46,966 nucleotides of DNA from Patescibacteria group bacterium (GCA_050947035.1 JBMNVW010000001.1:1-46966), one strand, 5' to 3'; counted from the stretch's first letter, positions 1 to 46,966 are shown. Numbers and translations: made by a program. The notes: generated from the sequence alone by a model not told the origin.

Positions 1-3
1 ACT

Positions 4-132
4 AAATTCTAAATAAATTCCAAATATCAAACTACAATTTAATTCCAAACATGGTTATTTTTTATTGTTTAAATCTTGTGATTTGAAATTTGTGATTTGT
101 TTGGAACTTGGAAATTGGAAATTGGAAATTTT
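4..132. repeat. 7-nt periodic inverted-arm element with no gene inside
   Basis: Left arm AAATTCCAAATATCAAACTACAATTTAATTCCAAAC; right arm TTGTGATTTGAAATTTGTGATTTGTTTGGAACTTGGAAATTGGAAATTGGAAATT. Same arm type flanks the four-helix-bundle genes at 20131 and 33524. Confidence 0.7.
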
Positions 133-241
133 AAAGTCCTGCTTTATTATAACAAACAATATTTTTTATTTATTATTAATTACTAATTTAATTATTAAAA
201 ATTGAAATTTATTTGAAAATTGGTAATTGGAAATTTTAAGT

Positions 242-1021
242 TTACTTCTGTTTATCTTTCTTTTGAGCTTTAGTTTTTCTTCTAGAAATAATGTTTTTGT
301 CACTATATTTTTTTCTTTTTCTGGTTTTTTTACCTAAAGTTTTCTTGCCCCAGGGGGTTTTAGGAGAAGGCATACCAATCCCGGATCGGCCTTCACCACC
401 ACCATGAGGGTGGGAACCAGGGTGTTGGGCTACTCCTCGCACTGTTGGCCGAATCCCTTTGTGTCTTTTTTGCCCGGCCTTAGTCATTTTTTTCAAACCA
501 TGAGCTTCATTGCCAACTTGGCCAATAGTCGCCCGACAGGAAAGCAAAATTTTTCGCAATTCTCCTGAAGGAAGACGAACATGGGCCATCTTGCCTTCTT
601 TGGCGGTAATTGTGGCCATTGTCCCTGCTCCTCTAACCAATTGCCCTCCCTTGCCTGGTTTTAATTCAATAGAATGAATTGGCATGCCAACCGGTATTCT
701 ATCTAATGTAGTAGCCGTTCCTTCTTCAATCGGCGCCTTATCACCACTCATAACAGAAAGCCCCGGCTTCATCCCTTTAGTGGCTAAAATATAACGCCTT
801 TCGCCATCTTCATACAAAACTAAAGCCACATTGGCACTTCGGCTTGGAGCATACTCAATCCTTTCAACTTTTCCGGGAACATCAAATTTGTCTCTTTTCC
901 AATCGATTTTCCTAACTCGGCGTTTTTCGCCACCACCCTGATGACGAACCGCTACTCGACCACCCGATCGACCAGCTTTATTTTTTACCGATTTGGTTAA
1001 ATTTTTCTTAATATTTTTCAT
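242..1021 (-). CDS. rplB: 50S ribosomal protein L2 (N-terminally short)
   Basis: RHQGGG, IEYAPSRSANVAL, RPTVRGVAQHPGSHPHGGGEGR motifs; follows rplW. Confidence 0.98.
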   Translation of the reverse strand: MKNIKKNLTKSVKNKAGRSGGRVAVRHQGGGEKRRVRKIDWKRDKFDVPGKVERIEYAPSRSANVALVLYEDGERRYILATKGMKPGLSVMSGDKAPIEEGTATTLDRIPVGMPIHSIELKPGKGGQLVRGAGTMATITAKEGKMAHVRLPSGELRKILLSCRATIGQVGNEAHGLKKMTKAGQKRHKGIRPTVRGVAQHPGSHPHGGGEGRSGIGMPSPKTPWGKKTLGKKTRKRKKYSDKNIISRRKTKAQKKDKQK

Positions 1022-1038
1022 AAAAACTTTTTTTGGGA

Positions 1039-1110
1039 ATAGCGAACTTTAGTTCGCGCCCTTTTTAATGGCGCGGAGTACCTGTCCGCCTCGGGTGGAA
1101 ACTCCGCTAC
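1039..1110. repeat. Pair of GTAG-type REP hairpins; the second is interrupted by a 19-nt insert
   Basis: ATAGCGAACTTTAGTTCGCGC (1039-1059) and GCGCGGAGTA[19 nt]AACTCCGCTAC (1071-1110). Confidence 0.85.
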
Positions 1111-1137
1111 TTCAAAAATTCCTCCTTATTTGTCTTA

Positions 1138-1220
1138 ATTCGTGTCCTTATAATATTCGTTAAATTCGTGTGATTTATTTATATTAAGTTCGTGTCAATT
1201 CGTGTCCTTTTTATTCGTGT
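1138..1220. repeat. ATTCGTGT / ACACGAAT short-repeat array
   Basis: Six TTCGT cores in about 80 nt directly after the rplW stop. Confidence 0.7.
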
Positions 1221-1223
1221 TTC

Positions 1224-1508
1224 TTAGCTTTCATAAATATCTAATTTTTCGCCTTTTTTTAATTCAATAGTGGCTTTTTTCACCGGTGATGGATAAATCG
1301 TTTTTCGGGTGGGAAGAGTTTTCTTTTTTTTCTTTAAAATCGCCGTTCTAACCCCAACCACATTAACACCAAAAATTGCCTCAACGGCTTTCTTAATCTG
1401 ATTTTTAGAAGCAGCTGTATCAACAATGAAGGTGTAACGATTATCCTCAGCCATCTTCATTGACTTCTCGCTTATTAATGGTTTCTTTATAACATCAGCC
1501 AGTTTCAT
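1224..1508 (-). CDS. rplW: 50S ribosomal protein L23
   Basis: PLISEKS, YTFIVD, KNQIKKAVEAIFGVNV, KKATIEL motifs. Confidence 0.97.
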   Translation of the reverse strand: MKLADVIKKPLISEKSMKMAEDNRYTFIVDTAASKNQIKKAVEAIFGVNVVGVRTAILKKKKKTLPTRKTIYPSPVKKATIELKKGEKLDIYES

Positions 1509-2128
1509 AATCTTTCTTTTAAAACTTTAATCGCTTTTTTGGTAAAAATTATTTTCCCCGACGATAAGGCCTGATAAGCATTAATTTTATTGGCCAAATC
1601 AATATTAACGTTAGGCAAGTTTCTAAAAGCCCGAATAATATTATCATTTTTTTCTGCTAAATATAGAGTGGCTTTTTTATCAGCAATCCCCAGATTTTCA
1701 AGAAAACCAGCTGCTTTTTTGGTTTTGGGAGTAGTTTTTTCTAAACCGTCAACAACAAAAATTTCGCTCTCGCCAGCCTTAGCAGATAAGGCTGATCTTA
1801 GGGCCGCCTGTTTCATTTTTTTAGATAAAGAAAGGCGCTTTTTTACTCCGCTTGGGCCATGGGCTTTGCCACCGCCAACAAAAATTGGCGCTTGTCTATC
1901 GCCATGCCGGGCTCGACCGGTCCCTTTTTGCCGCCAAACCTTTTTGGTCGAACCGGTAACTTCCGATCTAGTTTTAGCCTTAGGAAAAGCAGTCCGTTGA
2001 TTAGCTAAAAACACCTTAACCGCTTGGGCCATTAGCGGCAAATTAATTTTAGCCTCAAAAATCTTTTTGGGCAAAAGCATTGACTTGTCCGTCTTTTTAC
2101 CGTTTTTATCGTAAATTGAAATTTTCAT
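1505..2128 (-). CDS. rplD: 50S ribosomal protein L4
   Basis: KTRSEV, WRQKGTGRARHG, PIFVGGGKAHGP motifs. Confidence 0.98.
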   Translation of the reverse strand: MKISIYDKNGKKTDKSMLLPKKIFEAKINLPLMAQAVKVFLANQRTAFPKAKTRSEVTGSTKKVWRQKGTGRARHGDRQAPIFVGGGKAHGPSGVKKRLSLSKKMKQAALRSALSAKAGESEIFVVDGLEKTTPKTKKAAGFLENLGIADKKATLYLAEKNDNIIRAFRNLPNVNIDLANKINAYQALSSGKIIFTKKAIKVLKERL

Positions 2129-2150
2129 AAAAAATTTTTAATTAATATAT

Positions 2151-2177
2151 GTCCTATAGGACTCATAAGACCTATAG
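2151..2177. repeat. 9-nt periodic array overlapping the rplC stop
   Basis: GTCCTATAG GACTCATAA GACCTATAG; same unit as the arrays at 3353-3379, 3750-3776 and 3942-3968. Confidence 0.7.
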
Positions 2178-2810
2178 GTTGTTTATCTTCTCGACCGCCA
2201 CATATCCTCCTCTTGATCCGGGCACCGCACCAGTCAAATAAAGACGATTATTTTCTTTGTCGATTTTGAAAACAGTTAAATTCTTAACCGTTACTTTATC
2301 AACCCCAAAATGGCCGGGCATTTTTTTGCCCTTATGAACTCGACCCGGGTCGGTGCCTTGGCCGATTGAGCCCGGGGCGCGCAGACGGTCCGATTGGCCA
2401 TGAGTTTGAGGGCCGCCATGAAATCCCCATCTTTTCATCGCTCCGGCAAAACCTCGTCCTTTGGAGGTTCCAGAAACTTTTACTTTATCGCCTTTGGCAA
2501 AAACTTGGTCCAGAGTTATTTCCTGGCCGATTTTAACATCATCACCGAATCGGCCCCGAATTTCAACAATCTTTTCCGGGGCAAAATCAAGCTTAGCCTT
2601 TTTTGCCTCCCCTAAGGTTGGCTTCTTATTATATTTGCCCTTGCCTTGTCCAAAGGCCAATTTTACGGCCCTGTAGCCATCAGAATCTTTCGTTTTTGTC
2701 TGAATAACCCGACAAGGGCCAAGCTCGACAACAGTTAAAGGAACAACTTTACCATCTTCAGTAAAATCCTGTTCCATGGTAATTTTTTTACCAATTAAAC
2801 CCGTAAGCAT
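2172..2810 (-). CDS. rplC: 50S ribosomal protein L3
   Basis: DGYRAV, SKGRGFAGAMKRWGF, THGQSDRLRAPGSIG, KGKKMPG motifs. Confidence 0.98.
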   Translation of the reverse strand: MLTGLIGKKITMEQDFTEDGKVVPLTVVELGPCRVIQTKTKDSDGYRAVKLAFGQGKGKYNKKPTLGEAKKAKLDFAPEKIVEIRGRFGDDVKIGQEITLDQVFAKGDKVKVSGTSKGRGFAGAMKRWGFHGGPQTHGQSDRLRAPGSIGQGTDPGRVHKGKKMPGHFGVDKVTVKNLTVFKIDKENNRLYLTGAVPGSRGGYVAVEKINNL

Positions 2811-2820
2811 AAAGTTTTTT

Positions 2821-2895
2821 TAATTTTTCAAATTAAAAATAAATTCCAAATATCAAAATTCAAACTACAAACAAACTTCAATTTTCCAAATCCCG
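2821..2895. repeat. 7-nt periodic half-arm upstream of rplC
   Basis: AAATTCCAAATATCAAAATTCAAACTACAAACAAACTTCAATTTTCCAAATCCC, resembling the left arm at 4-50. Confidence 0.6.
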
Positions 2896-2914
2896 AACTT
2901 CTTTTTTATCCAGA

Positions 2915-3005
2915 GTAGCGGACTTACGGTCCGCGCTCGAACCGGCGCGCAATAAATTGCGCTACTTCGAAAAAAGGGCTGGAGTAGCGGACTTACGGTC
3001 CGCGC
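2915..3005. repeat. Cluster of three GTAG-type REP hairpins
   Basis: GTAGCGGACTTACGGTCCGCGC at 2915-2936 and 2984-3005 (identical); GCGCGCAATAAATTGCGCTAC at 2945-2965. Confidence 0.9.
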
Positions 3006-3018
3006 TCCCTCACTATCC

Positions 3019-3069
3019 TCATCCTGATCCGCCAGCCGGCGGAGAAGGATCCCCTTCTCAAAAAATGAC
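3019..3069. repeat. Degenerate GTCAT...ATGAC palindromic element
   Basis: TCATCCTGATCCGCCAGCCGGCGGAGAAGGATCCC...AATGAC matches the left half of the copies at 23959 and 27990. Confidence 0.75.
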
Positions 3070-3071
3070 AG

Positions 3072-3101
3072 AAAAAAAGAGCCTAACAACGAGGCTCTTT
3101 T
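3072..3101 (-). terminator. Intrinsic terminator / attenuator in the rplC leader
   Basis: On the minus strand: AGAGCCT-cgttgtt-AGGCTCT followed by a T-run. Confidence 0.7.
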
Positions 3102-3126
3102 AACACTTCTTTAATTACTTAATTAA

Positions 3127-3198
3127 TTAGGCCAAAGCAAAAGCTTTTAGCCTATAAACTCCAGCTTTTTGTAAAAACTTTCGAGCCAATAAAGTCAT
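3127..3198 (-). CDS. Putative 23-aa leader/small peptide MTLLARKFLQKAGVYRLKAFALA
   Basis: ATG at 3198, TAA at 3129-3127, perfect SD AAGGAGG (3213-3207) 8 nt upstream; lies between a promoter and a terminator. Below the ORF-track cutoff. Confidence 0.55.
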   Translation of the reverse strand: MTLLARKFLQKAGVYRLKAFALA

Positions 3199-3251
3199 TA
3201 AAATTGCCTCCTTGACAAGAGAGGAATTCTCCCCCATTCAAGACAAGTTCA

Positions 3252-3280
3252 ATTCTATCACAAGGCTCTACCCTTATCAA
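3252..3280 (-). promoter_or_regulatory. Sigma70-type promoter facing rplC
   Basis: TTGATA-17 nt-TAGAAT with extended -10 TG. Confidence 0.65.
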
Positions 3281-3301
3281 CCAAAACTAACGCGCGGCAA
3301 A

Positions 3302-3330
3302 TTGCTCTAGCCCCCCACTTTTGCTAAACT
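3302..3330 (+). promoter_or_regulatory. Divergent sigma70-type promoter for the island
   Basis: TTGCTC-17 nt-TAAACT with extended -10 TG, about 57 nt before the ATG at 3388. Confidence 0.5.
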
Positions 3331-3387
3331 GAAAACAATAACTAAAAAATAGGCCTTATTCGTCCTATTTGTCTTAATCTTTTAAAA

Positions 3388-3942
3388 ATGACAGAAAGCA
3401 AGATTTTTCCTTCTCATGGCGGTTACCGAAATTTAAAATCGTATCAAACCAGCGAGATTATTTACGATGCCACTATCGATTTCTGCCGAAAATACATTAA
3501 CCCTCGCTCTCGAACCACCGACCAAATGATCCAAGCCGCCCGTTCTGGTAAGCAAAATATTGCTGAGGGCAGCCAGGTTTCGGCTACTTCCAAAAAAAGT
3601 GAAATAAAACTAATCAGCGTCGCTCGAGGTTCTTTGGAAGAATTGCTTCAAGATTTTCTTGACTACCTTCGTCAAAATAATTTACCATTGTGGGGTAAAG
3701 ACAATCCCCAGGTTTTAAAAATTCGTCAACTAGCCTACCAAAAAAATAGGTCATATCAGTCCTATAAAACCTATATAAAAAATCCGGAAAGCGCGGCTAA
3801 TTGTCTTATTTGCTTAATCCATCAGGCAAATTTCCTCCTTGATCGACAAATGCAATCCCTAGAAAAAGATTTCTTAAAAAATGGCGGTTTCACCGAAAGG
3901 CTTTATCGGGAGAGGGTAAGAGTTCGTAAAAATAATTATTAG
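3388..3942 (+). CDS. Four-helix-bundle protein with suffix domain (TIGR02436/TIGR04258-like)
   Basis: HGGYRNLKSYQ, RTTDQMIQAARSGKQNIAEGS, VARGSLEELLQDF and C-terminal FLKNGGFTERLY motifs. Confidence 0.9.
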   Translation: MTESKIFPSHGGYRNLKSYQTSEIIYDATIDFCRKYINPRSRTTDQMIQAARSGKQNIAEGSQVSATSKKSEIKLISVARGSLEELLQDFLDYLRQNNLPLWGKDNPQVLKIRQLAYQKNRSYQSYKTYIKNPESAANCLICLIHQANFLLDRQMQSLEKDFLKNGGFTERLYRERVRVRKNNY

Positions 3943-3948
3943 TCCTAT

Positions 3949-6900
3949 ATGACTTATAAGACCAATATTAAAAAACTTATCGACCGGGTTTATTTCTCCA
4001 TCGAACCTCTCTTTAAAGAACCCAAGAAACACTTAAAAACCTGGCTAGTGATCTTGGGGGTACTAGTGGCCTCTTGGGCCCTGGTTTTCTTCCTCAATCG
4101 CCCCGAACCAGCCCAGGCCTCTTGGTGGAACGAAACGTGGTTATATCGAAGGGCAATACAGGTTAGCAATGATAATGGGCAAAATTTAACTGATTTTCAG
4201 GTGGCGATTACCCTAGATACGGCTTCTTTAATAACAGCCGGCAAGATGCAAGATGACTGTGATGATCTAAGAGTGACGGATAAGGGCGGAAACATTATTC
4301 CTCATTGGATCGAAGAAAATAATCCCGGGTGTAATGATGCTAATACTAAAATCTGGACTAAGGTACCAACGGTTTATGATGGCACTGATGCGACCACGGT
4401 TTATGTTTATTATGGCAATGCCCAGGCCAACAACGCTGAAAATGGCGATAATGTCTTTGAGTTTTTTGATGATTTTGGGGGAAACCAAATAAATACTAAT
4501 AAGTGGGATATAGTTGACCCAATAGGTTTTAGTATTAACAGTGGAGAACTTAGGGGCACTAATAATACGGGAAGAATTAAATCTGTTGATACTTTTTCAG
4601 GTCCAATAATTCAAGAAGTAAAAGCCAGAACTGTAACTGTTGCTACTAATGGCCAAACTATTGGTGGCTTTTGGGATTCAAGCTCTGATGGGTTTTCGTT
4701 TTTAAATCATCCATCAACAGACTACATAAGAAATAACTCGTCATGGACCGCTCTAAGTGGAGAAAGAGTTCCTAGAAGCAACGTGCCTTATTCTATTAGT
4801 TTTGTTGCAACTGCCTCTTCAGTTATTTTAACAACGACCAACCTTAATACAGGTGCTCAAATTTATCAGAACACTTTTACCAACACTGTATCCAATGAAT
4901 CAATAATGTTGGGCAGAAGAGCTGATAATAATACTTACGGAGGAGGTCAGAGCTACGATTCTTATTGGGACTGGATAATCGTCCGCCAATACGCCATCTC
5001 CGAACCCACCACCTCCCTAGACTCCGAAGAAATCTCCCCCAGCCCTGTCGCCTACTGGAAATTTGATGAGGGAACGGGAACAACGGCCTATGATTCAAGC
5101 GGGCAAGGGAATGATGGAACACTTGGCACCGGCTCCTCCACCCCTACATGGCAAACAGAGGATATGTGTATTGGTGGGAAATGTTTGTACTTTGATGGAA
5201 GTAGTGATTATGCAAATACAAACACCGACTTTAGCTGGTCCACATCTGACAGCTTCTCTATTTCTCTTTGGATCAAGGCCAACTCAGTATCTGGCAACCA
5301 GGGCATTATAGGAAAAGGAGCAGCGGGAGGTTATGGAAACTACAACTGGGAGTGGAGCTTAAAACTATCTGACTCAACACTAAGCTTTATATATTGGAAT
5401 ACCTCGGGATCAGGAATTCTCAATCTAACATCATCGGAAAGCATTTCTGCTAATGAATGGATTTATGTTTATGTAACATATAGCTCAACAGAAAAAGCAA
5501 AAATGTATATAGAAAATAAATTAGTTGCAACCGATACAGATATCTCTGGGACCCTTCAAGATCGTAGCACGCCAGTTTTAATAGGCCACGCTTACGGGTC
5601 CAATGGGGCAAATTACTATTTCAACGGCTTCATCGACGAAGTTAAAATCTACCCCTACGCCCGGACAGAGGAACAAATAAGGTCTGATTATGTTGCCGGA
5701 GCTTCAAGCAAAGGGTCAGGAGCGGTTTTTGGCCACAAGGCCGAAACAGCCCAAATAACGCCCATTGCTTCAAAGCTTATCGCTCATTGGAAATTTAACG
5801 AAGGATTTGGGGAAGATGTTCATGATTCTAGAGGATCTAATCATGGTTCTTTCGGTGTTGGTGGCTCTGCCCCAACCTGGACTAATGAAGGAAAATTCGG
5901 TAAGGCTTTGAGTTTTGATGGGGTGGACGACTATATTTCCACTATTAGCCCCACAGGAAATTTAAATCCAGAAACCGGAGATTTCACTATATCAGCCTGG
6001 ATATATAAACCATCAGATGGAAAAAGTGCCCCAGGAATAATTTCTAAAAATGGAAATCCTGGGTTTAAATTCAATATTAATAGTGGTAACCGTCTTCTGC
6101 TAGCTATCTACGACGGCTCTTGGCATAATTTCCTTTCAAACACCGATGTTATCGAAATGGATAAGTGGCAACATGTTGCGGTAGCAGCAGATAGGGACAG
6201 CAACGCTAATTTCTTTGTAAACGGAGAAAGTGCTGGTTCTCAAGATATCTCCAGTATGTCAAGCGTCAACCTGTCAAATTCCTCTAGCTTGCGTATTGGC
6301 GATGATAATTGGTGCAGATCTTATTACTGCGGACAATACGACGGGAAAATCGACGAAGTAAAAATTTACAACGCCGCCCTTACCCAAGAAGAAATCCTCC
6401 AAGATTACAACCAGGGTGTAGCAGCAGTAATGGGACAATCAAGCACCAACACCGGTTCCACCGCTCCAGGCGGATCAGCATCACAAGAATATTGCGTCCC
6501 CGGCTCCACCGATACCTGCCGACCCCCCGTGGCTGAGTGGGATTTTGAAGAAGGATCGGGCGATACTGTTTATGATAAAAGTGGCAATGGGAATGATGGC
6601 GCCTGGTCTGGCTCGGGAAGCCATTGGGGAACGGGAAAAATTGGCAAAGCGGGGGCGTTTAATGGAAGTGATGCCAGAGTAAGTGTTGGTAATGACGAAA
6701 CTCTGCAAATTAACGGTGGTATGACTATTGGGGCTTGGATAAAACCAAATGAAGATGCGATAACCGGTTGGGTAAGGCCAATTTTTGACAAAATGTATAT
6801 TGCTGCCAGTAAAACCAGCGGTTATGCTTTGTATATTTCTTCTGGCAATATCTATCTTGCCTATGGTGATGGCACCACGGGCGAATCACTGTCTACAAGT

Positions 6901-7932
6901 GATCTTTCTTGGAACACAGCTCGTTGGTACCACATAATGGCAACTCACGATGGCAACAATACAGTTAAAATCTATCGTGACGGAGTTCTTGTTGCAGAAA
7001 AAAACGATGCGGTCGGACCAGTCTTAGATAATGGAGACTATGCGGGAATTATTGGCAGAAGAGTGGGAAGCTCTTATACATATTTTGATGGACTCATTGA
7101 CAATATTCGTATCTACGACTACGCCCGGACGCCAGCCCAAATCGCCTGGGACTATAATCGTGGCGCTCCGGTCGGCCATTGGAAATTTAATGAGTGCCAA
7201 GGAACTATTGCTCATGATTCATCCGGCAATGAAAACCACGGCACAATTAATATCGGCGCAAGCGCGCCGCAAATAACGGGCGGAACATGTTCCGCCCCTA
7301 CAGACGGAACCGGTGCTTGGTATAACGGAAGAGAGGGAAAAATAAACAGCGCGATGAGTTTTGACGGGGTGGATGATTATATAATTAGCCAAAACACTAA
7401 CATCTCAGAACAGAATAATGGGGTAACATCTAGCGCATGGGTTTTTATTTCTTCTCCAATAAATAGTGAAACCGATTTAATTAGCCATGGTGGAGGAAAT
7501 TGGTCACCATACTGCTATTGGAAACTAGGACTTAACTCAAGCGGCAGAATCCAACTGAGAACTGGCTGGTGGTCAGGGGTTGGCGGGGATGGATTTGTTT
7601 TAGCCAACTCCTCGAACGATATGGTCCCATTAAATAGGTGGTTTATGATTACAGGAATTATAAATTATGATTTTAGCTCTAATCTTACTCTCCTTAAAAT
7701 ATATATTAATGGTAAAATAATTACCAACGAGCAGCATATTGGTAAATATTTATATAATATTACTGACAGGCCTTTTGTAATCGGAGCCAGAACTCAATCA
7801 ATCTATCCAGCCAATCCACCTCAAAACTATTTCACTGGCCTCATGGACGACGTCCGCATTTATAACTATGCCCTCACCAACGAGCAAATAAACACCTTAT
7901 ATAATAACGGGGCAGTAAGGTTTGGAAACTAA
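3949..7932 (+). CDS. Secreted/surface protein: N-terminal TM/signal, DUF2341 domain, 4 LamG-like (concanavalin/pentraxin) domains
   Basis: Hydrophobic segment then PAQA-SWW; W-YRR-I, DLR-TD, YVYYGN, VFEFFDDF (DUF2341); four W-F-E...DSSG-GN-G...F-G-IDEV-IY repeats. Confidence 0.88.
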   Translation: MTYKTNIKKLIDRVYFSIEPLFKEPKKHLKTWLVILGVLVASWALVFFLNRPEPAQASWWNETWLYRRAIQVSNDNGQNLTDFQVAITLDTASLITAGKMQDDCDDLRVTDKGGNIIPHWIEENNPGCNDANTKIWTKVPTVYDGTDATTVYVYYGNAQANNAENGDNVFEFFDDFGGNQINTNKWDIVDPIGFSINSGELRGTNNTGRIKSVDTFSGPIIQEVKARTVTVATNGQTIGGFWDSSSDGFSFLNHPSTDYIRNNSSWTALSGERVPRSNVPYSISFVATASSVILTTTNLNTGAQIYQNTFTNTVSNESIMLGRRADNNTYGGGQSYDSYWDWIIVRQYAISEPTTSLDSEEISPSPVAYWKFDEGTGTTAYDSSGQGNDGTLGTGSSTPTWQTEDMCIGGKCLYFDGSSDYANTNTDFSWSTSDSFSISLWIKANSVSGNQGIIGKGAAGGYGNYNWEWSLKLSDSTLSFIYWNTSGSGILNLTSSESISANEWIYVYVTYSSTEKAKMYIENKLVATDTDISGTLQDRSTPVLIGHAYGSNGANYYFNGFIDEVKIYPYARTEEQIRSDYVAGASSKGSGAVFGHKAETAQITPIASKLIAHWKFNEGFGEDVHDSRGSNHGSFGVGGSAPTWTNEGKFGKALSFDGVDDYISTISPTGNLNPETGDFTISAWIYKPSDGKSAPGIISKNGNPGFKFNINSGNRLLLAIYDGSWHNFLSNTDVIEMDKWQHVAVAADRDSNANFFVNGESAGSQDISSMSSVNLSNSSSLRIGDDNWCRSYYCGQYDGKIDEVKIYNAALTQEEILQDYNQGVAAVMGQSSTNTGSTAPGGSASQEYCVPGSTDTCRPPVAEWDFEEGSGDTVYDKSGNGNDGAWSGSGSHWGTGKIGKAGAFNGSDARVSVGNDETLQINGGMTIGAWIKPNEDAITGWVRPIFDKMYIAASKTSGYALYISSGNIYLAYGDGTTGESLSTSDLSWNTARWYHIMATHDGNNTVKIYRDGVLVAEKNDAVGPVLDNGDYAGIIGRRVGSSYTYFDGLIDNIRIYDYARTPAQIAWDYNRGAPVGHWKFNECQGTIAHDSSGNENHGTINIGASAPQITGGTCSAPTDGTGAWYNGREGKINSAMSFDGVDDYIISQNTNISEQNNGVTSSAWVFISSPINSETDLISHGGGNWSPYCYWKLGLNSSGRIQLRTGWWSGVGGDGFVLANSSNDMVPLNRWFMITGIINYDFSSNLTLLKIYINGKIITNEQHIGKYLYNITDRPFVIGARTQSIYPANPPQNYFTGLMDDVRIYNYALTNEQINTLYNNGAVRFGN

Positions 7933-7947
7933 GATTAGATTAAAGAT

Positions 7948-8050
7948 TTCCAATTCTAAATTTCAGAATAAAAACAATAATTAATAGATGTTTGTAATTT
8001 GTTAATTGAGATTTGTTTGGAAATAAATTGTAATTTGAAATTTGTAATTT
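7948..8050. repeat. 7-nt periodic inverted-arm element with no gene inside
   Basis: The reverse complement of 7990-8049 closely matches 22721-22775 (ACAATTTATTTCCAAACAAATCTCAA shared). Confidence 0.75.
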
Positions 8051-8056
8051 ACGATA

Positions 8057-11000
8057 ATGATTAACTCTAAAAGTATTGTTAACAGGATTTATTCTTTTAT
8101 CGAACCTCTCTTCAAAGAACCCAAAAAACACTTAAAAACCTGGTTGGTTGTTATTATCTTTTTGACTTCTATTTGGTCCGTTGTTTTCTTCCTCAATCGC
8201 CCCGAACCAGCTCAAGCCTCTTGGTGGAATGAGACATGGCTTTATAGAAAGGCAGTTAATATTAGCAATGATAATGGAGAAAATTTAACTGACTTCCAAG
8301 TCGCCGTTACCCTAGACACTGCTTCCTTAATTACTGATGGCAAAATGCAGGATAGTTGTAATGACATCCGAATTACCGACATTAATGGAAAAATGCTTCC
8401 TCACTTTCTAGATTCTGTCCCCGGATGCAATAACGAATCCACTGTGATTTGGACTAAAATCCCCGAAATACCAACCGAAGGCAAAACAATTTATGTCTAT
8501 TACGGCAATCCTTCTGCCTCAAATCAAAATAACGGTGAAGAAGTACTAGAATCCGGAGGTATTTGGCTAACTAACTGGTATGATGGACACGCTTCTCAAC
8601 CTATTAACGAATCCGAAATGGACACACTTTTTTCCGCAGTTTCTTATTCAGATAGAGGCGGATGGGGTCCTCGATCCCAAATTGACTGTAATAATAACGC
8701 ATGTAACATCTACGGAACAGATTCAAACTACTTAACTTTACTGGAAGGGTGGATCTATGCACCGGAGTCTGGAACCTACGGGTTCGCTACCGATTCAGAT
8801 GATGCTTCTGATGTTCACATTAATGGAGCTAATTGGAAAGACAATGTTGGTGGCACGAACGTTGTCAGCTGGTACGGTGGGCATGGAACCTCTGGAAATT
8901 GGACACACAACGGAACAATCTCCTTAAACGCTGGTTTTCACAGATACGTTTACCGACACGAAGAAGTTAGTGGCGGAGACGATTGGCTAGCGGGCTGGCA
9001 GAAACCATCTGATACCTCTTATACTTTAATCCCCACTGAAAATTTTTATTATAGAAAACATATAGATAATGAGCCAGTAGTCGACACCACTCTCTCCGAA
9101 GAAATCTCCCCCGGACCCGTCGCCTACTGGAAATTTGATGAAGGGGAAGGAACAACGGCCCATGACTCCAGTGGACAAGGAAATGATGGAACAATCAACG
9201 GAGCTACCTGGCAAACTGAAGATATGTGTATTAGTGGAAAATGCTTGGAGTTTGATGGAACCAACAATATCGAGATCCCGAACCCTCTTCATCAAGACAA
9301 CTTAAACCAAGAATGGACAGTTAAGGCCTGGATTAAATTAGCCAACAACGTCGAAATAGGCACCCAATACTTAATATCTAGTTTTAACCTAGGACTGAGA
9401 CTTAATCACCACTCAGCAAATAAGCCCTTACTTTACTTAAACTCGGGAATAGATGATTACTATATTTACGGCACCCAAGATCTTAAAGATAATAATTGGC
9501 ATCACGTAACATTCATTTTCAGAAACTCCGACGGTTTGAGAAAAATATACATTGACGGAAAAGATGATTCTAGTAGCGGGCCAAATCACACCTCAACCCC
9601 TGCAGGTATTTCAGACACTATTTATCTTGGGACTGGCACTATCGGCTTCATCGACGAAATCAAAATCTACCCCTACGCCCGGACAGAGGAACAAATAAAA
9701 TCCGATTATGTTGCCAGAGCTTCAAGCAAAGGGTCAGGAGCGGTTTTTGGCCACAAGGCCGAAACAGCCCAAATAACGCCCATTGCTTCAAAGCTTGTCG
9801 CTCATTGGAAGTTTGATGAGGGATATGGGAGTACGGCCCATGACCATATCGGAGGAAACCATGGAACATTAAGCGGGACAACTGTTCCCGAATGGACCAA
9901 CGAAGGAAAAGTAGGAAAGGCTTTGATTTTTGATGGAATAGACAGTTATCTAACTGCGGATCTAAATGTGTCCCCGTCAGAAACAACAGTTTCGTTTTGG
10001 TTAAAAAATGCTTCTTATGGAGCTGGCCCTTACTTGTTTAGATCAAACGCTAACACCAGAACCTATATAGGAGTTAATAGTTCTAATAATTTGTATTTTA
10101 CAAAGGGCAGTCCCTCTACTTCGATAGCCTCCATTAGTAATCCCACAACAAATTCATGGACCCATGTTTTACTTAAATGGTGGTCTGACTCTGGCTCTTT
10201 ATATGGGCAAGCATTTATAAACGGAAAGCCAATAAATGATCCTGTTTTTTTTGAGGGAACTGCCAATGGATCATATATCACCGTGGGGGGGTTTTCTTCT
10301 ACTGGTGGACAAAACGCAGCGGGTTTTATCGATGAGGTAAAAATTTACAATGCCGCTCTTACCCAGGAAGAAATTCTCCAAGACTACAACCAGGGCATGG
10401 CGGCGGTAATGGGACAATCAAGCACCAACACCGGTTCCACCGCTCCAGGCGGATCAGCAGCACAAGAATATTGCGTCCCCGGCTCCAACGATACCTGCCG
10501 CCCACCGGTAGCCGAATGGAAATTTGACGAGAAAACTGGTGATACTGCCTATGATACTTCCGGTAATAACAACGAAGGCACATTAGTTAACAACCCAACC
10601 TGGCGTTCAACCGCTTTTTGCAAAGAAGGAGGGTGTTTGGAGTTTAATGGAAGTAATTATGTTTCTAAGAATAATTTTTCGGGTTTGACAGGAAAATCAG
10701 GTGCTACTATTGAGTTCTTTGCTCGACCCACTACTCTAGCCGAAGGCTCTTACGCTTTTTGGGCAGATAGTAACACTTTAATAGAAATTGGCTGTTCTTC
10801 GACCTTCAGTTGCGATGAGAATGATGCTAGGGTCAGGTGGCATTTAGACGGTGCTTGGAGAAATAGTCATATCGCCACCGATAGCGTTGAACAAAATCAG
10901 TGGGACCATTGGGTTTTTCTTTTTGATAGCGGTAATACTAAAATCTATAAAAATGGGGTTGAAATCTATTCTGGTTCAGACAGCCAAACTTCAATTACTT

Positions 11001-11857
11001 CTTCTAATTCCGACTACTACATTGGCTATCGCGAAGAAGGCTATAACAACTTTAATGGCTTGATAGATCAGATCCTTATCTACGACTATGCCCGCACCCC
11101 CGCCCAAATCGCCTGGGATTATAATCGCGGGAAACCGGTTGGGCATTGGCGCTTTGACGAGTGCCAGGGTACTACTGCTTATGATGTTTCCGGCAATGGC
11201 AATCACGGGACAATTAATATCGGCGCTACCGCACCGCAAACCTCCGTCGGCACTTGCGCTTCAGAAAATTCCGCTCATGCTTGGTATAACGGAAGAGAAG
11301 GAAAATGGGGGGCAAGTTTGAGTTTCGATGGGATGGATGATTATGTTGCTATAACCGACAACAATCTGTTAGACGCTAATTCAAATACGGGATTTTCTGC
11401 TTTTGCTTGGGTAAAATTTTTTGACATTCCTTCTAGTGGATATCAACACATAATAAATAAAGGATGGAGTACAACAGAAGGATATTTTTTGCGCCTATAC
11501 AATCTTCAAAAAAAGATTCAAGTGAAAATAGAAGACAATAATGGCAATGTAATAAGCGATGATCAAAGTGGACTATCTTCAAACACCAATATTGACACAA
11601 ATAGATGGTATCATCTCGGCCTAACATTTAATGGTACAGAAACAAAACTCTATTTGGACGGCAGAGTAGATAATTCATCAACAGACGAAGACATTGGTGA
11701 TGCAACCAACTCTTTACCGGTTAAGTTTGGAGTAGCCCAAGGAAACAGTGCCCCCGTAAACGGCCTAATCGACGATGTTCGAATATATAATTACGCATTA
11801 ACCCCGTTACAAATCAAGACTCTTTATAATGACGGAGCAGTAAGATTTGGAGATTAG
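8057..11857 (+). CDS. Secreted/surface protein: TM/signal, DUF2341, PA14-like domain, 4 LamG-like domains
   Basis: Paralog of 3949. EGWIYAPESGTYGFATDSDDASDVHING...ISLNAGFH...EEVSGGD is PA14-like; four LamG repeats. Confidence 0.88.
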   Translation: MINSKSIVNRIYSFIEPLFKEPKKHLKTWLVVIIFLTSIWSVVFFLNRPEPAQASWWNETWLYRKAVNISNDNGENLTDFQVAVTLDTASLITDGKMQDSCNDIRITDINGKMLPHFLDSVPGCNNESTVIWTKIPEIPTEGKTIYVYYGNPSASNQNNGEEVLESGGIWLTNWYDGHASQPINESEMDTLFSAVSYSDRGGWGPRSQIDCNNNACNIYGTDSNYLTLLEGWIYAPESGTYGFATDSDDASDVHINGANWKDNVGGTNVVSWYGGHGTSGNWTHNGTISLNAGFHRYVYRHEEVSGGDDWLAGWQKPSDTSYTLIPTENFYYRKHIDNEPVVDTTLSEEISPGPVAYWKFDEGEGTTAHDSSGQGNDGTINGATWQTEDMCISGKCLEFDGTNNIEIPNPLHQDNLNQEWTVKAWIKLANNVEIGTQYLISSFNLGLRLNHHSANKPLLYLNSGIDDYYIYGTQDLKDNNWHHVTFIFRNSDGLRKIYIDGKDDSSSGPNHTSTPAGISDTIYLGTGTIGFIDEIKIYPYARTEEQIKSDYVARASSKGSGAVFGHKAETAQITPIASKLVAHWKFDEGYGSTAHDHIGGNHGTLSGTTVPEWTNEGKVGKALIFDGIDSYLTADLNVSPSETTVSFWLKNASYGAGPYLFRSNANTRTYIGVNSSNNLYFTKGSPSTSIASISNPTTNSWTHVLLKWWSDSGSLYGQAFINGKPINDPVFFEGTANGSYITVGGFSSTGGQNAAGFIDEVKIYNAALTQEEILQDYNQGMAAVMGQSSTNTGSTAPGGSAAQEYCVPGSNDTCRPPVAEWKFDEKTGDTAYDTSGNNNEGTLVNNPTWRSTAFCKEGGCLEFNGSNYVSKNNFSGLTGKSGATIEFFARPTTLAEGSYAFWADSNTLIEIGCSSTFSCDENDARVRWHLDGAWRNSHIATDSVEQNQWDHWVFLFDSGNTKIYKNGVEIYSGSDSQTSITSSNSDYYIGYREEGYNNFNGLIDQILIYDYARTPAQIAWDYNRGKPVGHWRFDECQGTTAYDVSGNGNHGTINIGATAPQTSVGTCASENSAHAWYNGREGKWGASLSFDGMDDYVAITDNNLLDANSNTGFSAFAWVKFFDIPSSGYQHIINKGWSTTEGYFLRLYNLQKKIQVKIEDNNGNVISDDQSGLSSNTNIDTNRWYHLGLTFNGTETKLYLDGRVDNSSTDEDIGDATNSLPVKFGVAQGNSAPVNGLIDDVRIYNYALTPLQIKTLYNDGAVRFGD

Positions 11858-11942
11858 GCGCGGAGTAAACTCCGCTACTCCAAACTCGCGCGCAATAAAT
11901 TGCCCTACTTCAAGAAACGAAGTAGCGAGCTTTAGCTCGCAC
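11858..11942. repeat. Cluster of three GTAG-type REP hairpins
   Basis: 11858-11878, 11888-11908 and 11922-11942, with stems GGAG/CTCC, GCAA/TTGC and GAGC/GCTC. Confidence 0.9.
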
Positions 11943-12275
11943 TTAACTCCAAATCAACGAAAAAAAATAGAAAAAATAATAACTCTTGGTGACTTAAATT
12001 TGGCCAAAACCCTTTTAGCTTTTTACTTACCAGAATATTTTGATATTCCCTTTTGGTATCAATATACCGACCATGTAATAAGAAACGACAAAGATTTTTA
12101 TTGTCATCTAAACTATATCCATCAAAATTGTGTTAAACACGGATTAAGTAAAAAAGTTTCACAATATAAATTTTCTAGTTATAATAGTTGGTTAAGGGAA
12201 AAGGGCAAATTATGGATAAGGGAAGTTTTGGAAAAATACCCAATTGTTGATTTTGGAGGCGAATGGCTGGAATAA
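11943..12275 (+). pseudogene. Truncated REP-associated tyrosine transposase (RAYT), C-terminal part only
   Basis: FWYQYTDHVIRNDKDFYCHLNYIHQNCVKHGL...YKFSSY retained; HUH motif absent; REPs on both sides; the 5' part of the track ORF is translated REP sequence. Confidence 0.75.
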
Positions 12276-12276
12276 A

Positions 12277-12343
12277 GCGCGCAATAAATTGCGCTAGTTC
12301 AAAAAAAACAAAAAAAAACGAAATAACGGACTTTAGTCCGCGC
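12277..12343. repeat. Pair of degenerate GTAG-type REP hairpins
   Basis: GCGCGCAATAAATTGCGCTAG (12277-12297) and ATAACGGACTTTAGTCCGCGC (12323-12343). Confidence 0.85.
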
Positions 12344-12359
12344 CTAATTACTATTAAAC

Positions 12360-15300
12360 ATGTTCAATAAGCAATCGTTTAAACAATTCATCGACAACGC
12401 CTACTCTTTTATCGAACCTCTCTTCAAAGAACCCAAAAAACACTTAAAAACCTGGTTGGTTGTTATTATCTTTTTGACTTCTATTTGGTCCGTTGTTTTC
12501 TTCCTCAATCGCCCCGAACCAGCTCAAGCCTCTTGGTGGAATGAGACATGGCTTTATAGAAAGGCAGTTAATATTAGCAATGATAATGGAGAAAATTTAA
12601 CTGACTTCCAAGTCGCCGTTACTATTGATACTGCTTCCCTAATAACAGACGGTAAATTACAAAATGATTGTGCTGATCTAAGATTTACTGATATTAATGG
12701 TAAAGTCATTCCTCATTGGATAGAAGAAAACAACCCCGGTTGTAATGATGTTTCTACCAAAGTCTGGGTTAAAGTTCCTACTGTTTATGATGGCACTGAT
12801 GCTACCACTATCTATACTTACTACGGTAATGCTTCTGCCACAAACTCAGAAGACAGCAAGGATGTTTTTGAGTTTTTTGATGATTTTTCTACTGATACAA
12901 CAGATAACTATGCCTGGACAACCGTCGATACAAATTCTCCCACCAATTCTCATAATTGGAATCAAGAAAATAATTGGGTTGAAATAAGAACCGGCGATAA
13001 TGACGCCGAGTCTTCTTCCAAAAACACAAACCTACCTTCCTCTGGCCATGCTCACATATTAATGACTAAAAGACTGGATTATCCAAGTGCTAACACACAG
13101 TATTTAGATATAATCCAGGATAGTTCGAATTATTATCGTTTTGAATGGCAAGGGTCAGCATATTCAGACCAGGGAATATATAAAAGAATTAACGCTTCAA
13201 CCGTTGATTCATCTGAAGAAACAGGCACAATTGATGCAGATGATACTCAATACCGTATAGACACATATTGGACACCAAACAAAATGATTTTAGAAATTGA
13301 CGGTGTAGAGAGAAAAAATATTAATACCACCAACACCACAGAAATCACACCAACTTCTTTTCTTTTTTTTAATAGCCAAATAAACCAAGATTGGGAATTA
13401 ATTTTTATTAGTAAATATACTTCCATCGAACCTACCACTTCCTTAGATTCCGAAGAAATCTCCCCCGGACCCGTCGCCTATTGGAAATTTGATGAAGGCA
13501 CAGGAACTACGGCCAATGACTCCAGTGGACAAGGAAATGATGGAACAATCAACGGAGCTACCTGGCAGACTGAAGATATGTGTATTAGTGGAAAATGCTT
13601 GGAGTTTGACGGAGACGATTATTTAGAGTTTGGCAATGAAAAAAATCTTGATTTAGAAAATGATTTGACAGTGTGTTTTTGGACTAAATTTAACAGTACC
13701 TCCGGCGACCAAGGACTTTTGCATCGCGGTTCCATTTCAAATAACTATTATAGCTCTAGCAATTATACTTTCAGAGAATCTAGTTCAAAATTAATTTTTG
13801 CGATTGGAGATAATACAGAAAATAATCAATATACGAAACAGGAAATTATTAGCGAAACTGAAGAAAATAATTGGTACTACGTTTGCGCTGGAACAGAAGG
13901 AGGCAATATGTTTTGGAGTGTCAACGGAAATAATAAAAATGAAAAAACATTAGCTTATGAAACCAAAGACACTCAAAACAACGTTCTTTTAATTGGAAAA
14001 AACGGCGGATCGGAATTTTTTAATGGCTTCATGGATGAGGTTAAAATCTACCCCTACGCCCGGACAGAAGACCAAATCAAATCCGACTATGCCGCCGGCT
14101 TAGCCGGAGTTGGCTCAACCAAAGGCTCCTCCGCTATCATGGGAAGTAGCGGACTTCAGTCCGCGCTCTCCGATGGCCTAGTTGGTTATTGGAAAATGGA
14201 TGAATCATCCTGGGACGGAACCGCTGATGAAGTAATTGACTCTTCCGGTAATGGTAATCACGGTCAAGGTGTTGGCGCCACTCCCCCGACTACTGGGGCG
14301 GGAAAATTTGGTAATGGCGGGTTATTTGATGGGAGTGATGACCTAGTTAAAATTACTCACACAGATACTTTTAACTTTGACTCTGATGAAATTACCATAT
14401 CCACATGGATCAACCCAACATCACTAAATACAAATGACTTTATCATAGGGAAAAGTCAATCATACAACGGATTCTCTCTTAGATTAGATTCAAGCAACGC
14501 GTCATATTTAGAGTTTTACATTGGCGACGGTAGTTCATACTACTTTACATCAGACCAAAAGGCTCACGGCATGACAACAGGAAATTGGTATCAAGTTACA
14601 GCAACATTTAACGGATCAACAATGGATCTTTTTGTCAATGGAGAATCAATTGGTTCCGCTTCTGCCAACTTTTCCCCGAGTTGGGGAACACACGATTTGA
14701 TAATCGGAGCTGATGCCGCCGAAGATAATGAAATTCCTGGCAAAATCGACGAAGTTCGTATCTACAACCGCGCCCTGTCCCCCGCCGAAGTCAAAGCCCT
14801 TTATGAATGGGCGCCGGGGCCGGTGGCGCATTATACCTTTGATGATTCCAGTAATAACACCACCCTTGCCGACATTTCAGGCTACGGCAATGACGGCACT
14901 TGGTCTGGCAGCAGCACTAATCGCTATGCTCCGGGGAAATTTGGAAGTGCGGGGGTGTTTAATGGGAGTGATGATTATGTAAATGTCGCATCATTAACTG
15001 GAAACAGTTTTCCGAATTTTACTATTTGCGCATGGACATATGCCAATACCGCACCGATCAACGACGCAATATTTGCCTATAATACGTCTGGAGATAATCG
15101 TTTATATCTTACATATAATACCTCTACCTCAATAAAAATTGGCCTAAGCGATTGGAACCCCACTATTTCTGTGAATAATTTATTGAATAAGTGGTCTTTT
15201 AACTGTCTAACCCTAAATGGAATTCATGGTAAATACTATATCGATGGGATTTTGACAGCAGAAAATGAATCTATTAATGTAGATTTGCCTTCGGGAAATT

Positions 15301-17540
15301 TAAAAATCAATCACCTCAGTTACCCCTTTAACGGCCTCATTGACGACGTTCGCATCTACAATTACGCTCGGACGCAGAAGCAAATCCTGGAAGACATGCA
15401 AGGCAGCATGCCAGGAGCCGCCCGCATGCCCCAACCTATCGCCCATTGGCGGTTTGATGAGGGGTATGGGACAACAGTGAATAATTCCGGCTTTGGGGGT
15501 TCGGATTTAGATGGGACATTGGGAGCCGGCGACTCTGCCCCAAGTTGGACCAATGAAGGAAAGGTGGGAAAAGCGCTAGAGTTTGATGGAGATAAGAGCA
15601 TTATAAGTATTACAAGTAACGAAACTAATTTCACAAATGAAGATTTTACTGTAAGTGTTTGGACTAAGGCAACGATTAGCCAAGGAAGTAATAAAAGAAT
15701 AGTCGCACAAGGAACATACCAAGCAGATGGATGGGAAATATTTAATAGTGATGGTAAGGTAGAATTACGAACATATCAAACCGGGACCTTTCAGGGTTCA
15801 AGTGCAAATTATAACGATGACGGAAAATGGCACCATATAATAGTTATAAGAAAAAATACTACTGCTAAATTTTACATCGACGGAGTCTTAATAAATGAAG
15901 GCACTGGTCATAATAGTCCGACCATTAGTGATGACAACCTAGAAATTGGTGGAAACACAGATCATGCGGGATATTATTATAGCGGCCTCATTGACGAAGT
16001 CAAGATTTATAACTACGCCTTATCGGAAGAAGAAGTAAGACAAGACTACAACCAAGGAAAAGCTCTGGTGATGGGGCAATCATCAGCCAACACCGGCTCG
16101 ACCGCTCCGGGCGGGTCGGCATCGCAGGAATATTGTGTACCGGGATCCAACGACACCTGCCGCCCGCCCGTGGCCGAGTGGAATTTTGAAGAAAACACGG
16201 GAACTACGGCCCGCGACACGTCGGGCAACGACAATAGTGGAAATTTGGGAGTTGGTGATTCGGCTCCATCGTGGGATATGGGCCATAATTCGTCTGGAGC
16301 TTCTCTAAATTTTGACGGGAATGATTATGTTGATACTGCAGATATTAACTCTATTGAACTCAATGAAGCAACCATTTCATTTTGGGGAAAAATTAATAAT
16401 ATCAGCAAGGACAATGATTTCATAACAAAAGGGACACATAGCACTAACCAGCCTCTGCTTATATGGTTTGATAGTGTTGTTGGTTCTGGTGGCGATAAGG
16501 GAACGGGAAATACCAATACATTGTCCGTTATAACTTATGACGGATCAACCCAACACTGGGTTGCCGCCCCCACAAACACCATAAACGACACAGATTGGCA
16601 TTTTTACAGCATTGTCATTAACCCCACAAACAATAAAATTGAAATATTGGTTGATGGCATTCTTGTAGAGCAAAATACAAAAAGTTGGAACGGTATTCGA
16701 GATACAGCAACGGCTTTAAGACTTGGTAATCCCACACCCTCATCTTCTGCGGCAGGCTTAGATGGCCTGATGGACAATGTTCGCATCTACGACTACGCCC
16801 GGACTCCGGCTCAAATCGCCTGGGATTATAATCGCGGCGGGCCGGTAGGGTGGTGGAAGTTGGATGAATGTCAGGGAACAACCGCTTACGACTCCTCAGG
16901 AAATGCCAATCATGGGACAATTAATATTGGCGGATCGGGCTCGCAAGATACTGCTGGTTCCTGTGGAGTTGGCAATACTGCTGCAGCCTGGTACAACGGA
17001 AGAGAGGGAAGGATAAATAGTGCGATGAGTTTTGATGGGGTGGATGATTATGTGGATGTTGGGAATGACTCCTCAATAGCAAATTTCTCGTCTAATTTTA
17101 CAATAAGCGCGTGGATTCATCCTAATAGTGGTGATGCAGGCGGAATAGTCGCTAGAAATAATCGAGGATCACCATGGAACCACCTGTTGCAGATGATGGG
17201 CGAAACCTCTGTCCGAATAAGGATGTGGTCAAATGGTACTGATGCTGGCACTGGAGTAAATTATTATTTTTATCCAGATAATCTCGTAGGAAAATGGACT
17301 CATTTGCTATACACATTTGATGGTTCAAAAGTAAGAGCATATGTTAATGGAAAAGAAATCAATAATTGGGACAGAACAGACCCTATTGATATCGGGCAAA
17401 GAACAATAATTGGAGAATATACTGGAAGCTCAACTTTTAACGGCCTTATCGATGATGTCCGCATCTATAACTATGCGTTGACAGGGGAGCAGATTAGGAC
17501 GGTTTATAACCAAGGATCTAGTGTAAGATTTGGAGACTAA
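12360..17540 (+). CDS. Secreted/surface protein: TM/signal, DUF2341, 6 LamG-like domains
   Basis: Paralog of 3949 and 8057; six LamG starts (PVAYWKFDE, LVGYWKMDE, PVAHYTFDD, PIAHWRFDE, PVAEWNFEE, PVGWWKLDE). Confidence 0.88.
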   Translation: MFNKQSFKQFIDNAYSFIEPLFKEPKKHLKTWLVVIIFLTSIWSVVFFLNRPEPAQASWWNETWLYRKAVNISNDNGENLTDFQVAVTIDTASLITDGKLQNDCADLRFTDINGKVIPHWIEENNPGCNDVSTKVWVKVPTVYDGTDATTIYTYYGNASATNSEDSKDVFEFFDDFSTDTTDNYAWTTVDTNSPTNSHNWNQENNWVEIRTGDNDAESSSKNTNLPSSGHAHILMTKRLDYPSANTQYLDIIQDSSNYYRFEWQGSAYSDQGIYKRINASTVDSSEETGTIDADDTQYRIDTYWTPNKMILEIDGVERKNINTTNTTEITPTSFLFFNSQINQDWELIFISKYTSIEPTTSLDSEEISPGPVAYWKFDEGTGTTANDSSGQGNDGTINGATWQTEDMCISGKCLEFDGDDYLEFGNEKNLDLENDLTVCFWTKFNSTSGDQGLLHRGSISNNYYSSSNYTFRESSSKLIFAIGDNTENNQYTKQEIISETEENNWYYVCAGTEGGNMFWSVNGNNKNEKTLAYETKDTQNNVLLIGKNGGSEFFNGFMDEVKIYPYARTEDQIKSDYAAGLAGVGSTKGSSAIMGSSGLQSALSDGLVGYWKMDESSWDGTADEVIDSSGNGNHGQGVGATPPTTGAGKFGNGGLFDGSDDLVKITHTDTFNFDSDEITISTWINPTSLNTNDFIIGKSQSYNGFSLRLDSSNASYLEFYIGDGSSYYFTSDQKAHGMTTGNWYQVTATFNGSTMDLFVNGESIGSASANFSPSWGTHDLIIGADAAEDNEIPGKIDEVRIYNRALSPAEVKALYEWAPGPVAHYTFDDSSNNTTLADISGYGNDGTWSGSSTNRYAPGKFGSAGVFNGSDDYVNVASLTGNSFPNFTICAWTYANTAPINDAIFAYNTSGDNRLYLTYNTSTSIKIGLSDWNPTISVNNLLNKWSFNCLTLNGIHGKYYIDGILTAENESINVDLPSGNLKINHLSYPFNGLIDDVRIYNYARTQKQILEDMQGSMPGAARMPQPIAHWRFDEGYGTTVNNSGFGGSDLDGTLGAGDSAPSWTNEGKVGKALEFDGDKSIISITSNETNFTNEDFTVSVWTKATISQGSNKRIVAQGTYQADGWEIFNSDGKVELRTYQTGTFQGSSANYNDDGKWHHIIVIRKNTTAKFYIDGVLINEGTGHNSPTISDDNLEIGGNTDHAGYYYSGLIDEVKIYNYALSEEEVRQDYNQGKALVMGQSSANTGSTAPGGSASQEYCVPGSNDTCRPPVAEWNFEENTGTTARDTSGNDNSGNLGVGDSAPSWDMGHNSSGASLNFDGNDYVDTADINSIELNEATISFWGKINNISKDNDFITKGTHSTNQPLLIWFDSVVGSGGDKGTGNTNTLSVITYDGSTQHWVAAPTNTINDTDWHFYSIVINPTNNKIEILVDGILVEQNTKSWNGIRDTATALRLGNPTPSSSAAGLDGLMDNVRIYDYARTPAQIAWDYNRGGPVGWWKLDECQGTTAYDSSGNANHGTINIGGSGSQDTAGSCGVGNTAAAWYNGREGRINSAMSFDGVDDYVDVGNDSSIANFSSNFTISAWIHPNSGDAGGIVARNNRGSPWNHLLQMMGETSVRIRMWSNGTDAGTGVNYYFYPDNLVGKWTHLLYTFDGSKVRAYVNGKEINNWDRTDPIDIGQRTIIGEYTGSSTFNGLIDDVRIYNYALTGEQIRTVYNQGSSVRFGD
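14146..14166 (+). repeat. GTAG-type REP embedded in the LamG coding sequence
   Basis: GTAGCGGACTTCAGTCCGCGC, 21 nt, read as part of GSSGLQSAL. Confidence 0.85.
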
Positions 17541-17574
17541 CATGACACGCTAATCAACGCCAATAAGAACACGA

Positions 17575-18156
17575 ATGAACGCTAATAATAGCATTTCTCA
17601 ACGGAAACACCTTCGTCTCAAAGGTCACAATTATTCTTCCCCTGGTTGGTATTACCTCACCATCTGTACCCAAGACCGACAATGTTTATTAGGAAAAATA
17701 ATTAATGGGAAAATGAAATTAAATGAATTCGGGAAAATTACCAAAGGAAAAATCAAAGGGTTAGAAAAATATCAGAATATTAATGTTGATATTTATTGTG
17801 TTATGCCCAACCACATTCATTTGATCATCAATATCGTAGGGGCGGACCCCCGTGTCCGCCCATCATCGACGGGATCCTGTGCCCGTCCGAACCAATCAGG
17901 GTTGACACAGGGGTCTATCGGGTCGACACAGGGGTCGACCCCTACGGTGGGTAAATGTGTCAAACGATTTAAAACATTAACCACGCGTATTTATGTTAAA
18001 AATGTCAAAAATAATCATTGGCCACCATTTAAAAAACGCATTTGGCAACGTAATTTTTATGAACACATTATTAGAAACGAAGAAGAATTAAACAGAATCA
18101 GGCGATATATTACCGATAATGTTGTAAATTGGCGGGAGGACGAGAATTATAAATAA
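17575..18156 (+). mobile_element. REP-associated / IS200-superfamily HUH Y1 transposase (RAYT), apparently intact
   Basis: RKHLRLKGHNYS, YYLTICT, MPNHIH (HUH), WQRNFYEHIIRNEEELNRIRRYI (catalytic Tyr). Confidence 0.9.
17836..17945. repeat. Inverted pair of GTAGGGG-type REPs inside the RAYT ORF
   Basis: GTAGGGGCGGACCCCCGTGTCCGCCC (17836-17861) and GGGTCGACACAGGGGTCGACCCCTAC (17920-17945), with partial copies between. Confidence 0.85.
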
Positions 18157-18168
18157 ATCACAATTCAG

Positions 18169-18190
18169 TAAAAATCCTTCCGGATTTTTA
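18169..18190. terminator. Possible bidirectional terminator between the convergent RAYT and rpsJ
   Basis: TAAAAATCC-ttcc-GGATTTTTA, overlapping the rpsJ stop; weak stem. Confidence 0.4.
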
Positions 18191-18496
18191 CATTTTTACT
18201 TCGATATCCACTCCGGCGGGGAGGTCGAGATGTTGGAGGGAATCGATGGTTTTGTTGGTCGGCTCTAAAATATCGACCAGTCTTTTATGAATTAACATTT
18301 CGTAGTGGCCTTGGGCGTCTTTATCGGTGTTAGGAGAAGTAAGGACTGAATATAGCTTTCTTTGCGTTGGCAAGGGAATTGGCCCGGCCACTTTAGCACC
18401 AGTTAACAGAGCGGTTTCGACAATTTTTGCCGCCGCTTCGTCAATAACCCGATGATCGTAAGCTTTTAGGCGAACCCTAACTCGCAAATCAGCCAT
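18188..18496 (-). CDS. rpsJ: 30S ribosomal protein S10
   Basis: RVRLKAYDHRVID, GPIPLPT, HKRLVDI, LDLPAGVDIEVK. Confidence 0.98.
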   Translation of the reverse strand: MADLRVRVRLKAYDHRVIDEAAAKIVETALLTGAKVAGPIPLPTQRKLYSVLTSPNTDKDAQGHYEMLIHKRLVDILEPTNKTIDSLQHLDLPAGVDIEVKM

Positions 18497-18533
18497 ATAA
18501 AAGAGCGGATATTAAAATTTCTAATTCCAACTC

Positions 18534-18588
18534 GCGCGGACTAAAGTCCGCTACTTCGTTTCTTGGAGTAGCGCAATTTATTGCGCGC
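18534..18588. repeat. 55-bp REP doublet downstream of tuf
   Basis: GCGCGGACTAAAGTCCGCTAC-TTCGTTTCTTGGA-GTAGCGCAATTTATTGCGCGC. Confidence 0.9.
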
Positions 18589-18597
18589 TATTGAAAA

Positions 18598-19794
18598 TTA
18601 CTTTATTACTTTCGTAATTACTCCGGCGCCGACGGTTTTACCACCTTCGCGAAGAGCAAACCGAAGACCCTTTTCGGCGGCAATAGGAGTAATTAATTTA
18701 GCTTTAACGTTAACATTATCTCCCGGCATCACCATTTCGGTACCTTCGGGCAAAGTTACCTCACCAGTAACATCAGTAGTGCCAAGATAAAATTGAGGCC
18801 GATACCCAGAAAAGAACGGAGTATGACGACCACCCTCTTCTTTGCTTAGAATATAAACCTCGGCTTCAAATTCGGTGTGAGGAGTAACAGTGCCAGGTTT
18901 GGCAATAACCTGACCTCGCTCAACATCATTTTTTTCCATACCGCGCAATAAAATACCCACGTTATCACCGGCTCTGGCCTCATTCAAGCTTTTTCTAAAC
19001 ATTTCAATCCCGGTAACAACGGTTTTTTGAGTATCACGAAGACCAACAATTTCTACTTCTTCGTTAACTTTCAAAATTCCTCTCTCTACCCGACCGGTAA
19101 CAACCGTGCCTCGACCCTTAATGGAAAAAACATCTTCAATAGCCATAGAAAACGGTTTGTCGGTGTCTCTTTCAAGTTCAGGAATATGGGTGTCAACCGC
19201 TTCCATTAATTCTAAAATTGGCTTGGCCCACTTCTCGTCTTTACCATCAGTCTCCAGGGCTTTTAGAGCCGAACCGCGAATAATCGGAGTTTTTTCACCA
19301 TCAAATTTATATTTAGTTAATAATTCTCTTATCTCCACTTCTACTAAATCAACTAATTCTTCATCGTCAACCAAATCAATCTTATTCAAGAAAACTACAA
19401 TAGAGGGAACATTCACCTGACGAGCCAGTAAAATGTGTTCTCTGGTTTGGGGCATGGGGCCATCGGCGGCGGAAACAACCAGAATTGCTCCATCCATTTG
19501 AGCCGCACCAGTGATCATGTTTTTAACAAAATCGGCGTGGCCGGGACAATCGATATGGGCATAGTGGCGCTTCTCGGTTTCGTATTCGATGTGGGAAATG
19601 TCGATGGTAATACCCCGTTCTTGTTCTTCAGGAGCTTTATCAATTTGGTTAAAATCAAAGGACTCAGTCTTATTACCCGACTGAGTTGATAAAACTTTGG
19701 TGATAGCGGCAGTGAGAGTGGTTTTACCGTGGTCAACGTGACCAATGGTGCCGATGTTCAAATGCGGTTTGGTGCGTTCAAATTTTTCAGCCAT
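18598..19794 (-). CDS. tuf: Elongation factor Tu
   Basis: [35 protein letters not shown]. Confidence 0.99.
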
Positions 19795-19866
19795 GTATTG
19801 GTAATTTTATTATAATTTTTTGCTTTTTGCAAATTAAAAGCCTCATTTGCCTGAGGCTAATCTCTA

Positions 19867-19953
19867 GCGCAGACTAAAGTCTGCTACTTCGTTTCTTGGA
19901 GTAGCGCAATTTATTGCGCGCCAATCTTTCTGGCGCGGAGTAAACTCCGCTAC
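19867..19953. repeat. 55-bp REP doublet plus a third REP upstream of tuf
   Basis: 19867-19921 differs from 18534-18588 at two positions; GCGCGGAGTAAACTCCGCTAC at 19933-19953. Confidence 0.9.
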
Positions 19954-20030
19954 TTCTTTGCCTCTCTTTGAGGCTGGTTCTTAATATATCAAACTCTTTC
20001 CATTTTGGCAAGAGGGAAAACCTTATAAAT

Positions 20031-20128
20031 TTCCAATTGACCCAATTGCTCCAATTAACCCAAAAAAGTTTCCAATTAACCCATTGACCCAATTGACCCA
20101 AAAAAATAACCAATTTCCAAAACCCAAT
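20031..20128. repeat. 9-nt/7-nt periodic arm at the 3' flank of a four-helix-bundle gene
   Basis: Repeated CCAATTGAC/CCAATTAAC units, then CCAATTTCCAAAACCCAAT. Confidence 0.8.
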
Positions 20129-20130
20129 GC

Positions 20131-20505
20131 TTATTTTACTTTATTATAAATAGAGTTAAAGATTAAGGTAAGCTCTTTTGCCTCGGTCCACAATTTTTGC
20201 GCTTCATTCTTTTCTTGAGAAACAGCCTGACCGACCATTCTTAAAAAATGTTTTGATTCCTTCGCTTCTTTTTTAGAAATAGCGATTTTGTGTTTAAAAT
20301 CCTTCTTGGACTCGGCGTTATCTGCTTCACAATAATTAGCCCCAATACTAGTAGCCGCCTTAACCAACTGAGTAATAAGAGGTTTTGTTATCTCATTCTT
20401 CGGCAAATTTAAACAAAAAGAGATAACATCTTCTCCAAACTTAGCCGTTCTTTCTTCAAGGTTAAATTTTTCTAGCTGGTCCTGCTTATTTTTACCGTCA
20501 GCCAT
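20131..20505 (-). CDS. Four-helix-bundle protein (TIGR02436 / 23S rRNA IVP-like), between fusA and tuf
   Basis: LEERTAKF, QLVKAATSIGANYCEA, ESKKDFKHKIAISKKEAKES. ATG at 20505 preferred over the TTG at 20520. Confidence 0.92.
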   Translation of the reverse strand: MADGKNKQDQLEKFNLEERTAKFGEDVISFCLNLPKNEITKPLITQLVKAATSIGANYCEADNAESKKDFKHKIAISKKEAKESKHFLRMVGQAVSQEKNEAQKLWTEAKELTLIFNSIYNKVK

Positions 20506-20538
20506 TTCTTGGGCAAGCAAAAACTAGTTTTTTTTGTT

Positions 20539-20589
20539 AATTGGAAATTGGGATTTGTTTGGAAATTGGAAATTGGAAATTGGAAATTA
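20539..20589. repeat. 7-nt tandem arm (AAATTGG)n at the 5' flank of the four-helix-bundle gene
   Basis: AATTGGAAATTGGGATTTGTTTGGAAATTGGAAATTGGAAATTGGAAATT, inverted relative to 20031-20128. Confidence 0.85.
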
Positions 20590-20591
20590 TC

Positions 20592-22709
20592 TTACTTCTC
20601 TTCTTCTCCTCTTGTCTTAGCGACTAGGTCTTCTTGAATATTTCGAGGCAGTTCTTGGTAGTGGGACGGCTCCATGTAGAAAGAAGCCCGACCGCCGGTA
20701 ATATTTCTAACCGCGGTAGCATAGCCTGATAGTCCGGCCAAAGGTGCTTCAGCAGTAATCACCCGGGTATTGCCTCTAACCTTACTACCGCCAATTTGTC
20801 CCCGTCGGGAAGAAATATCGCCGATTACCTGGCCCATGAATTCTTCCGGACAGGTAACCTCTAGCTTCATAATCGGCTCTAAAACCTTGGGGGCTGCTCT
20901 CTTGGCCGCGGCCTGAAGGGCAATTGAGCCGGCAATCTTAAAAGCCATTTCCGAAGAATCAACATCATGAAAAGACCCATCAAAAACAACCACTTTCATA
21001 TCTACTAAGGGATAACCGGCCACAATTCCTTTATCCATGGCTTCAATAACCCCTTTTTCGATGGCCGGAATAAATTCTTGAGGAATTCGACCCCCCTTAA
21101 TTTCGGAATCAAACTCAAAGCCTTCACCCCGCCCCTTGGGTTCAACCCGTAACAAACAGTGGCCATATTGGCCCCGCCCACCAGACTGGCGGATATATTT
21201 TCCTTCCGCTTCCTCAATTTTGCTAATCGTTTCCCGATAGGCAATTTGAGGACTACCGGTACGTACTTTAAGACCAAACTCCCGGCGCAAACGCTCTACC
21301 AAAATCTCCAAATGCAGCTCTCCCATACCGGAAATTAGGGTTTGGCCGGTTTCTTGATTGGTTTTTACTCTAAAAGTAGGGTCCTCATCAGAAAGCCGCC
21401 CTAAAGATTTAGCTAATTTTTCCTGATCGGCCCGGGCTTCCGGTTCGATAGCCAAAGAAATTACCGGCTCAGGGAAAGAAATGGCTTCCAATAAAATCGG
21501 CTCATCTTTAGAACACAAAGCATCCCCGGTTTTAACATTGTCAAGACCAATAACGGCCACAATTTCCCCGGCATAGGCCTGGTCAATTTCTTCTCTTTTA
21601 TTAGCATGCATTAACAGCAGACGACCAATTCGCTCACTGTTTCTGGTGTTGGCGTTATAAGCTGAAGAACCGGCCTCTAGAGTACCGGAATAAATTCGTA
21701 AATAAGTTAGCTTGCCCACATGGGGATCGGTTTGGATTTTAAAAGCCAAAGCGCAAAACGGCTCTTTATTATCCGGCTTTCGGCTAATTTCCTCATCGGT
21801 GGCCGGATCCTTACCGGTAACCGGCGGCACATCCAAGGGGGAAGGCAAGAAATCTACCACCCCGTCAATCACCGGCTGAACGCCTTTATTTCGCAAAGAA
21901 GTGCCGCAATAAAGAGGAACAACCTTGTTAGCAATAGTGGCCCGACGAATACCGGCAATCAAATCTTTAGTAGAAATCTCTTCATCGGCCAAATACTTTT
22001 CCATTAGGGCTTCATCTTCACCCGCCACCAATTCCACTAAGCCGGCCCTGGTTTTTGCTAGCTTTTCTTTTAAATCGTCTGGAACCGGTATTTCTTTAAC
22101 TTTGGCCCCTAATTCATCATCCTCCCAAATATAGGCTTTTTGATCTAAAACATGGACGATACCACGAAAAGACTGTTCTTTGCCAATAGGAAGAGCAATA
22201 ATAGCCAGCTTGGCCGCCAGTCTTTCTTCAATCATGGCTACCGACCCGGCAAAATCGGCTCCTAACTTGTCCATTTTGTTCAAAAAACAAATTCGGGGCA
22301 CCTGATAGCGATCGGCCTGACGCCAAACCGTCTCTGATTGGGCCTGAACTCCTTCTTCGGCGTCAAAAACCATCACTGCCCCATCCAAAACCCGCAAAGA
22401 CCGCTCCACCTCAGCCGTAAAATCAACGTGGCCCGGTGTATCGATAATATTAATCCGATGATCTTTCCAAAAAGTAGTCGTAGCCGCTGATTGGATGGTA
22501 ATACCCCGTTCTTTTTCCTGGTCCATCCAGTCCATTTGAGTATCACCCTCGTCAATATCACCAATTTTATAGGTCTTGCCGGTGTAATAGAGAATCCGCT
22601 CGGTGGTGGTGGTTTTACCAGCATCAATATGGGCAATAATACCGATATTTCTAATTCGGTCTAGAAAAATGTTTCGATCTTCGGTTTTAGTAATTTGTCC
22701 GTTAGCCAT
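20592..22709 (-). CDS. fusA: Elongation factor G
   Basis: AHIDAGKTTTTERIL, ERGITIQSAA, DTPGHVDF, GMGELHLEI, HDVDSSEMAF. Confidence 0.99.
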   Translation of the reverse strand: MANGQITKTEDRNIFLDRIRNIGIIAHIDAGKTTTTERILYYTGKTYKIGDIDEGDTQMDWMDQEKERGITIQSAATTTFWKDHRINIIDTPGHVDFTAEVERSLRVLDGAVMVFDAEEGVQAQSETVWRQADRYQVPRICFLNKMDKLGADFAGSVAMIEERLAAKLAIIALPIGKEQSFRGIVHVLDQKAYIWEDDELGAKVKEIPVPDDLKEKLAKTRAGLVELVAGEDEALMEKYLADEEISTKDLIAGIRRATIANKVVPLYCGTSLRNKGVQPVIDGVVDFLPSPLDVPPVTGKDPATDEEISRKPDNKEPFCALAFKIQTDPHVGKLTYLRIYSGTLEAGSSAYNANTRNSERIGRLLLMHANKREEIDQAYAGEIVAVIGLDNVKTGDALCSKDEPILLEAISFPEPVISLAIEPEARADQEKLAKSLGRLSDEDPTFRVKTNQETGQTLISGMGELHLEILVERLRREFGLKVRTGSPQIAYRETISKIEEAEGKYIRQSGGRGQYGHCLLRVEPKGRGEGFEFDSEIKGGRIPQEFIPAIEKGVIEAMDKGIVAGYPLVDMKVVVFDGSFHDVDSSEMAFKIAGSIALQAAAKRAAPKVLEPIMKLEVTCPEEFMGQVIGDISSRRGQIGGSKVRGNTRVITAEAPLAGLSGYATAVRNITGGRASFYMEPSHYQELPRNIQEDLVAKTRGEEEK

Positions 22710-22720
22710 AATAATTTTTA

Positions 22721-22848
22721 AAATTACAAATCACAATTTATTTCCAAACAAATCTCAAATTACAATATTCAAACAATAATTTAAATTAAGCCTGGGATTT
22801 GAAAAATTGGAATCGTTTGGAAATTGTCATTTGGGATTTGAGATTTAC
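22721..22848. repeat. 7-nt periodic inverted-arm element with no gene inside, filling the rpsG-fusA spacer
   Basis: AAATTACAAATCACAATTTATTTCCAAACAAATCTCAAATTACAA ... TTGGAATCGTTTGGAAATTGTCATTTGGGATTTGAGATTT. Confidence 0.8.
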
Positions 22849-22852
22849 TAAT

Positions 22853-23329
22853 TTACCAGCGGAAGTGGCTGAAGGCTTTGTTGGCTTCGGCCATTCGGTG
22901 AGTATCTTCTTTTTTCTTAATGGCCAAGCCCTCATTTTTAACGGCGTCAACAATCTCCGCGGCCAATTTTTTGGCAAAAGTATGATATTCCTTGTTGGGC
23001 CGGGTTCTGGCCGCATCCACCAACCAACGAATAGCCAAAGACCGTTGGCGACGGCTTGATACCGGCATCGGAATCTGATAGGCGGCTCCGCCAATTCGCC
23101 TTGGTCGAACCTCCATTTGCGGCTTAATATTATCAATTGCCTCTTCCAAAACTGCCAAAGGTTCTTTTTTAGTCTTTTTAGCAGCTTCCTCCAAGGCCTG
23201 ATAAACGTGTTTTTGGGCAATAGTTTTTTTGCCCGAGATCATAACTTGATTAATAATTTTGGCCACCAACAGGCTGTCAAATTTAGGATCAGTCTCTGCC
23301 TTTCTTAGTTTTGCTTTTTTTCCACGCAT
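22853..23329 (-). CDS. rpsG: 30S ribosomal protein S7
   Basis: GKKTIAQ, EVRPRRIGGAAYQIP, HRMAEANKAFSHFRW. Confidence 0.99.
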   Translation of the reverse strand: MRGKKAKLRKAETDPKFDSLLVAKIINQVMISGKKTIAQKHVYQALEEAAKKTKKEPLAVLEEAIDNIKPQMEVRPRRIGGAAYQIPMPVSSRRQRSLAIRWLVDAARTRPNKEYHTFAKKLAAEIVDAVKNEGLAIKKKEDTHRMAEANKAFSHFRW

Positions 23330-23353
23330 AAAAAATTATTTTAATAATTTTTA

Positions 23354-23440
23354 AAATTACAAATCACAAATATCAATTTATTTCCAAATAAATTTCAAAT
23401 AACAATATTCAAACAATGATTTAAACTAAGTTTGGAATTT
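23354..23440. repeat. 7-nt periodic arm in the rpsL-rpsG spacer
   Basis: AAATTACAAATCACAAATATCAATTTATTTCCAAATAAATTTCAAATAACAATATTCAAACA, a near copy of 22721-22775. Confidence 0.8.
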
Positions 23441-23448
23441 TCCCTCAT

Positions 23449-23865
23449 TTATTTCTCTTGCGGCATTTTTGAGCCATATTTACTTCTTGATGTTTTCCGA
23501 TCAGCCACCCCTTCAACATCGTATTTACCCCGGATAATATGATATTTAATGCCCGGCAAGTCCTTGACTCGACCACCACGGACCATTACTCTGGCGTGTT
23601 CAACAATATTGTGGCCTTCACCAGGAATATAGGCAGTTATTTCTTGGCCATTAGAAAGCCTAACCCGGGCTACCTTTCGCAGGGCCGAATTAGGCCGTTT
23701 TGGCGTCATCGTTTTAGTCTGTAAAACTACTCCTCGTTTTTGAGGATTAATAGTTTTGACCATCTGTCTTTTAGCGGCATTAAAAGAACCACGTAAAGTT
23801 GTGGCCTTAACCGCTTTTTTCTTCTGTTTACGACCCTTTCTGGTTAATTGATTTATTGTTGGCAC
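23449..23865 (-). CDS. rpsL: 30S ribosomal protein S12 (GTG start)
   Basis: [38 protein letters not shown]. Confidence 0.99.
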
Positions 23866-23895
23866 CCTAGTTAATTTTCAATTATTAATTCTTAA

Positions 23896-23915
23896 CCTGC
23901 CTGCCGGCAAGCAGG
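23896..23915. repeat. 20-nt palindrome inserted into a 7-nt array
   Basis: CCTGCCTGCCGGCAAGCAGG; removing it restores a sequence like the uninterrupted one at about 27932-27968. Confidence 0.75.
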
Positions 23916-23958
23916 TTTTTATTCAATTTCTAATGATTTAATTTAAAAAATTTCCTTC

Positions 23959-24047
23959 GTCATCCTGATCCGCCAACTGGCGGAGAAGGATCCCGTCCTT
24001 GGTTGCCTTTCTCGGTCGGGATTCTTCGGGAGTACCCTCAGAATGAC
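23959..24047. repeat. GTCAT...ATGAC palindromic element (89 nt)
   Basis: GTCATCCTGA-TCCGCCAACTGGCGGA-GAAGGATCCC...GGGATTCTTCGGGAGTACCCTCAGAATGAC. Confidence 0.88.
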
Positions 24048-24059
24048 GAAAAAAGAAAA

Positions 24060-24131
24060 GCGCGAACTACTTGTCCGCCTTTGGCGGAAGGTTCGCTACT
24101 CCACAAACTGGCGCGGATTAAAATCCGCTAC
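24060..24131. repeat. Two GTAG-type REPs; the first is interrupted by a 19-nt insert
   Basis: GCGCGAACTA[CTTGTCCGCCTTTGGCGGA]AGGTTCGCTAC and GCGCGGATTAAAATCCGCTAC. Confidence 0.85.
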
Positions 24132-24186
24132 TTCAAATTTTGAACAACCCTGAACCCTTTGTGGTTCACGGGTTGGACTGCTAACT

Positions 24187-24195
24187 ATTATATCA
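24187..24195 (-). promoter_or_regulatory. Extended -10 promoter upstream of the rpsL operon
   Basis: TGaTATAAT on the minus strand just after the rpoC stop; no clear -35. Confidence 0.5.
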
Positions 24196-24203
24196 TCCTA
24201 AAG

Positions 24204-27200
24204 TCAAAAATCTAGCCAGTCTTCGTTGACTTTAGCCCGTTCGGGAGTAGTGGGAATCAAGCGGCCAATAATAACATTCTCTTTTAACCCAATCAGGGGG
24301 TCAATTTTACCCTTGAGGGAAGAGTTGGTTAAAACATTAGTCGTGGTTTGGAAAGAGGCGGCTGATAACCAGGAATTAGTCGTTAAAGCAGTTCGGCTAA
24401 TACCCAAAACGATTCTTTTGCCTTGGGCCGGCTGTTTACTGGCTTTTCTTGCTTTTCTGTTTTCAGCTCGGAATACTTCCCAATCAACATCACTATCAAT
24501 AATCAAATCCGTATCTCCGGCCGAAGAAACATGAACCTTGCTAGACATTTTTCTAATAATGACTTCAAAGTGCCGATCGTTAATGCCAATCCCCTGCGAC
24601 TCATAAACGCCTTGAATTTCGGCCAATAAATATTTTTGCGCCTCTTCTCGGCCACGAACTTTCAAGACATCTTCAATATCCAAAGCCCCAGCCGCTAATT
24701 GAGTTCCAGCCAAAATCTTATCACCCTTCTTTACTTTCAATTCTAATATCGCCGGGACATAATATTCCCTGGCATCGTCATCATTAGTGATAACTATTAA
24801 GTTGCCATCCTCTTTTTTCTTAATTGTTACCTTGCCGTCAATTTCGGCAATTGGTGACATGGACTTAGGAGTTCTGGTCTCGAACAACTCCTCAACTCGA
24901 GGCAGACCTTGAGTAACGTCAGCCCCAATTACTCCGCCAGAGTGCTTGGTTCTCATCGTCAGCTGAGTCCCCGGCTCACCGATTGACTGGGCGGCCAAAA
25001 CTCCCACCGGAGTGCCAATTTCGGCTAATTTTCTCGTAGAAAAATCCCAACCATAACATTTAGAGCAAACCCCATAAGGGGTTTGGCAAGTTAAGGCCGA
25101 ACGAACAACAACGGAATCAATCTTTTCTTTCTTAATTAGGCTCAGAGCTTTTTCGTTAATAATTTCATTCTGTTTTATTAGGGTTTTTCGACCTTTTTTA
25201 ACCGGTTCAGCCAAAAATCGACCCAGAACCCGCGCTTCAAATTTCTCCGCTCGTAGTCCTTTTCGGCTAATTTTAATTCCCTTCTTAGTACCACAATCTT
25301 CTTCGCGAACCAACATGTCGTGGGCGGCATCAACTAATCTTCTAGTTAAATAGCCAGCATCGGCAGTTTTTAGAGCCGTGTCGGTTAATCCTTTTCGGGA
25401 GCCACGAGCCGAAGTGATGTATTCAAAAACAGATAGTCCCTCTCTAAAATTAGATTTAGTCGGCATAGGAACAATGTTGCCCATCGGATCAACCAATAAA
25501 CCTCGCATGGCCGATAATTGTTTTACTTGGTCACGAGAAGCCCGAGAAACTTTAGCATCAATAATTAGTTTTACCGGAGAGGTCTCGTCAAATAATTCCC
25601 AGGTTTTGTCAGCCAACTCTTCAGTGGTTTCGATCCAAATTTGCTGGGCTAAACGCTCTTTTTCTGATTCAGTAATTAAGCCTTGTCCAAAGCTTTCATT
25701 AACTTCCAAAACTCTCTTTTCCGCCTGAGCGATAACCTTGTCTTTATTAGGATAAAGTAGGTTATCATTGACCCCAACTGATAAACCAGAAATTGTCCCC
25801 GCCCAAAAACCCAAATCTTTTACTTTATCAATCATCTCTACGACCAATTCCTTATCATTATTATTTAAAAGCTGGTTGAAAATTTTCTTTAAAAGGGTAG
25901 AGTCGACGTTTTCGTTAACAAAACTAATTTCTTCGGGTAGAATTTTATTGAAAATAATCCGACCAACGGAGGTTTTTACTTCTTTGCCTTGATACCAAGC
26001 CTTGACTGGCTGGCGCAACCCTAATTTGCCGCGCTGATAGGCTAAAATTGCCTCATTAAAATCTAAAACAGAAGAATAGGCCTTGCCGACAGGATCAATT
26101 GTGGTCAAATAATAAATCCCCAAGGCCATCTCTTTTCGGCTGGGAACAGAAACCGGTGAGCCATCGGCCGGCTTCAACAAATTGTTAGAAGGGGTCATTT
26201 TTTCAATTGCCTCCACTTGGGCCTCTTCTGACAAGGGCAAGTGAACGGCCATTTGGTCACCATCAAAATCGGCATTAAAACCAGAGCAAACACAAGGATG
26301 AAGCTTAATTGCCAAACCATCAACCAAAACCGGATAAAAAGCTTGGACCGAAAGTTTATGAAGAGTTGGGGCTCGATTCAACAAGACCACCTTATTTTTT
26401 ACCACTTTAGCTAAGACGTCATAAACTTCCGGCGGGCGCTGTTCTAAAACCACTTTCGCCGAACGAATATTGGGAGCCAAACCCTGGATAATCATTTCAT
26501 GTAAAACATGAGGCTTAAACATTTCTAGAGCAATTTCTTTAGGCAAACCGCACTGGTCAAGTTTTAATTTTGGCCCGACAATAATTACTGAACGACCAGA
26601 ATAATCAACTCTTTTACCCAGCAAGTTCTGACGGAAACGACCTTTTTTACCTTTAAGCATTTCCGACAAGGAGCGTAGCTCTCGATAAGAAGATCGCTGC
26701 CGACGACGAATTTGAGAAGAATCAATTAAGTTGTCAACCGCCTCCTGAAGCATCCGCTTTTCATTTCGCAAAATAATTTCCGGAGCACCAATATCAATTA
26801 AGTTATTAAGTCTATTATTACGGTTAATAACTCGCCGATAAAGGTCGTTAAGATCAGAAGTAGCAAATTTACCCCCGGTTAATTGAACCATTGGTCTTAA
26901 ATCAGGTGGTAAAACCGGCAAAATATCCATGATCATCCAAACCGGATCAATCTCCGCCTCAATCAGGTCATTAATTAAAGTAATACGCTGATAAAGTTTT
27001 CTTAACTTGGTTTTACTGCGAGTTTCTTTGGTAGCTTTCTTAAGCTCTTTTAAAGTCTTTTTTAGATCTAGCTTCTTAATTGCCGAAATTAGGCCTTCGG
27101 CCCCCATTTTGGCGGTAAAGAAATCGCCGGCCCCATGATCGCAAAGAGTAAAATATTCATCTTCGGAAAGAAAGTCCAGAAAAGCCATCGATTTAACCTT

Positions 27201-27917
27201 TTTTTCCAAGAACTGATATAAACGATCAATGGTTTTTTCCTGCTTTTCTTGTTCGACTTTGGCCTGTTGAATTTTTCTTTTAGTCTGAATTTCTAACTCC
27301 GTTAAGGCCAATTCTTGAGCCTCTTTGTCTTTAATTTTTTTCTTAACCTCTTCCTTTTCTTTTTGGGCTTTATTCTTTATTTCTTTTATTTTTTGCTTTT
27401 GGCCTAAACTAATTTTCTCGATTTCATTTTTATGATCTCGACCCAAGTTAGATAAAACCTTTTTTCTTTTTTCTTCATCAACCTCAATAATTAGGTAGTT
27501 AGTAAAGTAAATAACTCGCTGTAAGTATTTATTGGAAACACCAAAAAGAATTGATAATGGCGAAACCGAACCCTTAAAATACCAAACATGAGCACAGGGA
27601 GTAGCCAAACTAATATGACCCATGCGCTCTCTTCTAACTCGAGATCGAGTGACCTCAACACCACACTTATCACAAATAACTCCTTCATAGCGACGATGCT
27701 TATATTTACCGCAATAACACTCCCAATCACGAGTGGGACCAAAAATTCGCTCACAGAAAAGACCGTCTTTTTCCGGCTTTAGGGTGCGGTAATTAATCGT
27801 CTCTGATTTGGTTATTTCGCCATGAGACCAAGAACGAACCTCCTCTGGTGAGGCTAGTTTTATTTTTAGAGCCTCAAAGTCGGCAATTTGATCGTTAAAA
27901 TAGCGTTTATCAACCAT
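24204..27917 (-). CDS. rpoC: RNA polymerase beta' subunit
   Basis: ETINYRT, GLFCERIFGP, NADFDGDQMAVH, AAQSIGEPGTQLTMRT, GLKENVIIG. Confidence 0.99.
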   Translation of the reverse strand: MVDKRYFNDQIADFEALKIKLASPEEVRSWSHGEITKSETINYRTLKPEKDGLFCERIFGPTRDWECYCGKYKHRRYEGVICDKCGVEVTRSRVRRERMGHISLATPCAHVWYFKGSVSPLSILFGVSNKYLQRVIYFTNYLIIEVDEEKRKKVLSNLGRDHKNEIEKISLGQKQKIKEIKNKAQKEKEEVKKKIKDKEAQELALTELEIQTKRKIQQAKVEQEKQEKTIDRLYQFLEKKVKSMAFLDFLSEDEYFTLCDHGAGDFFTAKMGAEGLISAIKKLDLKKTLKELKKATKETRSKTKLRKLYQRITLINDLIEAEIDPVWMIMDILPVLPPDLRPMVQLTGGKFATSDLNDLYRRVINRNNRLNNLIDIGAPEIILRNEKRMLQEAVDNLIDSSQIRRRQRSSYRELRSLSEMLKGKKGRFRQNLLGKRVDYSGRSVIIVGPKLKLDQCGLPKEIALEMFKPHVLHEMIIQGLAPNIRSAKVVLEQRPPEVYDVLAKVVKNKVVLLNRAPTLHKLSVQAFYPVLVDGLAIKLHPCVCSGFNADFDGDQMAVHLPLSEEAQVEAIEKMTPSNNLLKPADGSPVSVPSRKEMALGIYYLTTIDPVGKAYSSVLDFNEAILAYQRGKLGLRQPVKAWYQGKEVKTSVGRIIFNKILPEEISFVNENVDSTLLKKIFNQLLNNNDKELVVEMIDKVKDLGFWAGTISGLSVGVNDNLLYPNKDKVIAQAEKRVLEVNESFGQGLITESEKERLAQQIWIETTEELADKTWELFDETSPVKLIIDAKVSRASRDQVKQLSAMRGLLVDPMGNIVPMPTKSNFREGLSVFEYITSARGSRKGLTDTALKTADAGYLTRRLVDAAHDMLVREEDCGTKKGIKISRKGLRAEKFEARVLGRFLAEPVKKGRKTLIKQNEIINEKALSLIKKEKIDSVVVRSALTCQTPYGVCSKCYGWDFSTRKLAEIGTPVGVLAAQSIGEPGTQLTMRTKHSGGVIGADVTQGLPRVEELFETRTPKSMSPIAEIDGKVTIKKKEDGNLIVITNDDDAREYYVPAILELKVKKGDKILAGTQLAAGALDIEDVLKVRGREEAQKYLLAEIQGVYESQGIGINDRHFEVIIRKMSSKVHVSSAGDTDLIIDSDVDWEVFRAENRKARKASKQPAQGKRIVLGISRTALTTNSWLSAASFQTTTNVLTNSSLKGKIDPLIGLKENVIIGRLIPTTPERAKVNEDWLDF

Positions 27918-27989
27918 AATAATTTTTAATTTCTAATTTTTAATTCTTATTGAATTTCTAATGATTTAATTTTTTAAAAATTTCCCCCC

Positions 27990-28070
27990 GTCATCCTGAT
28001 CCGCCAACTGGCGGAGAAGGATCTCATTCCTTGCCTGAACGAGATTCTTCGGGAGTACCCTCAGAATGAC
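27990..28070. repeat. GTCAT...ATGAC palindromic element (81 nt) overlapping the rpoB 3' end
   Basis: Same arms as 23959-24047; contains the rpoB stop codon. Confidence 0.88.
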
Positions 28071-31000
28071 GAGAAAGAGTTGATTTTTTACCTTCAGCCT
28101 TGTCCTTTTTGGTCTTTTTCTCTTTTTTCTTTTTTTTGGCCGCTTCTTTTTTTTGAGCTTGAGTCTTAGGCAAAGAAACAGCCTCACCAGACTCTTCTTT
28201 AATTTCTTCGACCACGTCTTCTGGTTCTTTTTCCACCACTCCTTCCGGGGTTACCGCCAAACTTAAGCTCTTTAACTCGGAAACCAAAACTTTAAACGAT
28301 TCCGGGATCCGCGATTGGGGAATTTGAGTTCCTTTGACAATCGCCTCAAAGGCCTTGGCTCGACCAACCACGTCGTCGCTTTTAATAGTCAACATTTCCT
28401 GAAGGGCATGAGCAGCTCGATGGGCCTCCAAACCCCAAACCTCCATTTCCCCAAAACGCTGACCACCCATTTGGGCCTTGCCGCCCAGGGGCTGTTGAGT
28501 AACCAAAGAATAAGGGCCGATAGAGCGAGCATGGATTTTATCCTCCACCATGTGAACAAGTTTTAAAATATGGGCGTTACCAACTACTACTCTTTCCTCA
28601 TAAGGGGCCCCGGTTCGGCCATCAAAAACGGTTAGTTTATAATCTTCCTCTAAACCGGCCCTCTTAAACTCTTCGGCCAAAAACTTTTCATCAAATTTTT
28701 CAAAAACAGGTAAGGCTACTCGATAGCCCAATTTTTGGGCCGCTAAGCCAAGATGAGCTTCTAAAAGTTGGCCTAAATTCATTCTTGATAACACCGAAAG
28801 AGGGGAAATAATCAAATCAACCGGCGTGCCATCAGATAAATAAGGCATGTCAGCCTCAGAAACAATTTTGGAAATAATCCCCTTATTGCCATGACGACCA
28901 GAGAGTTTGTCGCCAACTTTGATTTTTCTCATTTGGGCTACCCGAACGGTTACCTTTTTATTAATCCCGGAAGGTAATTCCTCATCTTCCTCTCGATCAA
29001 GAATCTGAACCTCAATTACCACACCTTCAACACCATGGGGCATTCTTAAGGATGTATCTCTTACTTCTCGAGCCTTTTCACCAAAAATAGCCCTTAATAA
29101 TCTTTCTTCGGCCGTTAATTCTGTCTCCCCTTTGGGAGCAATTTTACCCACCAAAATATCATTAGCGGCAACTCGAGAGCCAATAACCACAATGCCATCA
29201 TCACCAAGCTTGGCCAACTCTTCTTCAGAGACGTTAGGAATATCGGCAGTCAGCTCTTCCGGTCCAAGTTTTGTATCAGCCACTTCAGCGGTATACTCAT
29301 TAATAGTAATCGAGGTTAATAAATCTTCCTTGACTAAACGGTCAGAAATTACAATTGCGTCCTCATAACCCAAACCTTCATAAGAACAATAAGCAATAGT
29401 CAAGTTTTTGCCTAAGGCCAACTCACCGTTTTCACAAGAAGGACCATCAATAACCAAATCGCCTTTTTTAATCTTTTGGCCAACCTTAACAGCCGGTTTT
29501 TGAGAATAACAAGTGCCGTAAGGAGAGGTGCGAACAAACTTACTAATTGAATAAGTTTCCTCATCGCCACTAATTTCAATATTGTCGTTTTCCTCCTTAT
29601 TCTCTTTGAGCTTTTTGGGTTTGTCAACCTTAACAATTACTTTTTGACCATCAACATAAACCACCTTACCGGCGTGACGGGCTCTAACGGTTCGACCCAA
29701 AGACTGAGGAATAACCGCTTCCATGCCGGTCCCAACCAAAGGAGCATCGGGCTTAATTAAAGGAACAGCCTGACATTCCATGTGTGAACCCATTAAGGCT
29801 CGGGAGGGTTCGTCGTGATCAAGAAAAGGAATTAGGGAAGCCGAAGCACCAACGATTTGGCGGGGGCAAACATCAATCAATTGGACTTGATCGACGGAAA
29901 CGTCTAAAAACTCGCCCTGATATCGAGCCGGGACTAATTTTTCGGTAATATAGCCATCTTTATCAATGGCAACATCATTGGCCGTAATGTAATATTCTTC
30001 TTCATCATCAGCAGGAAGATAAACAATCTCATCGGTCACTTTCATTTTGGTTTTACCACCACGAGTTTCTTTAACTACTTTTTTATAGGGAGTTTCCAAA
30101 AAGCCATATTCATTAACCTTGGCATAAAGAGCCAAATAGGTAACCAGGCCAATATTTTGCCCCTCGGGACTTCGGACCGGACAAACTCGACCATATTGAG
30201 AGGCAGAAACGTCCCGAATTGAAAAGGGGGCCCTTTCTCTGGTTAAACCACCCGGACCCATAACCGACAAACGACGTAAGTTATCAAGCTCGGATAAGGG
30301 GTTGGTTTGATCAAGGATGGTCGAAAGCCTGTTGGTTCGGAAAAACTCATTGATAGCGGCAATAATTGGCTGGCTATTAATTAAGGCGGATAAATTAACA
30401 TCTTGATCGCGAGACAATAAAACCATTCGGTCTCTGATCATCCGCTCAAAACGAGACAAACCAATTCTAAAAGGCACCTGAGAAATTAATTCGCCCACAC
30501 AACGAAGGTGACGATTAGATAAATGATCAATATCATCGATCCTTCCTTCTCCTTCAAGCAAGCCAACTAAATAAGAAAGGGTGGCTAAAAAGTCACCCTT
30601 CTTTAAAACCATCCCATCGGGATTATTTTTGGTTTTTAACCCCAAACGTTTATTAATCTTGTAACGACCAACCGGACTAAGACTATAGCGGCGAGGGTTA
30701 AAAAAAGCATTTTGGAAAAATTCCTCGGCATTTTCAATCACCGCTGGCTCACCGGGGCGCATTTTTTGATAAATCTCGATTAAGGCTTCCTGACGGGTCT
30801 CCGTTGTGTCATTATTAAGAGTGGGAACAATGGTTTCGCCGAGTTGATCAACAATTTCCTGACTACTCATTCCTAAAGCTTTTAGGATAACGGTAGCCGA
30901 GAATTTTCGCCGTCGATCAATTCGAGCAGAAATAACATTATCATTGTTGCTAACAAATTCCAGCCAAGACCCAAAAAGCGGTCTAATTTCCGCTTCATAA

Positions 31001-31461
31001 AGAGTTTTTCCTGTTCGCTTATCTACATCATCGGTAAAATAAACACCAGGGGCACGAGTAACCTGAGAAACAATACAACGCTCAACACCATTAATAATAA
31101 AGGTTCCCCGTTGGGTCATTTGGGGCAAATCAAAAAGAAAAGTCCGTTTTTGCCAAGTTCGGCCAGTCTGAAGGCTGGTTAGAGTAATGTCACAATCAAC
31201 CGAAACCGTGTAAGAAAGGCCACGACGAATAGCTTCTTGGGAAGTAGTATTGGTTTCGGAAATATGATAATCGCCCAAATCCAATTGCCAGCGTTGGCCG
31301 GTCTGATCTTTAACCGGAGAAATTCCGCCCAACCCCTCGGCAATGCCATCTTTTAAAAACTCTTGCCAAGAATCTTTTTGAACGGCCAGAAGATCCAAAG
31401 GAGGCAGTTTAGAATACTTCTTGCCTAAAACAACTTGATTATTTTTTTTATTTACCTCCAT
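28024..31461 (-). CDS. rpoB: RNA polymerase beta subunit
   Basis: GTFIINGVER, DDIDHL, GDKLSGRHGNKG, TQQPLGGKAQMGGQRFGEME; charged low-complexity C-terminal tail. Confidence 0.99.
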   Translation of the reverse strand: MEVNKKNNQVVLGKKYSKLPPLDLLAVQKDSWQEFLKDGIAEGLGGISPVKDQTGQRWQLDLGDYHISETNTTSQEAIRRGLSYTVSVDCDITLTSLQTGRTWQKRTFLFDLPQMTQRGTFIINGVERCIVSQVTRAPGVYFTDDVDKRTGKTLYEAEIRPLFGSWLEFVSNNDNVISARIDRRRKFSATVILKALGMSSQEIVDQLGETIVPTLNNDTTETRQEALIEIYQKMRPGEPAVIENAEEFFQNAFFNPRRYSLSPVGRYKINKRLGLKTKNNPDGMVLKKGDFLATLSYLVGLLEGEGRIDDIDHLSNRHLRCVGELISQVPFRIGLSRFERMIRDRMVLLSRDQDVNLSALINSQPIIAAINEFFRTNRLSTILDQTNPLSELDNLRRLSVMGPGGLTRERAPFSIRDVSASQYGRVCPVRSPEGQNIGLVTYLALYAKVNEYGFLETPYKKVVKETRGGKTKMKVTDEIVYLPADDEEEYYITANDVAIDKDGYITEKLVPARYQGEFLDVSVDQVQLIDVCPRQIVGASASLIPFLDHDEPSRALMGSHMECQAVPLIKPDAPLVGTGMEAVIPQSLGRTVRARHAGKVVYVDGQKVIVKVDKPKKLKENKEENDNIEISGDEETYSISKFVRTSPYGTCYSQKPAVKVGQKIKKGDLVIDGPSCENGELALGKNLTIAYCSYEGLGYEDAIVISDRLVKEDLLTSITINEYTAEVADTKLGPEELTADIPNVSEEELAKLGDDGIVVIGSRVAANDILVGKIAPKGETELTAEERLLRAIFGEKAREVRDTSLRMPHGVEGVVIEVQILDREEDEELPSGINKKVTVRVAQMRKIKVGDKLSGRHGNKGIISKIVSEADMPYLSDGTPVDLIISPLSVLSRMNLGQLLEAHLGLAAQKLGYRVALPVFEKFDEKFLAEEFKRAGLEEDYKLTVFDGRTGAPYEERVVVGNAHILKLVHMVEDKIHARSIGPYSLVTQQPLGGKAQMGGQRFGEMEVWGLEAHRAAHALQEMLTIKSDDVVGRAKAFEAIVKGTQIPQSRIPESFKVLVSELKSLSLAVTPEGVVEKEPEDVVEEIKEESGEAVSLPKTQAQKKEAAKKKKKEKKTKKDKAEGKKSTLSRHSEGTPEESRSGKE

Positions 31462-31496
31462 TAAAAAGTTAAAAAACTCTTATAGCGCCAAAAAAA

Positions 31497-31621
31497 CAAC
31501 CAGGCTACCGATCAAAAGTCAAAAAAAGAAAGGACCATTAAAAAAAACCCCCTTTGTTGATTGGGGATATTTTTTATCCTAACAGTTAACCCGGCTGACA
31601 ATAATTTTTGAAATCAACAAA
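31497..31621 (-). promoter_or_regulatory. Putative structured 5' leader of rpoB
   Basis: Long-range stem, an internal hairpin followed by a T-run, and a perfect 10-nt complement of that hairpin's loop upstream. Confidence 0.4.
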
Positions 31622-31658
31622 ATGACCTTAAATTAAATACCAAAGAAGCAATGAGATT

Positions 31659-31687
31659 AATATAACATAGGGCTAAAAAAATTGCAA
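31659..31687 (-). promoter_or_regulatory. Sigma70-type promoter for rpoBC
   Basis: TTGCAA-17 nt-TATATT with extended -10 TG. Confidence 0.6.
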
Positions 31688-31770
31688 GGGAATGAGCGAA
31701 TAATATCTAGTCTTTTGTATTTTGTATTTAAAAAAATTAATAAAAACTCTTCTTCATTATATTAAACCGC

Positions 31771-32784
31771 CTATCTTAAATAACGGTTAATATTTTCTTC
31801 GTGTTCGGCTAAGGTTTTAGCCAAATGAAGCTCCCCCGAAGAACCTGATAAATAATACCAGTAGGGTGAATCTTGAGGGGCATTGGCAACTGCCTCAATT
31901 GCTCCCGGTGAGGGGTTGCAAATTGGTCCTGGTGGAAGGGCTTTATTTTGATAGGTGTTGTAAGGAGAACTAATTGTTTTGATGTCTTGGCTAGTTGCTT
32001 TCGGCCACCAGACGCATTGGGCCGGATGGCTTCTTTGACAATTTTGATTAGCCAAAGCATATTGAACTGTAGCGTCAACTTGGAGAGGCCAATCATTTCT
32101 TATCCGATTTAATAAAATTCCGGCTATAATCTGCTGGTCGGATTGGGTCTTTGCCTCTCTTTCTGCTAAAGAGGCCAAAACAATTAAGGCCTCCTCGTTC
32201 AAACCTCGGTCTTGAGCTTTTAATAGGGTCGCCTCATCTACCTTGGCCTGATAATTATTTTTAATAATCTGCCAGAAGTTATCCCAAGAAGCATTTTGGG
32301 GAATAAGATAGGAATCGGGCATTAAGTAGCCCTCGTTGGCCTTTAAGTTTTCAAACCAAATTTCATCAAAGCCCGATAATTTTTCCTTTAAAACCAAAGC
32401 GACTTCTTCGGCTCTTGTGCCAGGAATAATCGTTACCCAAACATCTAACGAGCCAGAGATTAGGTTTTTGGCAATTTCTTCAGCTGTCATAGCCGGCGAA
32501 AGTCGAAAGCTTCCGGCTTGAATTTTTTGACTCAAACCTTCTTTTTGAACCAAAATAATAAAAGGCCAAGCTTTTTTAATTAAACCGGCTTTTTCTAATC
32601 GACTAGCAACTGAGTTTAAATTTTCCCCGGAGGAAATAACAAACATTGTTTCTTCCTGGCTGCCTGAATCAACCGGCCCCAAATTAGCCGAGTAAACAAA
32701 AAACCCAACAAGAAGAGCTAAAAAAATAAAAAAACCTCCTGCAAAAAGGAGATTCAAACCGGAAAGTTTTTCCTTCAACAACAT
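31771..32784 (-). CDS. mltG: Endolytic transglycosylase MltG (YceG family)
   Basis: N-terminal TM; EGYLMPDSY, LASLAEREA, LQVDATVQY, SPYNTY, LPPGPICNP. Confidence 0.95.
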   Translation of the reverse strand: MLLKEKLSGLNLLFAGGFFIFLALLVGFFVYSANLGPVDSGSQEETMFVISSGENLNSVASRLEKAGLIKKAWPFIILVQKEGLSQKIQAGSFRLSPAMTAEEIAKNLISGSLDVWVTIIPGTRAEEVALVLKEKLSGFDEIWFENLKANEGYLMPDSYLIPQNASWDNFWQIIKNNYQAKVDEATLLKAQDRGLNEEALIVLASLAEREAKTQSDQQIIAGILLNRIRNDWPLQVDATVQYALANQNCQRSHPAQCVWWPKATSQDIKTISSPYNTYQNKALPPGPICNPSPGAIEAVANAPQDSPYWYYLSGSSGELHLAKTLAEHEENINRYLR

Positions 32785-32807
32785 AAAAATAATGTCTATT
32801 TTCTTTA

Positions 32808-33008
32808 TTAAACTTCTTTAAAGAGGGCCCGGCGATATTTTTTGGTTTTAGGATCGTAAATAAAAATCCGGCCGCATTGGCAAGTTACTTTTTCGGTCTT
32901 ATCTTTTCTTTTAGTTCGCTTGGCTTTTTCTAGAGGTGTTCCACAACCGACACAGCGTTCCTGAGACAACAACCAGGCTTGGACCGGAGCAATAATATTT
33001 TTAAACAT
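32808..33008 (-). CDS. Small basic zinc-ribbon-like protein (CxxC...CxC)
   Basis: CVGC and CQCG; strong SD AAGGAGGTG before the ATG at 33008. Confidence 0.75.
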   Translation of the reverse strand: MFKNIIAPVQAWLLSQERCVGCGTPLEKAKRTKRKDKTEKVTCQCGRIFIYDPKTKKYRRALFKEV

Positions 33009-33068
33009 AGTCACCTCCTTTTTCTTCGAATGAGTTTCTTTTTCAATTTTTTTTCTAATTAACCTTTA

Positions 33069-33446
33069 TTATCTATTATCAGCAAAATAAGCAGCTAAAA
33101 TTTGAGCAGCAGCAACAGCATCAATTCTCCCCTTTCTATCCTTTCTCCTAGTTTGACTTACGAGCATTTTATCAGCGGCCTCTTTGGTTGTCAAAGCCTC
33201 ATTTTGAAAAACAATCGGCAAAGCAAGGTGCTCTTTTAGCTTTTTGGCAAACAGGTTAACTTCCTCTTTTAGGTCCTGGCTGAAACCTAAAACCACCAGA
33301 TCAATCGCCTCATCAGAACAAACCTCTTTTATCGAATCAAAGATGTTTTTATTATTTGGGCAAACTAAAAGAGGGGCCACTAGGCCCTTTTCGCCAAAAG
33401 CCAAACCAATTCTTTTTTTACCGTAATCAATACCAAGATAACGCAC
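33069..33446 (-). CDS. ruvX: YqgF/RuvX family nuclease (pre-16S rRNA processing / resolvase-like)
   Basis: YLGIDYGKKRIGLA, NEALTTKEA, IDAVAAAQIL. Confidence 0.92.
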   Translation of the reverse strand: MRYLGIDYGKKRIGLAFGEKGLVAPLLVCPNNKNIFDSIKEVCSDEAIDLVVLGFSQDLKEEVNLFAKKLKEHLALPIVFQNEALTTKEAADKMLVSQTRRKDRKGRIDAVAAAQILAAYFADNR

Positions 33447-33456
33447 CTTATAAAAT

Positions 33457-33521
33457 AAATTTCTAAATTATAATTTCTAAACCCTAAACAAATTCTAAAT
33501 ATTAAATTACAAATAGCAAAC
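33457..33521. repeat. 7-nt periodic arm at the 3' flank of a four-helix-bundle gene
   Basis: AAATTTCTAAATTATAATTTCTAAACCCTAAACAAATTCTAAATATTAAATTACAAATAGCAAAC. Confidence 0.75.
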
Positions 33522-33523
33522 GA

Positions 33524-33889
33524 TTATTTTGAATTTTCTAAGATTGACCCAAATATTTTCATTAGTTCTGTCGCTTCATTAATTAAGTCTTTTCTTTTCC
33601 TTTCTAGCCCTTGATTATTTTCTATGTCGATTAATTTTAACCAATATCGACTTTCTTTGGCTTCTTTTTTACTAATCTTTATTCTCATAATAAAATCTTT
33701 TTTGCTTAAAGACTCATTGGCCTCAATATAATTAGCCCCCACTGAACCGGATGATCTGATTAGTTGTTTACCATCTTCAAAATTAGCAATTGATTTTTTA
33801 ATATTCTTGATCAACCTTCGACAATCATCAGAAAACTTCAATGTTCTATCTTCTAAATCAAATTGTTTGTGGTTTGAGATTTGATTCAT
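33524..33889 (-). CDS. Four-helix-bundle protein (TIGR02436 / 23S rRNA IVP-like)
   Basis: FDLEDRTLKF, KQLIRSSGSVGANYIEANESLSKKDFIMRIKISKKEAKESRYWL. Confidence 0.93.
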   Translation of the reverse strand: MNQISNHKQFDLEDRTLKFSDDCRRLIKNIKKSIANFEDGKQLIRSSGSVGANYIEANESLSKKDFIMRIKISKKEAKESRYWLKLIDIENNQGLERKRKDLINEATELMKIFGSILENSK

Positions 33890-33892
33890 TGT

Positions 33893-33964
33893 TGTTTGTT
33901 TAGATTTTAGAATTTAGAGATTAGGGTTTGGTTTTGGGACTTTGGGGTTAGGTTGTTGGAATTT
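33893..33964. repeat. 7-nt periodic arm at the 5' flank of the four-helix-bundle gene
   Basis: GTTTAGATTTTAGAATTTAGAGATTAGGGTTTGGTTTTGGGACTTTGGGG..., partly complementary to 33457-33521. Confidence 0.75.
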
Positions 33965-33992
33965 CATTAGGTCAATTAGAATAATTTTCTTC

Positions 33993-34724
33993 TTATCTTA
34001 TTAGTCTGGCTCTAACTACTAGCCGACGAAGATAGGTGCCAGGGGGGACACAGGTGACCATAGAAAGATAAGAATCATCAAACCGCTGTTCTAAAATCGC
34101 CAAATCATCAGGCTTAACCTCCACCATCTCCTCAACCTGATAGCGATAACGAACGCCATCAAAATCAACCAAAATCTCATCACCATATTCTAGGGTTGGC
34201 AAAAGAGAAAAGATGGTCATATAGTCTTTGGGGTTAAAAAACTGAGGCAAAACCGAGTGGCCAAAAATAACCGCATTGCCAAAATCGCCCGGATAGGCGG
34301 TCCCGCCATATTGAATCAAGTGTTGCGATAAATCTTCTCCGCCAACTTGAACAACGGCATTAAAAATTCCCAAGGAGGGAATAGTTAGGCTGTAATAATC
34401 AACCCGGCCACCGGCACCTCGATCGGAACCAGCCGGTAGCCAATTCTTTACTTGGGTTAAGCCTTCATCTGCTCCAGCAACGGAAAAAAAAGACTCTCCT
34501 GAGATATCCCCCAAAACATTATTAACTCCCACCGGAGAATAAGGTCTAATTAAATTATTGGCTTTAAATCGGCGCGAAGATTTTACCTGATAGGAAATAA
34601 TTGGCCAGCCGGCATAAGACAAAGCCAAAAATCCCATAATAAAAACCAAAACCGGCACCAATCTTAGCAAGCGCCAAAAGAAAGAATTTTGCCTTGGTTG
34701 TTTCTTTACGTATAGATAAGACAC
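33993..34724 (-). CDS. Sortase (class D/E-like)
   Basis: N-terminal TM; catalytic GHS, LSMVTC and RLVVRA (His/Cys/Arg). Confidence 0.92.
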   Translation of the reverse strand: MSYLYVKKQPRQNSFFWRLLRLVPVLVFIMGFLALSYAGWPIISYQVKSSRRFKANNLIRPYSPVGVNNVLGDISGESFFSVAGADEGLTQVKNWLPAGSDRGAGGRVDYYSLTIPSLGIFNAVVQVGGEDLSQHLIQYGGTAYPGDFGNAVIFGHSVLPQFFNPKDYMTIFSLLPTLEYGDEILVDFDGVRYRYQVEEMVEVKPDDLAILEQRFDDSYLSMVTCVPPGTYLRRLVVRARLIR

Positions 34725-34730
34725 CGCTTA

Positions 34731-34790
34731 AAAATTTACAATTTACAATTTACAATTTTCAATCAATTTTCAAATAACAATTTTTAATGA
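34731..34790. repeat. 7-nt tandem half-arm (AATTTAC)n
   Basis: AAATTTACAATTTACAATTTACAATTTTCAATCAATTTTCAAATAACAATTTTTAAT fills the whole spacer. Confidence 0.75.
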
Positions 34791-34793
34791 GAT

Positions 34794-36989
34794 TTACTCT
34801 CCTGCTTCCATGGTAATAGTAATATTATCGGCTCGGTGGGGCAGAGTCAATAAAAAATCAGGCATCGGCGGTGAAAAACGAACCTCAAAACTATCAACAC
34901 TAGGTAAAAGCGAAAGATAATCCTTAATCGTGTTTAGCCTTTTCCCGGCAACCTTTTTTTTAACTTCATCCTCATCAATCTCCGGATAAAGATTGGCTCC
35001 AAAACTAAAATCAAAAAGCGCCCCCCTGTCCTGTTCTTCAATGAACTTAAAATCAACCTTTTTTTCTGTTCCTAAAACAAAACCTGATGGTATTTGCTGT
35101 TTTAACAGTTCCTCAGTCAAGCGATTCAGATCCTCCTCCTGATAAACCAAGCCAGTTAGGGTAACCTCAACGGTCAAGGATAATTGTTCTGTTTCCTCAT
35201 CTGGCGCATGACTAAAATCTTCTTTTTTTAAATCAACGCTTAGGCTCTGACCAATTAGCTTTTCCCCTGAAGAAAGTTGTTCAGCCAACTTTTCTTCTCC
35301 TTGGGACTCTATTAGCGATAAAAGCTGGTCTTTTAAGTTTTCTTGGTCTTCTTCGGCAACAACTTTTACTTCTTGGCTGCTGCCACCAGAAAAGGCTTCT
35401 TCATTTTTTGCCACAAAATTTTCTTTTATAAAAGAGGCCACTTCAAACTCTTCTCCGGCCGATAGATTATAGTCTTGGCCAATGTCGCCAGCTCTTATGG
35501 CAACTGCCTTTTTACTGGGAGTAGTTATTTGATTGTAGTCTTCATCAACATCCACCTCGGCCGGATCAACCGTAACCTCTTCTTCAGTTAAAAATTCTAA
35601 ACCCTCGCCAGAAACTAACGGGGTGTCTTTTTCAAAAGTTTTTTCAATTGTCGTCCGATTATAAATTATCACCTCGCCGGTCGCCTTGTCGCCAACCAAT
35701 TTTTCACCGGTTGTCCTAACAGAACTGGCTTTCTCAATAACAACCTCTACTTGACGAGCAGGAATAATTTTTTCCTCAACCTTAACTTCGCTTTCACCAA
35801 CGGCCACTAACAAAGAGGTCTCATCTTGAGAATATTTTGGCGCCACCGATAAAACAACTTCCGCCTTGGGAAAATACCACCAAATTGCTCCCAAAACACC
35901 AAGTAAAAAAATCGCACCAATCAAAACAAACAACAACCCCTTCGACCAACCCCTATCGCCCCTTGTTTCTCTTGAGGAAATCTTAAATTTCGGCCCTTTA
36001 ATTCGAGTGAAAAAGTTTTTTACTTTACTAAAAATAGCCAATTTCTCCAGCTGTTTTTCTTTTTCTGGTTCTTCTTGATCATCAGGCAAAAAAGCAAGGT
36101 CGTCTTTTCCTTGAAAAGATTTTTCTAAACTAGCAATATCCTGATTTTTAACAAAGCCCAAGGCGCCAGTTTCCCCTTGAGAAATTGATTCCTCTGAAGA
36201 AGGGTCTGCCTTATCTTCGCCTTGATCAGGGGGTTCTTCCGGCTCTTTCTCTGGCAAAAAACCCCTAGCCTGATTGGCCAGGGTGGCAAAAGTTTTCTGA
36301 TAAGGAAAGGTGTCCACTTTGGGCAAATGGGCAAAAAGCGGTTTGGGTTCTGTTTCCACCCAAGGATAAGCTAAGAAGTCGCCTCGAACTGTGTCCAAAT
36401 CTTCTTGGCCCAAAAGTAGAATTCGCGGCGGAAAAGGCTGATTAAAATCAAAACGAGCCAAGCCCTCTTCCAAGTCCAGGGCGACACTTTCACTTCTTTC
36501 AACTACCTCAACTCCTAAAATTTGACCGCGGATGATAGGAAAAACAACTAACTTTTCTTCACCAACAGAAATTGCTACTAAATTAACCAGGCTGTCATCT
36601 TCCTGGTTTTTAAAATAGGCAAGAAGCAACTCCCCTTCCGGAACAAAACCCAAAGACTGGCCTTGAAGACGATTAATAATCTTTTTTAAAAGACCGGAAA
36701 ACTCTTTATTGATTTGGTCGGATTCATCCACCCAATATTGAGGAACAGCAAAAACAACTGGAGCTCGATCGGACAAATGACGCTTATCTTCAGGCAATAG
36801 AGACCAAGCTTCTTTATAACTAGCCTCAACGGCCGATAACAGCTCTTCTTGATCGAGGTAGACCTCTTCGCCACCCTTGGCTAAAAAATCAATTGATTCT
36901 GGACCTTGTCGATTAGAATAAGTCCAAAAAACAACTCTAACCCGATCAATGCTAATGGCAACCGCCAAAAAAATTTTCTTCTGACTCAT
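34794..36989 (-). CDS. Single-pass membrane protein with a baseplate J/gp47-like extracellular region
   Basis: Central TM followed by PKAEVVL, KATGEVIIYN, AGDIGQDYNL, FSGGS motifs, recalled from CPR/Chloroflexi baseplate-J-like proteins. Confidence 0.6.
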   Translation of the reverse strand: MSQKKIFLAVAISIDRVRVVFWTYSNRQGPESIDFLAKGGEEVYLDQEELLSAVEASYKEAWSLLPEDKRHLSDRAPVVFAVPQYWVDESDQINKEFSGLLKKIINRLQGQSLGFVPEGELLLAYFKNQEDDSLVNLVAISVGEEKLVVFPIIRGQILGVEVVERSESVALDLEEGLARFDFNQPFPPRILLLGQEDLDTVRGDFLAYPWVETEPKPLFAHLPKVDTFPYQKTFATLANQARGFLPEKEPEEPPDQGEDKADPSSEESISQGETGALGFVKNQDIASLEKSFQGKDDLAFLPDDQEEPEKEKQLEKLAIFSKVKNFFTRIKGPKFKISSRETRGDRGWSKGLLFVLIGAIFLLGVLGAIWWYFPKAEVVLSVAPKYSQDETSLLVAVGESEVKVEEKIIPARQVEVVIEKASSVRTTGEKLVGDKATGEVIIYNRTTIEKTFEKDTPLVSGEGLEFLTEEEVTVDPAEVDVDEDYNQITTPSKKAVAIRAGDIGQDYNLSAGEEFEVASFIKENFVAKNEEAFSGGSSQEVKVVAEEDQENLKDQLLSLIESQGEEKLAEQLSSGEKLIGQSLSVDLKKEDFSHAPDEETEQLSLTVEVTLTGLVYQEEDLNRLTEELLKQQIPSGFVLGTEKKVDFKFIEEQDRGALFDFSFGANLYPEIDEDEVKKKVAGKRLNTIKDYLSLLPSVDSFEVRFSPPMPDFLLTLPHRADNITITMEAGE

Positions 36990-37029
36990 AAAGCTTTTTC
37001 CTAGGGCAGATTTAAAAAGCCCAAAAATA

Positions 37030-38826
37030 CTAATCCTCTTCTAGAATACCATAAATCCTTCTTTTCCCGGAACCAACAGACTTTTCTTTAGTAATAACAA
37101 ACCGGCCCATCTGGCCGGTTTTTTCAAGATGAGGACCACCACAAACCTCTTGGGAGAAATCACCAATTTTATAAACTCGAACCTTTTCTTGGTGATAACG
37201 ATCAGCAAAAAAAGCTAAAGCCCCCTCCTCTTGAGCCTTTGATAAAGACATTTCCTTAAAGGTAATCGGCAAATCAGCCTTTATTTGTTGGTTAACCACC
37301 TTTTCAATTTGTTTTATTTCTTCTTTGGTTAAAGCCTTGGGATGAGTAAAATCAAAACGCAGCCGTTGGCTAGTAATGTTTGAGCCGGTTTGATGAACGT
37401 GCTTACCCAAAACCTCTCTTAGGGCCTGATGCAAAAGGTGGGTGGCCGTATGGTAGGCAATCACCTTATCGGAATCATCAGCCAAGCCCCCTTTAAATTT
37501 TTTATCAGAACGGGATTTCTCTTGATGATCTTTTTTAGCCTGAGCCAACTCCTGGTCAACCTGATCGGAAATAGCAATCGATTGCTTGGTAAATTCTTCT
37601 TGAACTAGACCGGGCCGAAGACCAAAAGTTTGAGTAAAATAAAAAATTTCCTCACCGGAAACCGGGCGGGCTTGTTTTTTCTTCTTCTTGGCCAAAGAAA
37701 TAATTTCTTTTTTGCCTCGATTAATCGCCTGACGATAGGCTTGCTCTTCTGCTGATAAAATCTGATCAAGATTTTCTTTTTCTCTAGCCAGGTGGGGATA
37801 AGCCGATTGATACTGATCAACAATGACCGGAGTTAAGCCATCAAGATTGGGTAAATCAATTTTATCAGCGGCATCAACCGAACGCCTAATCAGACGCCGC
37901 AAAATATAACCCTGTTCTTGATTGCCCGGCAAAACACCATCGGCAATCAAAAAAACACTGGCCCGAACATGATCGGCAATAAGATTAACAAACCGGACTA
38001 ACTGTTCATCTTGGTCATAATTTATCCCAGACAAGCTGGCAATCTTGGCAACCAAGGGAGCAAAAAGATCAGTAGCAAAAACACTGTTCTTGTTCTGTAA
38101 AACCATTGCCAAACGCTCCAAGCCCGCCCCAGTATCAACACTATTAAAAGGCAATGGCTGATATTGGCCCTTTGGGGTTTGTTCATATTGCATAAATACT
38201 CCCGCATTCCAAATTTCTAAAAATCGATCGCAATCGCAACCGGGCCGGCAAGTTTTTTGACCACAGCCAAAATTTGGCCCTCGATCAAGATAAACTTCAG
38301 TTGAGGGACCACAAGGGCCAACCTTCCCTGCCCGCCAAAAATTATCTTTATAGCCTAAGCCGACAATATGGTCAGGTTTCATACCCGCTAATTGCCAAAA
38401 TTGAGCCGAATCTTTATCAGCGAGAATTTGAGGATGTTTGGAATCAGAGGCAAAATAGGTAGCCCAAAGTTTATCGGGAGGAAAATCTAAAACCTTCGTC
38501 AAAAATTCCCAGGCCAAATTAATTGCCTCTTCTTTAAAATAATCACCAATTGACCAAGAACCGAGCATTTCAAAAAAAGACAGGGTTCGAGCATTTTGAC
38601 CGACTTTTTTAATGTCCGTTGTCCGCAAACACCGTTGAACATTAACTAATCGTGAATGGGGGGGTTTTTCTAAACCCAAAAAATAAGGCTTAAAGGCCAC
38701 CATGCCAGCCGAAGTAAATAATAGAGTAGGGTCGTTTTCCGGCACTAGAGGAATTTGCGGCATAATTTGATGATCGTGGTCAACAAAAAAGTGCAAAAAT
38801 TTTTCTTGAATTTCTCGAGCCTTCAT
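37030..38826 (-). CDS. alaS: Alanine--tRNA ligase, short form without the C-Ala domain
   Basis: DPTLLFTSAGM, FFEMLG, GPCGP, DTGAGLER, HTATHLL, EVCGGPH. ATG at 38826 preferred. Confidence 0.96.
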   Translation of the reverse strand: MKAREIQEKFLHFFVDHDHQIMPQIPLVPENDPTLLFTSAGMVAFKPYFLGLEKPPHSRLVNVQRCLRTTDIKKVGQNARTLSFFEMLGSWSIGDYFKEEAINLAWEFLTKVLDFPPDKLWATYFASDSKHPQILADKDSAQFWQLAGMKPDHIVGLGYKDNFWRAGKVGPCGPSTEVYLDRGPNFGCGQKTCRPGCDCDRFLEIWNAGVFMQYEQTPKGQYQPLPFNSVDTGAGLERLAMVLQNKNSVFATDLFAPLVAKIASLSGINYDQDEQLVRFVNLIADHVRASVFLIADGVLPGNQEQGYILRRLIRRSVDAADKIDLPNLDGLTPVIVDQYQSAYPHLAREKENLDQILSAEEQAYRQAINRGKKEIISLAKKKKKQARPVSGEEIFYFTQTFGLRPGLVQEEFTKQSIAISDQVDQELAQAKKDHQEKSRSDKKFKGGLADDSDKVIAYHTATHLLHQALREVLGKHVHQTGSNITSQRLRFDFTHPKALTKEEIKQIEKVVNQQIKADLPITFKEMSLSKAQEEGALAFFADRYHQEKVRVYKIGDFSQEVCGGPHLEKTGQMGRFVITKEKSVGSGKRRIYGILEED

Positions 38827-38905
38827 CTTGATCTTGATTATATGACAAAAATCAATCCAAAACAAAATAGTCCACCTCGGGGGTGGAAAAGGGGGAGGTG
38901 GTCTT

Positions 38906-39217
38906 TTAAGACAGATTGCGGCCGTTGCGATAAAAAGATCGTGAAGAAGAATCTGGTTTTATCTTAGAAGACAGGCCAACTGAAACCGGAGGCTTAGCGT
39001 TTTTTTCTTTAGACTCTTTTTCCTGCTTCTGATTAGAATCAAAAGATGATTCGGCAAAAAAATTATCCTGATTTTGTTTTTTCAAAAATAATTGAAAAGC
39101 CTTGGCGGCTTGCCGCAATTGTTTAATCAAGCCAAAAACCTGAAAACCCAAAAAAACAGACAAAGCCGTAAGAACCAAAACAACCACCATTAGCAGAATT
39201 TGAATCGCGCTAAACAT
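38906..39217 (-). CDS. Hypothetical small membrane protein
   Basis: N-terminal hydrophobic helix and charged tail; co-oriented with alaS. Confidence 0.7.
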   Translation of the reverse strand: MFSAIQILLMVVVLVLTALSVFLGFQVFGLIKQLRQAAKAFQLFLKKQNQDNFFAESSFDSNQKQEKESKEKNAKPPVSVGLSSKIKPDSSSRSFYRNGRNLS

Positions 39218-39270
39218 TACCTTTAATAATAAAGCATGAAAAGGGTTTCGTCTAGGAAGAGAGCAAAAAT

Positions 39271-39372
39271 AATTATTCTAATTAACCTAATTGCTCTAAC
39301 CTATCCGTCTTTGGTGGATTATTCTAAGAAAAACCCCAATTTCCCCAACTGGCGCGCACTAAAGTGCGCTAC
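39271..39372. repeat. 9-nt array interrupted by a 19-nt insert, followed by a GTAG-type REP
   Basis: AATTATTCT AATTAACCT AATTGCTCT AA[CCTATCCGTCTTTGGTGGA]TTATTCT; GCGCGCACTAAAGTGCGCTAC at 39352-39372. Confidence 0.75.
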
Positions 39373-39396
39373 TCCAACCCTTTTCGGAGTTTTTTC

Positions 39397-39564
39397 GGGC
39401 GCCCACAAAGGGCGCCCCTACCGTATGTTGTGTTTTGTTGTCGTTTCCCCCCGTAGGGGCGGACCCATGTGTCCGCCCGTCATTATTAATCACAATAATC
39501 CCATGAATATGATTGGGCATGATTTGGTAAATATCCAAATCAACGTTTTGGTAACGATTGGGTA
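39397..39564 (-). pseudogene. RAYT remnant: HUH segment with internal GTAGGGG-type REPs
   Basis: Minus frame reads PNRYQNVDLDIYQIMPNHIHGIIVINNDGRTHGSAPT..., homologous to 17575-18156; REPs at 39397-39421 and 39453-39478; no recognisable N- or C-terminal RAYT motifs. Confidence 0.8.
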
Positions 39565-39615
39565 ATTGAAAAATTGAAAATTTATTGAAAATTGGAAATT
39601 GGAAATTGGAAATTT
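39563..39615. repeat. 7-nt tandem half-arm (AAATTGG)n
   Basis: AATTGAAAAATTGAAAATTTATTGAAAATTGGAAATTGGAAATTGGAAATT. Confidence 0.8.
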
Positions 39616-39621
39616 AATTCT

Positions 39622-40251
39622 CTACTCTTCCTGACAGACAAACCTTCTGGTTAACTGTCCTTCTTCTCCTTTGGGGTTGGCGGCCTCAATTAAAAGCAAA
39701 TTCTCTCCTTGTTGACAATCAATGGTTGTCTTGAAGGAACCATTTTCTTCTAACAAAATCTTTTCCCCGTTAACAGCCACAACATCGCCTCGCCTTACCC
39801 GGCCCTGAACAACAACCTCTTGACCAATAATGACTTCTCCTTCTCGAGGGGACTTAAGTTTTAAGACCGGAGGCCCATCGAGAAGAAAAGAGCGAGAATA
39901 ATAAAAAAAACCGGCCAGGATAATTAAAATTATACTAGCGGCGCCAATGGTATGAGCTGGTGTCCAAGCATTGTTCTCGCCTTGCAGTTCCTTCGGTAAA
40001 ACCGAAGTCGGATTACCCTCATAGTCACGACGAAAAATAGCACTCATTTTAATAGTATCCAACCCTAGGGTTTGAGAATAGGCTGATAAAACACCGGTAA
40101 TAATGGGCGCGCCACCTGGAATAGCCCCATAATCATCTTTTTCTAGAGCTCGCAAATACTCTTCTCGAACCTTTATTTTTTTAGCCAAATCGATAATTTT
40201 TTTATCTTGCTTTTGGCGTTCTTGGCACAAAATTTCTCCAACTGTTCTCAT
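39622..40251 (-). CDS. RodZ-like HTH membrane protein with a C-terminal Ig-like domain
   Basis: TVGEIL...LAKKIKVREEYLRALEKDDY...YSQTLGLD (HTH_25-like), TM helix, beta-rich tail; follows ftsK. Confidence 0.8.
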   Translation of the reverse strand: MRTVGEILCQERQKQDKKIIDLAKKIKVREEYLRALEKDDYGAIPGGAPIITGVLSAYSQTLGLDTIKMSAIFRRDYEGNPTSVLPKELQGENNAWTPAHTIGAASIILIILAGFFYYSRSFLLDGPPVLKLKSPREGEVIIGQEVVVQGRVRRGDVVAVNGEKILLEENGSFKTTIDCQQGENLLLIEAANPKGEEGQLTRRFVCQEE

Positions 40252-40290
40252 AATAAGATCTTAATAAACAAAAAAGTCTTTCTGCCTTAA

Positions 40291-42426
40291 TTAAGAAGAT
40301 AAACCACCGGCTTTTTTGGCTTCCTCAAGAGTATCAATTAACATCTCTCGAGGCTTAGAACCTTCTGGAGGACCAATAATACCAGCCGCTTCTAGTTCAT
40401 CTAAAATTCGAGCCGACCGAGCATAACCAATTTGAAGCCGACGCATTAGGAGCGAAGAAGAAGCTCGGTTGCGTTTATAAATTACTTCAATGGCTTCTTC
40501 AAAAAGTTCGTCTCGATCATCACCAACCTGAACTCGACCTCGAGAGTCAGTTTTTACCGGTGTTTCTAGAACTTCCTCTGTATAAACTGGTTCTACCCCC
40601 GTATCCTTTAAAAAATCGACTAATTTTTTAATTTCTTTTTCACTAACAAAAGCGCCCTGAATCCGATGAGGTTTAGCCTGGTCAGGCGGTAAATAAAGCA
40701 TATCGCCCCGACCAAGAAGTTTTTCTGCTCCCGGAGAATCTAAGATTACCCGAGAATCAACCGATGAAGTAACCGCACAAGAAATTCGACAGGGAATATT
40801 AGCTTTAATTAAACCCGTTAAAACATCAACTGAAGGACGCTGAGTAGCAACAACCAAATGAATCCCGGTCGCTCTGGCCATTTGGGCTAAACGACAAATT
40901 CTCTCTTCAACATCGGAAGGAGCAAAAAGCATAATATCGGCTAACTCATCAATAACAATAACCAAATAGGGCATAGCGGCAAAACCTGATTTTTGATTAT
41001 AAGAATCAATGTTTCTAGCCCCAGCTTTAGAAAATTTTTTATAACGATCTTCCATTTCTCCCACTGCCCACTCAAGAGCAGAAATAACATTTTTAGGATC
41101 AACAATAACCGATGACTTCAAATGAGGTATTCCTTCATAAACAGATAGTTCCACTCTTTTAGGATCAACCAAAATTAATTTGACCTCTTCAGGAGTGGTT
41201 CGAAAAAGAAGAGAAGCAATCCAGGAATTTAATAAAACACTTTTACCAGAACCGGTTTGCCCGGCAATTAAAACATGGGGCATTTTATCAAATCGACCAA
41301 CAATCGGCTCACCAGAAACCCCCAAACCTAAGGGCACTGCCAGTTTTGACTTTTCCTGGCGCATTTTATCAGACAAAAGCATTTCTTTCAGAGTAACAAT
41401 TTCGGGAGACCGATTGGGCAACTCAATACCAGCCAAAGAGCGGCCAGGAATTGGGGCCTCAATACGAATTTGACCGGTTGGCGAAGCTAGAGCAGAAGCT
41501 AAGTTGTCAGAAAGGCCAGTTATTTTAGAAAGCTTGGTTCCTAGAGCAACTTTAATAGCATATTGAGTTACCGCCGGACCGGGATTAACCTCGACTACTC
41601 GAGCTGAAATCCCAAAAGAATCCAGGGTTTCCTCGATGATGTTGGCGTTCTTATTGACATTGCCCCGATCAGCTTTGCCTCCCGGCTTATCGCTTAGCAA
41701 ACCCAAATTAGGATAACGCCAAACATCTCCTCTGGCGCCAGGAATTTGAATTAAAGCTGTTTCTTCCTCCACCTTTTTTTTGCTTTTCGGTTTATCCGAC
41801 TTGCTAGCCTTATCTTTTTCTTTTTGGGCTCGATTAATAATTTTAAGGTTTTTGCTTTTTTGCTTTTTCTTCGAAGAAAAATTTTCTTCATCAGAAGAAT
41901 AAGAGCGAGCAGAAGCGGTTTTTTCCTCTTCTTCAACAAAAAAGCCCTTTATTGTCGAAAAAACCCGAGCAATATTATTGACAATGCCCTCAATAGAGGT
42001 ATCAAACAAAATAATAATACCAATCAAGCTGCCAGCCAAATAGGCCGACATCGAACCGATTCTGCCAATATAGCCTGACAACCAAGATCTTAAAAAAGAA
42101 CCGACCGACCCGGTTTGCCCCAAGCCCAATAAACAAACAAAAAAGGTAACGGCTCCAATCAAAACATTAGGGCTGGCCCAAGAATTTTTAAGACCGGAAA
42201 GAACAAGTCCAAAAGATAATAAAACAAAAGAAAATAAAAAAGCGGTCCAACCAAAAACATCAATTAATTTTTGATTAATAGTCGTCAGGGTGGGCACTCG
42301 TCGAGAAAAAGAAACTAAAACTAAAAGAGCTAGGCTAATAAAAATAATCGCCAAGACTGACGATAAAGTATTCTTCTTTATGGGAAAGCCAAGAGTTTTC
42401 TTTTTAGGACGACCTCGTTTAGCCAT
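40291..42426 (-). CDS. ftsK: DNA translocase FtsK/SpoIIIE
   Basis: N-terminal TM helices, PHVLIAGQTGSGKS, IDELAD, ATQRPS, gamma domain LQIGYARSARILDELE. ATG at 42426 preferred. Confidence 0.97.
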   Translation of the reverse strand: MAKRGRPKKKTLGFPIKKNTLSSVLAIIFISLALLVLVSFSRRVPTLTTINQKLIDVFGWTAFLFSFVLLSFGLVLSGLKNSWASPNVLIGAVTFFVCLLGLGQTGSVGSFLRSWLSGYIGRIGSMSAYLAGSLIGIIILFDTSIEGIVNNIARVFSTIKGFFVEEEEKTASARSYSSDEENFSSKKKQKSKNLKIINRAQKEKDKASKSDKPKSKKKVEEETALIQIPGARGDVWRYPNLGLLSDKPGGKADRGNVNKNANIIEETLDSFGISARVVEVNPGPAVTQYAIKVALGTKLSKITGLSDNLASALASPTGQIRIEAPIPGRSLAGIELPNRSPEIVTLKEMLLSDKMRQEKSKLAVPLGLGVSGEPIVGRFDKMPHVLIAGQTGSGKSVLLNSWIASLLFRTTPEEVKLILVDPKRVELSVYEGIPHLKSSVIVDPKNVISALEWAVGEMEDRYKKFSKAGARNIDSYNQKSGFAAMPYLVIVIDELADIMLFAPSDVEERICRLAQMARATGIHLVVATQRPSVDVLTGLIKANIPCRISCAVTSSVDSRVILDSPGAEKLLGRGDMLYLPPDQAKPHRIQGAFVSEKEIKKLVDFLKDTGVEPVYTEEVLETPVKTDSRGRVQVGDDRDELFEEAIEVIYKRNRASSSLLMRRLQIGYARSARILDELEAAGIIGPPEGSKPREMLIDTLEEAKKAGGLSS

Positions 42427-42587
42427 AATCTGATTACATCTTATAACCAATAGGGGCAGTTTGGCAAGAGCGGAGGAAAAAGGGGGGGGAAAGAAACTGT
42501 TTTTCTCTTTCCCAAAAAAAAGTGTGAGCCGGGGGCCTAGGACCTAAATCTATAACAGTAATGAGCGGGTTACATTGTTTGCTTGAA

Positions 42588-42806
42588 CGGGATTCTTCGG
42601 GAGTACCCTCCCCGCCTGCCATTGCTACGCTCAGGCATTAGCGGGCGGGCAGAATGACGGAAAGAAAAGCCTACCATCCTGAGGACCTCCTCCGCCCCCG
42701 TCATCCTGAGCCTCCGGCGAAGGATCTCGTTCGTTGGTTGCCTTCCCGGACGGGATTCTTCGGGAGTACCCTCAGAATGACAAAACAACAAAAGGCCCAG
42801 AATGAC
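42588..42806. repeat. Cluster of GTCAT...ATGAC palindromic elements, one carrying a 39-40 nt nested palindrome
   Basis: Full copy at 42700-42781; half copy at 42588-42658 interrupted at 42611-42649; extra CAGAATGAC near 42798. Confidence 0.85.
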
Positions 42807-42823
42807 AACCGCCCCTTTAGGGG

Positions 42824-44518
42824 TTATCTAAAAATCTTCTCTAATCTTTTTGTTACTTCATCATACTGAAGTAGTTCGGTTTTCTTTTGGTTCCTTTCTT
42901 TCCACTCTATCTTATCGCCTGTCTTATCAGAAACCACCAAGCGAACCGGGGTGCCAATAAGATCAGCGTCAGCAAATTTTTCTCCCGCCAAAACTTTATC
43001 TCGGTTATCATACAAAACCTCAAAACCATCTTTGGTTAACTTTTGATAAACCCCTTCCCCCTTATCTTCATTTTTACCCAAAACAATTAAGTAAACATGA
43101 AACGGGGCAATACTTTTAGGCCAAATAATCCCCTTGTCGTCATGATGAGCCTCGACCACCGTCGCCAAAGTTCGCCCTAAGCCAATACCATAACAACCCA
43201 TGTAAAAAGGTTTTTCTTGACCATCCTCATCAACAAAATTGGCCCTCTTCATTAATTTAGTATAGTGGTGGCCTAATTGAAAAATGTGTCCCACTTCAAT
43301 GCCCGTCTTTTTTTCAAGTTTTCCCTCTCGACAACGAGGACAAACATCTCCCTGGCCAGCATCAACAATATCGGCCAAAATTGGGTACTCAAAATCGCGA
43401 CCATAATTAACATTAATTGAATCGGTGGTTTTTTCTTTTTGCCCACCAATAAAATTTTTAACTGACTTTAACCCCAAATCACCAACATAAACTACCCCTT
43501 CATGGCCCCAAGAATGAACCCAGCCATGACGAGTCCCTAGGGCTTCTAAATCTTTATCTTCGGCAGAAACCAGGTTGTTAATATCCAAAACCCGTTTTAA
43601 CTTAGTTTCGTTAACCTCTTGATCTCCTCTTAGAGAAGCAATAATCAGCCGGCCCTGGCTATCTTTATAAACTACATTTTTTAAATAGCGCCATCGGGGT
43701 TCACCATAGTGCTTAAGATTGTCATCCATAGTTTCCACCCATTCGGGTTGATCGACAATCTTTAACGGCTTTATTTTTTCCTCAGGGTTTTTTTCTTGAC
43801 GAACAAATTCGGCTCGATCTTTGTTGGCCTGATAATCACAATGAGAACAAGCAAAAACTTCATCTTCACCGACAGAGGAAGGATAAATAAATTCGTGACA
43901 ATAATCGCCGCCAATATAACCGCTATCAGCCTCGACAACCAGAGTAGACAAACCTAATTTAGCAAAAATTGCCTGATAGGCTTCTTTCATTTTTTGATAT
44001 TCTTTCTCAAATTCTTCTTGATTTCGATCAAAAGAATAAGCGTCTTTCATAATGAATTCTCTAACTCGCAGCAATCCGCCTCGAGAACGTAGTTCGTCAC
44101 GAAACTTGGTAGAAAATTGATAAATATTAAAGGGTAAATCTCGATAAGAAAGATTCATTCTCCTGACCAAATCAACAAACATTTCCTCGGCTGTTCCGCC
44201 TAAAGCAAACTGAGCTCCGGTTCGACTTTTAACCGTCATTAGCTCAAAGGCAACCGAGTCGGTTCGATTGGTCTCCTGCCATAATTCAAGCGGATGAAGA
44301 GTCGGGGAAAGCATTTCTTGGGCCCCGGTCCGATTCATTTCCCGGCGAATTAAATCCTCAATTTTTTGGTGAACTCGCCACCCAAGAGGAAGAAAATAAT
44401 AATAGCCAGCCGCGCTTTGCCGAATAAAGCCACCTCGATAAAGAAGTTTGTGACTGGTTAATTTGGCTCCCCGAGGAGCAGTCTTAGTGGTCTTGCCAAA
44501 AAGATGAGAATAATACAC
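42824..44518 (-). CDS. proS: Proline--tRNA ligase, bacterial type with insertion domain
   Basis: KFRDELRSRGGLLRVREFIMKDAYSF, GIEVGHIFQLG, MGCYGIG, GEKFADADLIG. Confidence 0.97.
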   Translation of the reverse strand: MYYSHLFGKTTKTAPRGAKLTSHKLLYRGGFIRQSAAGYYYFLPLGWRVHQKIEDLIRREMNRTGAQEMLSPTLHPLELWQETNRTDSVAFELMTVKSRTGAQFALGGTAEEMFVDLVRRMNLSYRDLPFNIYQFSTKFRDELRSRGGLLRVREFIMKDAYSFDRNQEEFEKEYQKMKEAYQAIFAKLGLSTLVVEADSGYIGGDYCHEFIYPSSVGEDEVFACSHCDYQANKDRAEFVRQEKNPEEKIKPLKIVDQPEWVETMDDNLKHYGEPRWRYLKNVVYKDSQGRLIIASLRGDQEVNETKLKRVLDINNLVSAEDKDLEALGTRHGWVHSWGHEGVVYVGDLGLKSVKNFIGGQKEKTTDSINVNYGRDFEYPILADIVDAGQGDVCPRCREGKLEKKTGIEVGHIFQLGHHYTKLMKRANFVDEDGQEKPFYMGCYGIGLGRTLATVVEAHHDDKGIIWPKSIAPFHVYLIVLGKNEDKGEGVYQKLTKDGFEVLYDNRDKVLAGEKFADADLIGTPVRLVVSDKTGDKIEWKERNQKKTELLQYDEVTKRLEKIFR

Positions 44519-44570
44519 CTTTAAAAATTTCTAATAAAATTCATTGTTAAATTGCTTTTTTTGATTCGAA

Positions 44571-44659
44571 GCAGCGGACTTTAGTCCGCGCCAAAACCAG
44601 CGCGCAATAAATTGCGCTACTCCGAAAGGAACTGGACTAGCAAACTGTAGATTCGCTAT
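44571..44659. repeat. GTAG-type REP pair plus a degenerate third copy
   Basis: GCAGCGGACTTTAGTCCGCGC (44571-44591) and GCGCGCAATAAATTGCGCTAC (44600-44620). Confidence 0.85.
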
Positions 44660-44685
44660 TCCAAATTTTTAACCGTCAACTAATT

Positions 44686-46368
44686 TTAGGCTTCAATAAT
44701 GGTCAATAATACCATCGGCCGACGACCGGTAGTAGAATAAAAAAACTTCTCCAAGGAATCTTGAATGGCTACTTTTAAATCGCGGGTGCTTATTCCTTTT
44801 CTGGCCCCATTAACAATTCGGCTAATTTCTTTCTGAGCCAAAGAAAGAATCTCTTTGCCATCTTTTATTTGACCATAAACAAAGCCTCGACTTAATACTT
44901 CCGGTTCTTCTATGGTTCGCATTTTGTTTTTGTCCAACATAACCACCGCCGAAACCACCCCTTCTCGCGACAGAATCTCTCGATCTCTTAAAACAACGTT
45001 GCCAACATCGCCAACCCCTAAGCCGTCAACCATAACATCTCGAGCCTCAAATCGGCCGGTAATACTGGCTTTCCCCTGATCAACCTCAATTACATCGCCA
45101 GAGGAAGGCAAAAGAATCTTATTCTCCTGATAGCCTATTCTTTGGGCCAAAAGAGAATATTGCTTCATTTGACGAAAACCGCCCCCGATAGGAAGCAAGA
45201 ATTTAGGTTTAACCAAATTAATCAAAAGGGCCAAATCTCCCCGAGCCCCATGACCAGAAACATGCAAATCCTCAGAAATATCCATATAAGACACTTGAGC
45301 GCCTTGACGCATTAGCAAATCAATGGCCGTTTGAATCGACGACTCATTGCCAGGAATATAATCAGTAGAAAAAACAACAAAATCTTTTGGCTTTATTTTA
45401 ATGTTGTGATGGGTTTGAGAAGCAATACGATCTAATGAAGAACCGCTTTGGGCCTGAGAACCAGCTACCAAAAGAGTAATTTTCTCGTCAGGATAATTAT
45501 TAACTTTCCTCAAATTTATTTCGTCTTCTTTGGGCAAATCAAGATAACCCAATCTTCGCCCAACTTTAACAATTTCAATAATAGACCGACCCACTAAGGC
45601 AATTTTCCGACCAGAAGCCCGGGAAACATCTATAGCAGTTTTCAACCGGCTAATATTAGAAGACATGGTGGTAACAATGAACCTTCCTTCGGCCTTGGCA
45701 ATTTCTCTTTCGAAAATCTCTGTTAAGGCCTGTTCTGAATCGGTATAACCCTCTCTTTCCGAGCGCAGGCAATCAGAAAGCATTAAATCTACCCCCCGTT
45801 CAGAAGCTTTAACCATCTTTTCTACTTCAATTTTAGTTTTATCAATTGGGGTCCAATCGAACTTAAAATCAGAACCGTGATAAATGTTGCCATGGGGGGT
45901 TTTAATAAACATGTGCTGGGCCTCTGGAACAGAATGAGTAACCTGAATAAAATCAATTTCAAAATCACCCAATTTTAGAGTTCTTTTTCTATCAATTAAA
46001 CGTAAATCAGCCTTAATTCGATTTTCTTTTAATTTCCTCTCAGCAATGGCCAAAGCCAGTTTTGAAGCAAAAACTGGCACCTTGGGCAATTGAGGTAACA
46101 AAAAGGGCAGAGCCCCAAAGTGATCTTCGTGACCATGGGAAATAATAATGCCGCGAATCTTGTCTTTTTTATTTTTTAAATAACTAATATCAGGAATAAC
46201 TAAATCTACCCCCAACATTTCTTCATCAGGAAAACCAATCCCGCAGTCAACAATTAGGATGTCTTTGGGGGTTTCATAAACAAACATGTTTTTAGTCACC
46301 AAACCAAAGCCCCCCAAAGAAACTATCTTTAACTGGTTTGACTGATTGTTTTTTGTTTTTTTATTCAT
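44686..46368 (-). CDS. rnj: Ribonuclease J
   Basis: SHGHEDHFGA, VTHSVPE, DFKFD, HVSGHG, VDGLGVGDVG, TGRRPMV. Confidence 0.97.
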   Translation of the reverse strand: MNKKTKNNQSNQLKIVSLGGFGLVTKNMFVYETPKDILIVDCGIGFPDEEMLGVDLVIPDISYLKNKKDKIRGIIISHGHEDHFGALPFLLPQLPKVPVFASKLALAIAERKLKENRIKADLRLIDRKRTLKLGDFEIDFIQVTHSVPEAQHMFIKTPHGNIYHGSDFKFDWTPIDKTKIEVEKMVKASERGVDLMLSDCLRSEREGYTDSEQALTEIFEREIAKAEGRFIVTTMSSNISRLKTAIDVSRASGRKIALVGRSIIEIVKVGRRLGYLDLPKEDEINLRKVNNYPDEKITLLVAGSQAQSGSSLDRIASQTHHNIKIKPKDFVVFSTDYIPGNESSIQTAIDLLMRQGAQVSYMDISEDLHVSGHGARGDLALLINLVKPKFLLPIGGGFRQMKQYSLLAQRIGYQENKILLPSSGDVIEVDQGKASITGRFEARDVMVDGLGVGDVGNVVLRDREILSREGVVSAVVMLDKNKMRTIEEPEVLSRGFVYGQIKDGKEILSLAQKEISRIVNGARKGISTRDLKVAIQDSLEKFFYSTTGRRPMVLLTIIEA

Positions 46369-46378
46369 AATCTTTTTT

Positions 46379-46966
46379 TTAAATTAACTTCATTTGTTCT
46401 TTTTCTCTGGCTTTGTTTTCACTGACTGTTTGGCCCTCCTTGTCCTGGGCTTGATTTAGTTTAAGCAAAAACTTGCCTAAATTAACAAAGTCTTCTTCTT
46501 CCAAGGCTTTTATTTTACCATTTCTTAACGACGCCGCCGGATGATACATTGGATAAACAATATACTCCTTATTGCCATAATCAGCAAATCGAGGTTGACC
46601 ATGAACTTGAGAAATCATGCTGCCGGGTAAAAACTTTTCCATCGAAAATCGCCCTAGAGTAACAATAATTTTAGGATCAATTACCTCAATCTGGCGATAA
46701 AGAAAGGGCCGGCAAGCAGCAATTTCTTCTTTTTCTGGATCACGGTTATTGGGCGGACGATGACGCAACATATTAGCAATAAAAACTTCTTCCCGGCTTA
46801 GCCCGGCCAATTCCAAAAGCTGATCCAACAATTTTCCCGCTCGACCGCAAAACGGTATTCCTGTTTGGTCTTCATTAAAACCCGGTGCTTCGCCAATAAA
46901 AAAAACTTGAGCCTCAGGATTACCCTGGCCAGGAACCGACTTATTGGCTGTTTTATAAAGAGGGCA
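46379..46966 (-). CDS. Uracil-DNA glycosylase family 4 (5' end outside the window)
   Basis: Frame is open to the window edge: CPLYKTANKSVPGQG...FFIGEAPG...PFCGRAGKLLD; IVTLGR and YHPAA motifs. Confidence 0.93.
   Translation of the reverse strand, partial: CPLYKTANKSVPGQGNPEAQVFFIGEAPGFNEDQTGIPFCGRAGKLLDQLLELAGLSREEVFIANMLRHRPPNNRDPEKEEIAACRPFLYRQIEVIDPKIIVTLGRFSMEKFLPGSMISQVHGQPRFADYGNKEYIVYPMYHPAASLRNGKIKALEEEDFVNLGKFLLKLNQAQDKEGQTVSENKAREKEQMKLI

Follow-up and report, generated by a model that had tools for sequence, protein, structure and literature searches.

Why should two small genes in the spacers of ordinary operons each be enclosed by inverted arrays of a short tandem repeat, and why should the same arrays recur with no gene between them? 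The question is raised by the window, a 46,966-nt stretch of DNA from a Patescibacteria group bacterium (GCA_050947035.1, JBMNVW010000001.1:1-46966), in which the first-pass annotation saw a candidate undescribed mobile or RNA-level element. The genes encode four-helix-bundle (4HB) proteins of a family first met inside rRNA “intervening sequences” (IVS). The reading that we favour, at somewhat better than even odds (a probability of roughly 0.55), is that each gene and its two arms amount to a single copy of a small, selfish cassette of the IVS type, lodged in operon spacers and accompanied by gene-less derivatives.

Window genes and their arms

Both genes lie on the minus strand and belong to the ANYxEA subfamily, that of element 1 at 20131–20505 (124 aa) and that of element 2 at 33524–33889 (121 aa). 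Their scores against TIGR02436 (71.4 and 71.1 bits; cut-off 24 bits) and PF05635 (52.6 and 53.4 bits; cut-off 33.8 bits) bear out the earlier assignment as TIGR02436-like, and the family profile matches the PDB entries 2gsc (E 4e-30) and 2rld (E 4e-28). They had been described as co-oriented with the host operon and the strands of their neighbours agree, the order being fusA, 4HB, tuf for element 1 and sortase, 4HB, ruvX/yqgF for element 2, all in the same orientation. A third TIGR02436 gene, absent from the first-pass annotation, lies at 3388–3942 on the plus strand and carries a C-terminal TIGR04258 suffix domain (81.9 bits, with 33.3 bits for TIGR02436). No arms were found in its flanks, whose complementarity ranks 368 of 707 genes, and it is probably a different, non-cassette paralogue.

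Reading of the sequence confirmed that, on the mRNA, the two bracketed genes each have an A/C-rich arm on their 5′ side and a G/U-rich arm on their 3′ side. All four arms are given on the minus strand. The 5′ arm of element 1, (AATTTCC)n at 20533–20589, extends from 2 nt past the fusA stop codon to about 27 nt short of the 4HB start; TRF reports period 7 at 20559–20588 (4.3 copies, 100% matches), and 21 of 21 positions agree at lag 7. Its 3′ arm (20028–20127) is G/U-rich with a 9-nt period, reading GTCAATTGG on the mRNA; the unit is CCAATTGAC (TRF 20033–20101, period 9), 17 of 21 positions agree at lag 9 versus 13 at lag 7, and there is an internal 38-nt duplication (TRF 20030–20105, period 38). 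This 9-nt arm pairs with the 7-nt arm via a common CCAATT core, leaving 2-nt bulges. In element 2, the 5′ arm (33890–33985; A/C-rich, …CCCTAATCTCTAAATTCTAAAATCTAAAC…) occupies the space between the sortase stop and the 4HB start (lag 7, 17/21; TRF 33899–33918, period 7), and the 3′ arm (33452–33523; G/U-rich, TTTAGAA / TTAGGGTTTAGAAATT) stops 5 nt short of the ruvX/yqgF start (TRF 33456–33508, period 7).

The arm-to-arm complementarity scores, 41 for element 1 and 33 for element 2, were matched by only 2 and 3 of 1000 dinucleotide shuffles, respectively, and AT-richness alone therefore does not explain the pairing. For element 1, the predicted MFE and centroid structures alike show the ORF closed off by the arms, and in the fold of element 2 the arms also pair and enclose the ORF. 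The element 2 fold as a whole is nevertheless no more stable than its shuffles (z +1.3), which counts against the cassette reading. Lag 7 was the best lag in 11 of 13 stretches (the arm stretches first annotated plus 27918–27975), so the 7-nt periodicity ascribed to the arms holds for most of them, but the element 1 3′ arm is 9-nt periodic and 23354–23440 only weakly periodic.

Gene-less copies in the window

Three arm pairs reported to enclose no gene proved to be genuine inverted arrays. At 4–132, downstream of rplB, an A/C arm and a loop are followed by a G/T arm ending in (TTGGAAA)4 (TRF 101–130, period 7; fold z -1.95 on one strand and -2.44 on the other). The hairpin at 7948–8050 lies between two large plus-strand ORFs and folds at -22.7 kcal/mol on the plus, transcribed strand (z -2.6) and at -8.2 kcal/mol on the minus strand (z -0.1; z -0.13 for 7933–8056). 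The one at 22721–22848 (fold z -2.8) occupies the rpsG-fusA spacer of the str operon; on reading, no such hairpin was found in the orthologous 127-nt spacer of congener G003. Five of the six strand folds thus have z from -1.95 to -2.8, the exception being 7933–8056 on the minus strand.

Single arms were also listed, and four of the five are periodic: 196–237 (TTGAAAA / TTGGTAA / TTGGAAA; TRF 213–235, period 7), 2821–2895 (A/C-rich on the plus strand; lag 7, 16/21), 34731–34790 ((AATTTAC)4, between the sortase gene and its upstream ORF; TRF 34733–34763, period 7, 4.4 copies, 95%) and 39563–39615 ((ATTGGAA)4; TRF 39584–39614, period 7, 4.4 copies, 95%). The fifth, at 23354–23440 in the rpsL-rpsG spacer, is weakly so (14 at lag 7, 15 at lag 11) and may be a half-arm or a decayed hairpin; the same spacer of G003 is about 25 nt long. 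To these we add a half-arm missing from that list, at 27918–27975 immediately upstream of rpoC (TRF 27920–27949, period 7; lag 7, 18/21).

Arrays in the genome and its 23S rRNA gene

The host is a CPR bacterium with a genome of 777 kb. When its 707 genes were ranked by flank complementarity, five of the six TIGR02436 genes took ranks 2, 3, 6, 10 and 13 (hypergeometric p 5e-9), which ties the arms to 4HB genes rather than to random genes. The genome holds 73 period-7 arrays versus none in shuffles, and at most 10 arrays at any other period from 6 to 12 nt. Seven of the 73 are beside 4HB genes and five inside the 23S gene; the majority stand away from any 4HB gene, and gene-less arm pairs number dozens. 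Another 4HB cassette copy sits between tRNA genes.

The 23S gene measures 3539 nt against a model of 2925 positions, and ORF-less heptamer hairpins fill its insertions at model positions ~283, 583 and 1218. Two of these three sites we take to be the classical helix-25 and helix-45 IVS sites. The genome also has an RNase III gene. For the suggestion of an intervening sequence at the mRNA level, the hairpins in the genome's own 23S insertions are strong circumstantial evidence, but the G:U tolerance in the sense strand finds no support: in 58 stems, the sense strand has 72 G:U against 102 A:C mismatches, and there is thus no sign of wobble-tolerant selection on sense RNA.

Arm-gene-arm layout across phyla

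The layout characterises the gene family in many phyla. In a multi-phylum set of 80 loci, 77 of them testable, 7-periodic flanks were found at 84 of 154 sides versus 8 of 294 at displaced positions in the same loci, and arm complementarity was unreached in 200 shuffles at 51 of 77 loci versus 1 of 147 controls (at 100 shuffles). Similarly, none of 200 shuffles reached the complementarity at 16 of 29 loci of relatives and at 44 of 71 testable metagenome loci (of 80). Roughly one in three or four loci lacks clear arms, which counts against the cassette reading. Examples of the layout include Calothrix, Nostoc punctiforme and Riemerella plasmids, with plasmid matches chiefly in Nostoc and Calothrix, as well as the GC-rich hosts Bosea, Anaerolineae and Acidobacteriota.

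The geometry is tight: the arm ends a median of 7.5 nt before the start codon, the next arm follows 7 nt after the stop, and the stem is about 32 bp long. Neighbours are co-oriented upstream in 65 of 74 cases and downstream in 57 of 75. Arm polarity is reversed between the two protein subfamilies (51 G-first to 2 C-first versus 6 to 25, p 1e-13). Among ANYxEA arm units 95% contain ATT, and AAATTGG, equivalent to the TTGGAAA of the window, is joint commonest; the 69 NIAEG arms show nearly as many different units. Runs of strict periodicity reach a median of 3.1 units, and their lengths do not peak at 5.

Alleles and copy number among relatives

At fixed sites among congeners the cassette has been gained, lost or replaced, and filled, arms-only and empty alleles were found at both orthologous spacers. 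The fusA-tuf spacer is filled in G000 (797 nt), arms-only in G001 (336 nt), a half-arm in G002 (189 nt) and empty in G003 (148 nt); the sortase-yqgF spacer is filled in G000 (546 nt), arms-only in G002 (~148 nt), with outer arm ends in common with the filled allele, and empty in G001 (21 nt). Site C2:78379 holds an ANYxEA-type gene in G000 and a NIAEG-type gene in G001 and G002. In one relative the cassette lies inside an intein, and the host frame stays open through it.

Across 40 relatives the 4HB copy number ranges from 0 to 20, with none in one same-genus genome. Among 13 related, non-independent genomes, the number of arrays per 100 kb follows 4HB copy number (Spearman 0.86), a correlation that could reflect shared exposure instead of dependence; six zero-copy genomes have 0 to 2.5 arrays per 100 kb, and those with at least 5 copies have 5 to 30. 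A congener that matches this genome in GC content but lacks 4HB genes has 2 arrays in 400 kb, compared with 73 in the 777 kb of the host. Single arms and arm pairs without an ORF are common only in 4HB-carrying genomes. The proposed pairing of autonomous and non-autonomous elements is thus borne out on four counts: the tie of arms to 4HB genes, the three allele states at both spacers, complementarity above that expected from composition, and the abundance of gene-less arrays in carriers alone.

The 4HB ORF is under purifying selection (dN/dS 0.06 at dS 0.97 between G001 and G002 orthologues), which would be expected of a useful host gene no less than of a selfish one. Within the genome we saw neither a transposase nor a target-site duplication, and no copies that are nearly identical; all six copies and their arms have diverged from one another, so there is no sign of recent movement. 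Loss, and replacement by recombination, could lie behind part of the congener polymorphism.

A proposed selfish cassette and its rivals

Arms of about 30 bp, built of tandem 7-nt units (at times 8- or 9-nt) with the reverse complement opposite, enclose as a loop a 4HB ORF of about 120 codons that reaches to about 7 nt from either arm. For this cassette we infer a mobility mechanism, RNase III processing and a protein function along the following lines. Transcription would come by read-through from the host operon. The arms may then base-pair within the transcript, and RNase III could cut the long stem so formed; the insert would thereby be tolerated, much as it is in rRNA, and the ORF's expression controlled. 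The tandem build would allow several pairing registers and arm growth by slippage. The 4HB protein, presumably a relative of the DGR factor Avd that forms rings and is the sole product of the cassette, would act on the nucleic acid of the arms, aiding spread or upkeep, and the gene-less hairpins would be non-autonomous or decayed derivatives.

Perhaps, instead, a ring of 4HB subunits binds single-stranded heptamer arrays, as RNA or DNA, with about one subunit per repeat; the arms would then be an operator or packaging site, their pairing secondary (e.g. an anti-operator), and the gene-less arrays further sites, belonging to a regulon dispersed through the genome or to a target set that spans the chromosome. 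We consider this rather doubtful. HutP and TRAP are ring proteins that bind evenly spaced short RNA repeats, and Avd binds RT and template RNA. Each arm has a few repeats (~32 nt), arm polarity varies with protein subfamily, units are similar within ANYxEA and array density tracks gene copy number. Moreover, the two closest solved relatives have 5 chains per PDB entry, and the protein from Xanthomonas is, according to a passage of PMC4990558 that cites Lin 2006, a homopentameric toroid. However, the unit differs in nearly every NIAEG element, which makes a fixed sequence preference unlikely, and the periodic runs lack a peak at 5 units. An ordinary host gene, whose arms form a stem for translation or mRNA stability with nothing mobile about them, would fit the low dN/dS, the closeness of the stem to start and stop codons and the co-orientation with neighbours; it is an improbable account in view of the three allele states at two sites, the range of 0 to 20 copies with none in one same-genus genome, the site held by different subfamilies, the copies between tRNA genes, in an intein and, from what could be consulted of the literature, in rRNA, and the dozens of arm pairs that have no gene.

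We likewise think it unlikely that the element moves at the DNA level in trans, with the arms as ssDNA hairpin ends, an enzyme such as a RAYT/HUH-type nuclease or recombinase acting on them and the 4HB gene as cargo or accessory factor. It is in line with the absence of G:U excess in the sense strand, with REP-like palindromes that adjoin some arms, and with a hairpin polarity independent of strand, which by reasoning belongs to the DNA palindrome as such. Yet the arm sequences vary from copy to copy, and an enzyme that binds ends of a specific sequence would not tolerate such variation; the layout occurs in phyla with very different mobile-element repertoires, and no enzyme gene accompanies the two window elements or loci L373–L377. 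The least probable reading is a mutational by-product, in which slippage in AT-rich spacers makes the arrays and the 4HB genes are simply there. Most arrays of the genome are indeed not beside a 4HB gene, and heptameric SSRs are over-represented in many bacteria, with slippage proposed in the portion of PMC4692102 at hand. Four controls contradict it: displaced positions are seldom periodic, the arms are complementary besides periodic, the layout persists in GC-rich hosts, and the 4HB-free congener of equal GC is nearly devoid of arrays.

Comparison with known systems

The proposed cassette most resembles the rRNA IVS. In the available text of PMC4990558 and PMC11270868, ORF-bearing IVS of 23S rRNA encode S23p (23S_rRNA_IVP) in Coxiella burnetii and, by citation, in Leptospira, Xanthomonas and Brucella, and IVS-type insertions are also noted in CPR rRNA. 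In the IVS of Coxiella, three GACAGAT heptamers in tandem precede the S23p start, and the first of them is where RNase III cleaves (PMC4990558, in part). As far as these excerpts go, both systems share a PF05635 protein, an ORF inside terminal inverted repeats that form a stem, heptamers adjoining the ORF start (on the IVS side, in Coxiella) and ORF-less versions; the host's own 23S gene, with its ORF-less heptamer hairpins, is a further likeness. Unlike the rRNA IVS, the two copies in the window occupy spacers of mRNAs (fusA-tuf and sortase-yqgF) and a further copy lies between tRNA genes, arms of tandem 7- to 9-nt units are a family-wide rule, gene-less arms are scattered genome-wide, and excision by RNase III is presumed. 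The literature searched yielded no description linking heptamer arms with 4HB genes, and to that extent the element is undescribed, but the ORF-bearing rRNA IVS and the heptamers next to Coxiella S23p are published (PMC4990558, text seen in part).

With Avd, the window proteins share a homologous 4HB (profile-profile probability 86.7%, E 4e-6 against the genome's own bAvd). Relatives of the window proteins give sub-threshold PF22296 matches, and the window proteins themselves none at E up to 1. Unlike avd, the window genes are not beside an RT or template repeat, and the DGR of the genome comes with a separate bAvd (PF22296, 75.7 bits), which has no heptamer arms. MITE/transposon and REP/RAYT pairs likewise combine many short gene-less inverted-repeat copies with few gene-bearing ones, and gene-less copy abundance is linked to gene presence; the cassette, however, has no recognisable transposase or HUH domain, its arms differ per copy and no target-site duplication was seen. 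Homing-endonuclease genes are also small free-standing ORFs at insert-tolerant sites (rRNA helices; here one relative's intein), yet the cassette has no nuclease motif or splicing element.

Finally, intergenic heptamers have been reported as the STRR of Calothrix and Nostoc (cited in PMC4692102), and as GGGAATC in Xanthomonas, GGGGA(C/T)T in Nostoc and TAACTGA in Beggiatoaceae, Cyanobacteria and Bacteroidetes (PMC4692102, PMC4679880; both in partial text). These too are tandem 7-nt repeats whose length varies in close strains and which often stand in convergent inverted pairs, 70–75 of them in Xanthomonas; the passages available propose G-quadruplexes, translational control or slippage and make no link to 4HB genes. 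They are found in taxa rich in 4HB genes. The published heptamer families may be candidate cassette arms, and spread of the cassette may account for the commonness of 7-base repeats between bacterial genes.

Two armed four-helix-bundle genes

The genome under study (G000; 776,739 bases in 23 contigs, ~39% G+C) shows in the window, which is the first 46,966 bases of contig C1, on the minus strand, the gene order sortase, small gene, ruvX/yqgF, mltG, rpoB, rpoC, rpsL, rpsG, fusA, small gene and tuf. The two four-helix-bundle (4HB) genes, at 20131-20505 in the fusA-tuf spacer (element 1, 124 aa) and at 33524-33889 in the sortase-yqgF spacer (element 2, 121 aa), do belong to TIGR02436, to which the first-pass annotation had likened them, reaching 71.4 and 71.1 bits where 24 is the cut-off, and they score 52.6 and 53.4 bits (cut-off 33.8) for PF05635, named "23S rRNA-intervening sequence protein". 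When compared with solved four-helix-bundle structures, the family profile matched 2gsc (XCC0516; E 4e-30) and 2rld (E 4e-28) over almost the full length. Residues Q46, N57, E60 and E83, numbered on the window protein, are invariant.

The inverted arms described around both genes were recovered in the reported order on the mRNA, an A/C-rich arm 5′ and a G/U-rich arm 3′ of the ORF, and all of the gene-less hairpins and half-arms were found in the window sequence. Complementarity of the arms exceeds what composition provides, as the arm-to-arm scores of 41 (element 1) and 33 (element 2) were equalled by 2 and 3 of 1000 dinucleotide-preserving shuffles, respectively. In predicted RNA folds the arms shut the ORF loop in both elements; taken over the whole element, the fold energy of element 1 betters that of shuffles only slightly (z -2.0), and that of element 2 does not (z +1.3). 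In both elements, terminal inverted repeats form a stem around an S23p-family ORF, which is the arrangement of an intervening sequence (IVS). The 7-nt period claimed for the arms held for most of them, lag 7 being the best in 11 of 13 stretches (those of the first-pass annotation plus 27918-27975), and not for the 3′ arm of element 1, whose period is 9 nt.

Association of heptamer arrays with 4HB genes

At a minimum of 90% identity, 26 period-7 arrays were detected in the genome, with no array at the remaining periods between 5 and 15 or in block shuffles; at 80% there were 73, compared to 0 in shuffles. These are tandem 7-nt units, mostly intergenic and exceeding all other periods, that is, heptameric intergenic simple-sequence repeats. 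Seven of the 73 are no more than 130 nt away from a 4HB gene, the 23S rRNA gene contains 5, crude ORF calls contain 11, and the other 50 are elsewhere in intergenic sequence. Five of the six TIGR02436 genes of the genome are enclosed by inverted arrays, the unit being different in each copy. Since the arms are degenerate, an array-by-array search for partners was noisy, and genes were ranked by the complementarity of their flanks instead; the five armed genes took ranks 2, 3, 6, 10 and 13 among 707 testable ORFs (hypergeometric p 5e-9, Mann-Whitney p 3e-4), so that the proposed tie of arms to 4HB genes, above random genes, is borne out. A universal arm motif was sought and rejected: TAG occurs in 43% of the units of the NIAEG type and ATT in 95% of those of the ANYxEA type, the two protein subfamilies, the latter including both window genes. 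The unit TTGGAAA is common to element 1 and gene-less arrays; otherwise, the arms are diverse.

Array density was followed at period 7 or 8 in 13 genomes, using all of G000 and, for each of 12 relatives, a sample of 100-400 kb. Six genomes without a 4HB gene had 0, 0, 0.5, 1.0, 2.2 and 2.5 arrays per 100 kb, a one-copy genome had 3.0, and those with at least 5 copies had 5.0 to 30.2 (Spearman rho 0.86, p 1.7e-4, a value overstated by kinship among the genomes). At equal G+C and within the genus, G000 has 73 arrays in 777 kb versus 2 in 400 kb of a congener without 4HB genes. Dependence of the gene-less copies on the 4HB gene is thereby indicated by correlation only.

The association is general. 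Among 29 loci of relatives, with arm periods of 7 and more rarely 8, flank complementarity was unmatched in 200 shuffles at 16 and equalled by at most 5 of 200 at 22. With the NIAEG-type alignment as query and one genome per species, 80 loci (77 testable) were collected from Gammaproteobacteria, Bdellovibrionales, Bacteroidota, Acidobacteriota, Planctomycetota, Chloroflexi, Nitrospirae, Firmicutes, Cyanobacteria, Bosea, several CPR groups and others. The lag-7 score reached at least 16 of 21 in 84 of their 154 flanks, as against 8 flanks for lag 8 and at most 2 for any other lag, and complementarity was unmatched in 200 shuffles at 51 of the 77 loci. Controls displaced by 620 nt at the same loci were periodic in 8 of 294 flanks and complementary in 1 of 147 cases (100 shuffles), which differs from the 4HB flanks with Fisher p 4e-38 for periodicity and 1e-29 for complementarity. 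In this set the arm ends a median of 7.5 nt 5′ of the start codon and resumes 7 nt 3′ of the stop, the stem is ~32 bp long, and a same-strand neighbour lies upstream at 65 of 74 loci and downstream at 57 of 75. Metagenome loci found with the ANYxEA-type alignment (71 of 80 testable) gave 58 of 142 flanks with 7-nt periodicity and 44 loci unmatched in 200 shuffles. A quarter to a third of 4HB loci have no clear arms.

The gene was also found in 45 plasmid records, chiefly of Nostoc (20) and Calothrix (4), with plain arms on the plasmid copies of Calothrix brevissima, N. punctiforme and Riemerella; in Nostoc PCC 7120 one arm is left, and an IS adjoins the pCC7120gamma copy. Phage records contained no match to the 4HB protein.

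Arm polarity

The order of the arms differs between the subfamilies (Fisher p 1e-13). The G-rich arm comes first at 51 of 58 NIAEG-type loci (2 C-first, 5 ambiguous), compared to 25 C-first, 6 G-first and 17 ambiguous cases among 48 ANYxEA-type loci, where A+C versus G+T content gives 31 to 4. As the G-rich/C-rich order is identical on both strands, polarity belongs to the hairpin as such. C-first order, that of the resident subfamily, was also seen in the gene-less hairpins read in or near the window and within the 23S gene. Wobble tolerance on the sense strand was not seen in the arm stems, which contain 72 G:U versus 102 A:C mismatches and hence no G:U excess; a stem acting on RNA gains no support from this test. 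A scheme in which each subunit of a pentamer takes one repeat was considered and dropped, periodic runs having a median of 3.1 units without a peak at 5.

Alleles at orthologous sites

Presence/absence polymorphism among relatives, on which the first-pass annotation had staked its mobile reading, was encountered at both window sites as filled, arms-only and empty alleles among congeners. The fusA-tuf spacer has 797 nt with the gene in G000; in three congeners it measures 336 nt, with arms and a REP-like insert but without the gene, 189 nt with a single arm, and 148 nt with none. All four spacers finish in one conserved promoter-like stretch before tuf; with the cassette placed after the fusA stop and ahead of this stretch, a promoter of tuf's own may lie downstream of the insert. 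The stretch itself, TTTCCCTCTTGCNAAAA…GAGTNTGATATATTAAGAACCAGC at window 19930-19990, precedes tuf in all close relatives (L012-L015). The sortase-yqgF spacer measures 546 nt in G000, ~148 nt in the congener G002, which has arms only and shares the outer arm ends with G000, and 21 nt in the congener G001. Arms of the rpsL-rpsG spacer are absent from a third congener, G003 (spacer ~25 nt), in whose rpsG-fusA spacer (127 nt) no window-type hairpin was seen on reading.

At another site, C2:78379, an ANYxEA-type gene with 7-nt arms in G000 is replaced by an NIAEG-type gene with 8-nt arms in G001 and G002, the two types being only distant relatives. The G001 and G002 orthologues have a dN/dS of 0.06 at dS 0.97, and the protein is therefore under strong purifying selection. 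Copy number ranges from 0 to 20 among 40 relatives, with 0 in one same-genus genome. At neither the fusA-tuf nor the sortase-yqgF site was a target-site duplication seen, and no near-identical cassette copies were seen within G000. Contigs assembled from four DNA runs over 19000-23500 were short and of low depth, and neither bridged nor cleanly skipped the cassette.

Ribosomal and transfer RNA sites

The 23S rRNA gene of G000 has 3539 nt versus 2925 positions in the Rfam model, and the extra length consists of ORF-less hairpins of the window's type, with an A/C arm, a loop and a heptamer-built G/U arm. They lie at model positions ~283 (167 nt), 583 and 1218, and a fourth is found elsewhere in the gene; cmscan of a 321-nt piece around the latter gave no match. 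We take positions 583 and 1218 to be the two classical IVS sites, which in the E. coli structure are helices 25 and 45. According to PMC4990558, helix 45 is the site named for the Coxiella IVS, in which three tandem GACAGAT heptamers, varying in number by strain, immediately precede the S23p start codon, with the RNase III cut placed at the first repeat. An rnc (RNase III) gene is present in G000 (260.6 bits). In the 23S gene (C2:26279-28363, locus L007) a small conserved GC hairpin, CTTGTCC-NNNN-GACAAG with the variants CCTGTTC…GAACAGG and CTTGTGC…GCACAAG, accompanies each of the four heptamer hairpins, and may cap the interrupted rRNA helix.

One 4HB gene of G000 is located between two tRNA-Met genes. 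At C1:102640-103430 (L009), a tRNA-Met gene has its 3′ end, with the TAGTCNT arm attached, present in a second copy ~200 nt downstream, just 5′ of a 4HB gene. A tRNA-Leu(taa) gene (C4:52261-52426, L008) is tightly enclosed by AAAGACT/AGTCTTT arrays.

Nature of the cassettes

The window elements are most likely small selfish IVS-type cassettes that are not confined to rRNA, because copy number varies, alleles are filled, arms-only or empty, one site has been replaced by the other subfamily, insert-tolerant sites are occupied and gene-less derivatives track the gene. Among the insert-tolerant sites with arms or cassettes are helices of rRNA, spacers that follow stop codons, the flanks of tRNA genes and an intein of the relative G004. 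The missing G:U excess, the lack of a transposase, of target duplication and of near-identical copies, and the armless quarter to third of loci weigh against this reading or qualify it. An ORF-bearing rRNA IVS sits in an rRNA helix, whereas the window copies sit between protein genes and the 23S gene of G000 holds ORF-less hairpins only. A MITE-type transposon would likewise leave gene-less copies and orthologous sites that are occupied in some relatives and empty in others; yet the cassette has no recognisable transposase or recombinase, as its ORF matched PF05635/TIGR02436 only. Another conceivable affiliation is with diversity-generating retroelements (DGRs), whose accessory protein Avd gave 86.7% probability against the 4HB profile when that of G000 was compared. 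The sole reverse transcriptase (RT) of the genome, at C1:134190-135365, also given as C1:134427-135038, has its own bAvd (PF22296, 75.7 bits), to which the window 4HB proteins showed no match, and the flanks of this Avd gene are REP-type palindromes without heptamer arms. Both window genes share homology with Avd and are not components of the DGR. The DGR itself occupies C1:134190-138510, outside the window, with the RT (391 aa), the bAvd-like gene (112 aa) and a 777-aa putative target protein.

For the selfish IVS-type cassette, the rRNA precedent suggests by analogy that RNase III would cut the arms in mRNAs and that the 4HB protein may help to spread or maintain the cassette. Perhaps this protein is even the missing agent of bacterial heptamer repeats, its ring gripping tandem 7-nt single-stranded units and helping cassettes bounded by arms to be copied or inserted into hairpin loops that are transcribed, a speculative proposal to which we give about one chance in five. 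To our knowledge, this very widespread family has been known since the 1990s only as an ORF in 23S rRNA intervening sequences, and we know of no explanation for the excess of 7-base tandem repeats (STRR and kin) between bacterial genes. If the proposal is true, one protein family would account for rRNA IVSs, dispersed STRR-type heptamer arrays and arm-only hairpins, the last gaining one origin whether in operons, tRNA genes or even coding sequences of genomes such as this one, and three loose ends (the function of the protein, the origin and spread of IVSs, and the 7-base repeat excess) would join in one testable system. A single family of elements may then have left, as its relics, many of the operon spacers, rRNA insertions and "intergenic hairpins" annotated in CPR and other bacteria. 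Made up of one 120-codon gene and two ~30-bp arms, the cassette is tiny, and it occurs in culturable, genetically tractable bacteria (Nostoc, Flavobacterium); its binding, processing and mobility are therefore open to direct test. In a search confined to freely readable papers, no link of heptamer arrays to 4HB genes outside rRNA was found in passages of PMC4990558, PMC4679880 (on TAACTGA repeats), PMC4692102 (on Xanthomonas and Nostoc heptamers) and PMC11270868 (on CPR rRNA insertions).

Other repeats and relatives of the cassettes

Two further intergenic repeat families were noticed in the window, REP-like GC-rich palindromes (of the GCGCGGACTAAAGTCCGC and AGTAGCGCAATTTATTGCGCGC types) and a longer module, CGTCATCCTGATCCGCC…GGCGGAGAAGGATC / GGGATTCTTCGGGAGTACCCTCAGAATGAC. 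They lie at 1022-1504, 2811-3387, 12276-12359, 18497-18597, 19795-20000, 23866-24203, 42451-42823 and 44519-44685, and both frequently adjoin heptamer arms.

A third TIGR02436 gene of the window, at 3388-3942 (+), carries a TIGR04258 suffix domain, has flanks without arms and sits 6 nt upstream of an ORF of 1327 aa. Frames of comparable length (~190-210 aa) recur in several relatives, and this paralogue seems to form its own lineage in the family, apart from the cassettes.

Outside the window, the leucyl-tRNA synthetase gene (C6:21599-24268, minus strand, L010) contains three heptamer arrays in frame, whose translations are KFPIFNFQFSN, GKIGNWKLEIENS and KIENWKLKIGNS; two of the arrays, separated by 700 nt, are complementary to each other. 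Arms of the cassette type therefore occur within coding sequence too, and leave it unbroken. In G004 (locus L041, G004:C1:460400-463723) a 4HB ORF at 1405-1848 of the locus, with TTCACNG-type heptamer arms, lies inside the intein of a giant surface-protein gene, in a different frame from its host, whose own frame stays open across the entire cassette, and the same intein context recurs in another relative, G024 (L045).
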